The position numbers were made by a program, and so were the translations under genes. DNA of 64,000 nucleotides, from NCBI GenBank assembly GCA_048213135.1, contig PS015010.1, positions 496,001 to 560,000 on the forward strand. The letters run 5' to 3'. A model generated the notes under the pieces. The model had not been told where the DNA came from. It did no database searches and saw only the letters and a list, made by a program, of their open reading frames with translations. Shown here in pieces: positions 1 through 64,000 of this stretch. This stretch comes from Reclinomonas americana ATCC 50394 (Eukaryota). Every line of letters starts with the position of its first letter. Within the stretch, counting starts at the first letter, position 1.

Positions 1-2
1 GT

Positions 3-1931
3 GTAACCGGTAACCAGACCGTTGAATATTCGCTGGACAATGGCAGCAACTGGACAACCATTTCCACTACTGTTCCCGCCAATACCACCCGTTTGTCGTG
101 GACACCACCGGCCGCGAATACCTCTACCGCATTGATCCGTGTTTCCAGCGGTTCACTTACCGATGCCAGTGATGCTAATTTCAGAATACTTGGTGTACCC
201 ACTAACCTCAATACGACGACAACATGTGCCGTTGGTGCAGTTGCCTTTACCTGGACTGCCGTAAGCGGCGCCACGCATTATGACCTCTTCAAACTGAATG
301 AAGCCACAGGCTTCTGGGAAACACTGGCAACTGACGTAACCGGCACTGCCTATACCGCAACCGGGCTTACTCCCGGTGCCAGCATGTGGTTCACTATTGC
401 TTCCAAAAGCAGCGCCAGCGGTGCGGTAAGTGAAAAAGCGCTTGCCATAAACAGGGTAGTGTCTACCACCGGCCTGCCTGCATTGGGTAATATATCAGGA
501 CAGAACAGCATTTGCGGAGCTGCCACAGCAGTGCCTTATTCCGTTGCTGCCGTAGCAGGAGCTACTACATATACCTGGACAGTTCCCGCAGGCGCTACCA
601 TTGCCGGCGGACAAGGCACCACCAACATTACCGTTAACTATACAGCGGGCAGCACCGGCGACATTACTGTAGTAGCCAGTGCAGGATCCTGCCAGTCGAA
701 TACTTCTGTACTCACCATTTCATCGGGCAGTGGTTCTATTGCTTCTCCCAACAGCGGGGGCAACCAGTCGCAGATCGCCTGTGCACCCAATCCAACGCCT
801 ACCTTAACTGCAACAGCTACCGTTCCCGCAGGACATACCGTAGTTTGGTACGATGCACCAGCCGCGGGTAACGTAGTGGCCAGTCCTGTATTGAATGCGG
901 TAGGTACCGTTACTTATTATGCAGCGAGCCGCAATACCAGCAGTGGTTGCGAAAGTGCTGCACGCACAGCGGTAACGCTTACCATCAGTAACCCTGCGCC
1001 AGCTACCATTGCTGCCAATGGCCCGGTTAGTTTCTGCCAGGGTGGTTCGGTTCAACTGACCGCATCGGCAGGCAGCAGTTATTTGTGGAGTACGGGTGCT
1101 ACCACGCAATCGATCACTGCAAGCGCAGCGGGTTCTTATACAGTGGCTGTAACGCAAAGCGGTTGTACGGTTACTTCACCGGCTACCACAGTAACCGTGT
1201 TTAGTCTGCCAACAGCCAGCATCTCTGCCAATGGCCCGGTTAGTTTCTGCCAGGGCGGTTCTGTTCAACTGACCGCATCTGCGGGAACAGCTTATTTATG
1301 GAGCACCGGCGCTACTACGCAATCAATCAATGTAAGTACAAGCGGCAACTACACCGTAAGGGTAACCAATGCCAACAACTGTAACAATACGTCAACAGCA
1401 ACAGTAGTAACTGTATCGCCACAACCGGCAGTCAGCATCAGCGCTTCGCCTTACACCAGGTTATACCCGGGACTGGCCACCACGCTTACCGCTACAGTTA
1501 CACCCGCAGGTACTTATACTTACAACTGGCTCAAAGGTGGCACCCCAACAGGCGTTACTACCTCCAGCATGCAGGTGAACAGTAATCAGCTGGGATCATA
1601 CAGTGTAGTGGTGACCAACAGCGGTGGTTGCAGCAATACTTCCGCGTTGCTGCCGATTGGTGATTCGGCTACCGCCAAACTCTTCATCTTCCCCAGTCCG
1701 AACAGGGGTAATTTTGAAGTGACCTATTACAGCAGCACCAGCAACGAAACCCGTTACCTGGTGATCTACGATTCCAAAGGAGCGAAAGTATATACCAAAG
1801 CGTTCAGCGCTAACGGGGCTTATTACCGTGAACCGGTGGATATGCGCCGCAATGGTAAAGGTGTGTACCGTGTAGTATTGTTTGACAAAAATGCGAAAAC
1901 CATTGCTACGGGAAGTGTAGTGATAGAATAA
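3..1931 (+). CDS. T9SS type A C-terminal-domain surface protein with FN3/PKD/Ig-like repeats (5' end outside window)
   Basis: Frame is open from base 3 (VTGNQTVEYSLDNGSNW...). Thr/Ser-rich beta-sandwich repeats; C-terminus IFPSPNRGNF...IYDSKG...GVYRV matches a T9SS CTD. Confidence 0.85.
   Translation, partial: VTGNQTVEYSLDNGSNWTTISTTVPANTTRLSWTPPAANTSTALIRVSSGSLTDASDANFRILGVPTNLNTTTTCAVGAVAFTWTAVSGATHYDLFKLNEATGFWETLATDVTGTAYTATGLTPGASMWFTIASKSSASGAVSEKALAINRVVSTTGLPALGNISGQNSICGAATAVPYSVAAVAGATTYTWTVPAGATIAGGQGTTNITVNYTAGSTGDITVVASAGSCQSNTSVLTISSGSGSIASPNSGGNQSQIACAPNPTPTLTATATVPAGHTVVWYDAPAAGNVVASPVLNAVGTVTYYAASRNTSSGCESAARTAVTLTISNPAPATIAANGPVSFCQGGSVQLTASAGSSYLWSTGATTQSITASAAGSYTVAVTQSGCTVTSPATTVTVFSLPTASISANGPVSFCQGGSVQLTASAGTAYLWSTGATTQSINVSTSGNYTVRVTNANNCNNTSTATVVTVSPQPAVSISASPYTRLYPGLATTLTATVTPAGTYTYNWLKGGTPTGVTTSSMQVNSNQLGSYSVVVTNSGGCSNTSALLPIGDSATAKLFIFPSPNRGNFEVTYYSSTSNETRYLVIYDSKGAKVYTKAFSANGAYYREPVDMRRNGKGVYRVVLFDKNAKTIATGSVVIE
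1013..1328 (+). repeat. Internal coding duplication (71-aa Ig-like unit, 213-nt offset)
   Basis: ANGPVSFCQGGSVQLTASAG..YLWSTGATTQSI occurs twice; near-identical DNA begins at 1013 and 1226. Confidence 0.85.
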
Positions 1932-1946
1932 TAAGACGATCCTTTT

Positions 1947-1988
1947 TTATAAAAGAAGCCCGGTTGATCAGCCGGGCTTCTTTTATAA
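1947..1988. terminator. Bidirectional intrinsic terminator
   Basis: TTATAAAAGAAGCCCGG...CCGGGCTTCTTTTATAA inverted repeat between convergent genes. Confidence 0.9.
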
Positions 1989-2013
1989 TTTAGCATTTAT
2001 TACCTGTAATTTT

Positions 2014-3702
2014 TTAAGAAAGTCCTTTCAGTTTTTTCCGGTTGAGCAGGAAGGTTTCAAATTGGGCCAGCGGCATACTGCTGAGGTTTTGCCCGGGTGT
2101 TACCAGTGCTTTTTGTGCGGCGAGTACTCCGTAGCGGGTATCGTCGAAACCTTCAATGCTGTGGGCATCGGGGTCGATAGAAATGAATACGCCTTTTTCC
2201 TGCGCATAATCAATATGTCTCCAGTCGATGTCGAGCCTGCTCGGGTGTGCATTCAGTTCAATCACCACGTGGTTGGCGGCGCAGGCATCGATGATCTTTT
2301 TATGATCGACAGGATAGCCTTTGCGGCTGAGCAGGAGGCGCCCGGTCATATGACCAAGTATAGTCGTATAAGGATTTTCAATAGCCGTGATCAGCCGCTG
2401 CATGGCTTTTTCTTCCGTCATGTTGAGGATGCTGTGTACAGAGCCGATCACCAGGTCGAAACTGGCGAGCACGCTGTTGCTGTAATCGAGGTTGCCATCG
2501 TACAGGATATCACTCTCCACGCTTTTAAAGATCTTAAAGTGGGTATAGCGGCTGTTCAGTTCATCTACCAGTTGCTGCTGTGCAGCTATGCGTTCCTCTG
2601 TAAGTCCATTGGCATAAAAGGCGCTTTTGCTGTGATCACTGATCACCAGGTATTCCAGCCCTTTGGCCTGCGCCGCAGCGGCCATTTCTTCCAGTGTGTT
2701 GCTGCCATCGCTCCAGTTGCTGTGGCTGTGAATGATGCCGCGGATATCTGAAGGTTGAATCAATACCGGCAGGGGACCGGCTTTGGCTTTTTCAATCACG
2801 GCACCTGTATTGCGGGCAAACACCGGTATAAAGGATATAGCTGCCTGTTCGAAAACAGCGGCATCGTCCTCACCTGTGAGTTGGGTGAAATCGGTATCCG
2901 GGAAATGACGGAAAAAACTTTCATTGAATTCGGTGGTGCCGGCTGTGCTGAACAGGCGTTGGGCAATATTACCTTCTCCGGTATGCAGGCGAAGCCTTAA
3001 ACCATTGTGCAGTTTATATAAGATGGTATCTTCTTTTTCTTCGAGCAGTTCGGGCGGGTTAGCCGATACAAATCTGGGTTTCACAGCTTCATTGCCTGCA
3101 TTCACCACAAATTCCAGTTCATCAATGATCTCTTCCTGTCTTTTGAAACTGCCGGTAAGGAATACCTGCCCGGCACCGAATAATTTTTCAAGGTAAGCAC
3201 TGACCTGCGGTACTACTTGTTCTACCTGCGGGTAAAGAAAGCTGCCCTGGTTGTGCAGGTAAAATTCAATGGTGCTGATGATCTGCAACTGTGTTTTTTC
3301 ACCAAAACCTTTATATAATTTCAACCGGTTTTCCTGGCAGGCATATAAGAGCTCACCGATGCTTTCGATGTGCATTTCTTTCCAGATGGTCGCGATTTTT
3401 TTCGGGCCGATGCCTTTAATATTTAACATTTCTATGATGCCGGCGGGGGTCCGGTCAACAATATCCCGGAGCGCCTGCAGCGACCCGGTATCGAGTAATT
3501 CGATGATCTTGCTGCCTGTGGAAGCGCCAATCCCTTTGATGCTGGTGATCTCTTCGCGGGGTGTTTCGCTTAATTGTACCGGTAATTTTTCTATGTTGAA
3601 AGCGGCGGCGGCATATGATTTTGCCTTGAAGGAATTCTCTCCGTGAATGTCCATCAGTTTGCTTAGCAGGGAAAAAGTGTCGGCTATCTGGTAATTGTCC
3701 AT
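2014..3702 (-). CDS. polX: PolX-family protein with C-terminal PHP domain (non-canonical polymerase site)
   Basis: N-terminal GENSFKAKSY/HhH motifs (IKGIG, GIGPKK, GFGEKT); PHP motifs HSH, SDHS, GHMTGR, DAH. Confidence 0.9.
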   Translation of the reverse strand: MDNYQIADTFSLLSKLMDIHGENSFKAKSYAAAAFNIEKLPVQLSETPREEITSIKGIGASTGSKIIELLDTGSLQALRDIVDRTPAGIIEMLNIKGIGPKKIATIWKEMHIESIGELLYACQENRLKLYKGFGEKTQLQIISTIEFYLHNQGSFLYPQVEQVVPQVSAYLEKLFGAGQVFLTGSFKRQEEIIDELEFVVNAGNEAVKPRFVSANPPELLEEKEDTILYKLHNGLRLRLHTGEGNIAQRLFSTAGTTEFNESFFRHFPDTDFTQLTGEDDAAVFEQAAISFIPVFARNTGAVIEKAKAGPLPVLIQPSDIRGIIHSHSNWSDGSNTLEEMAAAAQAKGLEYLVISDHSKSAFYANGLTEERIAAQQQLVDELNSRYTHFKIFKSVESDILYDGNLDYSNSVLASFDLVIGSVHSILNMTEEKAMQRLITAIENPYTTILGHMTGRLLLSRKGYPVDHKKIIDACAANHVVIELNAHPSRLDIDWRHIDYAQEKGVFISIDPDAHSIEGFDDTRYGVLAAQKALVTPGQNLSSMPLAQFETFLLNRKKLKGLS

Positions 3703-3706
3703 TCGG

Positions 3707-3738
3707 TAAAATTAGAAATTCAAAAGTGAAAAGTCAAA
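3707..3738 (-). promoter_or_regulatory. Bacteroidota sigma-70 promoter for polX (TTTG-N20-TAATTTTA)
   Basis: -7-like box at 3707-3714 ends 4 nt before the ATG; TTTG at 3735-3738 lies inside a TTTTGAN 7-mer array. Confidence 0.55.
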
Positions 3739-3826
3739 ACGAACCCGGACGGGTAAAACGGGAGAGGAGGAGGTGCCGGCTGGCCTGAAAAGCCTTGTTT
3801 GAAGCGGGTTCCGGAGGTATATAAAG

Positions 3827-3856
3827 TAAAAGTCCCGGTATAAACCGGGACTTTTA
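3827..3856. terminator. Intrinsic terminator after the histone-like gene
   Basis: TAAAAGTCCCGGT-ATAA-ACCGGGACTTTTA perfect hairpin. Confidence 0.85.
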
Positions 3857-3883
3857 ATATTTTGCTTTTGCAAAAAGCTAAGA

Positions 3884-4060
3884 TTATTTTTTCTTAGCAG
3901 CGGCTTTTTTAGGAGCAGCTTTCTTAGCAGCTTTTTTAGGAGCAGCTTTTTTAGCGGCTTTTTTAGGAGCAGCTTTTTTAGCGGCTTTTTTAGGAGCGGC
4001 TTTCTTAGCAGCAGCTTTTTTAGGAGCAGCTTTTTTTGCAGCTTTTTTCTTTGTTGCCAT
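3884..4060 (-). CDS. 58-aa Lys/Ala-rich histone H1-like protein (not in ORF track)
   Basis: Manual translation MATKKKAAKKAAPKKAAAKKAAPKKAAKKAAPKKAAKKAAPKKAAKKAAPKKAAAKKK*. A-rich start context, synonymous variation between repeats, downstream terminator. Confidence 0.88.
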   Translation of the reverse strand: MATKKKAAKKAAPKKAAAKKAAPKKAAKKAAPKKAAKKAAPKKAAKKAAPKKAAAKKK

Positions 4061-4093
4061 TTTTTTAAATTTAATTGGTTAGTAAATAATACT

Positions 4094-4124
4094 TAAAAGT
4101 AAAAATATTTTTTAAACTACCAAA
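4094..4124 (-). promoter_or_regulatory. Putative promoter of the histone-like gene (TTTG-N19-TACTTTTA)
   Basis: Matches the Bacteroidota -33/-7 layout with one mismatch in the -7 box. Confidence 0.5.
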
Positions 4125-4141
4125 AAAAATTATAAAAAATG

Positions 4142-4408
4142 TTAAGCCGTAACTTCTACTGCGTTAACAGAGATAACGGTTTTATCACCTTTGGTTTTTC
4201 TGAATTCAACCAGTCCGTCAGTGAGTGCGAAGATGGTGAAGTCCCTTCCAACGCCAACGTTTTTACCAGGATGGTAAACAGTACCACGCTGACGAACGAT
4301 GATGTTACCGGCGAGCGCAGGCTGACCACCATAAATTTTAACACCTAACCTTTTGCTTTGTGAATCTCTGCCGTTCTTTACGGAACCTTCACCTTTTTTG
4401 TGTGCCAT
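4142..4408 (-). CDS. rpmA: 50S ribosomal protein L27
   Basis: [24 protein letters not shown]...IIVRQRGT signature. Confidence 0.98.
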
Positions 4409-4484
4409 TGTAAAATGTATTTATTAATTGATTTGTTAACGGATCTCCTGATAATGTCTTACGAAGTAAGATCACAAAAGATCA

Positions 4485-4790
4485 TTAAGCAATACCAGTT
4501 ACTTTAATGTGGGTATACTGGGTGCGGTGACCGTGTTTTTTACGGAAACCTTTCCTTCTTTTCATTTTGAAAGCGATCACTTTGTCGCCTTTCACCAGAT
4601 CATTAACGATCTCGGCTTTAACTACAGCTTTAACGTCTGCGCCTGTGGCTACAGTACCGTTGTTGTCGGTCATCAAAACTTCAGAAAATTCAACAGCGTC
4701 ACCGGTTTTACCTGCTACGTGAGGTACATACAGGCTGTCTCCTGCTTTTACTTTAAATTGCTGACCTGCTATTTTAACTACTGCTAACAT
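4485..4790 (-). CDS. rplU: 50S ribosomal protein L21
   Basis: MLAVVKIAGQQFKV...KRRKGFRKKHGHR; start moved to the ATG at 4790, downstream of the promoter box. Confidence 0.97.
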   Translation of the reverse strand: MLAVVKIAGQQFKVKAGDSLYVPHVAGKTGDAVEFSEVLMTDNNGTVATGADVKAVVKAEIVNDLVKGDKVIAFKMKRRKGFRKKHGHRTQYTHIKVTGIA

Positions 4791-4812
4791 AAATATCCCA
4801 AATTTAGGACGG

Positions 4813-4820
4813 CAAAGGTA
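4813..4820 (-). promoter_or_regulatory. -7 box TACCTTTG of rplU-rpmA
   Basis: Exact TAnnTTTG match 22 nt upstream of the rplU ATG. Confidence 0.75.
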
Positions 4821-4943
4821 AGGGGTTTTGAGGAAAAAACAGCTATAAATATAAAAAAAATCACCCGGCGGATTAGCCCGCAGCCTGTACCTTATCCTGT
4901 ATACCCGGTTCAAACCCTTCAAAATCCCTATTTTCGCCTGATT

Positions 4944-5696
4944 ATGACCCGTTTTGCCAGGTTTTTGTTCACTTTATACGCGTTTATACCCTTTACGGTA
5001 TTCCTCTTGCTCATTTTTCCCCTGGCAGTGATCGCCTCTTTTTTCGGCAAAATGAAGGGAGGCAACTTCATCTACCGGCTTTGTCATGCCTGGGCGGCCT
5101 TTGTACTGTTTATGCTGGGGATCCGGCACCGTACCACATACGAATCTACCCCCGACCCGGAAGAGCAATACGTATTTGTATTCAACCACATCTCTTTCCT
5201 CGACATCCCGGTGATGATGAAAGCACTCCGGGGCAGGCATTTCCGGGTGCTGGGCAAGGCTGAAATGGCAAAAATACCCATATTCGGCTTCCTCTACCGG
5301 CAAACGGTGGTGCTGGTGGAACGGGACAATGCTGCCAACAGGGCCAGGAGCGTCAAGCAACTGAAATCCATCGTCAATAAAGGCACGTCCATCGTTATTT
5401 TTCCCGAAGGCACATTTAATATGACCCATCAGCCGCTGAAAGACTTTTACGACGGGGCCTTCCGCATCGCTATCGAAACACAAACCCCCATTCAGCCCAT
5501 ACTCCTGCTCGATACGTACGACCGCATGCATTATAACAGCATCTTTTCCCTTAACCCCGGCCGGTCGAGGGCGGTATATATTAATGCCATACCCACTGGA
5601 GGAATGACACTTGACCAGTTACCCCTCCTCAAACAAAAGGTATACGACGCCATGGCTGATGGACTGCTTCGTTACCATGCTTCCTGGATCTCGTGA
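4944..5696 (+). CDS. plsC: 1-acyl-sn-glycerol-3-phosphate acyltransferase
   Basis: NHISFLD (HX4D) and FPEGT motifs; N-terminal TM segment. Confidence 0.9.
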   Translation: MTRFARFLFTLYAFIPFTVFLLLIFPLAVIASFFGKMKGGNFIYRLCHAWAAFVLFMLGIRHRTTYESTPDPEEQYVFVFNHISFLDIPVMMKALRGRHFRVLGKAEMAKIPIFGFLYRQTVVLVERDNAANRARSVKQLKSIVNKGTSIVIFPEGTFNMTHQPLKDFYDGAFRIAIETQTPIQPILLLDTYDRMHYNSIFSLNPGRSRAVYINAIPTGGMTLDQLPLLKQKVYDAMADGLLRYHASWIS

Positions 5697-5777
5697 AAAG
5701 AAAGACGAACTGCAGCATGACCGGCAAGCATCAATTATTCAACAGGACAGTACCGTAATTCGTAACTTTATTTCTTC

Positions 5778-8252
5778 ATGCAGGAAACAGGCACCTCACT
5801 ATTCAATACGGAAGCAACAGCATGGGCGGAAGTGATACTGCCGCTGGCGCTGCCAACTACCTATACTTATGCAATCCCCGATGAACTGCTGGCAAAAGCC
5901 CAACCGGGATGCCGGGCGGAAGTCGTATTTGGCCGTAATAAAAAATATGCCGGTGTTATTCGTTCCATAACCAGCGAACGCCCGGGTTACGAAACCAAGC
6001 CTCTGCTTAATGTGCTGGACGATGAACCGGTAGTATATCCCCGCCAGCTGCAACTGTGGAAATGGCTGAGCGAATACTATATGTGCAGTGAAGGAGAGGT
6101 AATGGCCGCGGCACTGCCCACGCATTTTAAACTCAGCAGCGAAACCATACTGATATATAATGAAGCCATCGGCGACGATTTCTCATCGCTTGATGATGAA
6201 GAGTTTCTTGTGGCGGAAGCGCTGCTGTTAAAAAAAGAACTGCGCTTATCCGAAGTGCAGCAGATACTGGATGTTACCCATGTATACCCGCTGGTGAAAC
6301 GCCTGATCGATCAACAGGTGTGCCTGGTATGGGAAGCCATGGATGAACGTTATAAAATAAAACAGGCCACTTATATTTCATTGCACCCCGACTACCGGGA
6401 TGAAGACCATCTTTCGGAACTGCTGAACAACTGGTCAAGGGCACCCAAACAAATGGAACTCCTGCTGGCTTACCTGCACCTGCAAAAAACAGAAGGAGAG
6501 GTCATGCAGCCCGAACTTCTTAAAAAATCCGGTGCTACCGCTGCGCAACTGAAGGGGCTCGTGGACAAAAATATTTTGATTGCGGAGAAAAGGGCCGTTG
6601 ACCGCATCAGCAGCCTGCCGCCCGTTTTTAATATTGATTTTGAGCTGAGTCCCGCACAGCAGGAAGCACATGAAAAAGTAAGGAACGGACTCCTCAACAA
6701 ACCGGTATGCCTGTTACATGGTATCACCGGCAGCGGTAAAACGCAGGTCTATATCAAACTGATTGAGGAATATTGCCGTGGCGACAGGCAGGTACTGTAC
6801 CTGCTGCCCGAGATCGCACTGACGGCACAGATCATACGCCGTTTGCAAAAACATTTTGGCGGCAACATCGCTATCTATCATTCCAAGTTCAACAACAATG
6901 AAAAAGTGGAGTTGTGGAATAAGATACGGACCGGCGCCATCAAGATCGTACTGGGAGCCAGGAGCGCACTCTTCCTGCCTTTCCGCGAACTGGGGCTTAT
7001 TATAGTGGATGAAGAGCATGACCCGTCGTACAAACAACAGGACCCCGCGCCACGCTATAATGCACGTGATGCGGCCATTTACTATGCAAACCTGTGTAAG
7101 GCCAAAGTACTGCTGGGCAGCGCTACACCTTCCCTGGAAAGTTATTTTAACGCGGAACAGGATAAGTATGCCCTGGTGGAACTGAACGAACGTTATGGCG
7201 GCATCGAACTGCCGGAAACCACCATCATCGACACCAGGCAAAGCACTAAGAAAGGCAAACTGATGATCAGCCCCGCATTGCAGGAAGCCATGCAGCAAAC
7301 GCTGGATGCCGGTAAACAGGTGATCCTGTTTCAGAACAGGCGGGGCTATAATCCTTACCTCATCTGCGGCGTATGCGGTTTCATTCCCCAATGTACACAT
7401 TGCGATGTATCGCTTACCCTGCATAAGTTCAGCAATAAACTGCATTGCCATTATTGCGGAAGTACCTATCCCAAACTGGTGACCTGCCCGGCCTGTGGCA
7501 GTAACGACTGGCTGGAAAAGAATTTCGGTACAGAAAAAATAGAAGAACAACTGGAAGCGGATTTTGAAAAATACAAAGTGGCCCGCATGGATGTGGACAG
7601 TGTTCGTGGTAAAACAGCGCACGATAACCTCATCTCTTTATTTGAACAGCACCGGCTCGATATACTGGTAGGTACACAAATGGTGGTAAAAGGCCTCGAT
7701 TTTGATAAGGTAAGCCTGGTAGGTATACTGGATGCCGACGGGTTGCTGGGCTTTGCCGATTTCAGGGTGAATGAACGGGCTTTCCAGCTGATGGAACAGG
7801 TGAGTGGACGGGCAGGCCGCAAACAGGAGCGGGGCAAAGTAATGATACAGGCCACCAATACCAAACACCCGGTACTGCAACTGGTGCAACAACACGACTA
7901 TCTCAGTTTCTTCCGTATGGAACTGGCGAACAGGCAGCATTTTTTCTACCCGCCGTTCAGCCGCCTCGTACAACTTACTTTAAAACATAAGGATAAGGAC
8001 CTCACCGGCCGTGCCGCGGAACGACTGGTACAATCATTGAAGCAGGACCTGAAGGATTATGTGATCGGTCCCGCAGCGCCTGTCGTGAACCGCGTCCGCA
8101 ACCAATACCTCATGGAAATACTCATTAAGCTGCCCAAAGAACCGGGCATGAGTATTGCCTATAAAAAAGTGATACGTAACCATATCAACCTGGTGCTGTC
8201 TGACAAAGCGTATAAGCCTGTGCAGGTAGTGGTGGATGTTGATCCTAATTAA
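5778..8252 (+). CDS. priA: Primosomal protein N' (replication restart helicase)
   Basis: GITGSGKT, LLPEIALT, DEEH, four CxxC pairs, QVSGRAGR, C-terminal DVDP. Confidence 0.97.
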   Translation: MQETGTSLFNTEATAWAEVILPLALPTTYTYAIPDELLAKAQPGCRAEVVFGRNKKYAGVIRSITSERPGYETKPLLNVLDDEPVVYPRQLQLWKWLSEYYMCSEGEVMAAALPTHFKLSSETILIYNEAIGDDFSSLDDEEFLVAEALLLKKELRLSEVQQILDVTHVYPLVKRLIDQQVCLVWEAMDERYKIKQATYISLHPDYRDEDHLSELLNNWSRAPKQMELLLAYLHLQKTEGEVMQPELLKKSGATAAQLKGLVDKNILIAEKRAVDRISSLPPVFNIDFELSPAQQEAHEKVRNGLLNKPVCLLHGITGSGKTQVYIKLIEEYCRGDRQVLYLLPEIALTAQIIRRLQKHFGGNIAIYHSKFNNNEKVELWNKIRTGAIKIVLGARSALFLPFRELGLIIVDEEHDPSYKQQDPAPRYNARDAAIYYANLCKAKVLLGSATPSLESYFNAEQDKYALVELNERYGGIELPETTIIDTRQSTKKGKLMISPALQEAMQQTLDAGKQVILFQNRRGYNPYLICGVCGFIPQCTHCDVSLTLHKFSNKLHCHYCGSTYPKLVTCPACGSNDWLEKNFGTEKIEEQLEADFEKYKVARMDVDSVRGKTAHDNLISLFEQHRLDILVGTQMVVKGLDFDKVSLVGILDADGLLGFADFRVNERAFQLMEQVSGRAGRKQERGKVMIQATNTKHPVLQLVQQHDYLSFFRMELANRQHFFYPPFSRLVQLTLKHKDKDLTGRAAERLVQSLKQDLKDYVIGPAAPVVNRVRNQYLMEILIKLPKEPGMSIAYKKVIRNHINLVLSDKAYKPVQVVVDVDPN

Positions 8253-8365
8253 TTACGAATTACAAATTATGAATTACGAATTATGGGATCACATAAGTGT
8301 AGCGCTAACTATTTACTCACCTGCAGCAGAATTCTCTTGTAATTCGTAATTTGTAATTCGTAATT
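8251..8365. repeat. Inverted pair of 7-mer arrays: (AATTACG)x5 - 52-nt spacer - (CGTAATT)x4
   Basis: Degenerate copies at 8251-8285 and 8338-8365 are reverse complements of each other. Confidence 0.9.
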
Positions 8366-8373
8366 AACTCAAA

Positions 8374-9408
8374 GTGGAAATAGAAAATAACATATCGCTG
8401 CAACCTTACAATACATTTGGTATTGATGTGAAGGCCCGGTATTTTTCAAGATTCAATAATTTTGGGGAGTTGCAGGAACTGGCAGCATTCCGCGAAAAAG
8501 AGGAACTGCCCTGGTTGATACTGGGCGGCGGCAGCAATATCCTTTTTACAAAAGATGTGGACGGCCTGGCGGTGAAGAATGAGATCCGCGGTATTCATAT
8601 CGTTAAGGAAGATGAACATCACGCCTATGTGCAGGCCGGGGCGGGAGAGAACTGGCACAGCTTTGTACAGTATTGTATTTCCGCAGGATTATCGGGTGTT
8701 GAGAACCTGTCGTTAATACCGGGGAATGTTGGTGCTTCACCCATGCAAAACATCGGTGCTTATGGTGTGGAAATAAAAGATATGTTTCATTCGCTTGAAG
8801 CCTTTCATGTCGATGAAAAGAAAATGCACCAGTTCAGTCTTAATGATTGTGAATTCGGTTACCGCGAAAGTGTATTTAAGCGCCGGTATAAAGACCAGTT
8901 CGTGATCTGTTCCGTTACCTATCGTTTGAATAAACAACCGGTCTTCAATACTTCCTATGGCGCCATTGTACAGGAGCTGGAGAAGATGGGTGTGCAGGAC
9001 CTCAGTGCAAAAGCCATATCCGAAGCCGTCATCCGCATCCGCCAGTCCAAACTCCCCGACCCTAAGGTGACCGGCAATGCAGGAAGTTTTTTCAAAAACC
9101 CGGAAGTAACAAAAGAGTTATATCTCGGGTTAAAAGAACAATATCCAGACCTGGTGGGTTTCGACCTGCCGAATGGCAACGTTAAACTGGCGGCAGGCTG
9201 GCTCATTGAGCATTGTGGCCCGGCAGAAGGACAGAGCTGGAAAGGTTACCGCAAAGGTGATGCAGGTTGTCATGCCCGGCAGGCACTGGTGCTGGTGAAT
9301 TACGGACATGCTTCCGGGGAAGAAATATATAATTTAAGCACCGCTATTTTGCAAAGTGTGCTGGAGAAATTCGGTGTTGTACTGGAAAGGGAAGTGAATG
9401 TGGTATAA
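8374..9408 (+). CDS. murB: UDP-N-acetylmuramate dehydrogenase
   Basis: LGGGSN, IPGNVGASPMQNIGAYG, GYRES.FK, GNAGSFFKNP, LEREV; GTG start. Confidence 0.97.
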   Translation: MEIENNISLQPYNTFGIDVKARYFSRFNNFGELQELAAFREKEELPWLILGGGSNILFTKDVDGLAVKNEIRGIHIVKEDEHHAYVQAGAGENWHSFVQYCISAGLSGVENLSLIPGNVGASPMQNIGAYGVEIKDMFHSLEAFHVDEKKMHQFSLNDCEFGYRESVFKRRYKDQFVICSVTYRLNKQPVFNTSYGAIVQELEKMGVQDLSAKAISEAVIRIRQSKLPDPKVTGNAGSFFKNPEVTKELYLGLKEQYPDLVGFDLPNGNVKLAAGWLIEHCGPAEGQSWKGYRKGDAGCHARQALVLVNYGHASGEEIYNLSTAILQSVLEKFGVVLEREVNVV

Positions 9409-9502
9409 TTACGAATGACGAATTACGAATGCCGCAGGATTCGGTAAGCGCAATCATAACCTGTCGCAGGATTCGTAATTCATCATTTGAAAATTCGTAA
9501 TT
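9407..9502. repeat. Inverted pair of AATTACG / CGTAATT 7-mer arrays between convergent genes
   Basis: Arrays at 9407-9434 and 9467-9502, with an 11-bp direct repeat CGCAGGATTCG at 9433 and 9465. Confidence 0.85.
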
Positions 9503-11027
9503 AATTAAAGTCTTCCTCGTTATAATCCTCCTCATCAAAATGTTCGCTTCCAATATTCAGCATACTGCCCATCAGGTCCTTGAATTCGATACGACCTTCA
9601 AGCACTTTCTTACTGATTAGAGAATGCGCCGCCAGACCATGCAATACAAATTCCATGAGCAGGGCGTTTTCTTTATCACTGGCCAGGCTGAAGTATTTTT
9701 TCACGAGAGCGTATAAACCATCTACTTTGTACAGCAACTGTATCTTGTCATTATCCGTGGCTTCAAAGAAATTATTCAGCGAATGCCCGGCATCAAACCA
9801 GCGGGTAATGGCTTTATAAGGGTTCTCTTCCGTACCGGCATCCTTGCCTTTTCTTTTCTTTAAAGAGTCGGGGTTGGGGAAATAAACACCGAACTGGGTG
9901 CGTATGGCTTTTTCCAAAAGGTTAAAAGCTACCTGGTAGGGGCCTTCCTGTTCGCCTTCATATACCAGTTCTATTTTGCCGGTAATGGCGGGAATGATGC
10001 CTACAAGATCGCTGATCCACACCTGGGTGGATGGTTCGTTATTGATCATGGCCCTGCGTTCGGCGGCACTCACCGCGTTTTCGTAGGCGCTGATGGTGAG
10101 CCTGGCGCTTACCCCGCTTTTCTTATCCACCAGTTCACTTTCCCTGGCTTCAAAAGCCACCTGTTCTATCAGCCTTTTTACCAGGTCGCTTATTTCTATC
10201 TTATTCTTTTGTTCTTCGGGTATCAGCGCTTCCTGCTCGGTGATCTCCAGCGAGGTTTCGATGGAGCGGGGGTAGTGGGTCAATATCTGGCTCTGGATAC
10301 GGTCTTTCAGCGGTGTAACAATGCTGCCCCTGTTGGTATAATCTTCCGGGTTGGCGGTGAACACAAACATCACGTCTAAGGGTAAACGCAGTTTAAAGCC
10401 GCGTATCTGCAGGTCGCCTTCTTCGAGTATGTTGAAAAGCGACACCTGTATACGGGCCTGCAGGTCGGGCAGTTCGTTGATCACGAAAATGCAACGGTTG
10501 CTGCGGGGGATGATACCATAGTGCAGCACCCTTTCATCGGCAAAACTCAGTTTGAGATTGGCAGCTTTAATAGGGTCGATATCGCCGATAAGGTCCGCCA
10601 CACTTACATCAGGTGTAGCCAGTTTTTCACCATAGCGCTGGCTGCGGTGTAACCAACCAATGGGTGTGCTGTCGCCTTTCTCCGCGATGAGATCAACCGC
10701 GTACCGTGAAATGGGATGGAACGGATCGTCATTGATCTCGCTGCCTTCCACCACGGGAATGTACTCATCCAGCAGGTTGATCATCTGCCTGGCCATACGG
10801 GTTTTGGCCTGTCCGCGTAAACCGAGGAACAGGATATTGTGGCGGGAAAGGAGTGCCCGTTCAGTATCGGGTATCACACTGTCTTCATAACCCAGTATGC
10901 CCGGGAAAGGGTTTTCTCTTGCCTTAATGGTTTTGATCAGGTTATCGCGTATTTCCTGTTTGATGGATTTGGGTACATAACCTGTTTTCTTTAATTCACC
11001 GAGTGTTTGTATTGTTGGTATTGACAT
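9501..11027 (-). CDS. AAA+ ATPase, Mg-chelatase/MoxR-like
   Basis: Walker A variant GLRGQAKT, Walker B variant FVINE, FTANPEDY, PLKDR; paired with a vWA gene. Confidence 0.85.
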   Translation of the reverse strand: MSIPTIQTLGELKKTGYVPKSIKQEIRDNLIKTIKARENPFPGILGYEDSVIPDTERALLSRHNILFLGLRGQAKTRMARQMINLLDEYIPVVEGSEINDDPFHPISRYAVDLIAEKGDSTPIGWLHRSQRYGEKLATPDVSVADLIGDIDPIKAANLKLSFADERVLHYGIIPRSNRCIFVINELPDLQARIQVSLFNILEEGDLQIRGFKLRLPLDVMFVFTANPEDYTNRGSIVTPLKDRIQSQILTHYPRSIETSLEITEQEALIPEEQKNKIEISDLVKRLIEQVAFEARESELVDKKSGVSARLTISAYENAVSAAERRAMINNEPSTQVWISDLVGIIPAITGKIELVYEGEQEGPYQVAFNLLEKAIRTQFGVYFPNPDSLKKRKGKDAGTEENPYKAITRWFDAGHSLNNFFEATDNDKIQLLYKVDGLYALVKKYFSLASDKENALLMEFVLHGLAAHSLISKKVLEGRIEFKDLMGSMLNIGSEHFDEEDYNEEDFN

Positions 11028-11029
11028 AA

Positions 11030-11467
11030 TTAATAATCGGAAGTTGTAACAATTTTAAATTTATATATCCCTTTCTGTTTAAATGCTTCTTTCAGATTTC
11101 GAAAGGATTCTCTTTTGCCTAAAGCCATATCACCTCTTACCATTACAGACTCCGGCATTTTACTCATATCCAGGTGATATTGCTGTTCCAGGCTGTCAAA
11201 CGCTTTCCTGAGATTCTCCGTTAAAGGCGGAGTTACGTGTATATAATTCTGTTCGTTTATCGAACTGTCATATTTGACCCAAATGGAGGTATCACTTTTT
11301 ACCAGGATAAACACGCAGTAACTACCGGGTTTCTGTTTGGATGAAACGCTTTTAGGGGTTTCTACGCTTACACTTTCGGGTGGCCTTTCATAATTACTGC
11401 ACCTGCAGACTGTAAGCAACAGCAAGCCAAAGCTAAAGCCCCGCAGGCTCCATAATCTATAATTCAT
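11030..11467 (-). CDS. Hypothetical exported protein with ExbD-like C-terminal region
   Basis: Hydrophobic N-terminus ending in VCRC (possible lipoprotein); VMVRGD...FRNLKEAFKQKGIYKFKIVT resembles the ExbD/TolR periplasmic domain. Confidence 0.55.
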   Translation of the reverse strand: MNYRLWSLRGFSFGLLLLTVCRCSNYERPPESVSVETPKSVSSKQKPGSYCVFILVKSDTSIWVKYDSSINEQNYIHVTPPLTENLRKAFDSLEQQYHLDMSKMPESVMVRGDMALGKRESFRNLKEAFKQKGIYKFKIVTTSDY

Positions 11468-11485
11468 AATTCTTAATTCCTAATT
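11451..11485. repeat. Five degenerate CNTAATT 7-mers overlapping the start of the 145-aa ORF
   Basis: cataatc tataatt cataatt cttaatt cctaatt; reads AATTANG on the minus strand directly after the vWA stop. Confidence 0.8.
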
Positions 11486-12603
11486 CAATAAACCGTTTTC
11501 CTTTTCCCGCTTTCAAAATCCTTAAAAATGAAAGCTCCCAGCCTGTCGAGCGAAGCAAAGAAGGCCTTGCCGTTATTGCATTCGGTGAATTCCTGTACAA
11601 AACGCTGCAGGTACGGGTCCGATGCGATCATAAAGGTAGTGATGGGGATCTTCAGTTTCTTACATTGTGTGGCCAGGCTCATACAGCGGTTGAGTATCTT
11701 CCTGTCGGCACCCCAACTGTTTTTGTAATATTTCTTCCCGATCTTAAGACAGGTGGGCTTGCCATCGGTGATCATAAAGATCTGTTTATTGGGATTACGC
11801 CTTTTCCTCAGCAGGTCCATCGCCAGTTCCAGTCCTGCAACTGTATTGGTATGATAGGGTCCCACCTGCAAATAGGGCAGGTCCTTGATCTCGATAGGCC
11901 AGGCGTCGTTGCCAAATACCACGATGTCGAGTGTGTCTTTGGGGTACTTGGTTTTGATGAGTTCGCTCAGCGCCATGGCTACTTTCTTGGCAGGCGTTAT
12001 CCTGTCTTCACCATAGAGGATCATGGAGTGGGATATATCGATCATCAGCACCGTTGAGGTCTGCGATTTGAAATCAGTTTCCCTGATCTCCAGGTCATCC
12101 TCATGCATACGGAAACTATCGATGCCATGATTGATCTGTGCATTGCGGATGGAACTGGTAAAATCGATCTGTTCCATGGTATCCCCAAACTGGAAGGGCC
12201 GGGTTTCGGGATTAATCTCATCGCCGCCGCCGGGCTTGAACGTGTTGTGGTTGCCCTGCTTACTTTTTTTAAGTTTCCCGAATATTTCTTCGAGGCTCTT
12301 CTTACGAATTCCCTGCTCTGTCTTTGAAGTGATCTTAATGTCGCCATTAGGCCTGTCTTCATCGATATATCCTTTCTCTTTCAGGTCCTCAATAAAATCA
12401 CCGATACCATAATCGCCGTTGGTGAGCTTATATTCTTTATCCAGCTCATTGAGCCACTGCATGGCTTCGTTGAAATCGCCATTGGTATACGTGAGTAACT
12501 GGAGAAAAAGATCCAGGAGTTTTTCGAAAGGAGACTTACCCTGCGCATCCGGATCGAATTTTGAAAAATGAAATCCCCGCATCTGATTGGTGGCAACAGT
12601 CAT
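11485..12603 (-). CDS. vWA domain-containing protein (start may be 12582)
   Basis: MIDAS motif DISHS, TN, ITDG. Confidence 0.9.
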   Translation of the reverse strand: MTVATNQMRGFHFSKFDPDAQGKSPFEKLLDLFLQLLTYTNGDFNEAMQWLNELDKEYKLTNGDYGIGDFIEDLKEKGYIDEDRPNGDIKITSKTEQGIRKKSLEEIFGKLKKSKQGNHNTFKPGGGDEINPETRPFQFGDTMEQIDFTSSIRNAQINHGIDSFRMHEDDLEIRETDFKSQTSTVLMIDISHSMILYGEDRITPAKKVAMALSELIKTKYPKDTLDIVVFGNDAWPIEIKDLPYLQVGPYHTNTVAGLELAMDLLRKRRNPNKQIFMITDGKPTCLKIGKKYYKNSWGADRKILNRCMSLATQCKKLKIPITTFMIASDPYLQRFVQEFTECNNGKAFFASLDRLGAFIFKDFESGKRKTVY

Positions 12604-12667
12604 TTGAAACTGCCGCCATCATGCAATTTACGAAACATTTAATTTTTTCGATGGGTTGTATTGTTAA

Positions 12668-12699
12668 ATAAAAAGATCCCCCGCGGAGGGCGGGGGATC
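12668..12699 (-). terminator. Intrinsic terminator of the DUF2723 gene
   Basis: GATCCCCCGC...GCGGGGGATC hairpin followed by a U-rich tract on the minus strand. Confidence 0.85.
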
Positions 12700-12720
12700 G
12701 GGTATTGAAGAAAATATGCT

Positions 12721-15700
12721 TTAATGTTTGGGTGAATCAGGTTTGCCTTGCGGAACACCCTGTGCTTTGATGGCATTGGGGCTTTCTGCCGGAGGTGGTG
12801 CAGCCTGGTTCTTAAACTGCTGTTCCATCATCTGTATTTGCGCCAGGTACCTTTCTGCATCGTTCCTGTCGCCGCGTTTATTGCCGCGCTGGTCAACATA
12901 ATCGAAAGCGGAAACCTGGTCGTCGCTCAATTTGGAATAGTATTCCAGTTGCTGCTGCAGGTCTTTTTTCAGGCTTTTGGTGATCTTGGCGGCCAGTACA
13001 GTGTCTCCTGATAAGTAGGAGGCTTGCAGCATCAGCATAGAGATGAAGTTGTGCTGCTGGCTGCGGGATACCATGCCGTAAGGGAAGTTCTCTTCCAGCA
13101 TCATTTTATCGCATTTGTCCAGCATTTTGCGGGCTTCTTCTTTCTTGCCATTTTGTGCAAGGCTCATCGCGGCGGCGGCATAGGCCTGGCGGATGCTGTT
13201 GAGGTGCCTGCGGTTCTCTTCATCGAAATACACACCGGGTTTATCGCAATTGCCAAACTGGAATTTATTCAGCATCACTTTCGGACCTGATTCTTCATTG
13301 AAGTATTTGTCGCCCGACAGTACGGGTACCAGCCTGTAAGTAAGTCCATCCTGCCTCAGGTAATCCTGGAAGCCGAGGCCTCCACCATCCTGTGAGGTAA
13401 AGTAAATAGGACGTTTCCACTGGTTGGCGGCGATGATATTCAAAATAGCGGCGTCGTTCTTAAACAACACATTCTTAGGTATGGTAAATACAACATTGTT
13501 CACCACGCTGTCATTGGCATTAACGGTGCCATTTTGTTTTACCACGTTCATATCTACAGGCAGACTAACCAGTCGTGCAGGAAGAATATTAATCATACTG
13601 CCATCCCTTCCCTGTTCGGTGCGGTTGGGGTCATCACTGCCGGCATAGTCCCTCATCATGGTCAGCAGGTCCTGCGGTTGGGCAGGATCACCGGTAAGTC
13701 CGGCCTTGGCCCTGAACTGGTTTACCATGGAAGTGTTGCTGCCATATATGCTTTCGAGTGTGTATACTACGTCGCGGTTAGCACCTTCAATCTGTGCCGG
13801 GCTCCAGAGCGGATCGATAGGAGCGCTTTCATTCACTTTATAACGCAGCTGGTTAATGTACCAGTCGGTACCCAGCAGGCTGGCGTTGATCACGCGGATA
13901 TCCCTGCGGATGCCCTGCACTTCCTGTGCATACCAGAGCGGGTAAGTATCATTATCTCCAAATGAAACAAGTATGGCGTTGGGCGCACAACTTTCTAAAT
14001 AGTCAATGGCCAGGTCGCGGGCCAGGGTTTTGTTGCTGCGGTCGTGGTCATCCCATTCCTGGCTGGCCATCAGCACCGGCACGGCAAGCGTACAAACGGC
14101 GCCGGCTACAACAGTGGCGGTCATGGCGCTTTTTATCGCTTTGGAAAGCAGTTCTCTTACATAAAGCACACCCAGGCCTATCCATATGGCGAACGCGTAG
14201 AAGGAACCTACAAACGCGTAGTCACGTTCACGGGGCTGGTTACCCGCCTGGTTGAGGTAGAATACAATGGCGAAACCGGTGAGTACAAATAATAACCCAA
14301 CCACCAGTCCGTCGCGTTTGTCTTTCATCACCTGGTATACCAGGCCCAGTATACCCAGCAGCAGTGGCAGGGCAAACAGTTTGTTGTTGGCTTTATTGTT
14401 TTTCACGCTGTCGGGCATCGCGTCCTGGTCGCCCAGGCGCATATTATCCCAGAAACCGATACCGGTTTTCCAGTTACCGTCGCGAACATTGCTCATGTGT
14501 ACGCCCTGTATATCGTTCTGCTTACCGGCGAAGTTCCACATGAAATAACGCATATACATCCAGCCTACCTGGTAGCTCATGGCAAAGGCGATGTTCTCGC
14601 CCATTGTAGGCGGCCTTTCCCAGTTGCCTTGCTGATCTTTGCCAATGCCCATCCAGGCGGCATAGTAATCTGCGTGACCCTGGTCATTGCTCTGGTCCCA
14701 CATACGGGGGAACAGGTGTTTGTCGGCAGGAGCGTATACATATTCTACTTTACGTCCGTTCTTTTCATAACGTCCGTTGCTTTTTACATAAGTTTCTGTC
14801 ACTTTGGTTTCCTGCGGATCGGCAGTGAAATCCTGTCCGTATAATATCGGCCAGTCGCCGTATTGTTCACGGCCCAGGTAGCCTACCAGGTTAACCGGGT
14901 TGTCTACGTTGAACATATCAACAGCCGGATCGGCATTACTGCGGATGAGGGTAGTGAAGTAGGTGGAGTAACCGAGCAGCATGAAGACGAAGCTCCAGAG
15001 GCCCAGTTTCAAAAAGTTCCAGTTCCTTTTTTGCGCCAGGCGCAGGCCCAGGAAAATGAGTGCACCCAGGAAAATGAAGAAGAAGGCGAAACCGGAGAAG
15101 AAGGGCAGGCCGAAGCTGTTCACGAACAGGATATCGAAATTGCCGGCTCCTTTGATGCTCCATTGAATAACGGCTTTCAGCACAAGACCAGTGAGCAGGC
15201 AGCCTATAATGAAGGCGATGAATGTACGCCACTGGGTGATCTTCTCATAACGTTTGTAGTAGTAGATGATCACAATCGCGGGGATCGTAAGCAGGTTCAG
15301 CAGATGGACGCCGATGGACAGGCCCATCAGGTAAAATATCAGGATGATCCAGCGGTCGGCACGGGTGAAATGTCCTTTGATGCCCCTTGAATTTTCCTCG
15401 TCTACGTTCTGTTCCCATTTCAGCATGGCCCAGAATACGAGAGCGGTGAAGAAAGAAGACAGGGCGTACACTTCGCCTTCCACGGCGCTGTACCAGAATG
15501 AATCGGAGAAAGTATAAGCAAGTGCACCTACTACGCCGGCGGCCATGATGCCAATAACCTGGTCATTGGTAAGGGCGGCGGAAGGGTTGGCTTTAACAAC
15601 GATCTTACGGGCAAAATGGGTAATGCTCCAGAAGAGGAAGAGAATGGTGAAACCGCTGGCCAGCGCGCTCATCAGGTTCACACCTGTAGCGGCGTGCTCG

Positions 15701-15906
15701 GGCCCGAAAGGCACCATAAAAATACGGCCAATGAGTACGAAAAGAGGGGCTCCCGGCGGATGCGGTATCTGGAGTTTGTAGGCACTCGAAGCAAATTCGC
15801 CGCAGTCCCACAAACTGCCGGTGGCTTCCATGGTCATAATGTACACGGCACAGGCAATGATACATACGATCCACCCGGTGATGTTGTTGATACGTTTAAA
15901 GCTCAT
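12721..15906 (-). CDS. DUF2723 / TMEM260-like multi-pass membrane glycosyltransferase
   Basis: WDCGEF, HPPGAPLF, AVEGEVYA, RERDYAF and GDNDTYPLWY motifs; many TM helices; helical C-terminus. Confidence 0.88.
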   Translation of the reverse strand: MSFKRINNITGWIVCIIACAVYIMTMEATGSLWDCGEFASSAYKLQIPHPPGAPLFVLIGRIFMVPFGPEHAATGVNLMSALASGFTILFLFWSITHFARKIVVKANPSAALTNDQVIGIMAAGVVGALAYTFSDSFWYSAVEGEVYALSSFFTALVFWAMLKWEQNVDEENSRGIKGHFTRADRWIILIFYLMGLSIGVHLLNLLTIPAIVIIYYYKRYEKITQWRTFIAFIIGCLLTGLVLKAVIQWSIKGAGNFDILFVNSFGLPFFSGFAFFFIFLGALIFLGLRLAQKRNWNFLKLGLWSFVFMLLGYSTYFTTLIRSNADPAVDMFNVDNPVNLVGYLGREQYGDWPILYGQDFTADPQETKVTETYVKSNGRYEKNGRKVEYVYAPADKHLFPRMWDQSNDQGHADYYAAWMGIGKDQQGNWERPPTMGENIAFAMSYQVGWMYMRYFMWNFAGKQNDIQGVHMSNVRDGNWKTGIGFWDNMRLGDQDAMPDSVKNNKANNKLFALPLLLGILGLVYQVMKDKRDGLVVGLLFVLTGFAIVFYLNQAGNQPRERDYAFVGSFYAFAIWIGLGVLYVRELLSKAIKSAMTATVVAGAVCTLAVPVLMASQEWDDHDRSNKTLARDLAIDYLESCAPNAILVSFGDNDTYPLWYAQEVQGIRRDIRVINASLLGTDWYINQLRYKVNESAPIDPLWSPAQIEGANRDVVYTLESIYGSNTSMVNQFRAKAGLTGDPAQPQDLLTMMRDYAGSDDPNRTEQGRDGSMINILPARLVSLPVDMNVVKQNGTVNANDSVVNNVVFTIPKNVLFKNDAAILNIIAANQWKRPIYFTSQDGGGLGFQDYLRQDGLTYRLVPVLSGDKYFNEESGPKVMLNKFQFGNCDKPGVYFDEENRRHLNSIRQAYAAAAMSLAQNGKKEEARKMLDKCDKMMLEENFPYGMVSRSQQHNFISMLMLQASYLSGDTVLAAKITKSLKKDLQQQLEYYSKLSDDQVSAFDYVDQRGNKRGDRNDAERYLAQIQMMEQQFKNQAAPPPAESPNAIKAQGVPQGKPDSPKH

Positions 15907-15930
15907 ACGTTTTTTTGGTTATAAGGTGGG

Positions 15931-15938
15931 CAAATATA
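15931..15938 (-). promoter_or_regulatory. -7 box TATATTTG of the DUF2723 gene
   Basis: Exact TAnnTTTG 24 nt upstream of the ATG. Confidence 0.7.
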
Positions 15939-16031
15939 AACAGTTTAGGCTTTGCAGTCCTCATTTGCAGGTTTTTTGTTACCAGCGGCGGGTCATATTT
16001 TCTCCTGTTCTTAACATCGGCAATTACGGGC

Positions 16032-16039
16032 TAACTTTG
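16032..16039 (+). promoter_or_regulatory. -7 box TAACTTTG of the EamA gene
   Basis: Exact consensus ending 5 nt before the ATG. Confidence 0.7.
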
Positions 16040-16044
16040 GCCGC

Positions 16045-16920
16045 ATGAAAAAGGCCCTCTTCCAGTTGCACATCGCTGTTTTCCTGGCCGGCTTTACGGC
16101 CATCCTGGGCAAACTGATCCATCTTAATGAGGGGCTGCTGGTGGGGTACCGTATACTGCTGACGGTGGTCACCCTGTTCCTGCTGCTTTGGTTCCGCGGA
16201 CAACTGGAAAGCATGCATTGGAAGGAAGCGCTGAAGACAGGCGGGGTAGGGCTGATCGTAGCCCTGCACTGGGTAACTTTTTACGGTAGTGTAAAGTATG
16301 CGAATGTTTCCGTAGCGCTGGTCTGTTTCAGTGCCACAGGATTTTTTACGGCGCTTTTTGAACCGTTCCTGCTCAGGAAAAATATGGAATGGGTGGAGCT
16401 GCTGCTGGGACTGCTGGCCATAGCAGGTATCTATATTATTTTTGATTTTCACCCGCAATACAAACTGGGTATTGTGTTCGGGATATTGTCGGCCGTGGGG
16501 AGTGCGTTGTTCCCTGTTTTCAACAAACAGTTACTGCAAAAACACCAGCCGCGTACGCTTACCCTGTACGAGCTGACCGGCGGGCTCATCGCTTTAAGCC
16601 TGTTACTCCCTTTATACCTCAGTTATTTTCCGGCTGATTATTACGTGCCCAGCGGGTGGGACTGGTGCTGGTTGCTGGTGCTCGCCTGGTTGTGTACCGT
16701 ACTTAGTTTCGACCTGCAACTGAATGCGCTGAAGAAGATTTCAGCCTTTACCGCCAACCTTACTTATAACCTCGAACCCATTTACGGCATCCTGCTCGCT
16801 TTTATTATTTTTCACGAGAATAAGCAACTGAATCCACGGTTCTATTTAGGCGTAGGACTTATATTACTGGCGGTTGTTCTCCAGATGATACGGGTTTACT
16901 ATCAACGGCAGCGGAACTGA
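16045..16920 (+). CDS. DMT/EamA family transporter
   Basis: About ten TM helices in two halves; FTAILGKLI, LEPIYGI motifs. Confidence 0.9.
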   Translation: MKKALFQLHIAVFLAGFTAILGKLIHLNEGLLVGYRILLTVVTLFLLLWFRGQLESMHWKEALKTGGVGLIVALHWVTFYGSVKYANVSVALVCFSATGFFTALFEPFLLRKNMEWVELLLGLLAIAGIYIIFDFHPQYKLGIVFGILSAVGSALFPVFNKQLLQKHQPRTLTLYELTGGLIALSLLLPLYLSYFPADYYVPSGWDWCWLLVLAWLCTVLSFDLQLNALKKISAFTANLTYNLEPIYGILLAFIIFHENKQLNPRFYLGVGLILLAVVLQMIRVYYQRQRN

Positions 16921-16936
16921 ATGGGAAGCGGTCTGC

Positions 16937-16985
16937 AATTACGAATTACGAATTACGAATTACGAATTACGAATTACGAATCACG
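16937..16985. repeat. (AATTACG)x6 perfect plus one imperfect copy
   Basis: Direct reading; overlaps the last codons and stop of the OsmC gene. Confidence 0.95.
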
Positions 16986-17389
16986 ATCTCGGTCTTCATG
17001 GTTGCGAAGTGGGAGAACATGGCGTATACACCGCAATATTTTTCCTGTGAAAGGTTGACTGCTTTTTCCATTTTGGGCCGGTCACTTTCCGCCATGGCGA
17101 TGGTGTAGGTGAGGGTGACGTGGTTGTATATTTTTGGGTGTTCTTCGGTGAGTGTGGCCTCTACCTGTATGGTGAAGTCGCGGAAGGGGACTTTCATTTT
17201 ATTCAGGATAGATACGATGTCAATGCCGGTGCAGCCCGAAAGAGAGGCCAGCATCAGCCTTTTGGGGCTTGGGCCACTGTCAGAACCGCCATCATCGGGT
17301 GTACTGTCGGTAATAACTGTGTGGCCGTTAATATCAGAAGAAAAAGCCATACCGGAGGTAAAACGGCTTTGGATGGAATGAGTAGTCAT
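16967..17389 (-). CDS. OsmC/YhfA family protein
   Basis: GPSPKRLMLASLSGC...LSQEKYCGV two-Cys pattern. Confidence 0.9.
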   Translation of the reverse strand: MTTHSIQSRFTSGMAFSSDINGHTVITDSTPDDGGSDSGPSPKRLMLASLSGCTGIDIVSILNKMKVPFRDFTIQVEATLTEEHPKIYNHVTLTYTIAMAESDRPKMEKAVNLSQEKYCGVYAMFSHFATMKTEIVIRNS

Positions 17390-17580
17390 TGAAAATGAGT
17401 GTTTTATAATAACTGAGTGTAATACAAAATTATAAATACTAAATCTTAAATATTAAATAATACATCCCGAATCGGCCTTTATTTCTGTATTTATACACAT
17501 CTGGTCCTTAAATGTGGGTACTTTTGCCGGGAAAATGAAAAATTCTTATTGAATAAGTGCCGATTATTCAATTTAAACCT

Positions 17581-17588
17581 TACCTTTG
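17581..17588 (+). promoter_or_regulatory. -7 box TACCTTTG of the rpmB operon
   Basis: Exact consensus 20 nt upstream of the rpmB ATG. Confidence 0.75.
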
Positions 17589-17608
17589 CCGTCCAAAATT
17601 TTAGTACA

Positions 17609-17845
17609 ATGGCAAGAGTATGTCAGGTAACAGGAAAGAAGCCGATCACTGGTAACAAGGTTTCTCACTCCAATATTAAGACAAAACGCAGGTTTTTACC
17701 GAATTTACAAACCAAGCGTTATTTCCTGGCCGAAGAAGACAGGTGGGTTACCCTCAAAGTATCTTCTGAAGCTATCCGGACGATCAATAAAAATGGTCTG
17801 CTGTCAGTAGTTAAAGAACTGCGTGCCGCCGGCGAAAAAATCTAA
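17609..17845 (+). CDS. rpmB: 50S ribosomal protein L28
   Basis: [33 protein letters not shown]; start moved to 17609. Confidence 0.97.
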
Positions 17846-17892
17846 ATTCATTCTTTTCCGGAAGGGAAGGGAAACCATAAATATTCATTACA

Positions 17893-18075
17893 ATGGCAAA
17901 GAAAGGAAACAGGGTACAGGTAATACTGGAATGTACTGAGCACAAAACCAGTGGTCAGCCAGGTACCAGCCGTTACATCACTACCAAGAACAAAAAGAAT
18001 ACGCCTGAGCGTATGGAGTTGAAAAAATTCAACCCAATCCTGAAAAAAGTTACTGTTCACAAAGAAATCAAGTAA
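17893..18075 (+). CDS. rpmG: 50S ribosomal protein L33
   Basis: [33 protein letters not shown]. Confidence 0.97.
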
Positions 18076-18124
18076 GAACCGGATTCCGATCCTCTTCTGC
18101 TCAACATCTATAAATTAATTTACA

Positions 18125-18295
18125 ATGGCAAAAGCAGCTAAAACCGCGATTAAGACCAAAGACCAGAAGGCAGCCGCCGACGCTAAGAACTGGACTAAGG
18201 TTATCCGCACGATCCGCAGCCCTAAAACAGGCGCTTATACTTTTAAAGAAGCGATCGTACACAAAGACAAGATCAAAGAACACCTCGCTGGTTAA
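18125..18295 (+). CDS. DUF4295 protein / Bacteroidota ribosomal protein bL38 (56 aa, not in ORF track)
   Basis: Manual translation MAKAAKTAIKTKDQKAAADAKNWTKVIRTIRSPKTGAYTFKEAIVHKDKIKEHLAG*; SPKTGAY.F motif; typical position between rpmG and ftsY. Confidence 0.9.
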   Translation: MAKAAKTAIKTKDQKAAADAKNWTKVIRTIRSPKTGAYTFKEAIVHKDKIKEHLAG

Positions 18296-18320
18296 TATCC
18301 GCCCGGTGCAAGAAAATATC

Positions 18321-18360
18321 AATAAAGCTGTTCTGTAACCCAGGATGGCTTTGTTTGTTT
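18321..18360 (+). terminator. Probable terminator/attenuator after the ribosomal genes
   Basis: AAAGCTGTTCTG...CAGGATGGCTTT hairpin (G-U pairs) followed by a T-rich tract. Confidence 0.6.
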
Positions 18361-18414
18361 ATACCCGCAAAGCTCCGGTACCCCACACGCCATCATTAAC
18401 ATCAACATCCGATC

Positions 18415-19383
18415 ATGGGACTTTTCGATAAACTTTTTGGCAAGAAGCAGCAACAGGAAAGCCTGGAACAGGGCCTGCAAAAAACCCGGGAAGGCTTTTT
18501 CAGTAAGATCACCAAGGCTATTGCCGGTAAAAGCACGGTAGATACAGAAGTGCTCGACAACCTGGAAGATGCCCTGGTAAGCGCCGATGTGGGTATCGAA
18601 ACCACGGTTAAGATCATTGACCAGATCGAAAAACGGGTAGCCCGTGATAAATACCTCAACACATCCGAACTCAATAATATTCTTAAAGAAGAGATCGGGA
18701 ATATACTGGTAGCTACCCCGCAGGATACAAGTTACGAGAACTATGAACTACCCGCCGGTCATAAACCACACGTTATACTGGTAGTGGGCGTAAATGGCGT
18801 GGGTAAAACCACCACCATCGGTAAACTTGCCCATAATTTCTCCTCGGCAGGTAAATCCGTTTTGCTGGGCGCCGCCGACACGTTCCGTGCCGCAGCGGTA
18901 GACCAGCTCAGTATCTGGAGCGAACGCACCGGTGTGGACATCGTTAAAAAAGAAATGGGCAGTGACCCTGCCGCCGTTGCTTTTGATACCGTAAACAGCG
19001 GCGTGGCTAAAGGTGTGGATGTGATCCTGATCGATACCGCGGGCCGCCTGCACAATAAAGCCCACCTGATGGATGAACTCAGCAAGATCAAGCGGGTTAT
19101 CCAGAAAGTGATCCCCGATGCGCCACACGAAGTGATGCTGGTACTCGACGGCAGTACGGGTCAGAACGCACTGGAACAGGCGAAGCATTTTACTGCCGCT
19201 ACAGATGTATCCGCGTTAACCATTACCAAACTCGACGGTACAGCCAAAGGCGGTGTGGTACTCGCCATTGCCGACCAGTTTAAGATACCCGTTAAATTCA
19301 TTGGCGTGGGTGAAAAGGCTCAGGACCTGCTGGTATTTGACAAACAAGCTTTCGTGGACGGGCTGTTCTCGCTCAATGGCTGA
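18415..19383 (+). CDS. ftsY: Signal recognition particle receptor FtsY
   Basis: GVNGVGKTTT, DTFRAAA, DTAGR, TKLDGTAKGG. Confidence 0.98.
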   Translation: MGLFDKLFGKKQQQESLEQGLQKTREGFFSKITKAIAGKSTVDTEVLDNLEDALVSADVGIETTVKIIDQIEKRVARDKYLNTSELNNILKEEIGNILVATPQDTSYENYELPAGHKPHVILVVGVNGVGKTTTIGKLAHNFSSAGKSVLLGAADTFRAAAVDQLSIWSERTGVDIVKKEMGSDPAAVAFDTVNSGVAKGVDVILIDTAGRLHNKAHLMDELSKIKRVIQKVIPDAPHEVMLVLDGSTGQNALEQAKHFTAATDVSALTITKLDGTAKGGVVLAIADQFKIPVKFIGVGEKAQDLLVFDKQAFVDGLFSLNG

Positions 19384-19418
19384 TCTATTTCCGGGAATCA
19401 ATTCCAACTTTTATAAAC

Positions 19419-19446
19419 AGGGCTTTTTGTAAAGGCCCTTTTTTTA
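19419..19446 (+). terminator. Intrinsic terminator after ftsY
   Basis: AGGGCTTTT-TGT-AAAGGCCCT followed by a T tract. Confidence 0.8.
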
Positions 19447-19584
19447 TTACTATCCTCCCTTGTAAAAACAGGTGAAATAACGGGTGGTATTGCCGTGGCA
19501 TTTCCTTAGAATTGTATATATTTCCAAAAGACTGTCACCCTTTGAAATCAAAGACGGCAAATTCCCGGTACCTAAAACCTGATT

Positions 19585-20049
19585 ATGAAAAAAACAAAAC
19601 TGACTATCGATCTCGGTAATCTCGACCTGACCGATAAGCAAAAATCACAACTCCTCAACGCGGTACATAAAACCGTAAGTACGAAACTGCAATCTCAAAC
19701 AGCCATCAACGCAACCGCAGGCGGAACCACCGCTACCGCCACACGTGGAATTGGTTTAACTGCCACACCGCCACCACCGCCTGCCACGCAAACAAAGACA
19801 GTAACCGTTTCTGTGACCTTTAAAACCGTGGATGCCGGCCTGAGCGAACTGGAAGCTACCATTGGCAACCAGCAGCAAACGATTGACCAGAGCGGCGACC
19901 TTGTATTTAAGAATGTTAAAACACCGGCGGCTTTACTGATAAAAGGCAAAAGCCTGGGTACTACTACGGTTAATATCGATACGCCTGCCGATCCGCAGAC
20001 AAAGAGTTTTGTACCCGGAACATTCTTTTTTCTTTTCAAATTGTCATAA
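19585..20049 (+). CDS. Hypothetical protein (short N-terminal domain, Thr/Pro linker, beta-rich C-terminus)
   Basis: 154-aa ORF with A-rich start context; first gene of a co-directional trio. Confidence 0.75.
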   Translation: MKKTKLTIDLGNLDLTDKQKSQLLNAVHKTVSTKLQSQTAINATAGGTTATATRGIGLTATPPPPPATQTKTVTVSVTFKTVDAGLSELEATIGNQQQTIDQSGDLVFKNVKTPAALLIKGKSLGTTTVNIDTPADPQTKSFVPGTFFFLFKLS

Positions 20050-20066
20050 GCCAAAACCGCCACTTT

Positions 20067-21266
20067 ATGAAACGCCGCAGTGCAGTTGTTCTGTTTCTTC
20101 TCTTCTTTTTTATACAACAGGTGCAGGCACAGTCGCCTTCCACCAGGCTGGCCCTGGGCAAAGTATTGTCGGCCGATTCACTGGCCAGCGGTAACCTCAA
20201 GGACATTCTCATCAGTTTTTTCCAGTTGTCGTTCAACAACCTTACGGGGCCTAACAAGGAACTCAACTTCAGTTCCAATCCTTTCGCGCTGATGCTGAAG
20301 AACAACCCCGATCTGGCCATCGATCACAATTATAAAAAATACAAGCAACTCCGTAAACTGAACTTCGGGTTCAGCCTGCGGCTGGATACTTCCTATAAAT
20401 TCAACGGCTTTTCTTTCGGGTTGAAATATGCCATTATCAACCAGCGGGACTCTACCACCTCCAGCTGGCTTTTTAATGAACTGGGTAAGGACTCACTGAA
20501 CCGGGATCTTTCCAAATTATCAGACACGCTGTTCCGGTATATCAACACCCTCGATCTTTCGCAGCAGTCCAGCGTGAATTTTATGAACAATGCCAACCTG
20601 TTGCTGAATGACCGCACCACTTCCTTTAACTCGCTTGATACGGCATTCCAGCGCAGGATACGTTCCATCGCAAAAGCGATGAACCTGGTTAAACTGTCGT
20701 CATTGATTTCCAGTACCGCGGCCGTTAATATCCGGACGGAAGCCGACAAGGATTTTACCGATCTTAAAAAAGCGTTGCAGAAAAAGATATTGTGGACCGT
20801 TAACCTGAGCGACACGACTTATAAAGACCAGTTCGCGTTTTCCAACCTCGTGCTGGCCACGCAATTTTCCAAGGGTGTTTTCAAGCAGAAGCCGGGCTCC
20901 AATCTCGAACTGGATATCAAAGCCGCGCTGAATTTCCTGGATGATACATCAAGGGTGGGGCATGACCTTAAGCGTTGTGTGTTCAATTTCGATCCCGGGT
21001 TCAACTGGGTGATCAGGAACAAAAGCAATGAGCAATCCTGGCTGGAGATGAAGTTTGGCGGTACTTACCGGCACAATTTCAGCAGGCTTTACAGCAATGA
21101 GCAGCGTGACCAGGTTATGTTCAGCGGGACCTTCCGTTTACGGATCATCGCCGATATCTGGGTGCCTCTTGAGTTCAGGTATGATCCCAAAAGCGGCAAT
21201 GTATTCGGCTTCCTGAATGTACGGGCGAACTTCAGTACCCTGGGGAATGCGGCAAAGGGGAAATGA
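20067..21266 (+). CDS. Hypothetical secreted/outer-membrane protein
   Basis: Signal peptide MKRRSAVVLFLLFFFIQQVQA; alternating aromatic beta strands at both ends around a helical insert. Confidence 0.8.
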   Translation: MKRRSAVVLFLLFFFIQQVQAQSPSTRLALGKVLSADSLASGNLKDILISFFQLSFNNLTGPNKELNFSSNPFALMLKNNPDLAIDHNYKKYKQLRKLNFGFSLRLDTSYKFNGFSFGLKYAIINQRDSTTSSWLFNELGKDSLNRDLSKLSDTLFRYINTLDLSQQSSVNFMNNANLLLNDRTTSFNSLDTAFQRRIRSIAKAMNLVKLSSLISSTAAVNIRTEADKDFTDLKKALQKKILWTVNLSDTTYKDQFAFSNLVLATQFSKGVFKQKPGSNLELDIKAALNFLDDTSRVGHDLKRCVFNFDPGFNWVIRNKSNEQSWLEMKFGGTYRHNFSRLYSNEQRDQVMFSGTFRLRIIADIWVPLEFRYDPKSGNVFGFLNVRANFSTLGNAAKGK

Positions 21267-21321
21267 GCAGTAACAAAAACCTGACTATAGCTTTTCTTTT
21301 TTAATCCCTAAACTATCCATT

Positions 21322-22479
21322 ATGAAACGATTTCTTCAACGATGGCTGGGTGGCTTGTACAATTCCACGAAAACAGCCCCGGATCCCAATTCCATTCAGC
21401 CCCTTCTTGTAAGAGTAATAAGAGCCACCACGGTGATGACACTCTTGTTGTTCCTGGCCCTGCTGGTATTTTTTGGCTCCGACAGGTCCTTTGTCATTTT
21501 TACCGTGGCCATTGTTATGGGCGCTTATTTTATTTCAGGATGTGTACTGGGTTTTATTTTCGCCATACCCAAAAGCTTCCAGAACAGTGTACAGGTGGTT
21601 GAACCAGCCACGGATAAGGATGGCAAGCCTGTACCCAACAGCATTCGCGGAAAGGATGGTATGCGGTATAAAGACAATACCAGCCTGGAAGAAATATCCG
21701 ACTGGCTGACCAAGATCATCATCGGCTTAAGCCTGACGCAATTCAATCATTTGCAGGACATGGTTGATACCGCGGCAAGAAGTATACAATCGGGGCTTGC
21801 CAGCGCCGTTTGTAAAGACTGTACAAAAGTGAACCTGTACTCCTTCAGTTATGCGCTCATTATCCTGTACTCCCTCGCGGGTGCCTGTTGCGGTTATCTC
21901 TGGACGAGGATCGAGTTCCCGAAAATATTGAAACAAAAGGATGAGGATCTCGAACTGCAGCGGGTAACAGCCCAGCGCGACGAGATGATCAAGAGCCTCA
22001 ACAATCCTGATAACACAGCAGTTGAAACGTCAACACTTAAATCTGCCGGGCTGCAGGTAAACAGCGGCACAGCGGTTGAAATGATGAAGACCATCATTAA
22101 CAAAACGCCCAAGGGAGTAGTGCCTGATGACGCGGAAAAAGGAAGATGGGGCGGTGTTCCGGTACTCGATAATATGAAACTGAGCGCTGAGGTAATGCTT
22201 GCAGAGATACCAACACTGTTCAAGGTAAGATTGAAAGTATCCACTGTTGACGGAACTAAAATAAATTCTCCTGTTGGTATTATACTGCACGAATCATTCG
22301 AGCCCCAGTTGAGGGTGATCGATCCGGCTGAAAGTGATTCTGTTTACCTGGAAGTGATCGCTTACGAAGCCTTCACCGTTGGTGCATTGTGTAACGTGGA
22401 ATCGGATCAAAAGTATACCAGGCTTGAACTGGACCTGAATGATCTGCCTAATGCACCTCAGGGATTTAAATGGAGCTGA
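21322..22479 (+). CDS. Membrane protein with C-terminal prokaryotic YEATS-like (pYEATS) domain
   Basis: 3-4 TM segments with NTSLEEISDWLTKIIIG motif; C-terminal D.EKGRWGG...LHESF...AYEAFTVGA...LELDL. Confidence 0.75.
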   Translation: MKRFLQRWLGGLYNSTKTAPDPNSIQPLLVRVIRATTVMTLLLFLALLVFFGSDRSFVIFTVAIVMGAYFISGCVLGFIFAIPKSFQNSVQVVEPATDKDGKPVPNSIRGKDGMRYKDNTSLEEISDWLTKIIIGLSLTQFNHLQDMVDTAARSIQSGLASAVCKDCTKVNLYSFSYALIILYSLAGACCGYLWTRIEFPKILKQKDEDLELQRVTAQRDEMIKSLNNPDNTAVETSTLKSAGLQVNSGTAVEMMKTIINKTPKGVVPDDAEKGRWGGVPVLDNMKLSAEVMLAEIPTLFKVRLKVSTVDGTKINSPVGIILHESFEPQLRVIDPAESDSVYLEVIAYEAFTVGALCNVESDQKYTRLELDLNDLPNAPQGFKWS

Positions 22480-22500
22480 TAAAGCAGCAAGGAATTGAAG

Positions 22501-22530
22501 TAAAAGAAAAGCCCCTGTAGAAACAGGGGC
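22501..22530 (-). terminator. Minus-strand intrinsic terminator
   Basis: GCCCCTGT-AGAA-ACAGGGGC hairpin at 22511-22530; U tract on the minus strand only. Confidence 0.85.
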
Positions 22531-22582
22531 CGGTTACCAAAACTAACTGCTTATGAGAAAATTATCATTGTCTTAATTGACA
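22501..22582 (-). ncRNA. Candidate small RNA (~80 nt)
   Basis: Minus-strand -7-like box GATATTTG (22586-22593), no ORF longer than 5 codons, ends in a minus-strand-only terminator. Confidence 0.5.
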
Positions 22583-22615
22583 ACACAAATATCTGATGTT
22601 TTTACCGATGCCGCT

Positions 22616-22652
22616 GTTAAAGAAATGGTAATCCGGGTTAAAACAGCGTTAA
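22616..22652. promoter_or_regulatory. Four helically phased G(T/G)TAA repeats (candidate regulator site)
   Basis: Copies at 22616, 22627, 22637 and 22648 (spacing 11/10/11). Confidence 0.5.
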
Positions 22653-22704
22653 AACATTGATCTCTTTTGTGTATGCTGTTGTTAGTCAACAACTGTACCA
22701 AAAT

Positions 22705-22733
22705 AAAGCCTCCTGCTGTTAACAGGAGGCTTT
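22705..22733. terminator. Intrinsic terminator of the beta-barrel gene
   Basis: AAAGCCTCCTG...CAGGAGGCTTT hairpin. Confidence 0.85.
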
Positions 22734-22757
22734 TACATTTATGTGACAATACTGTGA

Positions 22758-25232
22758 TTAGTTACCACCAATACCGCCGCTGCTCTGCGTACGTTTGTTC
22801 TCCTCTTCAATAGAAGCTTTACGCTGGCGCGCTGCTTTTACCTGGCTGTTACCAAAGCGGTAGCTGAAGTTGATCTTGAACTGGCGGCTTTCCCAACGTC
22901 CGCTGGCGGTTGATACCTGGCCGCTGAAATCGCTGGTTCCCTGCCATTTCATGGTCCTGAAAATATCGCTCACGGAAGCTTTGATATTCGCTTTTCCTTT
23001 GAACAGGGTTTTCTGGATACCTCCGTCAACACTGTACATGGCTATGCTTTTGAAAGCGCCCTGCCATAAGGTGGGAGAGATATAAAAACCACTCAGCTCT
23101 GCAGTGAAACCCTTACCCAGTTTGAAACTGTTCTGCATGTAGAACTGCATAGCCCATACTTCCTGGTCAATCTTACGATCGCCACCACCGAAGTCAGCTT
23201 TGTAGTGGGAATAGTAGCCATTGATATTGGTAAAGAAGCTGTACCATTTGTATTGGAAAGGATAACTGATATTCATACTCACGATATCCTGTGACGCCAG
23301 GTTCTTCCTGGTAAGGAAGCTTTTGGATTTGTCAGTGGTATCCACCAGTTGGGTAAAGATATCTTTTACGTGGCTGTAGTTCAGCTGCGTAGTAAGTCTA
23401 TATTTATAAGTATGTGTAAAACCGAAGCTGTTGGTGTACTGTGGCCTCAGTTGCGTATTACCTTTCATATAAGAATAGTCATTCAGTTTGAACTCGAACG
23501 GATTCAGATCCTGGTAAGCAGGCCTGTCGATCCTGCGGCTGAAGGTCAGACCAAACTGGTTCATCGGGTTCTTGTTGAATGTGATGGCTGCGCTTGGGAA
23601 TACATCGGTATAGTTACGGCTGTTGGAAGAGTCGTAGTTCTTGTAACTGCCGCTGCCACTGTTCCATTGCAGGCCCGTTGATTTACCATCCGAATTGGTG
23701 TTTTCCACCCTTACACCCAACTGTACCATAAACCCTTTGAACTGGCGGTTATAGTTGGCGTATACCGCGTTGATATTCTCGTTGTATTTAAAACGGTTAC
23801 TTTTAGCGGAGTCATATTTCTCCGTGCTGCCGTAAACATCATAACGTTTGAAGTTATTATCGGTCGATACATAACCCAGTTTACCACCAAAGCCCAGGCG
23901 ACCTTTCAGGAAATTCTTCTCGTAATCCACTTTAAAAGAGTAAATGTCAATATCGGTGGGAGAGAGCATCCTGTATACATTGCTGAACAGCGGAACGGTA
24001 TTGCTGCCATCATAGTAGTAGTTTGGCTGGAACTGGTTGCTGTTGATGTTGAAATAACCATAGTCAGCGTCAATGTTCAGTTCAGTTCCGCCGGTTACCG
24101 CGTAACGGTAGTTGAGGTTGAAGTTAACATTGTCGCGTTTGGAATCATTGATATTGCTTGACCTCAATACTTTCACCGTGTTGTTGTTCTTATCGGTGAA
24201 ATACATCGGGCCATCGGTGTCCATATCACTTTCAGATACGTTACCGTTAATCACCATGCCAATGGTGTTCTTATTGTTGATGAAATAATCGAGGCCGGCC
24301 TTAAAGTTGTGGCTGTACTTATTATGCATCAGCATCCGGTTGTTTTGGTTGAAAGTGGTATCACCCTGTTTACGGTACAGGTTAAAGTTGTTCTCATTCA
24401 AACCGTGGTTGAAATTGTAGTTACCAAAGATGTTGGTCTTCTTACCGCGGTTGTTCAGCGACAAACCGGCGTTGTATTTACCATAAGTGCCGATCGCATA
24501 TCCTGCGTTCACACTTCCGTTGGTACCGAAAGATTTATTCTTCTTCAGCTTGATGTTGATGATGCCTGCATTACCCGCTGCCTCATATTTAGCGGAAGGG
24601 TTGGTGATGAGTTCAATGGCTTCAATCTGTGAAGACTGCATCGACTTCAGGTAATTGGCCAGGTCGGCGCCGCTGAGCGGACTGGGTTTACCGTCGATGT
24701 ACACCTGTACGCCATTCTTACCGGCAAGTGCCAGGTTATCATCTTTGTCGATCATTACACCCGGTGCTTTACGCAGCAGTTCCAGGGCGTCGTTGCCTAC
24801 AGCATTGATGGTACCTTCTACGTTAAGGATGGTCTTGTCGGCCTTTACCTCAACGATCGGTTTTTTGCTGGTAACGGTTACGGCCTGCAGGCTTTTGTCT
24901 GCCGGTTGCAGGGTGATTGTGGCCGCGGTGCTGGTAGCGCCCTCTTTTACCTCGATAACAGGCGAAGAGGTCATCTTCATGCTTACCACGCTGGTCATCA
25001 CAAAATAAGACCCTGGCTGAAGGCCGGAGATCTCGTAATGGCCTTTGGCGTCGGTAACGGCCGTTTTTACCATGGCCGAGTCCTTGGCCCTGTGCAGCAT
25101 TACGGTTGCGGAAGAAGCAGGTTTACCGGAATTATCCATAACCTGGCCGGAGATACCGGTCTTGTTTTGTGCAAATACGCTAACAAAAGACAATAATGTA
25201 GCGACTGCGAAAAGCAGTAGTTTTTGTTTCAT
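22758..25232 (-). CDS. TonB-dependent receptor-like outer-membrane beta-barrel protein
   Basis: Signal peptide, carboxypeptidase-regulatory-like N-domain, plug IELITNPSAKYEAAGNAGIINI, RRIDRPAYQDLNPF, FSYRFG terminus. Confidence 0.9.
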   Translation of the reverse strand: MKQKLLLFAVATLLSFVSVFAQNKTGISGQVMDNSGKPASSATVMLHRAKDSAMVKTAVTDAKGHYEISGLQPGSYFVMTSVVSMKMTSSPVIEVKEGATSTAATITLQPADKSLQAVTVTSKKPIVEVKADKTILNVEGTINAVGNDALELLRKAPGVMIDKDDNLALAGKNGVQVYIDGKPSPLSGADLANYLKSMQSSQIEAIELITNPSAKYEAAGNAGIINIKLKKNKSFGTNGSVNAGYAIGTYGKYNAGLSLNNRGKKTNIFGNYNFNHGLNENNFNLYRKQGDTTFNQNNRMLMHNKYSHNFKAGLDYFINNKNTIGMVINGNVSESDMDTDGPMYFTDKNNNTVKVLRSSNINDSKRDNVNFNLNYRYAVTGGTELNIDADYGYFNINSNQFQPNYYYDGSNTVPLFSNVYRMLSPTDIDIYSFKVDYEKNFLKGRLGFGGKLGYVSTDNNFKRYDVYGSTEKYDSAKSNRFKYNENINAVYANYNRQFKGFMVQLGVRVENTNSDGKSTGLQWNSGSGSYKNYDSSNSRNYTDVFPSAAITFNKNPMNQFGLTFSRRIDRPAYQDLNPFEFKLNDYSYMKGNTQLRPQYTNSFGFTHTYKYRLTTQLNYSHVKDIFTQLVDTTDKSKSFLTRKNLASQDIVSMNISYPFQYKWYSFFTNINGYYSHYKADFGGGDRKIDQEVWAMQFYMQNSFKLGKGFTAELSGFYISPTLWQGAFKSIAMYSVDGGIQKTLFKGKANIKASVSDIFRTMKWQGTSDFSGQVSTASGRWESRQFKINFSYRFGNSQVKAARQRKASIEEENKRTQSSGGIGGN

Positions 25233-25269
25233 GGCTATATACTTTATAATTTTTTCTAAAGTTGCGCAG

Positions 25270-25341
25270 CAAATTTACCACGCGATTTTTGTAATCCAAC
25301 AGTAAATTTTCATGAACCAGCCATTTTGATGGATGAATGGT
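25270..25341 (-). promoter_or_regulatory. Promoter (TAAATTTG) with upstream LytTR-type direct repeat
   Basis: -7 box at 25270-25277; ACCATTCATC-N11-CTGGTTCATG (21-nt period) at 25311-25341. Confidence 0.5.
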
Positions 25342-25404
25342 CATTAGTGTTGCAACACGATTTGGATGTCGGCTGGCAGGCGTTTTTGTTTCAAAAAAGG
25401 CCGG

Positions 25405-26046
25405 TTATTTTTTAAAATTCTTCAGTTCCTGCAGGAACTCCCTGGCCTTCACCACGTTCCTATATTCCGGGCCGGTATTCATGAGTGCCTTCAGCCATTT
25501 TTTGTCCATATTACGGGGTGAGATGTTCCAATAGAGCCACAGCGCCAACCCCGTGAAAAACAAGGTAATAGGAAAAGCTATGGCCTGGAACCGGGTATCG
25601 CCGGTCACCAGCTGGTGATTCCAGAAAAAAGTGCAGTAAAAAGGCATCTGCAGCCAGAGTATCCGGGTAATATTGATGGTAGACAGTTCCAGGGCGGCCA
25701 GTTTTTCCTGCGTGGTGGTGATTGTACCGGAATAATCCAGCCCTTTGATGAGTACAATATGGCGGATATAGGTGACTACCGCCAGCAGGTTGAACAGGAA
25801 AATCGCACCTACGGAAATGGTAAAATACCAGTTCTGCCCGTGGTTTCCATATACCAGCAATGCGAGGAAGGCCAGCCACAAGATGCCCAGCGCCACGGCC
25901 CATGATTTAAAGCGGGTAACACTGCTCAGTTGCGATTCGGTCTTTACCTGCTTCAGGTGATCCATCATAAACAGGTTGAACTGCTGGGTTTGCTCCAGTT
26001 GCTGTTGTTGTGTTTTCCATATTTGTGTTAAGGTAATATCGTCCAT
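25405..26046 (-). CDS. Four-TM membrane protein, probable anti-sigma factor
   Basis: Directly downstream of an ECF sigma gene; L.QIWK N-terminus and four hydrophobic helices. Confidence 0.7.
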   Translation of the reverse strand: MDDITLTQIWKTQQQQLEQTQQFNLFMMDHLKQVKTESQLSSVTRFKSWAVALGILWLAFLALLVYGNHGQNWYFTISVGAIFLFNLLAVVTYIRHIVLIKGLDYSGTITTTQEKLAALELSTINITRILWLQMPFYCTFFWNHQLVTGDTRFQAIAFPITLFFTGLALWLYWNISPRNMDKKWLKALMNTGPEYRNVVKAREFLQELKNFKK

Positions 26047-26057
26047 GGCTGTACTTT

Positions 26058-26549
26058 TTATGCGATTGATGAAAATTGTTGTTTTAGTTTTTCTTTGATG
26101 CGGCTGAGGCGGGTACCCACATTGGTCTCGCTGATGCCAAGTATGTCCGCGATCTCGCTGTAGGAGCGGCTTTCGAGGTATAGGATCATTAAAGCCTTAT
26201 CCAGTTCTTTCAGCTCACTGATGAACCGTTGGAGCAGCAGAATGTTGTTCTCCAGTTCGGGATTGGCAGCATCGTCCCTGATCTGTTCATGCGATTCCGT
26301 GAGTGATGACTGCTCCCTGTTATTCCTGTTTTTACGATAAAAAGAAATGGCTACGTTCAGCGCCACGCGGTACATCCATGTGGTGAAACGGAAACTGCTG
26401 TCGTATTTTTCTCCTGAACGCAGCAACTGGTAAATGATCTCCTGCGCCAGGTCGTCCCGCTCATGCGGGTTGCTGCAATAGGAATTACATACCTTGAAAA
26501 TGATTCCCTGGTTATCCCTTATCTGCTGCAGTAAAAGTTCCCTTTTCAT
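26058..26549 (-). CDS. ECF sigma-70 factor
   Basis: DLAQEI, FTTWMYRVALN, SYSEIADILGISETNVGTRLSR. Confidence 0.93.
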   Translation of the reverse strand: MKRELLLQQIRDNQGIIFKVCNSYCSNPHERDDLAQEIIYQLLRSGEKYDSSFRFTTWMYRVALNVAISFYRKNRNNREQSSLTESHEQIRDDAANPELENNILLLQRFISELKELDKALMILYLESRSYSEIADILGISETNVGTRLSRIKEKLKQQFSSIA

Positions 26550-26587
26550 GGTGTGTGATCCTTTCTAAGTAACGTCTTTTTATTCAT

Positions 26588-26615
26588 TATTCGCAAGAGG
26601 TGCGCACAAATCACA
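26588..26615 (-). promoter_or_regulatory. Possible autoregulatory ECF promoter (TGTGAT-N16-CGAATA)
   Basis: ECF-like -35/-10 layout upstream of the sigma gene; no TAnnTTTG box nearby on this strand. Confidence 0.4.
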
Positions 26616-26731
26616 AAACAGGGCGGTTTTTTTCTTTTAACACTGTAAAACCGCTTATCACTTAAGGCAATGACCTGCCCGTTGGCTTGCCTGCTTTTCC
26701 CTGAATTGGCATAACTTTGCCCGCAATTATC

Positions 26732-28039
26732 ATGAAGACAAAAACGCTACGAAAAGACAAGGTCAATATCATTACGCTGGGCTGCAGTAAGAATATGGTA
26801 GACAGCGAGGTACTCAGCGGTCAGTTGAAGGCCAATGAAATTGACGTAGTGCACGAGAACAGCAAAAGGGATCACAATATCGTGATCGTGAACACCTGCG
26901 GTTTTATTGAAAAAGCCAAGGAAGAAAGCATCAATACCATACTCGACCAGGTAGACCTGAAGAAGAAAGGCAAACTGGATAAAGTATATGTTACCGGCTG
27001 CCTGAGCGAACGGTATAAGAACAACCTGGAAGAAGAAATTCCGGAAGTGGATGCCTATTTCGGTACGATGGAGTTACCTGCCATCCTGAAACGTTTTGAC
27101 GCTGATTACAAAGCCGACCTTATTGGTGAGCGCCTGCTGTATACACCTGATCATTATGCCTACATGAAGATCAGCGAAGGCTGTAACCGTACCTGTTCTT
27201 TCTGCGCTATACCGCTCATGCGTGGCAAGCATGTGAGCCGTCCGATAGAATCACTGGTAGATGAAGCGAAACGCCTGGTTGATCGTGGTGTAAAAGAGGT
27301 GATGCTGATCGCACAGGAGCTGACCTACTACGGACTCGACATTTATAAAAAAAGGGAATTGCCCAAATTGCTGCATGCACTGGCCGATGTAAAAGGACTG
27401 GAATGGATACGACTGCATTACGCTTACCCGTCAAAATTCCCGATCGAGATCATCGACGCTATCAAAGAAAGAGAAAATATCTGCAATTACCTTGATATGC
27501 CCCTGCAGCATGCGGCCAACAATATGCTCAAAGCCATGAAGCGCCAGATCACCCGTGAGGAAATGGAAGATCTTGTTGCGGAGATCAGGGACCGCATTCC
27601 GGGTATTTGCCTGCGTACCACGCTGATAGCGGGTTTCCCGGGTGAGACAAGAGATGATGTGGAAGAGCTGAAAACCTTTTTGCAAAAAATGCGTTTCGAC
27701 CGTGTGGGCATTTTTACTTACAGCCACGAAGAAAGTACCAGCGCCTACGAACTGGAAGATAATATACCCGCCGAAGAAAAAGAGGAAAGGGCGCAGGAGA
27801 TCATGGAAGTGCAGCAGGAGATCAGCCTGGAGAAAAACCAGGAAAAAGTGGGGCAGACTTTCAAAGTACTGATCGATAAAAAAGAGGCTGGCCGCTACCT
27901 GGGCCGTACCGAATTCGACAGCGTGGAGGTAGATAACGAAGTGATCATTCAAAGTAAAAAAAGACTAACGCCGGGCGAGTTTGTAAACGTAAAGATCACG
28001 AAGGCGTATGACTATGATATTGAGGGGGAAGTGGTGTAA
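26732..28039 (+). CDS. rimO: Ribosomal protein S12 methylthiotransferase
   Basis: LGCSKNMVDSE, NTCGFI, radical-SAM CNRTCSFC, TRAM domain; TAACTTTG box at 26712-26719 supports the start at 26732. Confidence 0.96.
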   Translation: MKTKTLRKDKVNIITLGCSKNMVDSEVLSGQLKANEIDVVHENSKRDHNIVIVNTCGFIEKAKEESINTILDQVDLKKKGKLDKVYVTGCLSERYKNNLEEEIPEVDAYFGTMELPAILKRFDADYKADLIGERLLYTPDHYAYMKISEGCNRTCSFCAIPLMRGKHVSRPIESLVDEAKRLVDRGVKEVMLIAQELTYYGLDIYKKRELPKLLHALADVKGLEWIRLHYAYPSKFPIEIIDAIKERENICNYLDMPLQHAANNMLKAMKRQITREEMEDLVAEIRDRIPGICLRTTLIAGFPGETRDDVEELKTFLQKMRFDRVGIFTYSHEESTSAYELEDNIPAEEKEERAQEIMEVQQEISLEKNQEKVGQTFKVLIDKKEAGRYLGRTEFDSVEVDNEVIIQSKKRLTPGEFVNVKITKAYDYDIEGEVV

Positions 28040-28228
28040 ATGTGCGGATGTGTGAATGAGAGGATGTGCAGGTGTGAAAATATGCAAATGTGCGAATGAG
28101 AAAATCAGTTCTGCCCTGTAGAACCTGTTATCCTTGTTAAAACTCTTTTTTGTGAAGATATTTTGAATTTTAACTTTTGATTTTTGAATTCAGAACGATT
28201 CATAATTCGTAATTCATAATTCGTAATT
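28040..28228. repeat. Stack of four tandem-array families in one intergenic region
   Basis: ATGTGCGG-like 8-mer x8 (28040-28103), weak CCTGT 9-mer (28114-28140), TTTTGAN x4 (28161-28188), C(A/G)TAATT x4 (28201-28228). Confidence 0.85.
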
Positions 28229-28239
28229 AATTTCACAGC

Positions 28240-29841
28240 ATGCATTCTTCAGCTGAGTTCATCTCCTACCAGTCAACTGCTCATTTCTCCAGGATCGTTA
28301 CGGATTATATAGCCGCGGATGAAAAACTAAAAGATTTCTACAGGCACCCCGTTTCCATTGAAGGCATAAAAGCTGCTATGGCAGGCAGAAAGAGCGATAA
28401 AGCCGGAAGGCAGCTGCTTGTTGAACAATTGCGGCAACAATACGAAGGCACTCCACTGAATCAAAAGCAGCAGCACCATCTTCAGCTGCTGAAAGCAGAT
28501 ACCACCTTTACCATTACCACGGCACACCAGCCCAATATATTCACCGGGCACCTGTATTTTATTTATAAGATACTTCACGCCATTAAACTAGCCGACCAGC
28601 TGAATGAAGCCATCCCCGGCAATCATTTTGTTCCCGTGTATTATATGGGCAGCGAAGATGCCGATCTTGATGAACTGGGACAGGTGCACATTAATGGCCG
28701 TAACCACGTTTGGCAGACACAGCAATCCGGCGCGGTGGGCAGAATGAAAGTGGACAAGGCATTGCTGCAAATGATCGGTGCCATCGCCGGGGAGATCACC
28801 GTTCTTCCGCATGGAGAAGCGATCATGCAACTGGTACGTGATTGTTACCGCGAAGGGCTTACCATTGAGCAGGCCACGTTTGCCCTGGTTAATGCATTAT
28901 TTGCTGAATACGGGCTGCTTATTTTATTACCCGATAACCAGGAGCTGAAACGTGCTTTCATACCGGTGGTGGAAAAGGAACTCAATGAACAGTTCTCTTC
29001 CAAAGCAGTGGCCGGAACCGTTTCCCGTTTCCCGCAGGAATATAAAGTACAGGCTGCGGGCAGGGAGGTTAATCTTTTTTACCTGGCCGATGGTCTGCGA
29101 GAACGTATAGAGCAGGAGGGTAACAACTGGGTCGTGGTCAACACCAACCTGCGCTTCACCGATGCAGAGCTGAAAGCGGAACTGCATAACCATCCCGAAC
29201 GCTTCAGCGCTAATGTTATACTGCGCCCGGTATTCCAGGAAATGATATTGCCCAACGTAGCTTTCATTGGCGGCGGTGGCGAGATCGCTTACTGGCTGGA
29301 ATTGCAGGAGGTATTCGAAGCGGCAGGCGTTCCGTTCCCGGTACTGGTGGTGCGCAATTCGTTTATGATAGCGGCAAACAAACCGGCAGAACTGGCATCC
29401 AAACTGGGTTTCAGCCTTACTGATCTTTTTCGTTCCGAGCAGGACCTGCTCAATGAACTGGTGAAAAGAAACAGCAGCTTACAACTCAGCCTGGAAAAGG
29501 AACGGGAACAATTGGCTGATCTCTACAACAAAATGAAAACCATTTCCGGCAATATCGATGCCAACCTGTCGCAACATACGGAAGCGCTTCATGTACAGGC
29601 GGATAAAAAACTGCAGGCACTGGAGAAAAAGATGTTACGTGCCGAAAGGCGTAAATACCGTGATCAGCAGGGACAGTTACACGCTGTTAAATCTTCATTA
29701 TTTCCCGGCAACGGTCTGCAGGAAAGAGTAGATAATCTTCTACCTTACTATGGCAAATGGGGCAGGGGTTTTCTTGAAGTAGTGTATAACAATTCCCTGG
29801 GCCTGGAACAGCAATTTTGTATCATTAAAGAAAAGATATAG
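28240..29841 (+). CDS. bshC: Bacillithiol biosynthesis cysteine-adding enzyme
   Basis: TTAHQPNIFTG, GSEDAD, ERFSANVILRP, IGGGGEIAYW, LQER. Confidence 0.95.
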   Translation: MHSSAEFISYQSTAHFSRIVTDYIAADEKLKDFYRHPVSIEGIKAAMAGRKSDKAGRQLLVEQLRQQYEGTPLNQKQQHHLQLLKADTTFTITTAHQPNIFTGHLYFIYKILHAIKLADQLNEAIPGNHFVPVYYMGSEDADLDELGQVHINGRNHVWQTQQSGAVGRMKVDKALLQMIGAIAGEITVLPHGEAIMQLVRDCYREGLTIEQATFALVNALFAEYGLLILLPDNQELKRAFIPVVEKELNEQFSSKAVAGTVSRFPQEYKVQAAGREVNLFYLADGLRERIEQEGNNWVVVNTNLRFTDAELKAELHNHPERFSANVILRPVFQEMILPNVAFIGGGGEIAYWLELQEVFEAAGVPFPVLVVRNSFMIAANKPAELASKLGFSLTDLFRSEQDLLNELVKRNSSLQLSLEKEREQLADLYNKMKTISGNIDANLSQHTEALHVQADKKLQALEKKMLRAERRKYRDQQGQLHAVKSSLFPGNGLQERVDNLLPYYGKWGRGFLEVVYNNSLGLEQQFCIIKEKI

Positions 29842-29843
29842 TT

Positions 29844-30344
29844 ATGGCATCCGTTAAACTCCCTTATTTCGGTCACATCGATCCATCAGCACTCGAAGAA
29901 TATTATGACGCGGAAGTACCCTATAATGATACGGAGATAATAGTGGACCTGAATTTTGAAACGGGTACGATAGATCCGGCAAGGCTGGACCTGGTTAAAA
30001 ATTTCATCGACAATATCCGCATACACGACATCAATAATAAGAAACTCATTGCAGCTGATTACGATGATGAACAAGGTGATACGGTAAAGGAATATATTGA
30101 ACACCACCTCGAAGAGCTGGGCGAGGAAGAACTCGCCGGACTGGTAGACATCAACGCGAAAGCCGCGGATAAAGAAAAGCAGATGCTCCAAAAGCTAAAC
30201 CTGGTAAGGGTTGGGTTGTACCCCGACAGCGCCGACCAGTTTGCCATATTCGATTATTCCATCGGGGAGGACATCACCAATTACCTGGTTGTATTGTTTA
30301 CAGATGAGAACGGGAATCTGGATTATATGACGCTGGAGAGTTGA
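29844..30344 (+). CDS. Acidic hypothetical protein, DUF2004-like
   Basis: LPYFG, LVRVGLYPD, FDYSIGEDITNY, C-terminal LES; family from recollection. Confidence 0.7.
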   Translation: MASVKLPYFGHIDPSALEEYYDAEVPYNDTEIIVDLNFETGTIDPARLDLVKNFIDNIRIHDINNKKLIAADYDDEQGDTVKEYIEHHLEELGEEELAGLVDINAKAADKEKQMLQKLNLVRVGLYPDSADQFAIFDYSIGEDITNYLVVLFTDENGNLDYMTLES

Positions 30345-30353
30345 GTTGTAAGG

Positions 30354-30433
30354 AAAGTAAAAATTGAAAAATCAAAAGTAAAAAATCAAAAGCCAGGCAT
30401 TCACTCATTCACATATTCGCATATTCACACATT
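30354..30433. repeat. AAGTAAA/AATCAAA 7-mer array and ATTCACAC-like 8-mer array between convergent stops
   Basis: 30354-30392 follows the + strand stop; 30398-30433 reads ATGTGTGA-like on the minus strand after the purE stop. Confidence 0.8.
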
Positions 30434-30947
30434 AATCAAACTCATTCCTGTACCCTGTACCCCTCACATTCTTTACACTCTCCATCACAATATCATCCTG
30501 GTATTCTTTAAAGGCTTCCAGTTTGCCGGCAATAGAGGTGTCATGCAGGGCGAGTACCTGTGCGGCAAGTATACCGGCGTTTTTAGCGCCATTGAGTGCT
30601 ACAGTAGCCACGGGTACGCCATAAGGCATTTGTAAAATAGACAGGATGGAATCCCAGCCATCAATGGAGTTGGATGATTTTACCGGTACGCCGATCACGG
30701 GCAGTATGGTTTGTGCGGCAATCATTCCCGGCAGGTGAGCGGCGCCGCCGGCCCCGGCTATGATCACTTTCAAACCTCTTTCCTTAGCCTTCATGGCGTA
30801 GTCACGCAGGCGCTCCGGTGTACGGTGTGCTGAAACGATGGTGAGTTCGGGTTCTACTTCAAACTGGCGCAGCATATCCACAGCGCCTTTCATCACTTCC
30901 AGGTCGCTTTCGCTGCCCATTACTATACCGACTAAAGGATGGCTCAT
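30432..30947 (-). CDS. purE: N5-carboxyaminoimidazole ribonucleotide mutase
   Basis: [31 protein letters not shown]. Confidence 0.97.
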
Positions 30948-30983
30948 GTTGGGGGAGGTTTTGTGGACGCAAGATAGATAAGT

Positions 30984-31132
30984 AATTATGAATTACGAAT
31001 TACTAATTTTATCCTGAGCGAAGCGAAGGATATCGAAGGATAACCGCAAAGAAAGAAGTACGCAAAGTTTGCGCAAAGAAGGTTCGAATTATCACATTAT
31101 TATATTCGCATATTCACACATGCGCACACTCC
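30984..31132. repeat. Composite repeat region: AATTACG array, REP-like ATCCTGAGCGAAGCGAAGGA, CGCAAAG repeats, 8-mer array
   Basis: Direct reading; 30991-31030 matches the reverse complement of 62677-62716 at 37/40. Confidence 0.8.
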
Positions 31133-31135
31133 ACC

Positions 31136-32455
31136 TTATTTAATAATATCTCCTTTCAACCTCAGCAGATTCGTCTCGGCCAGCTTCGTGTTGTACCTGG
31201 CAGCGATGAGGCGGTCGTAAGCGTCCTGTAAACTCTTTTGTGTCTCCCGTAATTCGAGGTAGGTGGCAACGCCCAGGCGAAGCCTTTCCACTGCTATATA
31301 CACGTTCTCACGGGCCAGTACAATATTCTCTTCTTCCAGTGCCAGCGTTCTTTTCTGGAGGTCGTAGTCCTTGAACGCATTGGTGATATTGAGGTCGATG
31401 ATGGATTTCTGCTGGTTATAAAAGATGTTGAGGTAGTCGATATCCAGCTGTGCCTGCCTGATCTGCCTCCTTACATTAAAGCCATTCAGGATAGGAATAC
31501 TGATGCCAACGCCGTAGTTAAAACCGTTGTTGCGGTTGAACAGGGGAGTGAAGCTATTGATCACCGACTGGTTGGTAGTACGGGAGTAGTTGTAGGCCGA
31601 GTTAAAAGAAACTGTTGGCCACAGCTCTGCTTTCCTTTCTTTCAGCGTGAGTTTACTGATGTCGATATTCTTTTTAGTGGCCAGCAACTGTGTGTTAGTA
31701 TTTTCCACCGTGCCCAGTATATCGCCCAGTATTATGTCGTTGCGGTAGGGAATAGAGTCAGCTACCTCATAACGTGTGTTCAGTTCCACATTCATCAGCT
31801 GGTTCAGTTGTTCCTTCAACTGGTCAATCAACGTCATCTGTTTCATGCGGGCAGCTTTCTGTGCATTCAGGTCTACCTTGCCCTGCAGTAATTCGGGTTT
31901 GGCGCCCAGTCCCACGCTGAGTTTTTTCTCGGCCACTTTCACGCGTTCTTCATTAAGGCTCATCTGTTCTTCAATGGCTTTCAGCTGTTGTTTCTGCCTT
32001 ACGATATTGTAATAATTATTGATGAGGTCGGCCACGGATATCACCATCTGGTTCCTGATATTGATCTCGCCGAGTTTTACAAATTCATATACTTTGTCGC
32101 GGGTGGCAAACATTTTCAACCCGTCAAATAATGTCCAGTTCAGCTGAACCGCACCGGTAAGGTTATTGGAACGTAATCCTTTACTCTGGCGGCTGGTGCC
32201 ATCGGCCAGTTTTTGTTTCTGGCTGTTGTTGTTGAAGACAATACCGCCGGTGGCGTTCACCCTGGGCAGAAAAGCCGCGTTGGCATATATCTTATCCAGT
32301 GCATAAGAAGCGGAGTCGTTACGAAGCAGCTGTATGTCGTAATTGTTCTTCAGCGTAACGGCAATGGCTTCCTCCACGGTCAGCATGGTCTGCTGTGCCC
32401 GTGCCTGCATCACGAATAAAAAAGAAAAGGACACTATAATAAAACGATAACTCAT
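31136..32455 (-). CDS. TolC-family outer-membrane efflux protein
   Basis: Signal peptide; two OEP repeats (LPRVN...WTLFDG; WPTVS...IPILNG). Confidence 0.92.
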   Translation of the reverse strand: MSYRFIIVSFSFLFVMQARAQQTMLTVEEAIAVTLKNNYDIQLLRNDSASYALDKIYANAAFLPRVNATGGIVFNNNSQKQKLADGTSRQSKGLRSNNLTGAVQLNWTLFDGLKMFATRDKVYEFVKLGEINIRNQMVISVADLINNYYNIVRQKQQLKAIEEQMSLNEERVKVAEKKLSVGLGAKPELLQGKVDLNAQKAARMKQMTLIDQLKEQLNQLMNVELNTRYEVADSIPYRNDIILGDILGTVENTNTQLLATKKNIDISKLTLKERKAELWPTVSFNSAYNYSRTTNQSVINSFTPLFNRNNGFNYGVGISIPILNGFNVRRQIRQAQLDIDYLNIFYNQQKSIIDLNITNAFKDYDLQKRTLALEEENIVLARENVYIAVERLRLGVATYLELRETQKSLQDAYDRLIAARYNTKLAETNLLRLKGDIIK

Positions 32456-35400
32456 TCCTCTGGTTTTTGTTGTTCAGGTTCGTGGTGTACGGTTGCCGGT
32501 TTCTCTTCCAGTTCATCGAGTTCACTCTTTTTCTTTTTGCTCGACAGGAAGGAGTACATGGCCGGGATCACGAATAATGTCAATATAAGTGCAAACATGA
32601 TACCACCTACAATAACGATACCCAGTGGTATACGGCTTGTAGAAGCATCGCCCAGCGACAGCGCCAGCGGAAGAGCGCCCAGTGCCATGGCCAGGCTTGT
32701 CATTAAGATAGGACGGAAGCGGGCAACGGCAGCATCTATGGCCGATGGAATTTTTTTGGAACCGGCAAGTTGCTTCTGGTTGGCAAATTCCACGATGAGG
32801 ATACCATTCTTCGTCACCAGCCCGATGAGCATGATCATACCGATCTGTGAGAAGATGTTCAGCGTTTGACCGAATATCCAAAGTGATAACAATGCTCCCG
32901 CAATCGCCAGTGGTACGGTGATCATGATGATGAGCGGATCGATAAAGCTTTCAAACTGCGCCGCCAGTACCAGGAAGATGAGCACCAGCGCCAGGAGGAA
33001 CGCGAAGCTGGTATTGCTGCCGCTTTCTGCGTAGTCGCGGGAGGAACCGCTTAACGCGGTGCTGAAGGTATCGTCGAGCAGTTTACCGGCAATGCGTTCC
33101 ATTTCCTTGATGCCATCGCCAACCGTTTTGCCTGGAGCAAGACCTGAAGAAACAGTGGCCGACTTATACCGGTTGAAGTGATAGATGGTAGGCGGCGTAC
33201 TTTCTTCCACCATATCCACCAGGTTGTCGAGCGGTATCATTTGCCCGGTGGCGTTCTTTACATAAATGGATTTCAGATCGGTAGGATCATCGCGGTTGCT
33301 GCGGTCCACCTGTCCCATTACCTGGTATTGTTTGCCATCTTTGGTGAAGAAACCCAGGCGCCTGTTACTCAGGGCGAGTTGCAGCGCTTCTGAAATATTC
33401 TGAACGCTGATGCCTAGCGCGCTGGCCTTCAGCCTGTCGATGAGGATACGCAGTTCGGGTTTGTTGAATTTGAGGTCCACGTCGCCGCCCTGTAATACGC
33501 TGCTGTTGTTCACTTCTTCCATGAACTTGGGCAATACATCTTTGAGCTTGTCAAAGTTCACATTCTGCAGTACAAACTGTACGGGCTGACCACCCCGGCG
33601 GTTCACCGAAATGGTTTGTTCCTGTATGGTTACGGCCCGGCCTTCATTGAATTTGGGCAGGTTCTTATTGATCATGTCCACCACCTGCTGCTGCGAACGT
33701 TTTCTTTCACCCGGGTCCACCATCACTACGCGGATAAAGCCTGTATTTACAGCACCAGAGCCGGTAAAGCCCGGGGCGGTGAGGGAGATCATGGTTTGTT
33801 TTTCCGGAACGGAGTCACTCACGAATTTGGCAAGCTTGTCTACATAACGGTCCATATAGTCGTAAGCGGTCCCTTCAGGCGCTGTCACCTGCAAACGGAA
33901 CTGGCTGCGGTCTTCCATGGGCGCCAGTTCGGAAGGCATATCCTTACCAATGAACCAGATCAGCCCAAAACAAACCACGATGATCACCAGTGCCAGCCAG
34001 CGTATCCGCATAAACCCGTTGAGCATCCGGCGGTAACCGTTTTCCATACCCCGGAAGAAAGGCTCTGTTTTATCATAGAACCACGAATTCTTGTGCACCT
34101 TCTTCGTCATCTTCACATTGAGTACAGGCGTTAACGTTAGTGACACCAGTGCCGATATGAGTACGGCGCCGGCGACGACGATACCGAACTCACGGAAAAG
34201 ACGGCCTACAAAACCCTGTAAGAAAATGATGGGAAGGAATACGATGGCCAGTGTAATGGAAGTGGAAATTACCGCGAAGTAAATCTCTTTCGAACCCTCC
34301 TTGGCGGCCTGCCACTTACTCATGCCTTCCTCCATTTTTTTGAAGATATTCTCCGTCACCACAATACCGTCATCCACCACCAATCCCGTAGCCAGTACAA
34401 TAGCCAGCAGCGTAAGTACATTGATGGTAAACCCGCAGAGGTACATGATGAAGAAAGCGCCGATCAGCGAAACGGGGATATCGATCAGCGGCCTTACGGC
34501 AATGAGCCAGTCGCGGAAGAAAAGATAAATGATGAGTACCACCAGTACCAGCGCTACGATCAGTGTTTCCTTTACTTCGGAAATGGATTTCTTGATGTAC
34601 TTGGTCTGATCGAGAGCAATGTTGAGTGATATGTCAGCAGGTATTTCTTTTTTGATCTGTTCAATACGTTTGTAAAATTCATCGGAGATGGCCACATAAT
34701 TGGAACCGGGCTGTGGCACCAGTGCCAGGGCGATCATAGGAACACCGCTTTCTTTCAGTACCGATTCTTCATTCTCAGGACCCAGCACCACATCAGCCAC
34801 ATCGCCAATCTTGATATCGGCGCCATTCACATTTTTGATGATCACGTTCTCAAATTCTTCCTCGGTGTTGATCTTACCGAAAGTACGAACGGACAATTCC
34901 GTAGCGTCGCCGGATATTTTGCCGGAGGGCAATTCCACATTCTCACGGTTGAGGGCGGCCTGCACATCATCGAAAGTCAGCCCGAAGCCGCTTAGTTTGG
35001 ACGTGTTGAACCAGATACGCATGGCATATCTTTTTTCACCCCATATATTGATACCGCTCACCCCGGGAATGGTTTGCAGCCTTTCGAGCAGGTTGTTGTT
35101 GGCGTATTCTGTGATCTCCAGCTGGTTGCGGGTATCACTCCTTACAGTCATGGCCAGAATAGGGTCGGAGCTGGCGTCGGCCTTGGATACCACCGGCGGT
35201 GCATCAAGATCGGGCGGGAGTGAGCGGATGGCCTGCGATACCTTATCCCGTACATCATTGGCAGCGGCTTCCAGGTCTTCACCCAGTTCAAACTCCACGT
35301 TGATATTGCTGGTGCCCTGGCTGCTGGAAGAGGTGATGTTCTTTACACCGGCAATACCGTTGATCGCTTTCTCCAGTGGTTCGGTGATCTGCGATTCAAT

Positions 35401-35574
35401 GATGTCGGAGTTGGCGCCGGGGTAAGAGGTCCGTACGCTGATATTGGGCGGGTCAATAGCGGGATAGTCCCGTATACCCAGGAATTTAAAACCGATGGCG
35501 CCAAACAGGATGATGATGATGCTGAGCACGATCGCCATCACAGGCCGCCGTAAACTGAGTTCTGATACGTTCAC
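32452..35574 (-). CDS. RND efflux permease (AcrB/MdtB/MexW-like)
   Basis: GLVVDDGIVVTENI, RFRPILMT; 12-TM RND layout; GTG start. Confidence 0.96.
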   Translation of the reverse strand: MNVSELSLRRPVMAIVLSIIIILFGAIGFKFLGIRDYPAIDPPNISVRTSYPGANSDIIESQITEPLEKAINGIAGVKNITSSSSQGTSNINVEFELGEDLEAAANDVRDKVSQAIRSLPPDLDAPPVVSKADASSDPILAMTVRSDTRNQLEITEYANNNLLERLQTIPGVSGINIWGEKRYAMRIWFNTSKLSGFGLTFDDVQAALNRENVELPSGKISGDATELSVRTFGKINTEEEFENVIIKNVNGADIKIGDVADVVLGPENEESVLKESGVPMIALALVPQPGSNYVAISDEFYKRIEQIKKEIPADISLNIALDQTKYIKKSISEVKETLIVALVLVVLIIYLFFRDWLIAVRPLIDIPVSLIGAFFIMYLCGFTINVLTLLAIVLATGLVVDDGIVVTENIFKKMEEGMSKWQAAKEGSKEIYFAVISTSITLAIVFLPIIFLQGFVGRLFREFGIVVAGAVLISALVSLTLTPVLNVKMTKKVHKNSWFYDKTEPFFRGMENGYRRMLNGFMRIRWLALVIIVVCFGLIWFIGKDMPSELAPMEDRSQFRLQVTAPEGTAYDYMDRYVDKLAKFVSDSVPEKQTMISLTAPGFTGSGAVNTGFIRVVMVDPGERKRSQQQVVDMINKNLPKFNEGRAVTIQEQTISVNRRGGQPVQFVLQNVNFDKLKDVLPKFMEEVNNSSVLQGGDVDLKFNKPELRILIDRLKASALGISVQNISEALQLALSNRRLGFFTKDGKQYQVMGQVDRSNRDDPTDLKSIYVKNATGQMIPLDNLVDMVEESTPPTIYHFNRYKSATVSSGLAPGKTVGDGIKEMERIAGKLLDDTFSTALSGSSRDYAESGSNTSFAFLLALVLIFLVLAAQFESFIDPLIIMITVPLAIAGALLSLWIFGQTLNIFSQIGMIMLIGLVTKNGILIVEFANQKQLAGSKKIPSAIDAAVARFRPILMTSLAMALGALPLALSLGDASTSRIPLGIVIVGGIMFALILTLFVIPAMYSFLSSKKKKSELDELEEKPATVHHEPEQQKPEE

Positions 35575-35586
35575 GCTGGAAATATT

Positions 35587-36648
35587 TTATGGTTTCGTCA
35601 CTTTGCCCAATACGATCTTAGCTTTAGGCTTGATTGTGAGCAGACCGGTGAGGATAATGGTATCGCCGGCTTTCAGTCCCGATGTGATCTCTACATTTGA
35701 AGAATCCCGTATGCCGGTAGTCACTGTTTCCATGGAGGCAATGCCACCACGGTATACGATCACTTCCTTGGTCCTGGCCTTAGGTATTACAGCCTGGGAA
35801 GGGATCATGAGGGCGGCATCGTTCTTTCCCAAAGGAATCTGCACTTTTACGAATGATCCCGGAATAAGTTGTGCATCGGGTTTATCAACCACGGCCCTTA
35901 CTTTCAGGCTGCGGCTTTCTTCCGCGATATCATTTTCCGTAGCGATCACACGGGCTGCATAATTTTTAGTACTTCCTTCAGATGAGAAACTCACCATATG
36001 CCCGGGCTGCATCTGCGTTCCGTATTTTTCCGGAACGGTGAATTCCATTTTCAGCTGGCTCACCTTACGCAGGGTGGTAATAAGTGTCGCAGGGCTTACA
36101 TAAGCGCCCATGCTGATGTTGCGCAGCCCCAGCTTACCGCTGAAAGGCGCCCTGAGCGATGTTTTGGAAATACTGGTTTTGATGATGCTGATATCGGCGA
36201 TGATGTTGTTCATCGACAGGCGGTTAAGATCCACTTCCTGCTGACTTACACCCTGTATCTTGGCCAGTTCTTCATAGCGGCTGAGGGTTTGCTGCGCTAC
36301 TTTGAGTTGTACTTCGAGTTTTTTGAGTTGCGCCTGCAGGTCGCCGTCATACAGTTTTACCAGGACGGCGCCCTGGCTTACATTGGCCCCTTCTTTAAAA
36401 TAAATGCCGGTTACACGGCCGGCCACTTCAGGATGTATTTCAGTTTCTTCAAAAGGCGTGAGGCTGCCCGGCATTTCGATGTCCTGCGACAACGCCTGCG
36501 GGGTTACCACATAGCCTTCCACGCGGGAAGGAGGGCGGGGTGCATTTTTTTTGGCCGCAGCGTCTTTGTCTTTTGAGCTGCAGGCACTGAGGAACAGGCT
36601 GGTCAGGAGTACAGCAGAGGTCCATTTCCAATACGATCGTACCATCAT
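35587..36648 (-). CDS. RND periplasmic adaptor (MFP) lipoprotein
   Basis: Lipobox LSAC; lipoyl halves GRVT...EGANV and LRAPFSG. Confidence 0.93.
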   Translation of the reverse strand: MMVRSYWKWTSAVLLTSLFLSACSSKDKDAAAKKNAPRPPSRVEGYVVTPQALSQDIEMPGSLTPFEETEIHPEVAGRVTGIYFKEGANVSQGAVLVKLYDGDLQAQLKKLEVQLKVAQQTLSRYEELAKIQGVSQQEVDLNRLSMNNIIADISIIKTSISKTSLRAPFSGKLGLRNISMGAYVSPATLITTLRKVSQLKMEFTVPEKYGTQMQPGHMVSFSSEGSTKNYAARVIATENDIAEESRSLKVRAVVDKPDAQLIPGSFVKVQIPLGKNDAALMIPSQAVIPKARTKEVIVYRGGIASMETVTTGIRDSSNVEITSGLKAGDTIILTGLLTIKPKAKIVLGKVTKP

Positions 36649-36756
36649 CTGTGTTTAAACATTAATATGGGTAAAAAATACAGGCTCTAAGTTCAATAAT
36701 TAAGCCGAAAGGGAAACCGGAAAAATTACGAACGGGCAAATGGTAGGATGGGGACG

Positions 36757-37884
36757 TTAAGCGATTGTTACCACTTTCACGGTCTGGCGGATGCGGGCCG
36801 CCTGGTGGATCAGTTCCTGTTTCTCTTTGCTAACGATGGTGATATGTCCCATTTTGCGGCCGGGCTTTGTTTCGGCCTTACCATAAATATGTACGAATAC
36901 ATTTTCCAGTTCCATAATACTGTTCAGGCCTTCATATACCGCCGGTCCGCTGCAACCGGGCGCCCCCAGCAGGTTAACGATGGCGGCGGGTAATATGGTT
37001 TCGGTACTTCCTAAAGGATAATTGAGGAGAATTCTCCACAACATATCAAATTGTGAGGAGAAATTACCTTCAATGGTATGGTGCCCGCTGTTGTGAACAC
37101 GGGGTGCCGTTTCATTCACGAGTACATTATCCTCTTTATCTATAAACAGTTCAACAGCAAAAATGCCGGGGCTTTTCAGCTCCTTTACCACTTTAAGAGC
37201 GATAGCTTCCACACGCCAGAGGATCTTTTCGGGGAGGTCAGCCGGGCTGATCTGGTAGTCGAGCAGGTTGAGGCGGGGATCAAACACCATATCCACCGGG
37301 GGGTACAGTGCCGTATTTCCTGTGGCGTCAATGGCGATGATCATGGCGATCTCTTTCTTAATGTCCACCATTTTTTCCAGTACCGACGGGGCGTCAAAAC
37401 CTTTGTCAAGGTCGGCTGCGCTTTGCAGCACCTCCACGCCACGCCCGTCATAACCGCCCATGCCCAGCTTGTGCACGGCAGGCAGGAAGGAACTCTGCTG
37501 TTTCAGCTCCGCCTGGTTTTGCGTGATCACAAAGGCGGAACTGGGGATATCATGACTGTGGTAGAATTGCTTTTGCAGGATCTTGTCGCGTATAATGCGG
37601 AGTGCTGACGGTTTAGGGTAGATTTTCACGCCCTCGGCTTCCAGTTTTTCCAGGGCCTCCACGTTCACTTTTTCTATTTCTATGGTAATGGCGTCGAGTC
37701 CTTTGCCAAAGCGGTATACGTCGTCAAAACTGGTGATATCGCCTGTAGTGAAATGATGGCACAGGTGGGCGGAAGGGCAGGAGGGGTCATTCTCCATTAC
37801 ATGCGTTTGCACAGGGTAATTGGCCGCAGCCTGTAATAACATACGGCCCAGCTGGCCGCCTCCGAGAATGCCGACGTTCATCAT
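36757..37884 (-). CDS. purK: N5-CAIR synthetase
   Basis: GILGGGQLGRM, GYDGRG, NETAPRVHNSGH, RKMGH; start 37884 follows a TATCTTTG box at 37889-37896. Confidence 0.96.
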   Translation of the reverse strand: MMNVGILGGGQLGRMLLQAAANYPVQTHVMENDPSCPSAHLCHHFTTGDITSFDDVYRFGKGLDAITIEIEKVNVEALEKLEAEGVKIYPKPSALRIIRDKILQKQFYHSHDIPSSAFVITQNQAELKQQSSFLPAVHKLGMGGYDGRGVEVLQSAADLDKGFDAPSVLEKMVDIKKEIAMIIAIDATGNTALYPPVDMVFDPRLNLLDYQISPADLPEKILWRVEAIALKVVKELKSPGIFAVELFIDKEDNVLVNETAPRVHNSGHHTIEGNFSSQFDMLWRILLNYPLGSTETILPAAIVNLLGAPGCSGPAVYEGLNSIMELENVFVHIYGKAETKPGRKMGHITIVSKEKQELIHQAARIRQTVKVVTIA

Positions 37885-37896
37885 GCGGCAAAGATA

Positions 37897-38014
37897 ATTT
37901 GACAATTCGACAATCTGACAATTTGAAAATGGAAGAATTCATGCCATCCGGCGGGAAAAGTTGTATCAATATGCGGATTCCATCCGGCTACTTGCTACTC
38001 ACTACTAAATACTA
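37897..38014. repeat. Two arrays abutting the divergent purK and hppD promoters
   Basis: ATTTGACA-like 8-mers at 37897-37937 and CTACTCA-like 7-mers at 37988-38014; each ends at a TAnnTTTG box. Confidence 0.75.
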
Positions 38015-38169
38015 TATTTGTGTCACCTGATGGTACCTGATTATCCACATAAACTCTTTTCCGACAAACGTAAGCGTTACAGTCTGCTCATGCTTACGCT
38101 GGCTATGGATTCGGCAATTTGATCTGAACCGGTACGTTTTTTTATTCAGTCATTTCAAATTACAACATC

Positions 38170-39303
38170 ATGGAAACATCCACCATACAACCCGCGGTTG
38201 CCAATGCAACGGCCGCTGATTTTCTCCCCCTGCACGGCACCGATTACGTTGAATTTTATGTAGGCAATGCCAAGCAGGCCGCCCATTTTTACAAAACCGC
38301 TTTTGGCTTCCAGTCGCTGGCTTATGCAGGTCCCGAGACAGGGGTAAAAGACAAAGCGAGTTATGTAATCCGGCAGAACAAACTCACGTTCGTACTTACC
38401 ACGCCGCTGCGCACCGATAATCCTATTGCCGATCACATCTACAAACACGGCGATGGCGTGAAAGTGCTGGCGCTGAAAGTAGACGATGCCACACGTTCCT
38501 TCAAAGAGACCACTAAAAGAGGTGCAAAACCTTACCTGGAGCCAACTGTACTGAAAGATAACGACGGCGAAGTGGTACTCAGTGGTATTCACACGTATGG
38601 TGATACCGTTCATTTATTTGTGGAACGCAAAAATTATAATGGTGTATTCATGCCGGGCTTTCGTGCCTGGACTTCCAATTATAACCCCGAATCCACGGGA
38701 CTGCTGTATGTAGACCATTGCGTGGGCAACGTAGGCTGGAACCAGATGAACCCCTGGGTAAAATTCTATGAAGATGTAATGGGGTTTAAGAACATCCTCA
38801 GTTTTGATGATAACGACATTTCCACCGAATACTCCGCCCTCATGAGCAAAGTGATGAGTAACGGCAACGGGTATGTGAAATTTCCTATCAATGAACCCGC
38901 CGAAGGCAAAAAGAAAAGCCAGGTAGAAGAATACCTTGATTTCTATAACGGTGAAGGCGTACAGCACGTAGCCATTGCTACGGCGGATATTGTGAAGACC
39001 GTTTCCGACCTGCAGAGCCGTGGTGTGGAGTTCCTCAGCATACCGCCCAGTTATTACGAAACGGTGCTGGAAAGGGTAGGTAAGATCGATGAAGACCTGC
39101 AACCCCTGCAGGACCTGGGCATTCTTATTGACCGTGATGATGAAGGTTATCTCCTCCAGATCTTCAGCAAACCACTGGAAGACCGCCCCACATTATTTTT
39201 CGAGATCATCCAGCGCAAAGGCGCCAAAAGTTTCGGCAAGGGCAACTTTAAAGCCCTGTTTGAAGCGCTGGAAAGAGAGCAGGATGCGAGGGGGAATTTG
39301 TAG
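38170..39303 (+). CDS. hppD: 4-hydroxyphenylpyruvate dioxygenase
   Basis: HGDGV, VDHCVGNV, GEGVQHVA, YLLQIF, FFEIIQR, FGKGNFKALFEA. Confidence 0.97.
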   Translation: METSTIQPAVANATAADFLPLHGTDYVEFYVGNAKQAAHFYKTAFGFQSLAYAGPETGVKDKASYVIRQNKLTFVLTTPLRTDNPIADHIYKHGDGVKVLALKVDDATRSFKETTKRGAKPYLEPTVLKDNDGEVVLSGIHTYGDTVHLFVERKNYNGVFMPGFRAWTSNYNPESTGLLYVDHCVGNVGWNQMNPWVKFYEDVMGFKNILSFDDNDISTEYSALMSKVMSNGNGYVKFPINEPAEGKKKSQVEEYLDFYNGEGVQHVAIATADIVKTVSDLQSRGVEFLSIPPSYYETVLERVGKIDEDLQPLQDLGILIDRDDEGYLLQIFSKPLEDRPTLFFEIIQRKGAKSFGKGNFKALFEALEREQDARGNL

Positions 39304-39342
39304 TGAGTCTTGAGTATAAAGTATCAAGTAGTGAGTATAAAG
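39301..39342 (+). repeat. TAGTGAG-like 7-mer array x6 starting at the hppD stop
   Basis: tagtgag tcttgag tataaag tatcaag tagtgag tataaag; reverse complement of the array upstream of hppD. Confidence 0.7.
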
Positions 39343-39369
39343 AAGGCCGGGGTTATATCCCGGCCTTCT
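39341..39369. terminator. Terminator hairpin between convergent genes
   Basis: AGAAGGCCGGG...CCCGGCCTTCT. Confidence 0.8.
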
Positions 39370-39395
39370 GATTGTATGAATGAAGTAAGATTGTT

Positions 39396-41861
39396 TTACC
39401 AGGAGGAGATGGCGACCCTTTTCCAGGTATTGGTAGCTACGCAAACGTAGATATAGTCTGTATCCCAGGCGATGTCGCCGGTGTTGCCGGTATCTGTTGC
39501 TGATGCCGGTGTTTTGGCATTTCTTAATCGTATCGTATTCGAATTCACATCCAGCAAAGCCGTAGGAGTTGAAGTACCGATGCCGGTATTGCCGCTTTTT
39601 AAAATGGTGAGCGCATCTGCTCTTGCAGCAGGTCCGGAACCGATCCCCACATTAAAAATACGGTCGAGGATATTGTGATGTGTTGTCGATAATGGTGTGT
39701 AGTCCGTACCATACAGGCCGACAGCCATCTCTCCCCAGGAAAAAGCGCTGTTACCCATGCCCAGTACGGAGGAATTGTTGCCCGATGCGGTTCCGCTGGC
39801 GCCCAATGCCAATGCTGTTGATCCGCTTGCGATATTGCCGCCTCCCGCAGCAAACGCATTACCCCCGCTAACCATATTGCTGGCCCCGAATGCCGCTGAT
39901 GCCTGCCCTGTCACCGTATTCCTGTCACCTGCCGCAAAGGCCTCAAACGCGGTTATTTTATTGAGAAACCCGAATACGGCGCCTGCGCTTGCCGATGCCG
40001 AATCGAGTATGCCGGCGACGATGGTGTGCCCGTATCCCGGGGCGATATAATTCTGGGTGCCGCCTACCAGCACATCTATGCCATTGATATTATTATTGAT
40101 ACCGGAGATAAGGGAACTGGTAGCTGTCACATTATTGCCCGATCCCTGTACGAAGGAGTTGGTGCCGGAGATGGTATTGCCGTTTCCGAATGCACCCGAC
40201 TGTGCCCCGCTCACATTGTTATTGGTACCTGTAACAAAGCCATTGGAACCACTTACGGTATTACTGCCGCCAAATGCCGCGGAAGATTGTCCCGCCGCGG
40301 TATTCCTGTCGCCTGTTGCAAAAGCCTCAAACGCGGTGATCTTGTTCAGGAAGCCGAATACAGCGCCTGCGCTTGCTGATGCCGAATCGAGTATGCCTGC
40401 CACAATGGTATGCCCGTATCCCGGGGCAATATAATTTTGTGTACCGCCCACCAGCACATCAATACCGTTAATGCTGTTGTTGATGCCGGAGATAAGGGAA
40501 CCGGTTGCCGTTACATTGTTGCCAGACCCCTGAACAAATGAATTGCCCCCGGAAAGCGTGTTGCCAGATCCCTGTATGAAGGAATTGGCGCCGGAGATGG
40601 TATTGGCGTTGCCAAACGCACCCGACTGCGTACCGCTCACATTGTTATTGGTTCCTGTAACAAACCCATTGGAGCCACTTACAATATTGCTGCCGCCGAA
40701 TGCCGCGGAAGCCTGTCCTGATGCGGTGTTCCGGTCGCCTGTTGCAAAAGCCTCAAACGCGGTGATCTTATTCAGGAAACCGAATACGGCGCCCGCGCTT
40801 GCTGATGCGGAGTCGAGTATGCCTGCTACGATGGTATGCCCATAACCCGGGGCGATATAATTCTGAGTGCCGCCTACCAGTACATCTACACCATTGATGT
40901 TATTATTGATGCCGGAGATAAGAGAACTGGTTGCCGTTACATTGTTGCCAGACCCCTGAACAAATGAATTGCCCCCGGAAAGCGTGTTGCCCGATCCCTG
41001 TATGAAGGAATTGGTACCCGAGATGGTATTGGCGTTCCCGAATGCGCCCGACTGCGCACCGCTCACATTGTTATTGGTGCCCGTAACAAAGCCATTAGAA
41101 CCACTTACGGTATTGCTGCCGCCGAATGCCGCGGAAGCCTGTCCTGATGCGGTATTCCTGTCACCTTGCGCAAATGCTTCAAACGCGGTGACCTTATTGA
41201 GAAAGCCGAATACGGCTGTGGCGCTGCCTGCTATGGAGTCAAGGTACCCTACAGCAATGGCATGTCCGTATCCCGGGGCGATATAATTCTGTGTACCGCC
41301 TACCAGTACGTCAACGCCATTAATGGTATTGTTGATACCCGTAACCATGGAACTGGTGGCATTGTTCACATTTCCTGTACCCACAGTGCCGCTGCCCGAA
41401 ACATCCAGTCGTACCAGCGGGTTGGTGGTACCTACTCCCAGGTTGCCGGTTGATGTGAGCCGCATCCTTTCCGTGTTGCTGGTACGGAAGACCAGTGCGT
41501 TATTATCCGTTGTGCCCAGGAAGTTGGAGGAAGGGCTGGTGCCTGCATTTCCCGTTGTGCTCCAGGCGGTATTGTTGTCGCTGAGCCAGGTCCAGCTGCT
41601 GCCGTTATAATAATAGAAGCCCGTACTGTCGGGAGCATTTTGAAAAATAAGCAAACCCGTGGCGGGTGATGCGATCGTGTTCTTTTCCGTTTTACTCATC
41701 CGGGGAATAAGCATCCCTTTTGCCGTACTTTTTACCTCAAGCATGGCGCTGGCATGTGCCGTACTTCCATCGGTGTTAATACTTACAGATTGAGCAGCGC
41801 TGATAAAAGGGGAAAGAGCAGTTAATAGAATAGCCAGTACAGGTCGTAATAAACTGTGCAT
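39396..41861 (-). CDS. Secreted fibre/adhesin-like protein with YadA-head-like 14-aa repeats
   Basis: Signal peptide, QSVSINT...KGMLIPRM N-domain, many N...G..S...G coils, C-terminal GDIAWDTDYIYVCVATNTWKR. Confidence 0.8.
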   Translation of the reverse strand: MHSLLRPVLAILLTALSPFISAAQSVSINTDGSTAHASAMLEVKSTAKGMLIPRMSKTEKNTIASPATGLLIFQNAPDSTGFYYYNGSSWTWLSDNNTAWSTTGNAGTSPSSNFLGTTDNNALVFRTSNTERMRLTSTGNLGVGTTNPLVRLDVSGSGTVGTGNVNNATSSMVTGINNTINGVDVLVGGTQNYIAPGYGHAIAVGYLDSIAGSATAVFGFLNKVTAFEAFAQGDRNTASGQASAAFGGSNTVSGSNGFVTGTNNNVSGAQSGAFGNANTISGTNSFIQGSGNTLSGGNSFVQGSGNNVTATSSLISGINNNINGVDVLVGGTQNYIAPGYGHTIVAGILDSASASAGAVFGFLNKITAFEAFATGDRNTASGQASAAFGGSNIVSGSNGFVTGTNNNVSGTQSGAFGNANTISGANSFIQGSGNTLSGGNSFVQGSGNNVTATGSLISGINNSINGIDVLVGGTQNYIAPGYGHTIVAGILDSASASAGAVFGFLNKITAFEAFATGDRNTAAGQSSAAFGGSNTVSGSNGFVTGTNNNVSGAQSGAFGNGNTISGTNSFVQGSGNNVTATSSLISGINNNINGIDVLVGGTQNYIAPGYGHTIVAGILDSASASAGAVFGFLNKITAFEAFAAGDRNTVTGQASAAFGASNMVSGGNAFAAGGGNIASGSTALALGASGTASGNNSSVLGMGNSAFSWGEMAVGLYGTDYTPLSTTHHNILDRIFNVGIGSGPAARADALTILKSGNTGIGTSTPTALLDVNSNTIRLRNAKTPASATDTGNTGDIAWDTDYIYVCVATNTWKRVAISSW

Positions 41862-42125
41862 TGGTTAAGGTTTAGGTTTAGTGAATCGTCAGCACAGGGC
41901 GGGAAGTGCGCCAAGATAAGCATTTTTAGATTTTGTAAGACAGGCTTTTACGATATCGCCGCAGGCCTTCCTTATTTCCTACTGGGCAATTTTCTTTGGA
42001 ATAATTATTGCCCCTTTAGTCAGCACATATATAAACGACCGGAAAGCCCCGTCCATACGGCCACAGAAACCATGTACCAGGGAGAATATGTTTACGCTCT
42101 GTGGAATAATTTCCTCATATCCGTT

Positions 42126-42173
42126 TATATCCAGGTTGGTATTCATAATATATCCAGGTTGGTATTCATAATA
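42126..42173 (+). repeat. Perfect 23-bp tandem duplication upstream of the kinase gene
   Basis: TATATCCAGGTTGGTATTCATAA at 42126-42148 and 42149-42171. Confidence 0.95.
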
Positions 42174-42195
42174 AAACACCGCAAACACTGCACCC

Positions 42196-45100
42196 ATGAG
42201 TAATCAGAAAACCCGGACCGGCAACTCCCTCAACGGATCAGGCACACTCGCCAATCCGCTTCCCAAAAAATTGAAACGAACCGGCAGCAGTATCAAACAG
42301 CGATCACCTGTGCGAAAAAAGGATGGCGGGGAAATGACGGAAAGCTTCAATAACAAGCAACTGCTGAAAGTACTCACGGAAATAAAAAATGGCAACTTCT
42401 CCGTACGTATGCCCATCGATGAAGTGGGGCTGAACGGTAAAATATGCGATACCCTCAACGATATCATTACCCTCAATGCCAGGATGATGATAGAATTTAC
42501 CAAAGCGGGCAACATCATCGGTAAACAGGGGAAACTCACACAACGTATTGAAGTGCCCAATGCCAAAGGTTCCTGGGGCATGGGCGTTGACTCGCTCAAT
42601 ACCCTTATCTCCGATCTTGTGCATCCCACCATTGAAATTGCGCATGTGATCAGTTCTGTGGCCAAGGGTAACCTGTCGCAGGAAATGCCACTCGAAATTG
42701 GCGGGCATGCGCTGAGAGGGGAATTTTCCCGTATCGCGAAGGAAGTGAATGACATGGTGAAACAGTTGAACCTGTTCTCCATGGAAGTAACCCGTGTGGC
42801 ACGAGAAGTGGGTTCCGAAGGTAAACTGGGCGGACAGGCGAAAGTAAAAGGCGTAGCCGGCGTATGGAAAGACCTCACAGATTCCGTGAACCAGATGGGC
42901 AGTAACCTTACCGCCCAGGTACGTAATATCGCTGAAGTGACCACCGCCGTGGCCAAAGGCGATCTGTCCAAAAAAATTACCGTGGATGTAAAAGGAGAGA
43001 TCCTCGAACTGAAGAATACCATCAACACCATGGTGGACCAGCTGAACTCTTTCTCCTCCGAAGTAACCCGTGTGGCATTGGAAGTGGGTACCGAAGGTAA
43101 ACTGGGCGGACAGGCCCAGGTAAAAGGTGTAGCCGGTACCTGGAAAGACCTCACCGACTCCGTGAACCAGATGGCCAGTAACCTGACCGGCCAGGTGCGT
43201 AACATCGCCGAAGTAACCACCGCCGTGGCGAAGGGTGACCTGTCACGGCAAATTACTGTGGACGTAAAAGGAGAGATACTTGAATTGAAAGATACCATCA
43301 ACACCATGGTGGACCAGCTGAACTCTTTCTCTTCCGAAGTAACCCGTGTGGCGAGGGAAGTAGGTTCCGAAGGTAAGCTGGGCGGACAGGCGAAAGTAAA
43401 AGGTGTGGGCGGTGTATGGAAAGACCTTACCGATTCCGTGAACCAGATGGCCAGTAACCTGACCGGCCAGGTGCGTAATATCGCGGAAGTAACTACAGCC
43501 GTGGCGAAAGGCGACTTGTCGAGAAAGATCACTGTGGATGTACGCGGCGAAATTCTTGAACTGAAAGATACCATCAACACCATGGTGGACCAGCTGAACT
43601 CTTTCTCCTCAGAAGTAACCCGTGTGGCATTGGAAGTGGGTACCGAAGGTAAGCTGGGCGGACAGGCGCAGGTAAAAGGCGTAGCCGGTACATGGAAAGA
43701 TCTTACCGATTCCGTGAATGGTATGGCCAGTAACCTGACCGGGCAGGTGCGTAACATCGCTGAAGTAACCACCGCCGTGGCCAAAGGTGATCTGTCAAGA
43801 AAAATTACCGTGGATGTAAAAGGAGAGATCCTTGAATTGAAAAATACCATCAACACCATGGTGGACCAGCTCAACTCGTTCGGCTCCGAAGTAACCCGTG
43901 TGGCAAGGGAAGTGGGTTCCGAAGGTAAACTGGGCGGACAGGCGCAGGTGCCCGGTGTAGCCGGTACCTGGAAAGATCTGACCGACTCTGTAAACGTAAT
44001 GGCGGGTAACCTTACTTCGCAGGTGCGTAACATCGCAGAAGTAACCACTGCCGTGGCAACAGGTGACCTGTCGAGGAAGATTGATGTGAATGTAAAAGGA
44101 GAGATCCTCGAATTGAAGAATACCATCAACACCATGGTGGAACAATTGAGAAGCTTCGCTTCCGAAGTAACCCGTGTGGCGAGGGAAGTGGGCTCTGAAG
44201 GTAAACTCGGCGGACAGGCGGCGGTAAAAGACGTGGGTGGTGTATGGAAAGACCTGACCGATTCCGTGAATGGTATGGCCAGTAACCTTACCGACCAGGT
44301 GCGTAATATCGCTGAAGTAACCACCGCGGTGGCGAAAGGTGACCTGTCCAGGAAAATTACCGTGGATGTAAAAGGAGAGATCCGCGAATTGAAAGATACC
44401 ATCAACACGATGGTGGATCAGCTCAACGCGTTTGGTTCCGAAGTAACCCGTGTGGCGAGGGAAGTGGGCTCCGAAGGTAAGTTGGGCGGACAGGCCGACG
44501 TACCGGGTGTTGCGGGTACCTGGAAAGACCTGACCGACTCTGTAAATAAAATGGCGAGTAACCTCACCTCGCAGGTGCGTAACATCGCGGAAGTAACCAC
44601 CGCTGTGGCGAATGGTGACCTGTCGAGGAAGATTGGTGTGGATGTAAAAGGCGAGATCCTCGAATTGAAAAATACCATCAATACCATGGTGGACCAGCTC
44701 CGCGGCTTCGCATCCGAAGTAACCCGTGTGGCGAGGGAAGTGGGTACCGAAGGTAAACTGGGCGGACAGGCGAATGTGCCTGGTGTGGCCGGTACCTGGA
44801 AAGATTTAACGGACTCCGTAAACCAGATGGCGGGCAACCTGACCGACCAGGTGCGTAACATCGCCGATGTGGCCATCGCCGTGGCGAATGGTGATATGTC
44901 GAAAAAAATTACGGTGGATGTTCGCGGAGAGATCCTGCAGTTGAAAGAAACACTCAACACCATGGTGGACCAGTTGCGTGCCTTCGCATCCGAAGTAACC
45001 CGTGTGGCGAGGGAGGTGGGTACCGATGGTAAACTCGGCGGACAGGCATTCGTACCCGGTGTGGCGGGTACGTGGAAAGATCTGACGGATTCCGTGAACC

Positions 45101-48100
45101 AGATGACGGGTAACCTTACCGCCCAGGTGCGTAACATCGCCGAAGTAACCAAGGCCGTGGCATCGGGTGACCTTTCCAAAACAGTGACCATCGACGTAAA
45201 AGGAGAGATCCTTGATCTGAAAAATACCATCAACACCATGGTGGAACAGTTGAACTCTTTCGCCTTTGAAGTAACCCGTGTGGCGAGGGAAGTAGGCACG
45301 GAAGGTAAACTGGGCGGACAGGCGGAAGTAAAAGGTGTGGCCGGTACGTGGAAAGATCTGACCGACTCCGTGAACATGATGGCTTCCAACCTCACCAACC
45401 AGGTGCGTGGTATCGCTAAAGTAGTAACGGCCGTGGCTACCGGTAACCTCAAACAAAAACTGGCGATCGTATCCCGTGGCGAAGTGGCGCAACTGATCGA
45501 TACCATCAATGAAATGATCGATACCCTGGCGCTCTTTGCCGACCAGGTAACCACCGTGGCCCGTGAAGTGGGTGTGGACGGGCAGTTGGGCGGACAGGCG
45601 AGTGTGCCCGGTGCATCCGGCATCTGGAAGAACCTGACGGAGAACGTAAACCAGCTGGCGCAGAACCTTACCACGCAGGTGCGCTCCATATCTGAAGTGG
45701 CATCGGCGGTAACCAAAGGTGACCTTACCCGTACCATACGCGTGGAAGCGAAAGGTGAAGTGGAAGCGCTGAAAGATACCATCAACCAGATGATCGCCAA
45801 CCTGAAGGAAACAACATTGCTCAACCAGGAGCAGGACTGGCTTAAATCCAACCTCGCCAAATTCACGCAGATGCTGCAGGGGCAGAGAGACCTTAAAACG
45901 GTTACGCAGCGTATCCTGTCGGAACTGGCGCAGGTGGTTACCGCTCACTGGGGTGCCTTCTATATTCTGAAACAGGACGAAGAAACACAGCATGTAAAAC
46001 TGAGCCTCTTCTCCGCATACGGTTATAAATCGGAAAAGAACCTGCCTACGGAATTTGCGATCGGTGAAGGACTGGTAGGGCAGGTGGCTTTCGAAAAAGA
46101 AAGGATCATACTTTCCAAAGTGCCTGGTAATTATATCAAGATCAGCTCTGGACTTGGTAAAGCGCAGCCTTCCAACCTCATCATCCTGCCGGTATTGTTT
46201 GAGAATGAAGTGAAGGCCGTTATTGAACTGGCTTCGCTCGATATATTCAGTGAAACGCACCTCGACTTCCTGAGCCAGCTGACAGAAAGTATCGGTATCG
46301 TACTCAATACCATCGAGGCGAACTCCCGTACGGAAGAACTGCTTACCCAGTCACAGTCACTTGCCGGGGAACTGAAATTACAACAGGAAGAACTGAGCCG
46401 TACCAACGACGAACTGCAGGACAAAGCGCTGCTGCTGGTAAAACAAAAGAACGAAGTGGAAGAGAAGAACAGCGAAGTGGAAGAAGCCCGCCGCTCACTG
46501 GAAGAAAAAGCAGAACAGCTTACCCTGACTTCCAAATATAAATCAGAATTCCTCGCGAATATGTCGCACGAGTTGCGTACACCACTCAACAGCCTGCTGA
46601 TCCTTGCGCAGCAATTGTATGAAAATGCCGAAGGCAACCTGAATGAGAAACAGATCCGTTACGCCAAAACGATCTACTCCTGCGGCGATGATCTTATCCA
46701 GCTCATCAATGATATACTGGATCTATCCAAAATTGAATCAGGTTTCATATCCGCGAATATCTCGCCCGTTCGTTTTTCGGAAATAGCTGCATTCGTGGAA
46801 ACCACGTTCAAGCCTATCTCTGAAGCCAAACACCTGCGTTTTACCATCGAAACCGATTCCGCGTTGCCGGTCAGCATGGAAACCGATCTGCAGCGCCTGA
46901 ACCAGATTCTGAAAAACCTTTTGTCGAACTCTTTCAAGTTTACGGAAAAAGGAGAAGTGAAATTGAAAATATACGAAGCCAACAGGAACTGGAAAACGGG
47001 CAACAGCAGTCTCGATGCTGCCAAACGCGTAGTGGCCTTCGCCATCAGCGATACCGGTATTGGCATCCCGCAGGAAAAACAGAACATCATCTTTGAGGCC
47101 TTCCAGCAGGCAGAAGGGTCTACCAGCCGTAAATACGGGGGAACCGGGCTGGGACTGTCTATCAGCCGCGGTCTTGCGGAGTTGCTGGGTGGCAGTATAG
47201 AACTGGAAAGTAGTATCTCGCAGGGCAGCACCTTCACCCTGTTCCTGCCTATTGATAACCTGGCCAGCGTTGTATCTAAACCATCCGACAACATCAGCGT
47301 GCACACACTTGGTGAGAACAAAGGTGAGATCGATAACCTGCTGAATTCAATACGTGCCACCGGCAGTGCCGGCGATTCCAAGAACCTGAACGTGGTCAAT
47401 GAGATGATCAACGATACAGGAGACGACCGTACCAATATTCAGCCGGGCAATAAAGTGCTGCTGATCGTTGAAGATGATCTGCGTTTTGCGAGGATCATGA
47501 TTGAGAAGGCGCACCAGAACAATATGAAAGCCATAGTGGCGATCAGTTATATTGAAGTGTTCGATTTTATCAACCGTTTCAATCCAGATGCTATTTCGCT
47601 CGACGTAAAACTGCCCGACACCAGCGGCTGGAAGGTGCTGGACATGATACGGAATGATCTCACTTATCGTCATATTCCCATGTACCTCGTATCCGGAGAA
47701 GAGAACAGGGCACTGGCATTGAAACGTGGTGCCAGGAATTTCCTGTTAAAGCCGCTCGACAATGAATCGCTGAACGAACTTTTTGATGACATCACCAGCA
47801 TCAGCACAAAAAAAATAAAGAAAGTACTGGTAGTGGAAGACAATGAACTGGACTCCTCGCAGATCGCTAAAATGATCGGCTTCGACCAGGTGAAAGTGAC
47901 CATTGCCGGCACGGGTAAGAAGGCGATAAAGCAACTCACCGATAGTGACTACGACTGTATCATTCTTGATTATACGCTGCCGGACATACCCGGCGCCGAT
48001 ATGATAACCAAGGTAGAAGAAGCCAAGAAAAAACTAACACCGGTGATCATGTATTCCGCCAGGGATTTCACCAAGCAGGAACTCAGCCACATCAACCGCA

Positions 48101-48621
48101 CATCAGGCACCGTACTGCTTAAGGGGGTGAATTCCCTTGATAACCTGCTCGAAGAATGCATTGTGCATTTGCACCTGAAGCACAAGGACCTGCCGGAAGA
48201 TAAACAGCGGATGATAGAAAGTCTGCGTGTTAAGAATGATATTCTCTCCGGAAAAAATATCCTTATCGTGGATGATGATGTAAGAAACCTTTTTGCACTC
48301 ACCACTGTGTTTGAACGTTTCAACATCAATGCCATCACCGCCGAAAGTGGTAAGGAAGCCATTGAAACGATCAACAATGAAGAGAAGAAAGTGGAAATGG
48401 TGCTGATGGACATCATGATGCCTGAAATGGATGGTTATGAAACCATACAGAAGATCAGGCGTGAGCACAAGAACAGCAGCCTGCCCATTATCGCTGTTAC
48501 CGCCAAAGCGATGAAAGGCGACCGGCAGAAATGTATCGAGGCCGGTGCTTCCGATTATATTACTAAACCGTTAAAAATAGATCAGTTGCTTTCCCTTATG
48601 CGTATCTGGTTCTATAAGTAA
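42196..48621 (+). CDS. Soluble poly-HAMP-GAF hybrid histidine kinase with three receiver domains
   Basis: 92-aa repeats, GAF (GEGLVGQ...LPVLF), [20 protein letters not shown], three REC domains; no TM helix. Confidence 0.95.
42780..45800 (+). repeat. 276-nt coding tandem repeat (poly-HAMP units)
   Basis: WKDLTDSVN starts every 276 nt from 42865 to 45349 (10 copies), with a divergent copy at 45625 and another upstream. Confidence 0.95.
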
Positions 48622-48624
48622 ATC

Positions 48625-49908
48625 ATGAAGAAAAGGATATTATTGGTAGATGACAGGGAAGATAACCTGTTTTCCATGGAAACCATCCTGGAACAGGACG
48701 GCTATGAGCTGGTCAAAGCCGGGTCAGGGAGAGAAGCATTGAAGATATTGCTGAATGAATTTGATTTCGCGTTGATACTGATGGATGTGAAGATGCCCAA
48801 CCTGAATGGGTTTGAGACCGCCGCGCTTATTTATGAACGGGATAAGCTGAAACATATTCCCATCGTTTTCATAACCGCCAATAATTATGGCGAAGAGAAT
48901 ATGTTCAAGGGATACCGGACCGGCGCCATCGACTATATCTACAAACCCATCAATCCTGAATTGCTCCGCACCAAGGTATCGGTGTTCGTGGAACTGTATA
49001 CCAAAAATCACCAGCTGGTGGCGCAGGAGCAAAAGCTGATGGCCATCAACAGGAACCTGGAGAACGAGATCAAGGAAAGGATCATATCCGAAGAAAAAGT
49101 GAAAGAACTGAACCGGCAGTTGCTGCTGAATATCGACAACCTTGAAACCGCCAATAAGGAGCTGGACCGCTTCGCGTTTATGTCATCGCATGACCTGCAG
49201 GAACCTTTGCGTAAGATCAGGACCTTCACCGACCTGCTGCATTCCAGGTACAAAGACAGTTTTGATGAAGATGGTAACCGTTACATAACCCGTATACAGA
49301 AGGCGGCAGAACGTATGCAGGCGCTTATACGCGATATACTTCAGTTCTCAAAAGTAGCCAATCATAAAGACGCCTTTACAGATACCGACCTCAACCTGGT
49401 GGTAAAGGAAGTACTGGCTGATATGGAAACGGCTGAAGGATGGAATGAAGTGGAAATTACGGTAAGCCGGTTGCCCACGCTGCCGGTAAATCCTGTATTG
49501 ATGATACCGCTTTTTTCCAACCTTATCGGCAATGCCATCAAATACCGCCGGAAGAATGTAGCATCAGCCATCCGAATCTATTCCGAACTGGAAGGAATGA
49601 ACGGCTCATCTCATTCCATTCCCGGAATAAGGAATGAGAAGTTCCGGCGAATATTTATAGAGGACAATGGGATCGGTTTCGACCAGAAGTATGCCGAAGA
49701 GATATTCGACATGTTTGTACGGCTGCATGGCAACAGCGAGTATGAAGGTACCGGCATTGGGCTGGCCCTGTGCAGGCAGATCGTTGAACAGCACAAAGGT
49801 TTTATATCGGCGCTGAGCAAAGAAAATAGCGGCAGCACTTTTATCATCTCATTACCGGTTGAGCATAACCATGCTGCCCCTGTACCAATAAACACCAACC
49901 CATCATGA
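48625..49908 (+). CDS. REC-coiled coil-histidine kinase
   Basis: ILLVDD...LMDVKMP; SHDLQEPLRKI H-box; GTGIGL. Confidence 0.93.
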   Translation: MKKRILLVDDREDNLFSMETILEQDGYELVKAGSGREALKILLNEFDFALILMDVKMPNLNGFETAALIYERDKLKHIPIVFITANNYGEENMFKGYRTGAIDYIYKPINPELLRTKVSVFVELYTKNHQLVAQEQKLMAINRNLENEIKERIISEEKVKELNRQLLLNIDNLETANKELDRFAFMSSHDLQEPLRKIRTFTDLLHSRYKDSFDEDGNRYITRIQKAAERMQALIRDILQFSKVANHKDAFTDTDLNLVVKEVLADMETAEGWNEVEITVSRLPTLPVNPVLMIPLFSNLIGNAIKYRRKNVASAIRIYSELEGMNGSSHSIPGIRNEKFRRIFIEDNGIGFDQKYAEEIFDMFVRLHGNSEYEGTGIGLALCRQIVEQHKGFISALSKENSGSTFIISLPVEHNHAAPVPINTNPS

Positions 49909-51350
49909 AACCATCTCCTGTACACATATTGATCGTTGACGATGATGAAGATGATTTCTTTATCCTGCGGGAGTACATCAGCAAAATTGAAGAACAGCAT
50001 TTTGTTATCGACTGGTGTTACCGCTACAACGAGGCGCTGGACCATATCAGGAACGGCGCTTACCAGATCTATTTTATTGACTACCGGCTGGGCGCCAATA
50101 CCGGTCTGCAATTGATACAGGACGCGGTAAAATCCGGTTGCGAAGAGCCGCTTATACTGCTGACAGGCAACGGGAACCGCGTTATCGATATGGAGGCAAT
50201 GGAAAGTGGTGCCGTCGATTACCTGGTAAAAGGAGAACTGAGTACGGAAAAACTGGAAAGATGCATCCGCTATTCGCTGGAAAGAGCCTCTTTCCTGAAA
50301 GTACTCAGCAGCAATGAAAGAAAGTTCCGCAGCATTTTTGAAAGGTCCAAAGACCTGGTCTTTATCGCCGATGAGCAGCTGCGCTTTATTGAAGTGAACA
50401 ATGCCTCCGTGGCTATGCTGGGCTACGACAAAACGGAGCTGATGGGTAAACGCCTGTACCATATCATGGTCAACAGCCACGATGCGGAATATATTACCGC
50501 TCAATTGTCAGCAGGGAATGATGTAACGGATAAAGAGGCAGAAGTCTACGACAGGGAAGGAGAGAAGAAGTATTGCATCATTACGCTTTCGCGGGAAAAG
50601 GACAATGCAGGCGTAACCTATATCCAGGGCATCATTCATGATGTGTCATCCATGAAGCGGGCGGAGAAAGCAACGCTGATCATAGAAAAGCTGAACATCG
50701 CCAACCGGCTCACCCGTATTATGGCGCATGAAGTGAGGAACCCGCTCAGCAATATTATGCTGTCTGCCGAACAGATGGAAGGGCATATGGAGACAGAAGA
50801 GGACAAACAATGCCTGGAGATCATTGGCAGGAACAGCAAACGTATCGGTAAGCTCATTTCCGATCTGCTCAACTCCCTGCGCAGTGAGCCGCTGACCATG
50901 GAGAAGAAAGCCTTACAGGTTATCCTGGAAGAGACGCTGGATTCGGCCATCGACAGGCTCAGCCTGCGGCATATTCAATTGCGGAAGGTCTACCCCAACG
51001 AACCGGCCCTTATTTACGCGGATAATGAAAAACTGAAGATCGCGTTTCTCAACATTATCATCAACGCGATAGAGGCGATGAAGGAAAATGAAGGAGAGCT
51101 GGTGGTGTCTGTCGACAGGAAAAATGACCAGTATATTGTTTCTATCCGCGACAATGGCTGCGGCATCAGCGACGAGAGTATGCTGCGCTTGTTTGAACCC
51201 TATTTTACCTCAAAAAAGAACGGGATGGGACTGGGGCTTGCTGCCGCACTCAATATCCTGCAGGCGCATAATGCAACTTACGATGTCAAGTCTAAGGTAG
51301 ATAATGGAACTGTGTTCAATTTATTCTTTTCCGTGGCTTCAGACGACTGA
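49905..51350 (+). CDS. REC-PAS-histidine kinase
   Basis: ILIVDDD...FIDY; PAS (FRSIFE...VN...LGY); AHEVRNPL; GMGLGL; ATGA overlap with the upstream gene. Confidence 0.93.
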   Translation: MKPSPVHILIVDDDEDDFFILREYISKIEEQHFVIDWCYRYNEALDHIRNGAYQIYFIDYRLGANTGLQLIQDAVKSGCEEPLILLTGNGNRVIDMEAMESGAVDYLVKGELSTEKLERCIRYSLERASFLKVLSSNERKFRSIFERSKDLVFIADEQLRFIEVNNASVAMLGYDKTELMGKRLYHIMVNSHDAEYITAQLSAGNDVTDKEAEVYDREGEKKYCIITLSREKDNAGVTYIQGIIHDVSSMKRAEKATLIIEKLNIANRLTRIMAHEVRNPLSNIMLSAEQMEGHMETEEDKQCLEIIGRNSKRIGKLISDLLNSLRSEPLTMEKKALQVILEETLDSAIDRLSLRHIQLRKVYPNEPALIYADNEKLKIAFLNIIINAIEAMKENEGELVVSVDRKNDQYIVSIRDNGCGISDESMLRLFEPYFTSKKNGMGLGLAAALNILQAHNATYDVKSKVDNGTVFNLFFSVASDD

Positions 51351-51357
51351 TGCTCGT

Positions 51358-51759
51358 TCAATTCAGCGATGCCAGTATATTCCTGATCATGGTCTCCATT
51401 TCACTGAGATTACCCGGTTTTACAAAATAGGCCGAGGCGCCTTTGTCCATACATTCTTTGATGTGTGCCGCTGAATCAGAAGTGCTCAGTACATATTTGG
51501 GTATTCTGCCATATCGTTTGTCGGAACTCAGTTCCCAGAGTAGTTCTGCACCCTTCATCTGGGGCATGTTATAATCGAGTATGATGAGATCGGGAAACCG
51601 GCCTTCGCTGCAGGTTGACAGGAATTCCACCAGCGCTTTACCACTGGAGACCGCTTTAATGACCAGGTTGGGTTCAATGGATGACATCAGTTCCTGGAAT
51701 AATTCCAGGTCTTCGGGGTCATCATCGGCAAGAAGGATAAACATAGTTTTGGCAGACAT
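51358..51759 (-). CDS. Single-domain response regulator (Rcp1-like)
   Basis: LADDD, PDLIILDYNMP, LSTS, YFVKP. Confidence 0.92.
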   Translation of the reverse strand: MSAKTMFILLADDDPEDLELFQELMSSIEPNLVIKAVSSGKALVEFLSTCSEGRFPDLIILDYNMPQMKGAELLWELSSDKRYGRIPKYVLSTSDSAAHIKECMDKGASAYFVKPGNLSEMETMIRNILASLN

Positions 51760-51893
51760 AAGGGCCGGACAAATGTAATGGCTGCTTTTTACTTTTTAAA
51801 GATTATTGGCTGCTTTTTTTTAATAAATCATTGGTTGTTTGAGAATAGTGTTATTTTTTTTAGCTGTTTCTTCTACAAGGATTTGAAAAGGAA

Positions 51894-51930
51894 TGATAAA
51901 AGGCCGGGTTCTTCAACCCGCCTTTTATCA
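51894..51930. terminator. Terminator downstream of the pseudogene
   Basis: TGATAAAAGGCCGGGTT-CTTC-AACCCGCCTTTTATCA hairpin with one bulge. Confidence 0.7.
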
Positions 51931-51949
51931 TAATAAGAAAATGTATCGC

Positions 51950-52301
51950 TTATTGGTTACATTTATCAAATGCCTTGCTGATAAATTCTGAAGGAATCGG
52001 CATTTTTGATCCCGGGTATTTGGGGTCATCCAGCCATACCTCTTTATAGCTGTTAAATGTTTCGGCACTTTTCCTGTTTTCTGCTGCTGTCTGGGCTTTA
52101 CCATTAAGGGCATAAGTAGTTTCACCGCCTTAAAGTAAATTTCATTTTTGGCCAGGCCGGCGCAGTACACGTCTACTTCATCTACCAAAAAGGGCCACTT
52201 TTCGCCATAATCAGCTTTCTTCTATACAATACCACGCGGGCCGCTTTCAGAACAGGAGATAAGAAAAATAGCTGCAAAGGCTACTGCAAAAAGGGGGGCA
52301 T
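51950..52301 (-). pseudogene. YebY/DUF2511-like lipoprotein pseudogene (~117 aa reconstructed)
   Basis: Reconstruction M.PLFAVAFAAIFLISC...GIV*KKADYGEKWPFLVDEVDVYC...FK/GETTYALNGKA...VWLDDPKYPGSKMPIPSEFISKAFDKCNQ*; needs two -1 frameshifts and passes one TAG. Confidence 0.75.
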
Positions 52302-52482
52302 TAAAGTTGTTTTGCGGGGTTAAATGATCAGCATTACCAGTATGCTGTATTGGCAATCGTTAGCAGCATGGTTTTAGCTTTCCTGCAACCATGCAGGATT
52401 GTAAAAAGCAGCACCAGGAGAATGCTAAAAGCTATTTTGCCGGTTTTAGTATGGGAAATGATGCCTGAAGACCGGTGATGGA

Positions 52483-53121
52483 TCAGACAGCTCGTCGTTT
52501 TTTGAACAGGTAAACGATCAGCATGGAAGTAGCGGCACCCACTGCAGCCAGTGCAATATCTTTATGGGCATCCCATACATCGCCTTGTGTGGCCACATAG
52601 GTTTCACCTGTTTCCGGGCTGGTAAATTCCGCTACGCCCCATTCAATCATTTCAAAAATGGTTCCCAGCGAGAAGGAGATTTCTATCGGTAATAACCAGG
52701 CACGCCTGCCGGTTACTCCAAATCGGTTGATGAGTATATCCCTGAAAGGGTAGGCCATAAAAAAACCGAAGCTGAAGTGCACGATCCTGTCGTAAGGATT
52801 GCGCCAGAGATGGAAACGCTCCTGCAGCCAGCCGCCCAAAGCATTTTGTGTATAGGCATAGAAGGCGCCGTAAACGTGCAGCATCACAAAACAAAATATG
52901 CAGAAATAACTCAGGTCGCTCAGCCGGTGCCATTTTCGGGTAAATACCAGCAGGGAAAGACAGATGATCACCAGCAGGTTTTCCAGTATCCAGTCTTCCA
53001 GGATGAGACAGTTGTACCAACCGTATATCCAGTAAATGAGAAAGAGCCCGGTCAGTGTCCAAATGAATTTATTGGTTTGCACGGGAACGCGTTCCGGTGA
53101 TTGAGCAGTAGTTATAAGCAT
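52483..53121 (-). CDS. DUF2238 (YjdF-like) inner-membrane protein
   Basis: W.LEN, RNPYDRIVHF.FG, EMIEW, QGDVWDAHKD. Confidence 0.9.
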   Translation of the reverse strand: MLITTAQSPERVPVQTNKFIWTLTGLFLIYWIYGWYNCLILEDWILENLLVIICLSLLVFTRKWHRLSDLSYFCIFCFVMLHVYGAFYAYTQNALGGWLQERFHLWRNPYDRIVHFSFGFFMAYPFRDILINRFGVTGRRAWLLPIEISFSLGTIFEMIEWGVAEFTSPETGETYVATQGDVWDAHKDIALAAVGAATSMLIVYLFKKRRAV

Positions 53122-53224
53122 GCTTAAATGTATACATCTTTATAAAGCACGCTGTATTGGAATTGTTAAAGTGTGATGGCCTGGAGTATGGTTTAACATT
53201 GTCACGCTGGGAAGGGTACAAAGA

Positions 53225-53362
53225 GGTTGATATCTTCTTTTCCGGTTGACATCTCTATCCCAAATTCTTATTTCTTTTTATTGAACTCTCTCATAGTCAA
53301 TAGAAAATATTTAACGATGCCTGTTTTGTATGGTTGACATCTCCTTTTCCGGTTGACATCTC
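53225..53362. promoter_or_regulatory. Two copies of a 31-bp element, each a GGTTGACATCTC direct repeat
   Basis: 53225-53255 and 53332-53362 match at 29/31; internal period 19 nt. Confidence 0.7.
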
Positions 53363-53460
53363 CAAATAACAAGTACCCCAAAATTGGGCTATCAAATACC
53401 TTCAAAAGTAGGTATTGTACCACCTGTCTGCCGATTACATCTTTGCAGAAAATAATTTAT

Positions 53461-54036
53461 ATGATTTCAACGAAAAACCTAACCGACGCCGAACTCGTCT
53501 CTTCATTCACCCTGGGAAACAACAGGGCCTTCACTATCCTTATCGACCGTAACCGCGACAGGGTGCTTAAAGCAATATACCAGGTTACAAAGGATAAGTA
53601 CATTTCGGATGACATCTTCCAGGATGTCTGCATCAAAGTGTTTGAAGCGATTAAAAATGGTAATTACCAGGAATCGGGCAAATTTCTGCCCTTTATATTG
53701 CGGATCGCCCATAACCATACGCTCGATTGTTTAAGAAGGAACAAGCAAAGGAGCATTGTCAAAACGATCGATGACTGGGAATCGCTGGGCAACATCAACA
53801 TCTCCAGCCCGGCAGCGGATCATAAGATCGTGCAACGGGAAACCCGGCAGCTATTGGAAACGATGATCGACAGGTTGCCCGGTAAACAAAGAGATGTGGT
53901 CATCCTACGCAGTTACAGGGAAATCAGTTTCAGGAAGATCGCCCAGCTGCAGCAATGCAATATCAATACCGCCCTGGGCAGAATGCGTTACGGGCTCCAG
54001 GGATTGAGAAAAGCGACTGCGGCTGCGCTGGTGTAA
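53461..54036 (+). CDS. ECF sigma-70 factor (INTALGRMRY type)
   Basis: DDIFQDV, F.PFILRIAHN, SFRKIA...NINTALGRMRY; start moved to 53461. Confidence 0.9.
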   Translation: MISTKNLTDAELVSSFTLGNNRAFTILIDRNRDRVLKAIYQVTKDKYISDDIFQDVCIKVFEAIKNGNYQESGKFLPFILRIAHNHTLDCLRRNKQRSIVKTIDDWESLGNINISSPAADHKIVQRETRQLLETMIDRLPGKQRDVVILRSYREISFRKIAQLQQCNINTALGRMRYGLQGLRKATAAALV

Positions 54037-54256
54037 TACAGCGTAGGTATAACTTTCGGTAGAAGAGTGGACTGAAGATGGTGGAGTTGCAACTGTTGGT
54101 GTTATCATCCGTAGCGTTTAGGAGGATCTTTTGTATTTTGCTTTAAGATGTGGATTGATTTCAATGGGTTGATTGGTGATAATACCAGCGATGGTATGGC
54201 AAGTCTAACCGGATTTAGCCGCTCTGGATTTACCGAACAGTTAGGGCAAACAGGAA

Positions 54257-55018
54257 TCAGTAATATTCGTAGTGTGCATAATGAAACTCTTGTGCCCTGC
54301 GTAAGTAGAAATTGCCTGTAATTAAGTGGTCGAGCTGGTCAACTATTTGATTTAGCTCTTTGTATCGTTCCGCTTTTTCTTTCCCGGTCATATTATTGTC
54401 AATCTTGCGTTCATCTTCTATTAACTGTCTTAGCGATGCTATGTAAAGAGTTTTTTGTTTGGTGATGTCGTATGTTTTCTCAATGTAGTCACCGGCTTTT
54501 GGCAGTAAGTAGACTGAATATTCGGCGTAGCCCATGATCCTTGAATACTGGTGGGTAAAGTAAGTACCACCATACTGGAAATGAGAGAATAATGAATTGA
54601 TGTCGGAGTAAATTTCTATAAGTCTTTTTCTCTCCAGAGCATATGTATCAATCCCGTTTTTCTGACTAAGAAAGTATGCATACAGCGCATAATAGTTATC
54701 CTGACCTGCTTCGCTTCCAAATGGCTGTTTATTAGCATAGGTATAGTAAGTAATGTCTGGCGGCATTGGGTTATCGTCCAGTAACTCAGGATGCGTATCT
54801 GCAATTTCGTTGAACTCCTCTTTACTATATGTTAATGTATCCCCGTATGTGGTTGGAATGATGATGGAGTCCTGGGTTGTATAATATTTTGATACATCGC
54901 TTTTTCGGATAGGCCCGACCCGTGCAGCGGTGTCATCAGCAGGTGTGTTGCTGTCCGGTTGATGGTTTGAGTTGCAACTGATGATCATTGAGATCAGTAT
55001 GGTGGTTAACCATTTCAT
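54257..55018 (-). CDS. Hypothetical lipoprotein
   Basis: MKWLTTILISMIISC lipobox; Tyr-rich helical body; start moved to 55018. Confidence 0.75.
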   Translation of the reverse strand: MKWLTTILISMIISCNSNHQPDSNTPADDTAARVGPIRKSDVSKYYTTQDSIIIPTTYGDTLTYSKEEFNEIADTHPELLDDNPMPPDITYYTYANKQPFGSEAGQDNYYALYAYFLSQKNGIDTYALERKRLIEIYSDINSLFSHFQYGGTYFTHQYSRIMGYAEYSVYLLPKAGDYIEKTYDITKQKTLYIASLRQLIEDERKIDNNMTGKEKAERYKELNQIVDQLDHLITGNFYLRRAQEFHYAHYEYY

Positions 55019-55536
55019 CAGGAAAGTTTGGAAGTGAATGTACAACCGGAAATGAAAAAGATAAGTTAATACAAGGGCTGCTTTTCCGGGTAAGTTATAG
55101 GGCTTTTACCCTAACTGGGTAATTTGGATTAATTTAATCGCTTGTCTTTCTGAAAAACATATTCCCAAATTGGTGATAAGAGAAAACGTAATAGAATCTG
55201 TTATTGCCATCGTTGGTGGCATCAAACGTGACCTGAATTTAAGTTTTAGAGTTCTTGAATGATTTTCACAGGTTATTGAATCGTTCTTTCAAGTTGCTGA
55301 CCCATCCTTACAAGTTCCTCTGCCCCCGAATAAATTCCCACATTACCCCAATCCCTGCCACCCCCAAGCCACTCTATTCACCCGGCATCAATCATTCGTA
55401 ATTAATAATTGATAATTAACCCTCCCAGAAAAAAACATCCTTCTCCCATAAACCGGCTTAAAAACAACATTTAACGTCCCAACTTCAATAATTTCGGTAT
55501 TTTCACGTTACCAATGCTGAAAAGACCGTTGTATTG

Positions 55537-56307
55537 ATGAAAAACTGGATCAAGCCATCTCTTTTTACCACGTTACTGGTCCTGGCCTTTGCGGGCAACG
55601 CTGCCGCACAGGGTAACTTTGTCGATTATCAAAAATCGTCCGTTCGGGTTACCGATGTATTCAAACGGCTGGAAGACTCCCTCAAAAAGCAGTTCGACGA
55701 AAAAAAACTGGCCTGGCCGCCGGCCTCTATGTACATCCGCTCCTTTAAGTACGACCGCCAGCTGGAAGTATGGGTAAAAGGGGAGGCCAAAGACCCCTAT
55801 AAGTTATTCAAAACCTATAAAGTGTGTATGCAGAGTGGTACCATGGGCCCCAAACGTATGGAGGGCGATTACCAGGTACCGGAGGGGTTTTATTATATCA
55901 ACGAGTTTAACCCCAACAGCAATTACCACCTCTCGCTGGGACTCAACTATCCCAATGCGTCCGACCGTATCCTCAGCGACTCCCTCCGCCCGGGCAGCGC
56001 TATCTATATTCATGGTAACTGTGTTTCCACCGGTTGCATCGCCATCAGCGATATCCCCATTGAGGAAGTGTACATTATTGCCTCATTTGTAAAAGCCTCC
56101 GGGCAGCAGGACTTTATCCCCGTTCACGTATTCCCGGTTAAGTACAACGTCCGCAAGTCGTATGAGTACATGGCCGAAAACACCAAAGGCAAAGACGCTC
56201 TTCAAAAATTCACCGCCAGGCTTAAAGAGGTGTTTGACTTTTTTGAAGAAAAAAAGCAATTGCCGTTGATAATGGTCAATAAATCAGGGGAGTACGTTAT
56301 TAATTAG
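55537..56307 (+). CDS. L,D-transpeptidase family protein (YafK/DpaA-like)
   Basis: GPKRMEGDYQVPEGFY, LNYPN, catalytic IHGNCVSTGC; signal peptide. Confidence 0.9.
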   Translation: MKNWIKPSLFTTLLVLAFAGNAAAQGNFVDYQKSSVRVTDVFKRLEDSLKKQFDEKKLAWPPASMYIRSFKYDRQLEVWVKGEAKDPYKLFKTYKVCMQSGTMGPKRMEGDYQVPEGFYYINEFNPNSNYHLSLGLNYPNASDRILSDSLRPGSAIYIHGNCVSTGCIAISDIPIEEVYIIASFVKASGQQDFIPVHVFPVKYNVRKSYEYMAENTKGKDALQKFTARLKEVFDFFEEKKQLPLIMVNKSGEYVIN

Positions 56308-56325
56308 AATGGAGGGGGCTTGTCT

Positions 56326-56776
56326 GAAAGTCAAAATTCAAAAGTAAAAAGTCAAAATTTGGGCCCCTTTTAGCGGCTGCACATGAAATTGTAATTAATG
56401 CCATTCAATTGTTTATTAATCAATTATTTGTGTGTCTTGTCTTGTATTTTTTATTTAGTTGAGTGAATTTTCACGCAAGGCTAACTAAGGAGCAATGGTG
56501 CAAAGTTATTTTGTTGTCGGTTGTCTATTTTTTAACACGATCATCATAGATTGCTACGTCCGCGAGGTGGCAGGTCAAGCTGGATAAGCGCTGCTGGTCA
56601 TCAGACCAGGCACAACGGCGTTCTAAGGTGTAGCATCCGTCCAATCTTCAAATCATCAAATTTTCAATTGAGTGAAGTTTCACGCAAGGCGTAGTATCGT
56701 TATCAGCAATCTCCAAATCCTCAAATCTTCAAATCTTCAAATCTCCACATCCGCACATCCACACATCCACACATCA
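56326..56776. repeat. Repeat-dense intergenic region
   Basis: AAGTCAA array 56326-56358; 23-bp direct repeat at 56459 and 56668; ATCTTCAA arrays 56642-56670 and 56707-56743; ATCCACAC array 56744-56776. Confidence 0.85.
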
Positions 56777-58036
56777 TCTCATCAATACCTGTATCGTCTC
56801 CGTTGTCCGCTGTACCAAAAGCACGGTTTTTCCTTCAGTCAATTTGTTGATAACTTCCTGGTTATAATGCCGTACTGTAAGAAGTGTAAGATTTTTTTCT
56901 AACTGAACATCAAAAATTTCATCGGCGGCGATGGCCAGCTTTTCGATCTTTTCAGGATGATCATCCAGGCAGCAAATTACACTGATGGCGCCGTTTTGGG
57001 TAAGGTTGGGTTTCACCCGTGTTTGGGCAAACAGTTCGTAAAGACGGCTCATATAGGTCTCGCCTACAAATGAAAAATCCTTGCTGCTCAGCTGCATCAG
57101 CACCTGCTTGTCCTTCAACACAATAATGGGCGGCAGGTTATGAACAGGTTTCTTGCTGATGATGGTACCGGCCAGTCCGGGTTGCAGGAAACAGCGCACA
57201 TGCAGGGGAATATTCTTGTTCTGCAGCGGCTTAATGGTCTTGGGATGTATCACCTGGGCGCCATAGTAGGCCATCTCAATTACTTCGGTATAGCTCAGTT
57301 CAGATATATTCTGGGCGTCGGGGAACTGTTTGGGGTCGGCGCTCATTACAGCTTCCACGTCTTTCCAGATGGTCTGGCTTTCGGCATCCAGCATATTAGC
57401 GAAAATGGCGGCGGTATAGTCGCTTCCCTCGCGGCCCAGGGTGGTGCTTTCGTTCTCGTCGGTGGCGCCAATGAAGCCCTGCGTCAGCACCAGGTTACAT
57501 CCGTCAAACAGGGGAACGATGTCTTTATTCACTTTATCCTGTGTAAAAGCCCAGTCAATACCAGCATCACGGAAGTTGTCATCCGTCCGAACAATGTCCC
57601 GTACGTCCACCCACTTGTTGGGAATGCCCGCCTCGTTCAGGTAGTGGCTTACCAGCGAGGTGCTCAGCAGTTCGCCGCAGCATACCACCTGGTCGTAATA
57701 ATAATCGTATTCCCGTACGGGTTTATCATGCAGCAGCCATTCCACTTCGGTAAAAAAGTCTTTCAGGTGGTTCTCCGCGGCCTGCCAGTTAAGGGTAACC
57801 AGGTACTTCAGGGTGTTGAGGTGACTTTGTTTCACCTGCTCAAACAGGGCCAGTGCTTCGTCTTTCTTCCCTTCAAAAAAAGCGTTCACCACCTTCTCCA
57901 GGGCGTTGGTGGTTTTACCCATCGCGGAAATGATAACGAGTATTTTTTCCCCGCTGTATGACCGCAGGATTTCCCCGGTGTTCTGTATCCTTTCTACGGA
58001 ATTGATGCTGGCGCCGCCGAATTTGAAAACCTTCAT
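56774..58036 (-). CDS. lysC: Aspartate kinase
   Basis: VFKFGGAS, SAMGKTTN, GELLS, TTLGREGSDY, VIHPKT. Confidence 0.95.
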   Translation of the reverse strand: MKVFKFGGASINSVERIQNTGEILRSYSGEKILVIISAMGKTTNALEKVVNAFFEGKKDEALALFEQVKQSHLNTLKYLVTLNWQAAENHLKDFFTEVEWLLHDKPVREYDYYYDQVVCCGELLSTSLVSHYLNEAGIPNKWVDVRDIVRTDDNFRDAGIDWAFTQDKVNKDIVPLFDGCNLVLTQGFIGATDENESTTLGREGSDYTAAIFANMLDAESQTIWKDVEAVMSADPKQFPDAQNISELSYTEVIEMAYYGAQVIHPKTIKPLQNKNIPLHVRCFLQPGLAGTIISKKPVHNLPPIIVLKDKQVLMQLSSKDFSFVGETYMSRLYELFAQTRVKPNLTQNGAISVICCLDDHPEKIEKLAIAADEIFDVQLEKNLTLLTVRHYNQEVINKLTEGKTVLLVQRTTETIQVLMR

Positions 58037-58042
58037 ATATTA

Positions 58043-58183
58043 ATGTGATGATTTGAAAATTTGAAGATGTGAAAATGATCTTTATAGCATTGTGTTGATC
58101 CTACACTACCAGCTATGGGGTTTATGGTTTAATCCTTACTTTTGGTCACAAATCTAAATTCGCTAATCGTAAATCCGAAAATT
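58043..58183. repeat. Arrays abutting the divergent lysC and fbp starts
   Basis: ATTTGAAA-like 8-mers at 58043-58077 and AAATCNN 7-mers at 58148-58183. Confidence 0.7.
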
Positions 58184-58188
58184 GTTTT

Positions 58189-59226
58189 ATGAGCATTAAC
58201 CGCAGAGTACAGACCCTCGACGAATTCACCATACAACAGATGAGAGACTTTCCGCAGGCCACGGGCGAACTGGCGGGGCTTTTACGCGATATTGGCCTGG
58301 CGGCCAAACGGGTAAATGTGGAGGTGAACAAGGCGGGGCTGGTTGACATCCTTGGCGATGCGGGCAGTGTGAATGTACAGGGCGAGGAGGTGAAGAAACT
58401 CGACATTTATGCCAACGAGCAATTCATTGGCGTACTCCGCCACGGCATCAGTTGCGCCGGTATCGGCAGCGAAGAGATGGATGACATCGTGATCTTCGAC
58501 GACGAGGTGAGCAACAAAAGCAAATACGTATGCCTGTTCGACCCGCTCGACGGCAGCAGCAATATAGATGTCAACGTATCCATTGGCACGATCTTTAGTG
58601 TTTACCGAAGGGTAAGCGAGATTGGTAAACCGGCAACGGAGGCTGACTTTCTGCAGCCGGGCAACCGGCAGGTGGCGGCGGGTTATATTATATATGGTTC
58701 GTCTACTATGCTGGTATACGCGACTAAAAGAGGGGTGAACGGATTTACACTCGACCAGGCCATCGGCGAATTCAGCCTCAGCCACCCGGATATTGTTTGT
58801 CCGCCCAGCGGAAAGATCTATTCCGTTAACCACGGTAATTTCTTCCAGTACGACGAAGGCGTGAAACAATACATCACCGCCTGCCAGAAAAAGGACAAAA
58901 CCAACGGGGGGCCTTACACCCAGCGTTATATCGGCAGTATGGTGGCCGACGTGCACCGTAACCTGCTCAAAGGCGGCATCTTTATGTATCCTGCCATTAC
59001 CGATAAACCCAAAGGCAAACTGCGTCTGCTGTACGAGTGCAACCCCTGCGCCTTCATCATTGAAAGGGCGGGAGGTACGGCCACCAACGGCAAGCAGCGT
59101 ATACTGGATGTTCAGCCTACGGCCCTGCACCAGCGTACGCCCATGTTCATCGGCAGTAAAGAGATGATGGAGGAACTGGAAAAGTATATGAAAGAAGCGG
59201 AAACTGAGTCAAAAGTAAAAAGTTAA
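58189..59226 (+). CDS. fbp: Class 1 fructose-1,6-bisphosphatase
   Basis: DPLDGSSN, RYIGSMVADVHR, GKLRLLYECNP. Confidence 0.97.
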   Translation: MSINRRVQTLDEFTIQQMRDFPQATGELAGLLRDIGLAAKRVNVEVNKAGLVDILGDAGSVNVQGEEVKKLDIYANEQFIGVLRHGISCAGIGSEEMDDIVIFDDEVSNKSKYVCLFDPLDGSSNIDVNVSIGTIFSVYRRVSEIGKPATEADFLQPGNRQVAAGYIIYGSSTMLVYATKRGVNGFTLDQAIGEFSLSHPDIVCPPSGKIYSVNHGNFFQYDEGVKQYITACQKKDKTNGGPYTQRYIGSMVADVHRNLLKGGIFMYPAITDKPKGKLRLLYECNPCAFIIERAGGTATNGKQRILDVQPTALHQRTPMFIGSKEMMEELEKYMKEAETESKVKS

Positions 59227-59427
59227 AAGTAAAAACCGGTGTCTGCCGGTTACAGTTCTTTGTGTTTAAAAAGAGATGTCACGCCAGGACCGCAAAGGAG
59301 CAAGGCCGCAAGGTTAAAGACATGGCTATTTCTCTTTCTGCTATTCTCGTAAAACATTATTACCTATTGCTTATTCAATATTAGATAACACAATATTCCC
59401 TATTCAATCTAAAATATAAAATCAATC

Positions 59428-59907
59428 ATGGCAAAGTCAAAAACCAACGCGATAGGGCTCGATGAAAAATTATCCGCCCAACTGGCCGGTGACCTCAATA
59501 CCCTCCTGGCCAATTACCAGTTGTTCTACCAGAACGCAAGGGGCTACCACTGGAACATCAAAGGCGACAAATTCTTTGAACTGCACGTTAAGTTTGAAGA
59601 ACTGTATACCGACGCCCTCCTCAAAATAGACGAGATCGCCGAACGCATACGCACCCTCGGTTTTACGCCCCTGCATACTTTTTCCGATTACCTGGCCGGG
59701 TCATCTATTAAAGAAACTAAAAATGTGAGCGACGGCACCAAAGCCATCGGTTATATCCTCGACGGGTTCGCCATTTTGCTGGCCGCTGAAAGGAAGATTC
59801 TCGATCTGTCTGACGAAGCCGGCGATGAAGGCACCAATTCCCTCATGAGCGATTATATCCGTGCCCAGGAAAAGCTGGTTTGGATGTATTCGGCGTATCT
59901 TCGCTGA
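59428..59907 (+). CDS. dps: Dps family DNA-protecting ferritin-like protein
   Basis: YHWNIKG..FFELH.KFEELY, DEIAERI, EKLVWM. Confidence 0.96.
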   Translation: MAKSKTNAIGLDEKLSAQLAGDLNTLLANYQLFYQNARGYHWNIKGDKFFELHVKFEELYTDALLKIDEIAERIRTLGFTPLHTFSDYLAGSSIKETKNVSDGTKAIGYILDGFAILLAAERKILDLSDEAGDEGTNSLMSDYIRAQEKLVWMYSAYLR

Positions 59908-59933
59908 TGAACAGCCACCTTATTTAATCCCGC

Positions 59934-60695
59934 ATGCAGAACAAGATCATTTCCGTTACGGAACTCAAAAAGAATTACGGCAGTTTCGAAGCCGTAAAAG
60001 GCATTTCTTTCCACGTGTTTGAAGGCGAAATATTCGGCCTGCTGGGCCCCAATGGCGCCGGTAAATCCACCACGCTGGAGATCATTGAAACCCTGCGGCA
60101 AAAGACCAGCGGTGTAGTGGAAGTATGCGGCATCAACCTTGATAAAGATCCTGACGGTATTAAGAGGCTTATTGGTGTTCAACTGCAGACTTCCGGCTTC
60201 TACCCCGGACTTACGCTCATAGAACTGGTGGACCTGTTTGGCGGGTTGTACAACCAGGAAGTGAACGCCATTGACCTGCTGAAAATGGTGAACCTGGAGG
60301 ATAAGGCCAAAAACAAGTATAAAGAACTCAGTGGCGGGCAAAAACAGCGTTTCTCCATTGCCACCACGCTCATCAACCATCCCCGTATCATTTTCCTGGA
60401 TGAACCCACTACCGGTCTCGATCCGCAGGCCCGGCGCAACCTGTGGGACCTCATCCGCAACATCAGGGCCAAGGGTACCACGGTCATCATTACCACGCAT
60501 TATATGGACGAAGCCGAACAGCTCTGCGACCGTATCGCCATCATGGACGAAGGCCGCATCATTTCCCTCGATTCACCTGATAAAATGATCGACGACCTGG
60601 TAACCAGCGGTTTTGAACGGCCCAAACAGGTAAAAGCTGCCAACCTGGAAGATGTTTTCATACATTTGACAGGCAAAGAGATCAGGGAATCCTGA
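59934..60695 (+). CDS. ABC transporter ATP-binding protein (ABC-2/DrrA type)
   Basis: GPNGAGKST, LSGGQ, FLDEPTTGLD, TTHYM. Confidence 0.94.
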   Translation: MQNKIISVTELKKNYGSFEAVKGISFHVFEGEIFGLLGPNGAGKSTTLEIIETLRQKTSGVVEVCGINLDKDPDGIKRLIGVQLQTSGFYPGLTLIELVDLFGGLYNQEVNAIDLLKMVNLEDKAKNKYKELSGGQKQRFSIATTLINHPRIIFLDEPTTGLDPQARRNLWDLIRNIRAKGTTVIITTHYMDEAEQLCDRIAIMDEGRIISLDSPDKMIDDLVTSGFERPKQVKAANLEDVFIHLTGKEIRES

Positions 60696-60737
60696 CCTTT
60701 TCGTTTTTATATTATATCATCAAAGAATAATCACTTC

Positions 60738-61499
60738 ATGAAGCAATTTGTAATCTGTGTACTGGCACTCAGTTCGGTGCTGTCCGTATCCGCCCAAACC
60801 TCCAAGACAAAAACGCCGACAAAAGCGGTCGTTGCCGCCAAAAAGGCTTTTGTTATGCAGAGTCTCATCGACAGTTTCAGCTATGCTGCCGGTTTTAATG
60901 TAGGCACTAACATGAGGGAGCAGGGTATTACCTCCGCCAACCTGGCCCTGATGCAAAAAGGGCTTGACGACGCGTTGAAAAAAGCCGCCTGTTCACTTAC
61001 TCCGGAACAGGTAAGTTCTGTACTGCAAAAACAAATAGAGATCTTCAGCAAAGCCAAAAGCGACCAGGAAAAGAAAGCCGGTATCGCTTACCTGCTCAGC
61101 AACAGGCAGAAAACCGGCGTAACCACGCTGCCCAGCGGACTTCAGTACGAGATCATCAAAAGAAGTGATGCTGCCACCAATAAACCCAGGGCAATCGATA
61201 CGGTGGTTGTGAACTATATCGGTACCACCATCGACGGGAAAGAATTCGATAACTCTTATAAAAGGGGAGAACCGGCAGTATTCCCGGTAGGCGGCGTTAT
61301 CAAAGGCTGGACAGAGATCCTGCAGCTGATGCCTGTAGGTTCACACTGGAAAGTGACCATCCCCAGCGAACTGGCTTATGGCGAATACCCTCCTCCGGGC
61401 AGTGGTCTCGCTCCCAATTCCGTACTCATTTTCGAGATCATCCTCGAAGGTGTTAAACCGGCAGCCGGAGATGTGAAAGCGCCTGCACCCAATCAATAA
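60738..61499 (+). CDS. FKBP-type peptidyl-prolyl isomerase (FklB/Mip-like)
   Basis: Signal peptide, SYAAG N-domain, SGLQY, FDNS, VIKGW, IPSELAYG. Confidence 0.94.
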   Translation: MKQFVICVLALSSVLSVSAQTSKTKTPTKAVVAAKKAFVMQSLIDSFSYAAGFNVGTNMREQGITSANLALMQKGLDDALKKAACSLTPEQVSSVLQKQIEIFSKAKSDQEKKAGIAYLLSNRQKTGVTTLPSGLQYEIIKRSDAATNKPRAIDTVVVNYIGTTIDGKEFDNSYKRGEPAVFPVGGVIKGWTEILQLMPVGSHWKVTIPSELAYGEYPPPGSGLAPNSVLIFEIILEGVKPAAGDVKAPAPNQ

Positions 61500-61507
61500 A
61501 TCAATTC

Positions 61508-62032
61508 ATGGAAGATCTTCGTTATCCAATAGGGAAGTATATCGTTCAGCCTTTTTCCGACCAGCAATGGAAGGAATGGCTGATCGATATACAGTTCCTG
61601 CCCCAGCATATAGAGAACGCCATCCTCAACCTGGATGAAGCGCAACTGAACACACCTTACCGCGACGGCGGATGGACGGTGAAACAGGTAGTGCACCATG
61701 TGGCTGACAGTCATATGAACGCTTATATCCGTTTCAAACTCGGCCTTACAGAGGATACGCCTGCCATCAAACCTTACGACGAAGTGGCCTGGGCCGAAAT
61801 GGTGGATACACGTAACCTGCCCATCAATATTTCACTCACGCTTATCCATAGCCTGCACACCCGCTGGTACGAAATACTCCGCCACATGACCCGTGAAGAA
61901 CTGGACCGGAAAATATTTCATCCCGAACGTAAAACGGAGATGACCCTTTGGGACCTGTTGGGATTGTATGCCTGGCACAGCCGCCATCATACGGCGCACA
62001 TCACTTCTCTTCGGGAACGCATGAAATGGTAA
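61508..62032 (+). CDS. bstA: YfiT/DinB-family bacillithiol transferase
   Basis: LRYPIG, YRDGGWTVKQVVHHVADSH, WHSRHH. Confidence 0.9.
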   Translation: MEDLRYPIGKYIVQPFSDQQWKEWLIDIQFLPQHIENAILNLDEAQLNTPYRDGGWTVKQVVHHVADSHMNAYIRFKLGLTEDTPAIKPYDEVAWAEMVDTRNLPINISLTLIHSLHTRWYEILRHMTREELDRKIFHPERKTEMTLWDLLGLYAWHSRHHTAHITSLRERMKW

Positions 62033-62041
62033 ATTAAGACA

Positions 62042-62596
62042 ATGGACTCCAATCCGGATATGAATTGGAAGACGCTTTCTTCCCGTTACCTCAGCGATCA
62101 TATTTATTTCACCGCAAGGGAAGACCGTTGCGAACAACCCGACGGGCGTATCGTAGAGCAATACTTTGTGGTGGAGCTGCCGCCCTGTGTATGTGCCGTG
62201 GCGCTTACGGATGACAACCAGGTGATCATGGTAGAGCAATACCGCCATCCCATACAGGAAACTATACTGGAAATACCCGGAGGTTTTATCGATGCCGGCG
62301 AAACACCCGAACAGGCCGTGGCCCGGGAGCTGATGGAAGAGACAGGGTATCGTTTTTCTTCTTTCGAGTACCTCGGCAAACTGGCCGCCAACCCCGGCAT
62401 TCTTGATAACTATACCCATTTATACCTCGCGAAAGGCGGCGTAAAAATCGCGGAACAATCACTTGATGGTAATGAAGCCATCCGGCTGAAACTGTTGTCC
62501 ATAGCAGAACTGGAATCATTGCTGAAAGAGAACAAGATCAAACAGGCACTGCATGCGGGATGTATTTTTTATGCTTTGGCGAAATTGAAAGGGTGA
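62042..62596 (+). CDS. NUDIX hydrolase (ADP-ribose pyrophosphatase-like)
   Basis: QYRHP, Nudix box GGFIDAGETPEQAVARELMEETG. Confidence 0.92.
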   Translation: MDSNPDMNWKTLSSRYLSDHIYFTAREDRCEQPDGRIVEQYFVVELPPCVCAVALTDDNQVIMVEQYRHPIQETILEIPGGFIDAGETPEQAVARELMEETGYRFSSFEYLGKLAANPGILDNYTHLYLAKGGVKIAEQSLDGNEAIRLKLLSIAELESLLKENKIKQALHAGCIFYALAKLKG

Positions 62597-62724
62597 TGTG
62601 CGAATGTGTGAATATCTGGATGTGCGGATATGCAGGTATGAAAATTGGAAGATTTGAAAATCTGAAAATGAATGAGTCCTTCTCTTCACTCAGGATAAAA
62701 TTCGTAATTCGTAATTAATAATTG
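62596..62724. repeat. 8-mer arrays after the NUDIX stop plus REP-like/CGTAATT composite at the folC end
   Basis: ATGTGCGA-like then ATTTGAAA-like units at 62596-62670; 62677-62716 is the inverted copy of 30991-31030. Confidence 0.85.
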
Positions 62725-63999
62725 ATCCACTTCTCCCACCACGAACACACTCCCGCAAACCAGTATCATATCATTTACTGAGGCTTTCTTTAACGCAGCC
62801 GCCACACCATTGTTCACATCATCGTATCCTTCGCCGTAAAGCTCATGCAGCTTTGCCCGTTCCACCAGTTGTGCAAAAGGCAATGCACGGGGAATATGCG
62901 CATTGGTAAAATAATAGGTTGCCGTTTTGGGTAAAAGGGAAAGTACTTTATCAATATCCTTATCGTTCACCATGCCGGTAATGATATGAAGCCGCTCATA
63001 CCGTACCTGCTGCAGGTTGGCCAGGATGGCTTTGATGCCGTCCTCGTTATGCCCCACATCCAGCACCAGCAGCGGTTTTTCTCTTATGAGTTCCCAGCGC
63101 CCGTGGAGGCCGGTCAGTTGTTTAACATGCGACAGGGCGTACTTTTCTGTTTCGCCGGGAATATCAAAACCGTGTTCTACCAGTAATCCTTCGGCACATA
63201 GTACAGTGCAAAGATTGCGAACCTGGTACAGGCCGTTCAGGTCGAGAGAGAAAGACTCTGTTATATCATTGAAGATATCAGTGATATCCACCTGCAGGAG
63301 ATGGTTGCCGTATTGGATATTGGAAGTTTGGTAGATGTCTTCCGCAAAATAAATAGGAGCGTTCAGCGATGCAGCTTTAGATGCGAACACGGGCCTGGTC
63401 TCCGGTAGCGTTGCGCCAATCACGACCGGAACACCGGGTTTGATGATACCCGCTTTCTCCGAAGCGATCTCTGGCAGGGTATTACCCAGCAGGTTCATGT
63501 GATCGAAACCGATATTGGTAATGACCGACACCAGCGGGGTGATCACATTCGTGCTGTCGAGCCGCCCGCCGAGCCCGGTTTCAATAACAGCGATGTCAAC
63601 CTGTTCTTTGGCAAAATGATCAAAGGCCATGGCTACCGTCAGCTCGAAAAAAGATGGTTCTATTTTTTCGGTAATGGGAATGGTCTTTTCTGTGAAGGCG
63701 ATCACCGTTTCTTCCGGGATCATTTCACCGTTGATCTTTATCCTTTCCCTGAAATCAGACAGGTGAGGAGAGGTATACAAGCCTGTTTTGTAACCCGCCT
63801 GTTGCAGTATGGCGGCCAGCATATGGCTCGTACTACCCTTACCGTTAGTACCCGCAATATGAATGCTCTTAAATTTTGTTTGCGGGTTGTCCAGGAATTC
63901 GCACAGGGCTATGGTGTTGTCCAGGTTAGGCTTAAAGGCTGCCGCCCCGATGCGGCTGAACATGGGTAGTTTGGAGAAGAGGTAGTCTAATGTCTGCTG
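62686..63999 (-). CDS. folC: Folylpolyglutamate/dihydrofolate synthase (5' end outside window)
   Basis: HIAGTNGKGS, TSPHL, ETGLGGRLDSTN, EKAGIIK; frame stays open to the window edge (QQTLDYLFSKLPM). Confidence 0.96.
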   Translation of the reverse strand, partial: QQTLDYLFSKLPMFSRIGAAAFKPNLDNTIALCEFLDNPQTKFKSIHIAGTNGKGSTSHMLAAILQQAGYKTGLYTSPHLSDFRERIKINGEMIPEETVIAFTEKTIPITEKIEPSFFELTVAMAFDHFAKEQVDIAVIETGLGGRLDSTNVITPLVSVITNIGFDHMNLLGNTLPEIASEKAGIIKPGVPVVIGATLPETRPVFASKAASLNAPIYFAEDIYQTSNIQYGNHLLQVDITDIFNDITESFSLDLNGLYQVRNLCTVLCAEGLLVEHGFDIPGETEKYALSHVKQLTGLHGRWELIREKPLLVLDVGHNEDGIKAILANLQQVRYERLHIITGMVNDKDIDKVLSLLPKTATYYFTNAHIPRALPFAQLVERAKLHELYGEGYDDVNNGVAAALKKASVNDMILVCGSVFVVGEVDQLLITNYEFYPE

Positions 64000-64000
64000 A

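Follow-up and report, generated by a model that had tools for sequence, protein, structure and literature searches.

The DNA under study is a 64-kb Chitinophagaceae stretch, referred to below as the window. Its 38 spacers amount to 5,933 non-coding bases, in which TRF called 20 tandem arrays with a period of 7 or 8 nt, compared with 0.66 ± 0.84 in shuffled sequence (100 dinucleotide shuffles, none of which gave more than three arrays). TRF-called arrays are found in 16 of the 38 spacers, contain about 3–7 units (median about 4), and are mostly intergenic: 21 of 26 merged arrays lie for the most part in non-coding DNA, whose share of the window is just 9.4%. A previous sequence-only reading had described arrays of unrelated unit families at gene boundaries. 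TRF calls a period-7/8 array at nearly every position it had named, and the families were found as described: AATTACG, AAAGTCA (a rotation of AAGTCAA), AATGTGCG, ATTTGAAA and AGTATAA/TAGTGAG. Short length or degeneracy kept the arrays at 5754, ~9468–9500, ~31090–31135 and 37988 from being called by TRF, but they are visible in a print-out of the spacers. The gene names used in that reading agree with Pfam, and the 166-aa ORF that it named DUF2004 has no Pfam match.

We designate as B the purine-leaning, C-poor orientation of an array and as A its reverse complement. The arrays listed below were called by TRF unless another source is indicated. An AAAGTCA array (×3.4; 3716..3739, + strand), B on the + strand, lies 13 nt from the polX start and reads TGACTTT towards polX. 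Two CGTAATT-type units (5754..5767, − strand), A on the + strand and read directly from the sequence, are followed by the priA start after 10–12 nt. In the priA-murB spacer, an AATTACG B arm (×4.7; 8251..8283, + strand) overlaps the priA TAA stop by 2 nt, and a GTAATTC A arm (×3.9; 8339..8365, − strand) ends 8 nt ahead of the murB start. The murB TAA stop is in turn overlapped by a B arm of AATGACG/AATTACG units (×3.6; 9407..9431, + strand), whose partner is a degenerate CGTAATT-type A arm from the print-out (9468..9500, − strand) that ends at the stop of a convergent AAA ATPase gene. A CATAATT array (×5.3; 11451..11487, − strand) occupies the 17-nt gap between the stop of a vWA gene and the next ORF of the operon. 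An AATTACG run (×7.1, 97% matches; 16937..16986, + strand) begins 16 nt past the EamA stop and also makes up the end of the convergent OsmC ORF, contributing its final ~20 nt and its stop; an AT-rich AATACTA array (×5.6; 17421..17459, + strand) is located in the divergent OsmC/L28 spacer.

Between rimO and bshC, a AATGTGCG B arm (×7.5; 28039..28098, + strand) begins within the rimO TAA stop, and an ATTCATA/ATTCGTA A arm (×4.4; 28198..28228, − strand) ends 11 nt ahead of the bshC start; the spacer center (28100..28197, no strand assigned), with an ATTTTGA array at 28160–28190, varies between strain runs. Past the stop of the 166-aa ORF, an AAAAATC(A) B arm (×4.4; 30359..30391, + strand) meets a heterologous CATTCACA A arm (×4.5; 30398..30433, − strand) that adjoins the purE stop. 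On the other side of purE, 36 nt from its start, lies an AATTACG array that is B on the + strand (×3.6; 30984..31008, + strand), and a degenerate 8-mer A arm of the CATATTCR family, detected in the print-out (31090..31135, − strand), adjoins the stop of a tolC-like gene. A AATTTGAC array (×4.4; 37896..37930, + strand) overlaps the called purK start. A degenerate A array of CTACTCA type, with TATATTTG immediately after it (37988..38010, − strand; print-out), is an inverted copy of the TAGTGAG/AGTATAA array after hppD (39304..39342, + strand), in which the hppD TAG stop is part of the first unit.

Further downstream, a TAATTAA-type array of ambiguous orientation (55393..55419) precedes the L,D-transpeptidase gene by 114 nt and was counted as a violation of the polarity described below. 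An AAAGTCA B arm (×4.4; 56327..56357, + strand) starts 19 nt after the stop of that gene, and three adjoining 8-mer A arrays, AATCTTCA, CAAATCCT and CACATCCA (56643..56775, − strand), extend into the lysC stop. These share their family with the ATTTGAAA/ATGTGAAG 8-mers located 14 nt from the lysC start, B on the + strand (58042..58077, + strand). AGTCAAA/AGTAAAA units (×4.1; 59207..59235, + strand) cover the final 20 nt and the stop of fbp. From within the NUDIX TGA stop, ATGTGTGA (×3.6) is followed by TGAAAATT (×3.9; both in 62596..62669, + strand), the latter passing the spacer midpoint and being counted as a violation. Lastly, AATTCGT (×2.6; 62699..62716, − strand), which is ACGAATT in the folC sense, is located within the 3′ end of the folC ORF.

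The sequence-only reading had proposed that, in the sense of the neighboring gene, B follows stop codons and A precedes starts. The orientation bias is real, but it is not a rule of starts versus stops or of transcription. A simpler rule suffices: on either strand, each spacer opens with a B array, and the complement A follows. As a B…A unit is its own reverse complement, "B after stops, A before starts" results automatically from B being 5′ and A being 3′ in the spacer, whatever the direction of the genes. When orientation was scored independently of unit family, as purine skew relative to the spacer midpoint, 19 of 23 window arrays obeyed the rule (binomial p = 0.0026); three array rows, each with only 2.3–2.6 copies, were left out as coding. 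The violators are the arrays at 11451, 16937, 55399 and 62639, and the EamA/OsmC exception at 16937, for which the rule fails with respect to OsmC, is thus as genuine as had been suspected.

Orientation is not random in related genomes either. In 400 kb of one relative, G236, neighboring arrays without a large ORF between them were arranged B-to-A in 19 cases, A-to-B in two, AA in four and BB in two. In 392 kb of another, G288, complementary pairs were B…A in 21 cases and A…B in five. Thirty loci taken from other genomes gave 32 scorable AATTACG arrays, of which 26 read away from the closest ORF end (15/17 at starts, 11/15 at stops); five further arrays lay within a called ORF. AATTACG has as many G as C, so composition is an imperfect description of polarity. 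Its gene-proximal edge has a preferred phase, with 20 of 41 arrays beginning AATTACG (chi-square p = 1e-7), a bias perhaps inflated as a degenerate unit stands ahead of ~5 of the 20; no such phase is seen at the ragged distal edge (p = 0.47).

Arrays also abut gene ends. Eight of the 13 stop-adjacent arrays of the window overlap the stop codon or start 1–2 nt inside, and abutment was found in 17 of 46 cases in G236 (14% under uniform placement) and in 32 of 75 in G288 (11.5%). At starts, several A arrays end 8–14 nt from the start codon. The claim that several of them end exactly at the −7 box did not hold, as an exact TAnnTTTG directly after the array is present at hppD only.

One might view the arrays as neutral slippage microsatellites piling up under weak selection. 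Their restriction to non-coding DNA would fit, as would an 8-letter strain difference over a stretch with an 8-mer array (see below) and the 7-nt indels that distinguish Cyanothece strains according to the portion of PMC4679880 that deals with them. This view was already disfavored, and we find it hardly credible in the face of strong polarity, stop-codon abutment at about 3–4 times uniform placement, a phase bias confined to one edge, the presence of one and the same unit, AATTACG, across 23 of the 401 Chitinophagaceae genomes, and inverted arms that are locus-specific around enclosed genes.

Folding predictions separated the two-armed spacers into two kinds. The priA-murB spacer (−40.3 kcal/mol, z = −6.9), an empty element, is predicted to form a 31-bp stem with the arrays at 8251 and 8339 as its 5′ and 3′ arms, and the murB-AAA spacer also folds stably (−30.7 kcal/mol, z = −4.0). 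These are the only true hairpins among the two-armed spacers of the window, and 10 of 19 pairs are of this kind in G236. The remaining B…A pairs join unrelated families; the heterologous pair between the "DUF2004" ORF and purE folds worse than 199 of 200 shuffles, and a single arm alone is unstructured. Hence, a pure RNA-hairpin code, put forward as an alternative along with a binding code, does not extend to the heterologous pairs, and stem formation is excluded as the function of about half of the arrays. Nor would a stem alone account for the constant 5′ position of the G-rich or purine-leaning arm.

Comparison of filled and empty sites was positive at the orthologous murB/AAA spacer, where three states were detected: a plain hairpin, a cargo-less array hairpin, and arrays around a gene. 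In G002 (190 nt) and G003 (118 nt) the spacer is array-free and has an ordinary hairpin; in the window (92 nt) it consists of arrays and a loop only; in G236 (810 nt), arrays starting from both stop codons enclose a 119-aa four-helix-bundle gene. The arrays of that whole G236 cassette pair around the ORF (z = −6.2, 20 shuffles; predicted stem of ~48 bp). At this site the arrays take up the spacer from the stop codon onward and are not set within older spacer DNA. Among strains diverged by ~1–2.5%, differences likewise fall at array boundaries and junctions. In run X5, the array-bounded segment 28100–28197 is swapped for 15 other letters, and the sequence before 28198 differs in runs X3 and X7, the latter being also 8 letters shorter over 27682–28135, a stretch with an 8-mer array. 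Run X4 has nine extra letters at the B/A junction 30390–30397 and one at 30352; the extra letter at 30352 is shared by X5, whose spanning contig has 10 gaps at 30390–30397. Array pairs may be insertion scars.

A link between such arrays and four-helix-bundle or GxxExxY genes had been suggested by the sequence-only reading, and it is real in five related Chitinophagaceae genomes. There, the arms enclose small single genes, with names confirmed, that encode either an Avd-like four-helix-bundle protein (PF05635/TIGR02436; 3–16 matches per genome) or a GxxExxY PD-(D/E)XK protein (PF13366/TIGR04256; 0–10 matches). The enclosed genes look selfish, and the arrangement resembles that of the intervening sequences of rRNA genes. 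Inverted complementarity between the arms of a locus exceeded the 95th percentile of arms from mismatched loci at 36 of 42 cargo loci (25/29 PF05635, 11/13 PF13366), and G exceeded C in the 5′ flank of 28 of 29. Arms are complementary at each locus and their unit varies from locus to locus, with dozens of distinct unit sequences inside a single genome. Cargo paralogues are highly divergent (median identity 28%), and similarity of cargo proteins was not associated with arm family (rho = 0.07; 74 of 500 permutations equal or better); a recent copy-and-paste spread of whole cassettes is therefore unsupported. Arrays far outnumber cargo genes, which are present in just two of 19 B…A pairs of the G236 sample. 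All elements of the window are cargo-less, and a search agreed that no four-helix-bundle or GxxExxY gene is located in its 64 kb. As PF05635 genes occur in 317 of 401 sampled genomes of the family, their presence does not mark array-bearing genomes.

The view that the arrays are the two ends of B…A inverted units is supported by these observations. The interpretation we lean towards, with some reserve, is that they are cargo-less arms belonging to strand-symmetric repeat elements that lie between genes, form a genome-wide family and are akin to the intervening sequences (IVS) of 23S rRNA. A purine-leaning, C-poor arm of 3–7 degenerate 7–8-nt units would begin at, or a few bases from, a gene end and head to the spacer center, where it would meet an arm of opposite polarity arriving from the other gene end. 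By analogy, the layout matches that of an S23p-bearing 23S rRNA IVS placed between protein genes. In read-through transcripts, complementary arms would form a long double-stranded stem, perhaps a site of RNase III-type processing, 3′-end formation or insulation, for which the 23S IVS is the experimental precedent. Heterologous B/A pairs might be products of arm turnover, and would be intrinsically unstructured because each arm has in effect a three-letter alphabet. Nor would elements simply be added to the ancestral spacer; they would take its place, along with that of its ordinary terminator hairpin. Against the stem, cleavage 8–14 nt from a start codon would leave a very short leader.

In the Coxiella 23S IVS, as outlined in the relevant part of PMC4990558, an S23p ORF occurs together with a terminal inverted-repeat stem of 28 bp, which RNase III cuts, and with tandem GACAGAT heptamers that vary between strains. 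Like the cassettes of the relatives, the IVS described there for Coxiella and Leptospira have a four-helix-bundle ORF in the loop of a long terminal inverted-repeat stem, with tandem heptamers of strain-variable copy number by the ORF; their site, however, is helix 25 or 45 of 23S rRNA, while the elements studied here are found between protein-coding genes. The latter also differ in having tandem arrays as arms, in being mostly cargo-less, and in that half of them have non-complementary arms. In the REP/BIME and REPIN-RAYT systems of proteobacteria, short repeats likewise occupy intergenic DNA by the hundreds, frequently form inverted pairs near gene 3′ ends, and flank a few protein genes. However, REP units are imperfect palindromes of 20–40 nt, from one or a few families per genome and associated with a Y1 transposase, while the units described here are 7–8-nt direct repeats from many families, with PF05635 or PF13366 genes as cargo.

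TAACTGA itself gave no match here, and the units of cyanobacterial STRRs are different from those found here. Orientation-biased intergenic heptamer arrays, TAACTGA among them, have been published (MacGregor 2015, PMC4679880), and in the sections of that paper that concern us they occur in Bacteroidetes, Cyanobacteria and Beggiatoaceae. The likeness is close: tandem 7-nt units are nearly all intergenic, in Flexibacter litoralis one orientation is found ahead of start codons and the opposite one downstream of a stop, spacers are shared with other heptamers, close relatives have shorter, repeat-free spacers, and strain indels come in 7-nt steps. Those sections differ in describing one unit and proposing translational control, and they hold no symmetric B…A rule, paired complementary arms, stop abutment or enclosed four-helix-bundle/GxxExxY genes. 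The STRRs, in the corresponding part of PMC2670836, are 7-bp tandem spacer repeats of unknown function that can form intergenic hairpins; they belong to another phylum, and that part mentions neither a polarity rule nor a link to cargo. We found no published description of the cargo link or of the strand-symmetric rule.

Polarity admits other explanations. One, which we regard as unlikely, is a protein-binding code: each array would be a row of DNA or RNA sites for an oligomeric factor, with polarity giving the binding direction relative to the gene. Candidates would be pentameric, positively charged four-helix-bundle proteins or the S1/Csp-type RNA binders proposed for TAACTGA. Arrays of ~3–7 units with a median of ~4 are of the order of a pentamer footprint, isolated arms are unstructured, and AATTACG is recurrent in the family. 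Avd-like pentamers bind nucleic acid, as the pertinent part of a preprint reports (bioRxiv 10.1101/2023.10.23.563531), and factors have been suggested for heptamer repeats in the passages on them by MacGregor (2015) and in a Nostoc recF/recO preprint. However, arm family is unrelated to cargo-protein similarity, units number dozens per genome, and the window has arrays yet no such gene within 64 kb.

A distinctly unlikely alternative is directional de novo synthesis. Here, DNA ends, such as those left by a cargo nuclease, would be extended by repeat addition or slippage, and arrays would grow from gene ends inward until the two arms join head to head in the manner of fused telomeres. The cargo genes would be agents or captured passengers, and the RNA stem a by-product. 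On both sides the strand that is G-rich or purine-leaning has its 3′ end facing the junction, unrelated families meet across gaps of 1–58 nt in G236 (many of 1–13 nt), AATTACG arrays have a preferred phase at the gene-proximal edge only, murB/AAA arrays occupy the spacer from the stop codon, strain differences fall at the junction or center, and the cargo types are an Avd-like and a PD-(D/E)XK fold protein. However, the adding enzyme is hypothetical, the phase bias may be inflated by the ~5 of 20 arrays with a preceding degenerate unit, and the complementary arms of 36 of 42 cargo loci require an extra step of copying or selection. The reverse transcriptase domain RVT_1 is found in only two of the five array-rich genomes and is fragmented in one, although these are MAGs and may be incomplete. 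The same distribution bears on the retroelement connection: cargo PF05635 is homologous or structurally alike to the pentameric four-helix-bundle Avd of diversity-generating retroelements, as portrayed in the portions of PMC10053308 and bioRxiv 10.1101/2023.10.23.563531 devoted to Avd, but no associated reverse transcriptase, template repeat or variable repeat accompanies it here.

A last proposal is that arrays are transcriptional insulators. By analogy with Rho-loading sites, RNA of an array read inward would be C-containing, G-poor and unstructured, and would block incoming polymerases on either strand. We judge it very unlikely: typical Rho loading regions are longer than ~30-nt arrays, G equals C or nearly so in the AATTACG and AAAGTCA families, and an A arm 8–14 nt upstream of a start would also fall in the gene's own leader. 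In its favor, the rule is symmetric at starts and stops, heterologous pairs are structure-poor, and, where 8-mer A arms reach the stops of lysC, purE and tolC, 35–130 nt are rich in C and poor in G.

The tandem arrays of the window are real, and their abundance is far from chance. TRF detected head-to-tail arrays with periods of 7 and 8 (2.6–7.5 copies, 67–100% matches) at nearly every coordinate listed by an earlier, sequence-only reading, and recovered the unit families named there; AATTACG, AAAGTCA and AATGTGCG are among the families of the window. Four sites (5754, ~9468, ~31090 and 37988) fell below the TRF threshold, yet they are plain in the printed spacer sequence. Twenty arrays were found in 5,933 non-coding bases, compared with 0.66 ± 0.84 (maximum 3) in 100 dinucleotide-preserving shuffles, and 21 of 26 merged arrays are mostly intergenic in a window whose non-coding share is 9.4%. 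ORF calling and Pfam also reproduced the gene labels: polX, priA, murB, AAA ATPase, vWA, EamA, OsmC, rimO, bshC, purE, a tolC-like efflux operon, purK, hppD, L,D-transpeptidase, lysC, fbp, NUDIX and folC. According to Pfam and the printed spacers, all the arrays sit between protein genes. A search of the window with Rfam detected neither rRNA nor any other Rfam family, and the interval 56300–56800 yielded nothing relevant besides a chance miRNA match (E = 0.21). Most arrays are degenerate by TRF, and they occur at 5' and 3' gene ends alike.

We denote as B the purine-leaning, C-poor arrays and as A their reverse complement. Two regularities had been proposed from the sequence, namely that B follows stop codons and that A precedes starts. 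B...A reads unchanged after reverse complementation, so the two amount to a single statement. On the + strand, every printed spacer has B on the left and A on the right, whether the flanking genes are tandem, convergent or divergent. The rule can thus be restated: an array reads B outward from any gene end. Hence, the orientation bias stands, but as a symmetry and not as a rule of transcription.

When arrays were scored by purine skew relative to the spacer midpoint, a measure that is independent of the unit family, 19 of the 23 window arrays complied (p = 0.0026), while those at 11451, 16937, 55399 and 62639 did not. Outward orientation was also found in other Chitinophagaceae: among 30 loci picked by an AATTACG x3 pattern, AATTACG was the outward reading in 26 of the 32 arrays that could be scored (15/17 at starts and 11/15 at stops), with five further arrays inside called ORFs left unscored. 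In G236, a related genome with 62 arrays in 400 kb, adjacent arrays without a large ORF between them changed sign from B to A 19 times and from A to B twice, and four AA and two BB cases were also seen. In a second relative, G288 (143 arrays in 392 kb), complementary pairs were arranged as B...A in 21 cases and as A...B in five; four of the latter span whole host genes, and the remaining one is a short-gap exception.

Two other descriptors of orientation were discarded. GC skew is not a universal measure as it fails for AATTACG and AAAGTCA, where G equals C. Scoring by GC skew against the nearest large ORF in G236 gave a mixed outcome (42 arrays G>C outward, 19 C>G outward and 1 tied), so purine skew relative to the midpoint and the order of adjacent arrays were used instead. 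Stop-codon content likewise failed as a unifying rule when the sequences were read: no frame of AATTACG contains a stop and every frame of its complement contains TAA, but the 8-mer families behave in the opposite manner.

The position of the array edges was also examined. In the window, 8 of 13 stop-adjacent arrays overlap the stop codon or start 1–2 nt inside, and start-adjacent arrays mostly end 8–36 nt upstream of the start. Arrays that overlap a stop codon or lie ≤2 nt from it amount to 17/46 in G236 and 32/75 in G288, while uniform placement predicts 14% and 11.5%, respectively; start-adjacent arrays fit the uniform-placement null (3/20 and 7/65). The gene-proximal edge also has a preferred phase: 20 of 41 AATTACG arrays begin exactly with AATTACG (chi-square p = 1e-7), a bias that may be inflated by the degenerate unit found in front of about five of those 20. 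The distal edge is ragged (p = 0.47). Of the A arrays suggested to end at the −7 box, only that of hppD does so, as judged by the exact TAnnTTTG motif.

In certain loci the arrays enter the coding sequence. An AATTACG x7 array provides the final ~20 nt of the OsmC ORF together with its stop codon (16967–16986), and the ORF ends of fbp (59207–59226) and folC (62699–62716) likewise lie within arrays. Changes in array copy number could alter the C-termini of the three products. At a practical level, arrays of this kind mislead ORF callers at gene ends, as in these three genes, and break short-read assemblies.

Unit families appear spatially grouped in the window, with AATTACG at 5754–16986 (priA to EamA) and 8-mers at 28039–31135 (rimO to tolC) and 56643–62669 (lysC to NUDIX); furthermore, genes such as hppD, lysC, priA and murB each have one array family on both sides. 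The family is shared in 11 of 32 near pairs, compared with 20 of 179 far pairs (p = 0.002). Clustering was not significant in G236 (p = 0.09) nor in G288 (p = 0.39), and we consider it a weak lead.

The lineage of the window is Chitinophagaceae, with best identities of 59% for BshC and 78% for PriA. No close relative was found by BshC, whose best identity was 59% in the genome collection and 39% in the metagenome collection, and orthologous regions were therefore compared by family-level synteny and with strain contigs. The AATTACG x3 pattern (≤1 mismatch) was present in 23 of 401 sampled family genomes, with up to 21 matches in one, while a reversed control pattern was present in 8 of 401, with 1–6 matches each. 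The order acyltransferase–priA–murB, followed by convergent AAA and vWA genes, is kept in G236 and in two other related genomes, G002 and G003. In the latter two the murB/AAA spacer is devoid of arrays and contains an ordinary hairpin (190 nt in G002, 118 nt in G003). The spacer of the window (92 nt) consists only of a B arm, a 40-nt loop and an A arm. That of G236 has 810 nt: the TAG codon is directly followed by AAAGCGG x8, a gene for a 119-aa four-helix-bundle protein comes next, and CCGCTTTC arrays extend to the AAA stop. As for the priA–murB spacer, G002 and G003 have a plain one, the window has an array hairpin there, and G236 has arrays plus an extra gene. The idea that the arrays are the ends of cassettes was largely borne out in relatives, and one and the same spacer is plain, cargo-less or filled depending on the genome.

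The cargo of such cassettes belongs to two families, PF05635 (TIGR02436, four helix bundle protein) and PF13366 (TIGR04256, GxxExxY protein), with 3–16 and 0–10 matches per genome, respectively, in the five array-rich genomes searched. A G-rich short-period array lies 5' of the gene and its complement lies 3', and the unit changes from locus to locus. Complementarity between the two arms of a locus exceeded the 95th percentile of mismatched-locus controls in 25 of 29 four-helix-bundle loci and in 11 of 13 GxxExxY loci, and the 5' flank had G>C in 28 of the 29 former. Arm families of the window recur around cargo genes: AAAGTCA at one locus (L056) and the AATGACGG type at another (L065). A link between arrays and these gene families, suggested in the sequence-only reading, proved largely correct in relatives, and the statement of that reading that the window has no such gene was also correct. 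Pfam, profile and tblastn searches found neither a gene nor a recognizable remnant: HMM searches of the window for cargo families gave no E value lower than 0.49, and tblastn, for which 25 four-helix-bundle proteins and 14 GxxExxY proteins of related genomes served as queries, gave a best E of 0.007, within coding genes.

Cargo paralogues are very divergent (median identity, 28%), and their similarity does not track the arm family. Presence of PF05635 is uninformative with regard to AATTACG arrays as the gene is found in 317 of the 401 sampled family genomes (per-genome counts of 11 mean at least 11). In G288, Rfam matched nothing within cargo-sized inner segments; a tRNA and a TPP riboswitch were matched outside them. 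Two B...A pairs of this genome (L123, 9960–10240, and L120, 18568–18872) surround 280–305 nt of GC-rich, apparently structured sequence without four-helix-bundle, GxxExxY or Rfam matches, which may be non-coding cargo or decayed genes. At L120 (contig C39, 18873–19066), an A arm lies ~50 nt upstream of the TPP riboswitch, which Rfam scores at 64.8 bits, so a regulated leader can be preceded by an array. In the window, CGCAAAG/CGCAAGG/CGAAGGA-like runs in the spacers 30948–31135, 56308–56773 and 59227–59427 resemble the GxxExxY arm family of another G288 locus, L108, although neither a complementary arm to match them nor a remnant of a gene was detected.

Folding predictions separate two kinds of spacers. 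The priA–murB spacer (8246–8372) forms a 31-bp stem (−40.3 kcal/mol, z = −6.9), and the murB–AAA spacer (9402–9505) forms a long stem as well (−30.7 kcal/mol, z = −4.0). In the whole G236 cassette the arrays pair over ~48 bp around the ORF, both in the MFE and in the centroid structure (z = −6.2, 20 shuffles). In contrast, the heterologous pair between DUF2004 and purE is unusually unstructured (z = +2.2), and 199 of 200 shuffles fold better. Heterologous pairs are common: of the 19 B...A pairs of G236, ten are complementary and nine join unrelated families. The gap in cargo-less pairs of this genome is 1–58 nt.

Public sequencing runs include relatives in which 0.45–0.75 of sampled 31-mers were present, with divergence estimated at roughly 1–2.5%, and assembled contigs of four runs (X3, X4, X5 and X7) were used to compare strains. 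Three of these, X3, X5 and X7, carry organism labels, which makes it probable that isolates exist. The comparison concerns the contig-covered parts of 19501–39500 and, as it is based on assembled contigs, it cannot show RNA ends. Differences were seen at the arrays:

In X5, 15 other letters take the place of positions 28100–28197, an interval bounded precisely by the 8-mer B array on one side and the ATTCGTA array on the other, and both X3 and X7 have different sequence upstream of 28198. One X7 contig has 8 letters fewer over the stretch with the 8-mer array. In the DUF2004–purE spacer, X4 has 9 extra letters at the B/A junction (30390–30397) and one at 30352; X5 has the extra letter at 30352, with 10 gaps in the spanning contig. 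Junctions thus turn over between strains that are merely ~1–2.5% apart. One contig each of X3 and X4 joins 28092 and 31029 on opposite strands; the side spans only 27–32 letters and is 85% alike. X4 also has a contig that follows the order of the window across 27790–31633. The joint could reflect inversion of the bshC–purE segment between array-bearing spacers in some strains, or else a repeat artefact.

Short-period intergenic arrays such as STRR and TAACTGA repeats, described since about 1990, are not known to have an agreed origin or function. The window arrays resemble this class in being 7-nt (plus 8-nt) direct repeats, intergenic and far above chance; the published heptamer itself is, however, absent, as TAACTGA x2 (≤2 mismatches) gives 0 matches in the window. 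MacGregor 2015 (PMC4679880) describes oriented intergenic TAACTGA heptamers, which in a Bacteroidetes genome are forward before starts and reverse after a stop; according to the same source, other heptamers share these spacers, close relatives can have spacers free of repeats, and strains differ by 7-nt indels. For the STRR repeats of cyanobacteria, intergenic hairpin formation has been stated (PMC2670836). Other classes of elements do not fit. REP/BIME–RAYT (REPIN) elements have a 20–40-nt imperfect palindrome and enclose a Y1 transposase gene, while the window units are 7–8-nt direct repeats and the genes found between arms in relatives are PF05635 and PF13366. A MITE or insertion sequence has terminal inverted repeats common to all copies, and here the arm sequence differs by locus; moreover, inspection by eye of the printed spacers and cargo flanks did not reveal target-site duplication of flanking unique sequence. 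CRISPR arrays have 23–50-nt repeats with unique spacers, and the units described here are contiguous.

The closest architecture is that of the 23S rRNA intervening sequence (IVS). In the Coxiella IVS, RNase III cuts a 28-bp stem formed by the terminal inverted repeats, and tandem GACAGAT heptamers vary in number by strain (PMC4990558). Like an IVS, the complementary pairs of the window have terminal inverted repeats that yield a long stem, a feature that heterologous pairs do not share. Unlike an IVS, which is found in helix 25 or 45 of 23S rRNA and carries an S23p/four-helix-bundle ORF in its loop, the window arrays lie between protein genes and have no such ORF, which is nonetheless present in relatives. 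The arrays are most likely cargo-less arms of strand-symmetric intergenic elements built like S23p-bearing IVSs but located between protein genes. By analogy with the Coxiella IVS, complementary arms in read-through transcripts might form stems for processing, 3'-end formation or insulation. Such stems do not account for heterologous pairs, for a polarity that is universal or for the way in which the elements spread.

A different scenario, which we regard as improbable, is that arms are synthesized in place, directionally from each gene end to the middle of the spacer, with subsequent head-to-head fusion. In-place synthesis would explain the universal polarity, the fixed gene-proximal phase and ragged distal edge, the arrays that start inside stop codons, the encounter of unrelated families across gaps down to 1–13 nt, and the strain differences at the junction. 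Such a process would represent, inside a bacterial chromosome, an equivalent of telomere-like end capping and fusion, and the cargo genes, Avd-like and PD-(D/E)XK, would be either agents or trapped passengers of breaks. Resemblance of PF05635 to the DGR accessory protein Avd has been described (PMC10053308; bioRxiv 10.1101/2023.10.23.563531), PF05635 genes have been found wedged within cas operons (PMC3936711), and PF13366 appears among the PD-(D/E)XK families whose function is unknown (PMC3424549). A reverse transcriptase was rejected as array maker, as RVT_1 was detected in only two of the five array-rich genomes.

The window and its relatives add a grammar to short-period intergenic repeats: B comes before A in each spacer whichever strand is read, and arrays begin at stop codons. 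Two widespread families of small genes whose function is unknown, TIGR02436 (four-helix-bundle/Avd-like) and TIGR04256 (GxxExxY), are enclosed by complementary arms in an architecture that matches the IVS, whose mobility likewise lacks explanation. Within openly accessible full texts, we found no account of array-bracketed cargo, a symmetric polarity rule or abutment to stop codons. If confirmed, these observations would tie STRR-type repeats, IVS elements and solitary Avd-like genes into one system, and would open to testing the question of how transcription units are punctuated or insulated in Bacteroidota.

Repeats of other kinds were also detected in the window. Between polX and the L27/L21 genes, a 58-aa Lys/Ala-rich ORF with repeating KKAAPKKAA motifs (3884–4060, − strand) is built from a 27-nt tandem repeat (TRF, 3899–4048), and its product resembles a basic protein of the DNA-binding or histone-H1-like kind. 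A giant hybrid histidine kinase of 2141 aa (42196–48621) has 11–12 HAMP domains encoded by a 276-nt tandem repeat (42784–45408). Directly upstream of its gene, a perfect 23-nt direct repeat, TATATCCAGGTTGGTATTCATAA x2.1 (42126–42173), may be a regulator binding site, and the adjoining gene on the opposite strand (39396–41861) encodes an 821-aa protein with ice-binding-like beta-roll repeats from a 426-nt repeat (40135–41336). Lastly, the motif CTTTTCCGGTTGACATCTC occurs twice at 53122–53352, ahead of an ECF-type sigma factor gene and reaching its called start (53353), and may represent the duplication of an autoregulated promoter.
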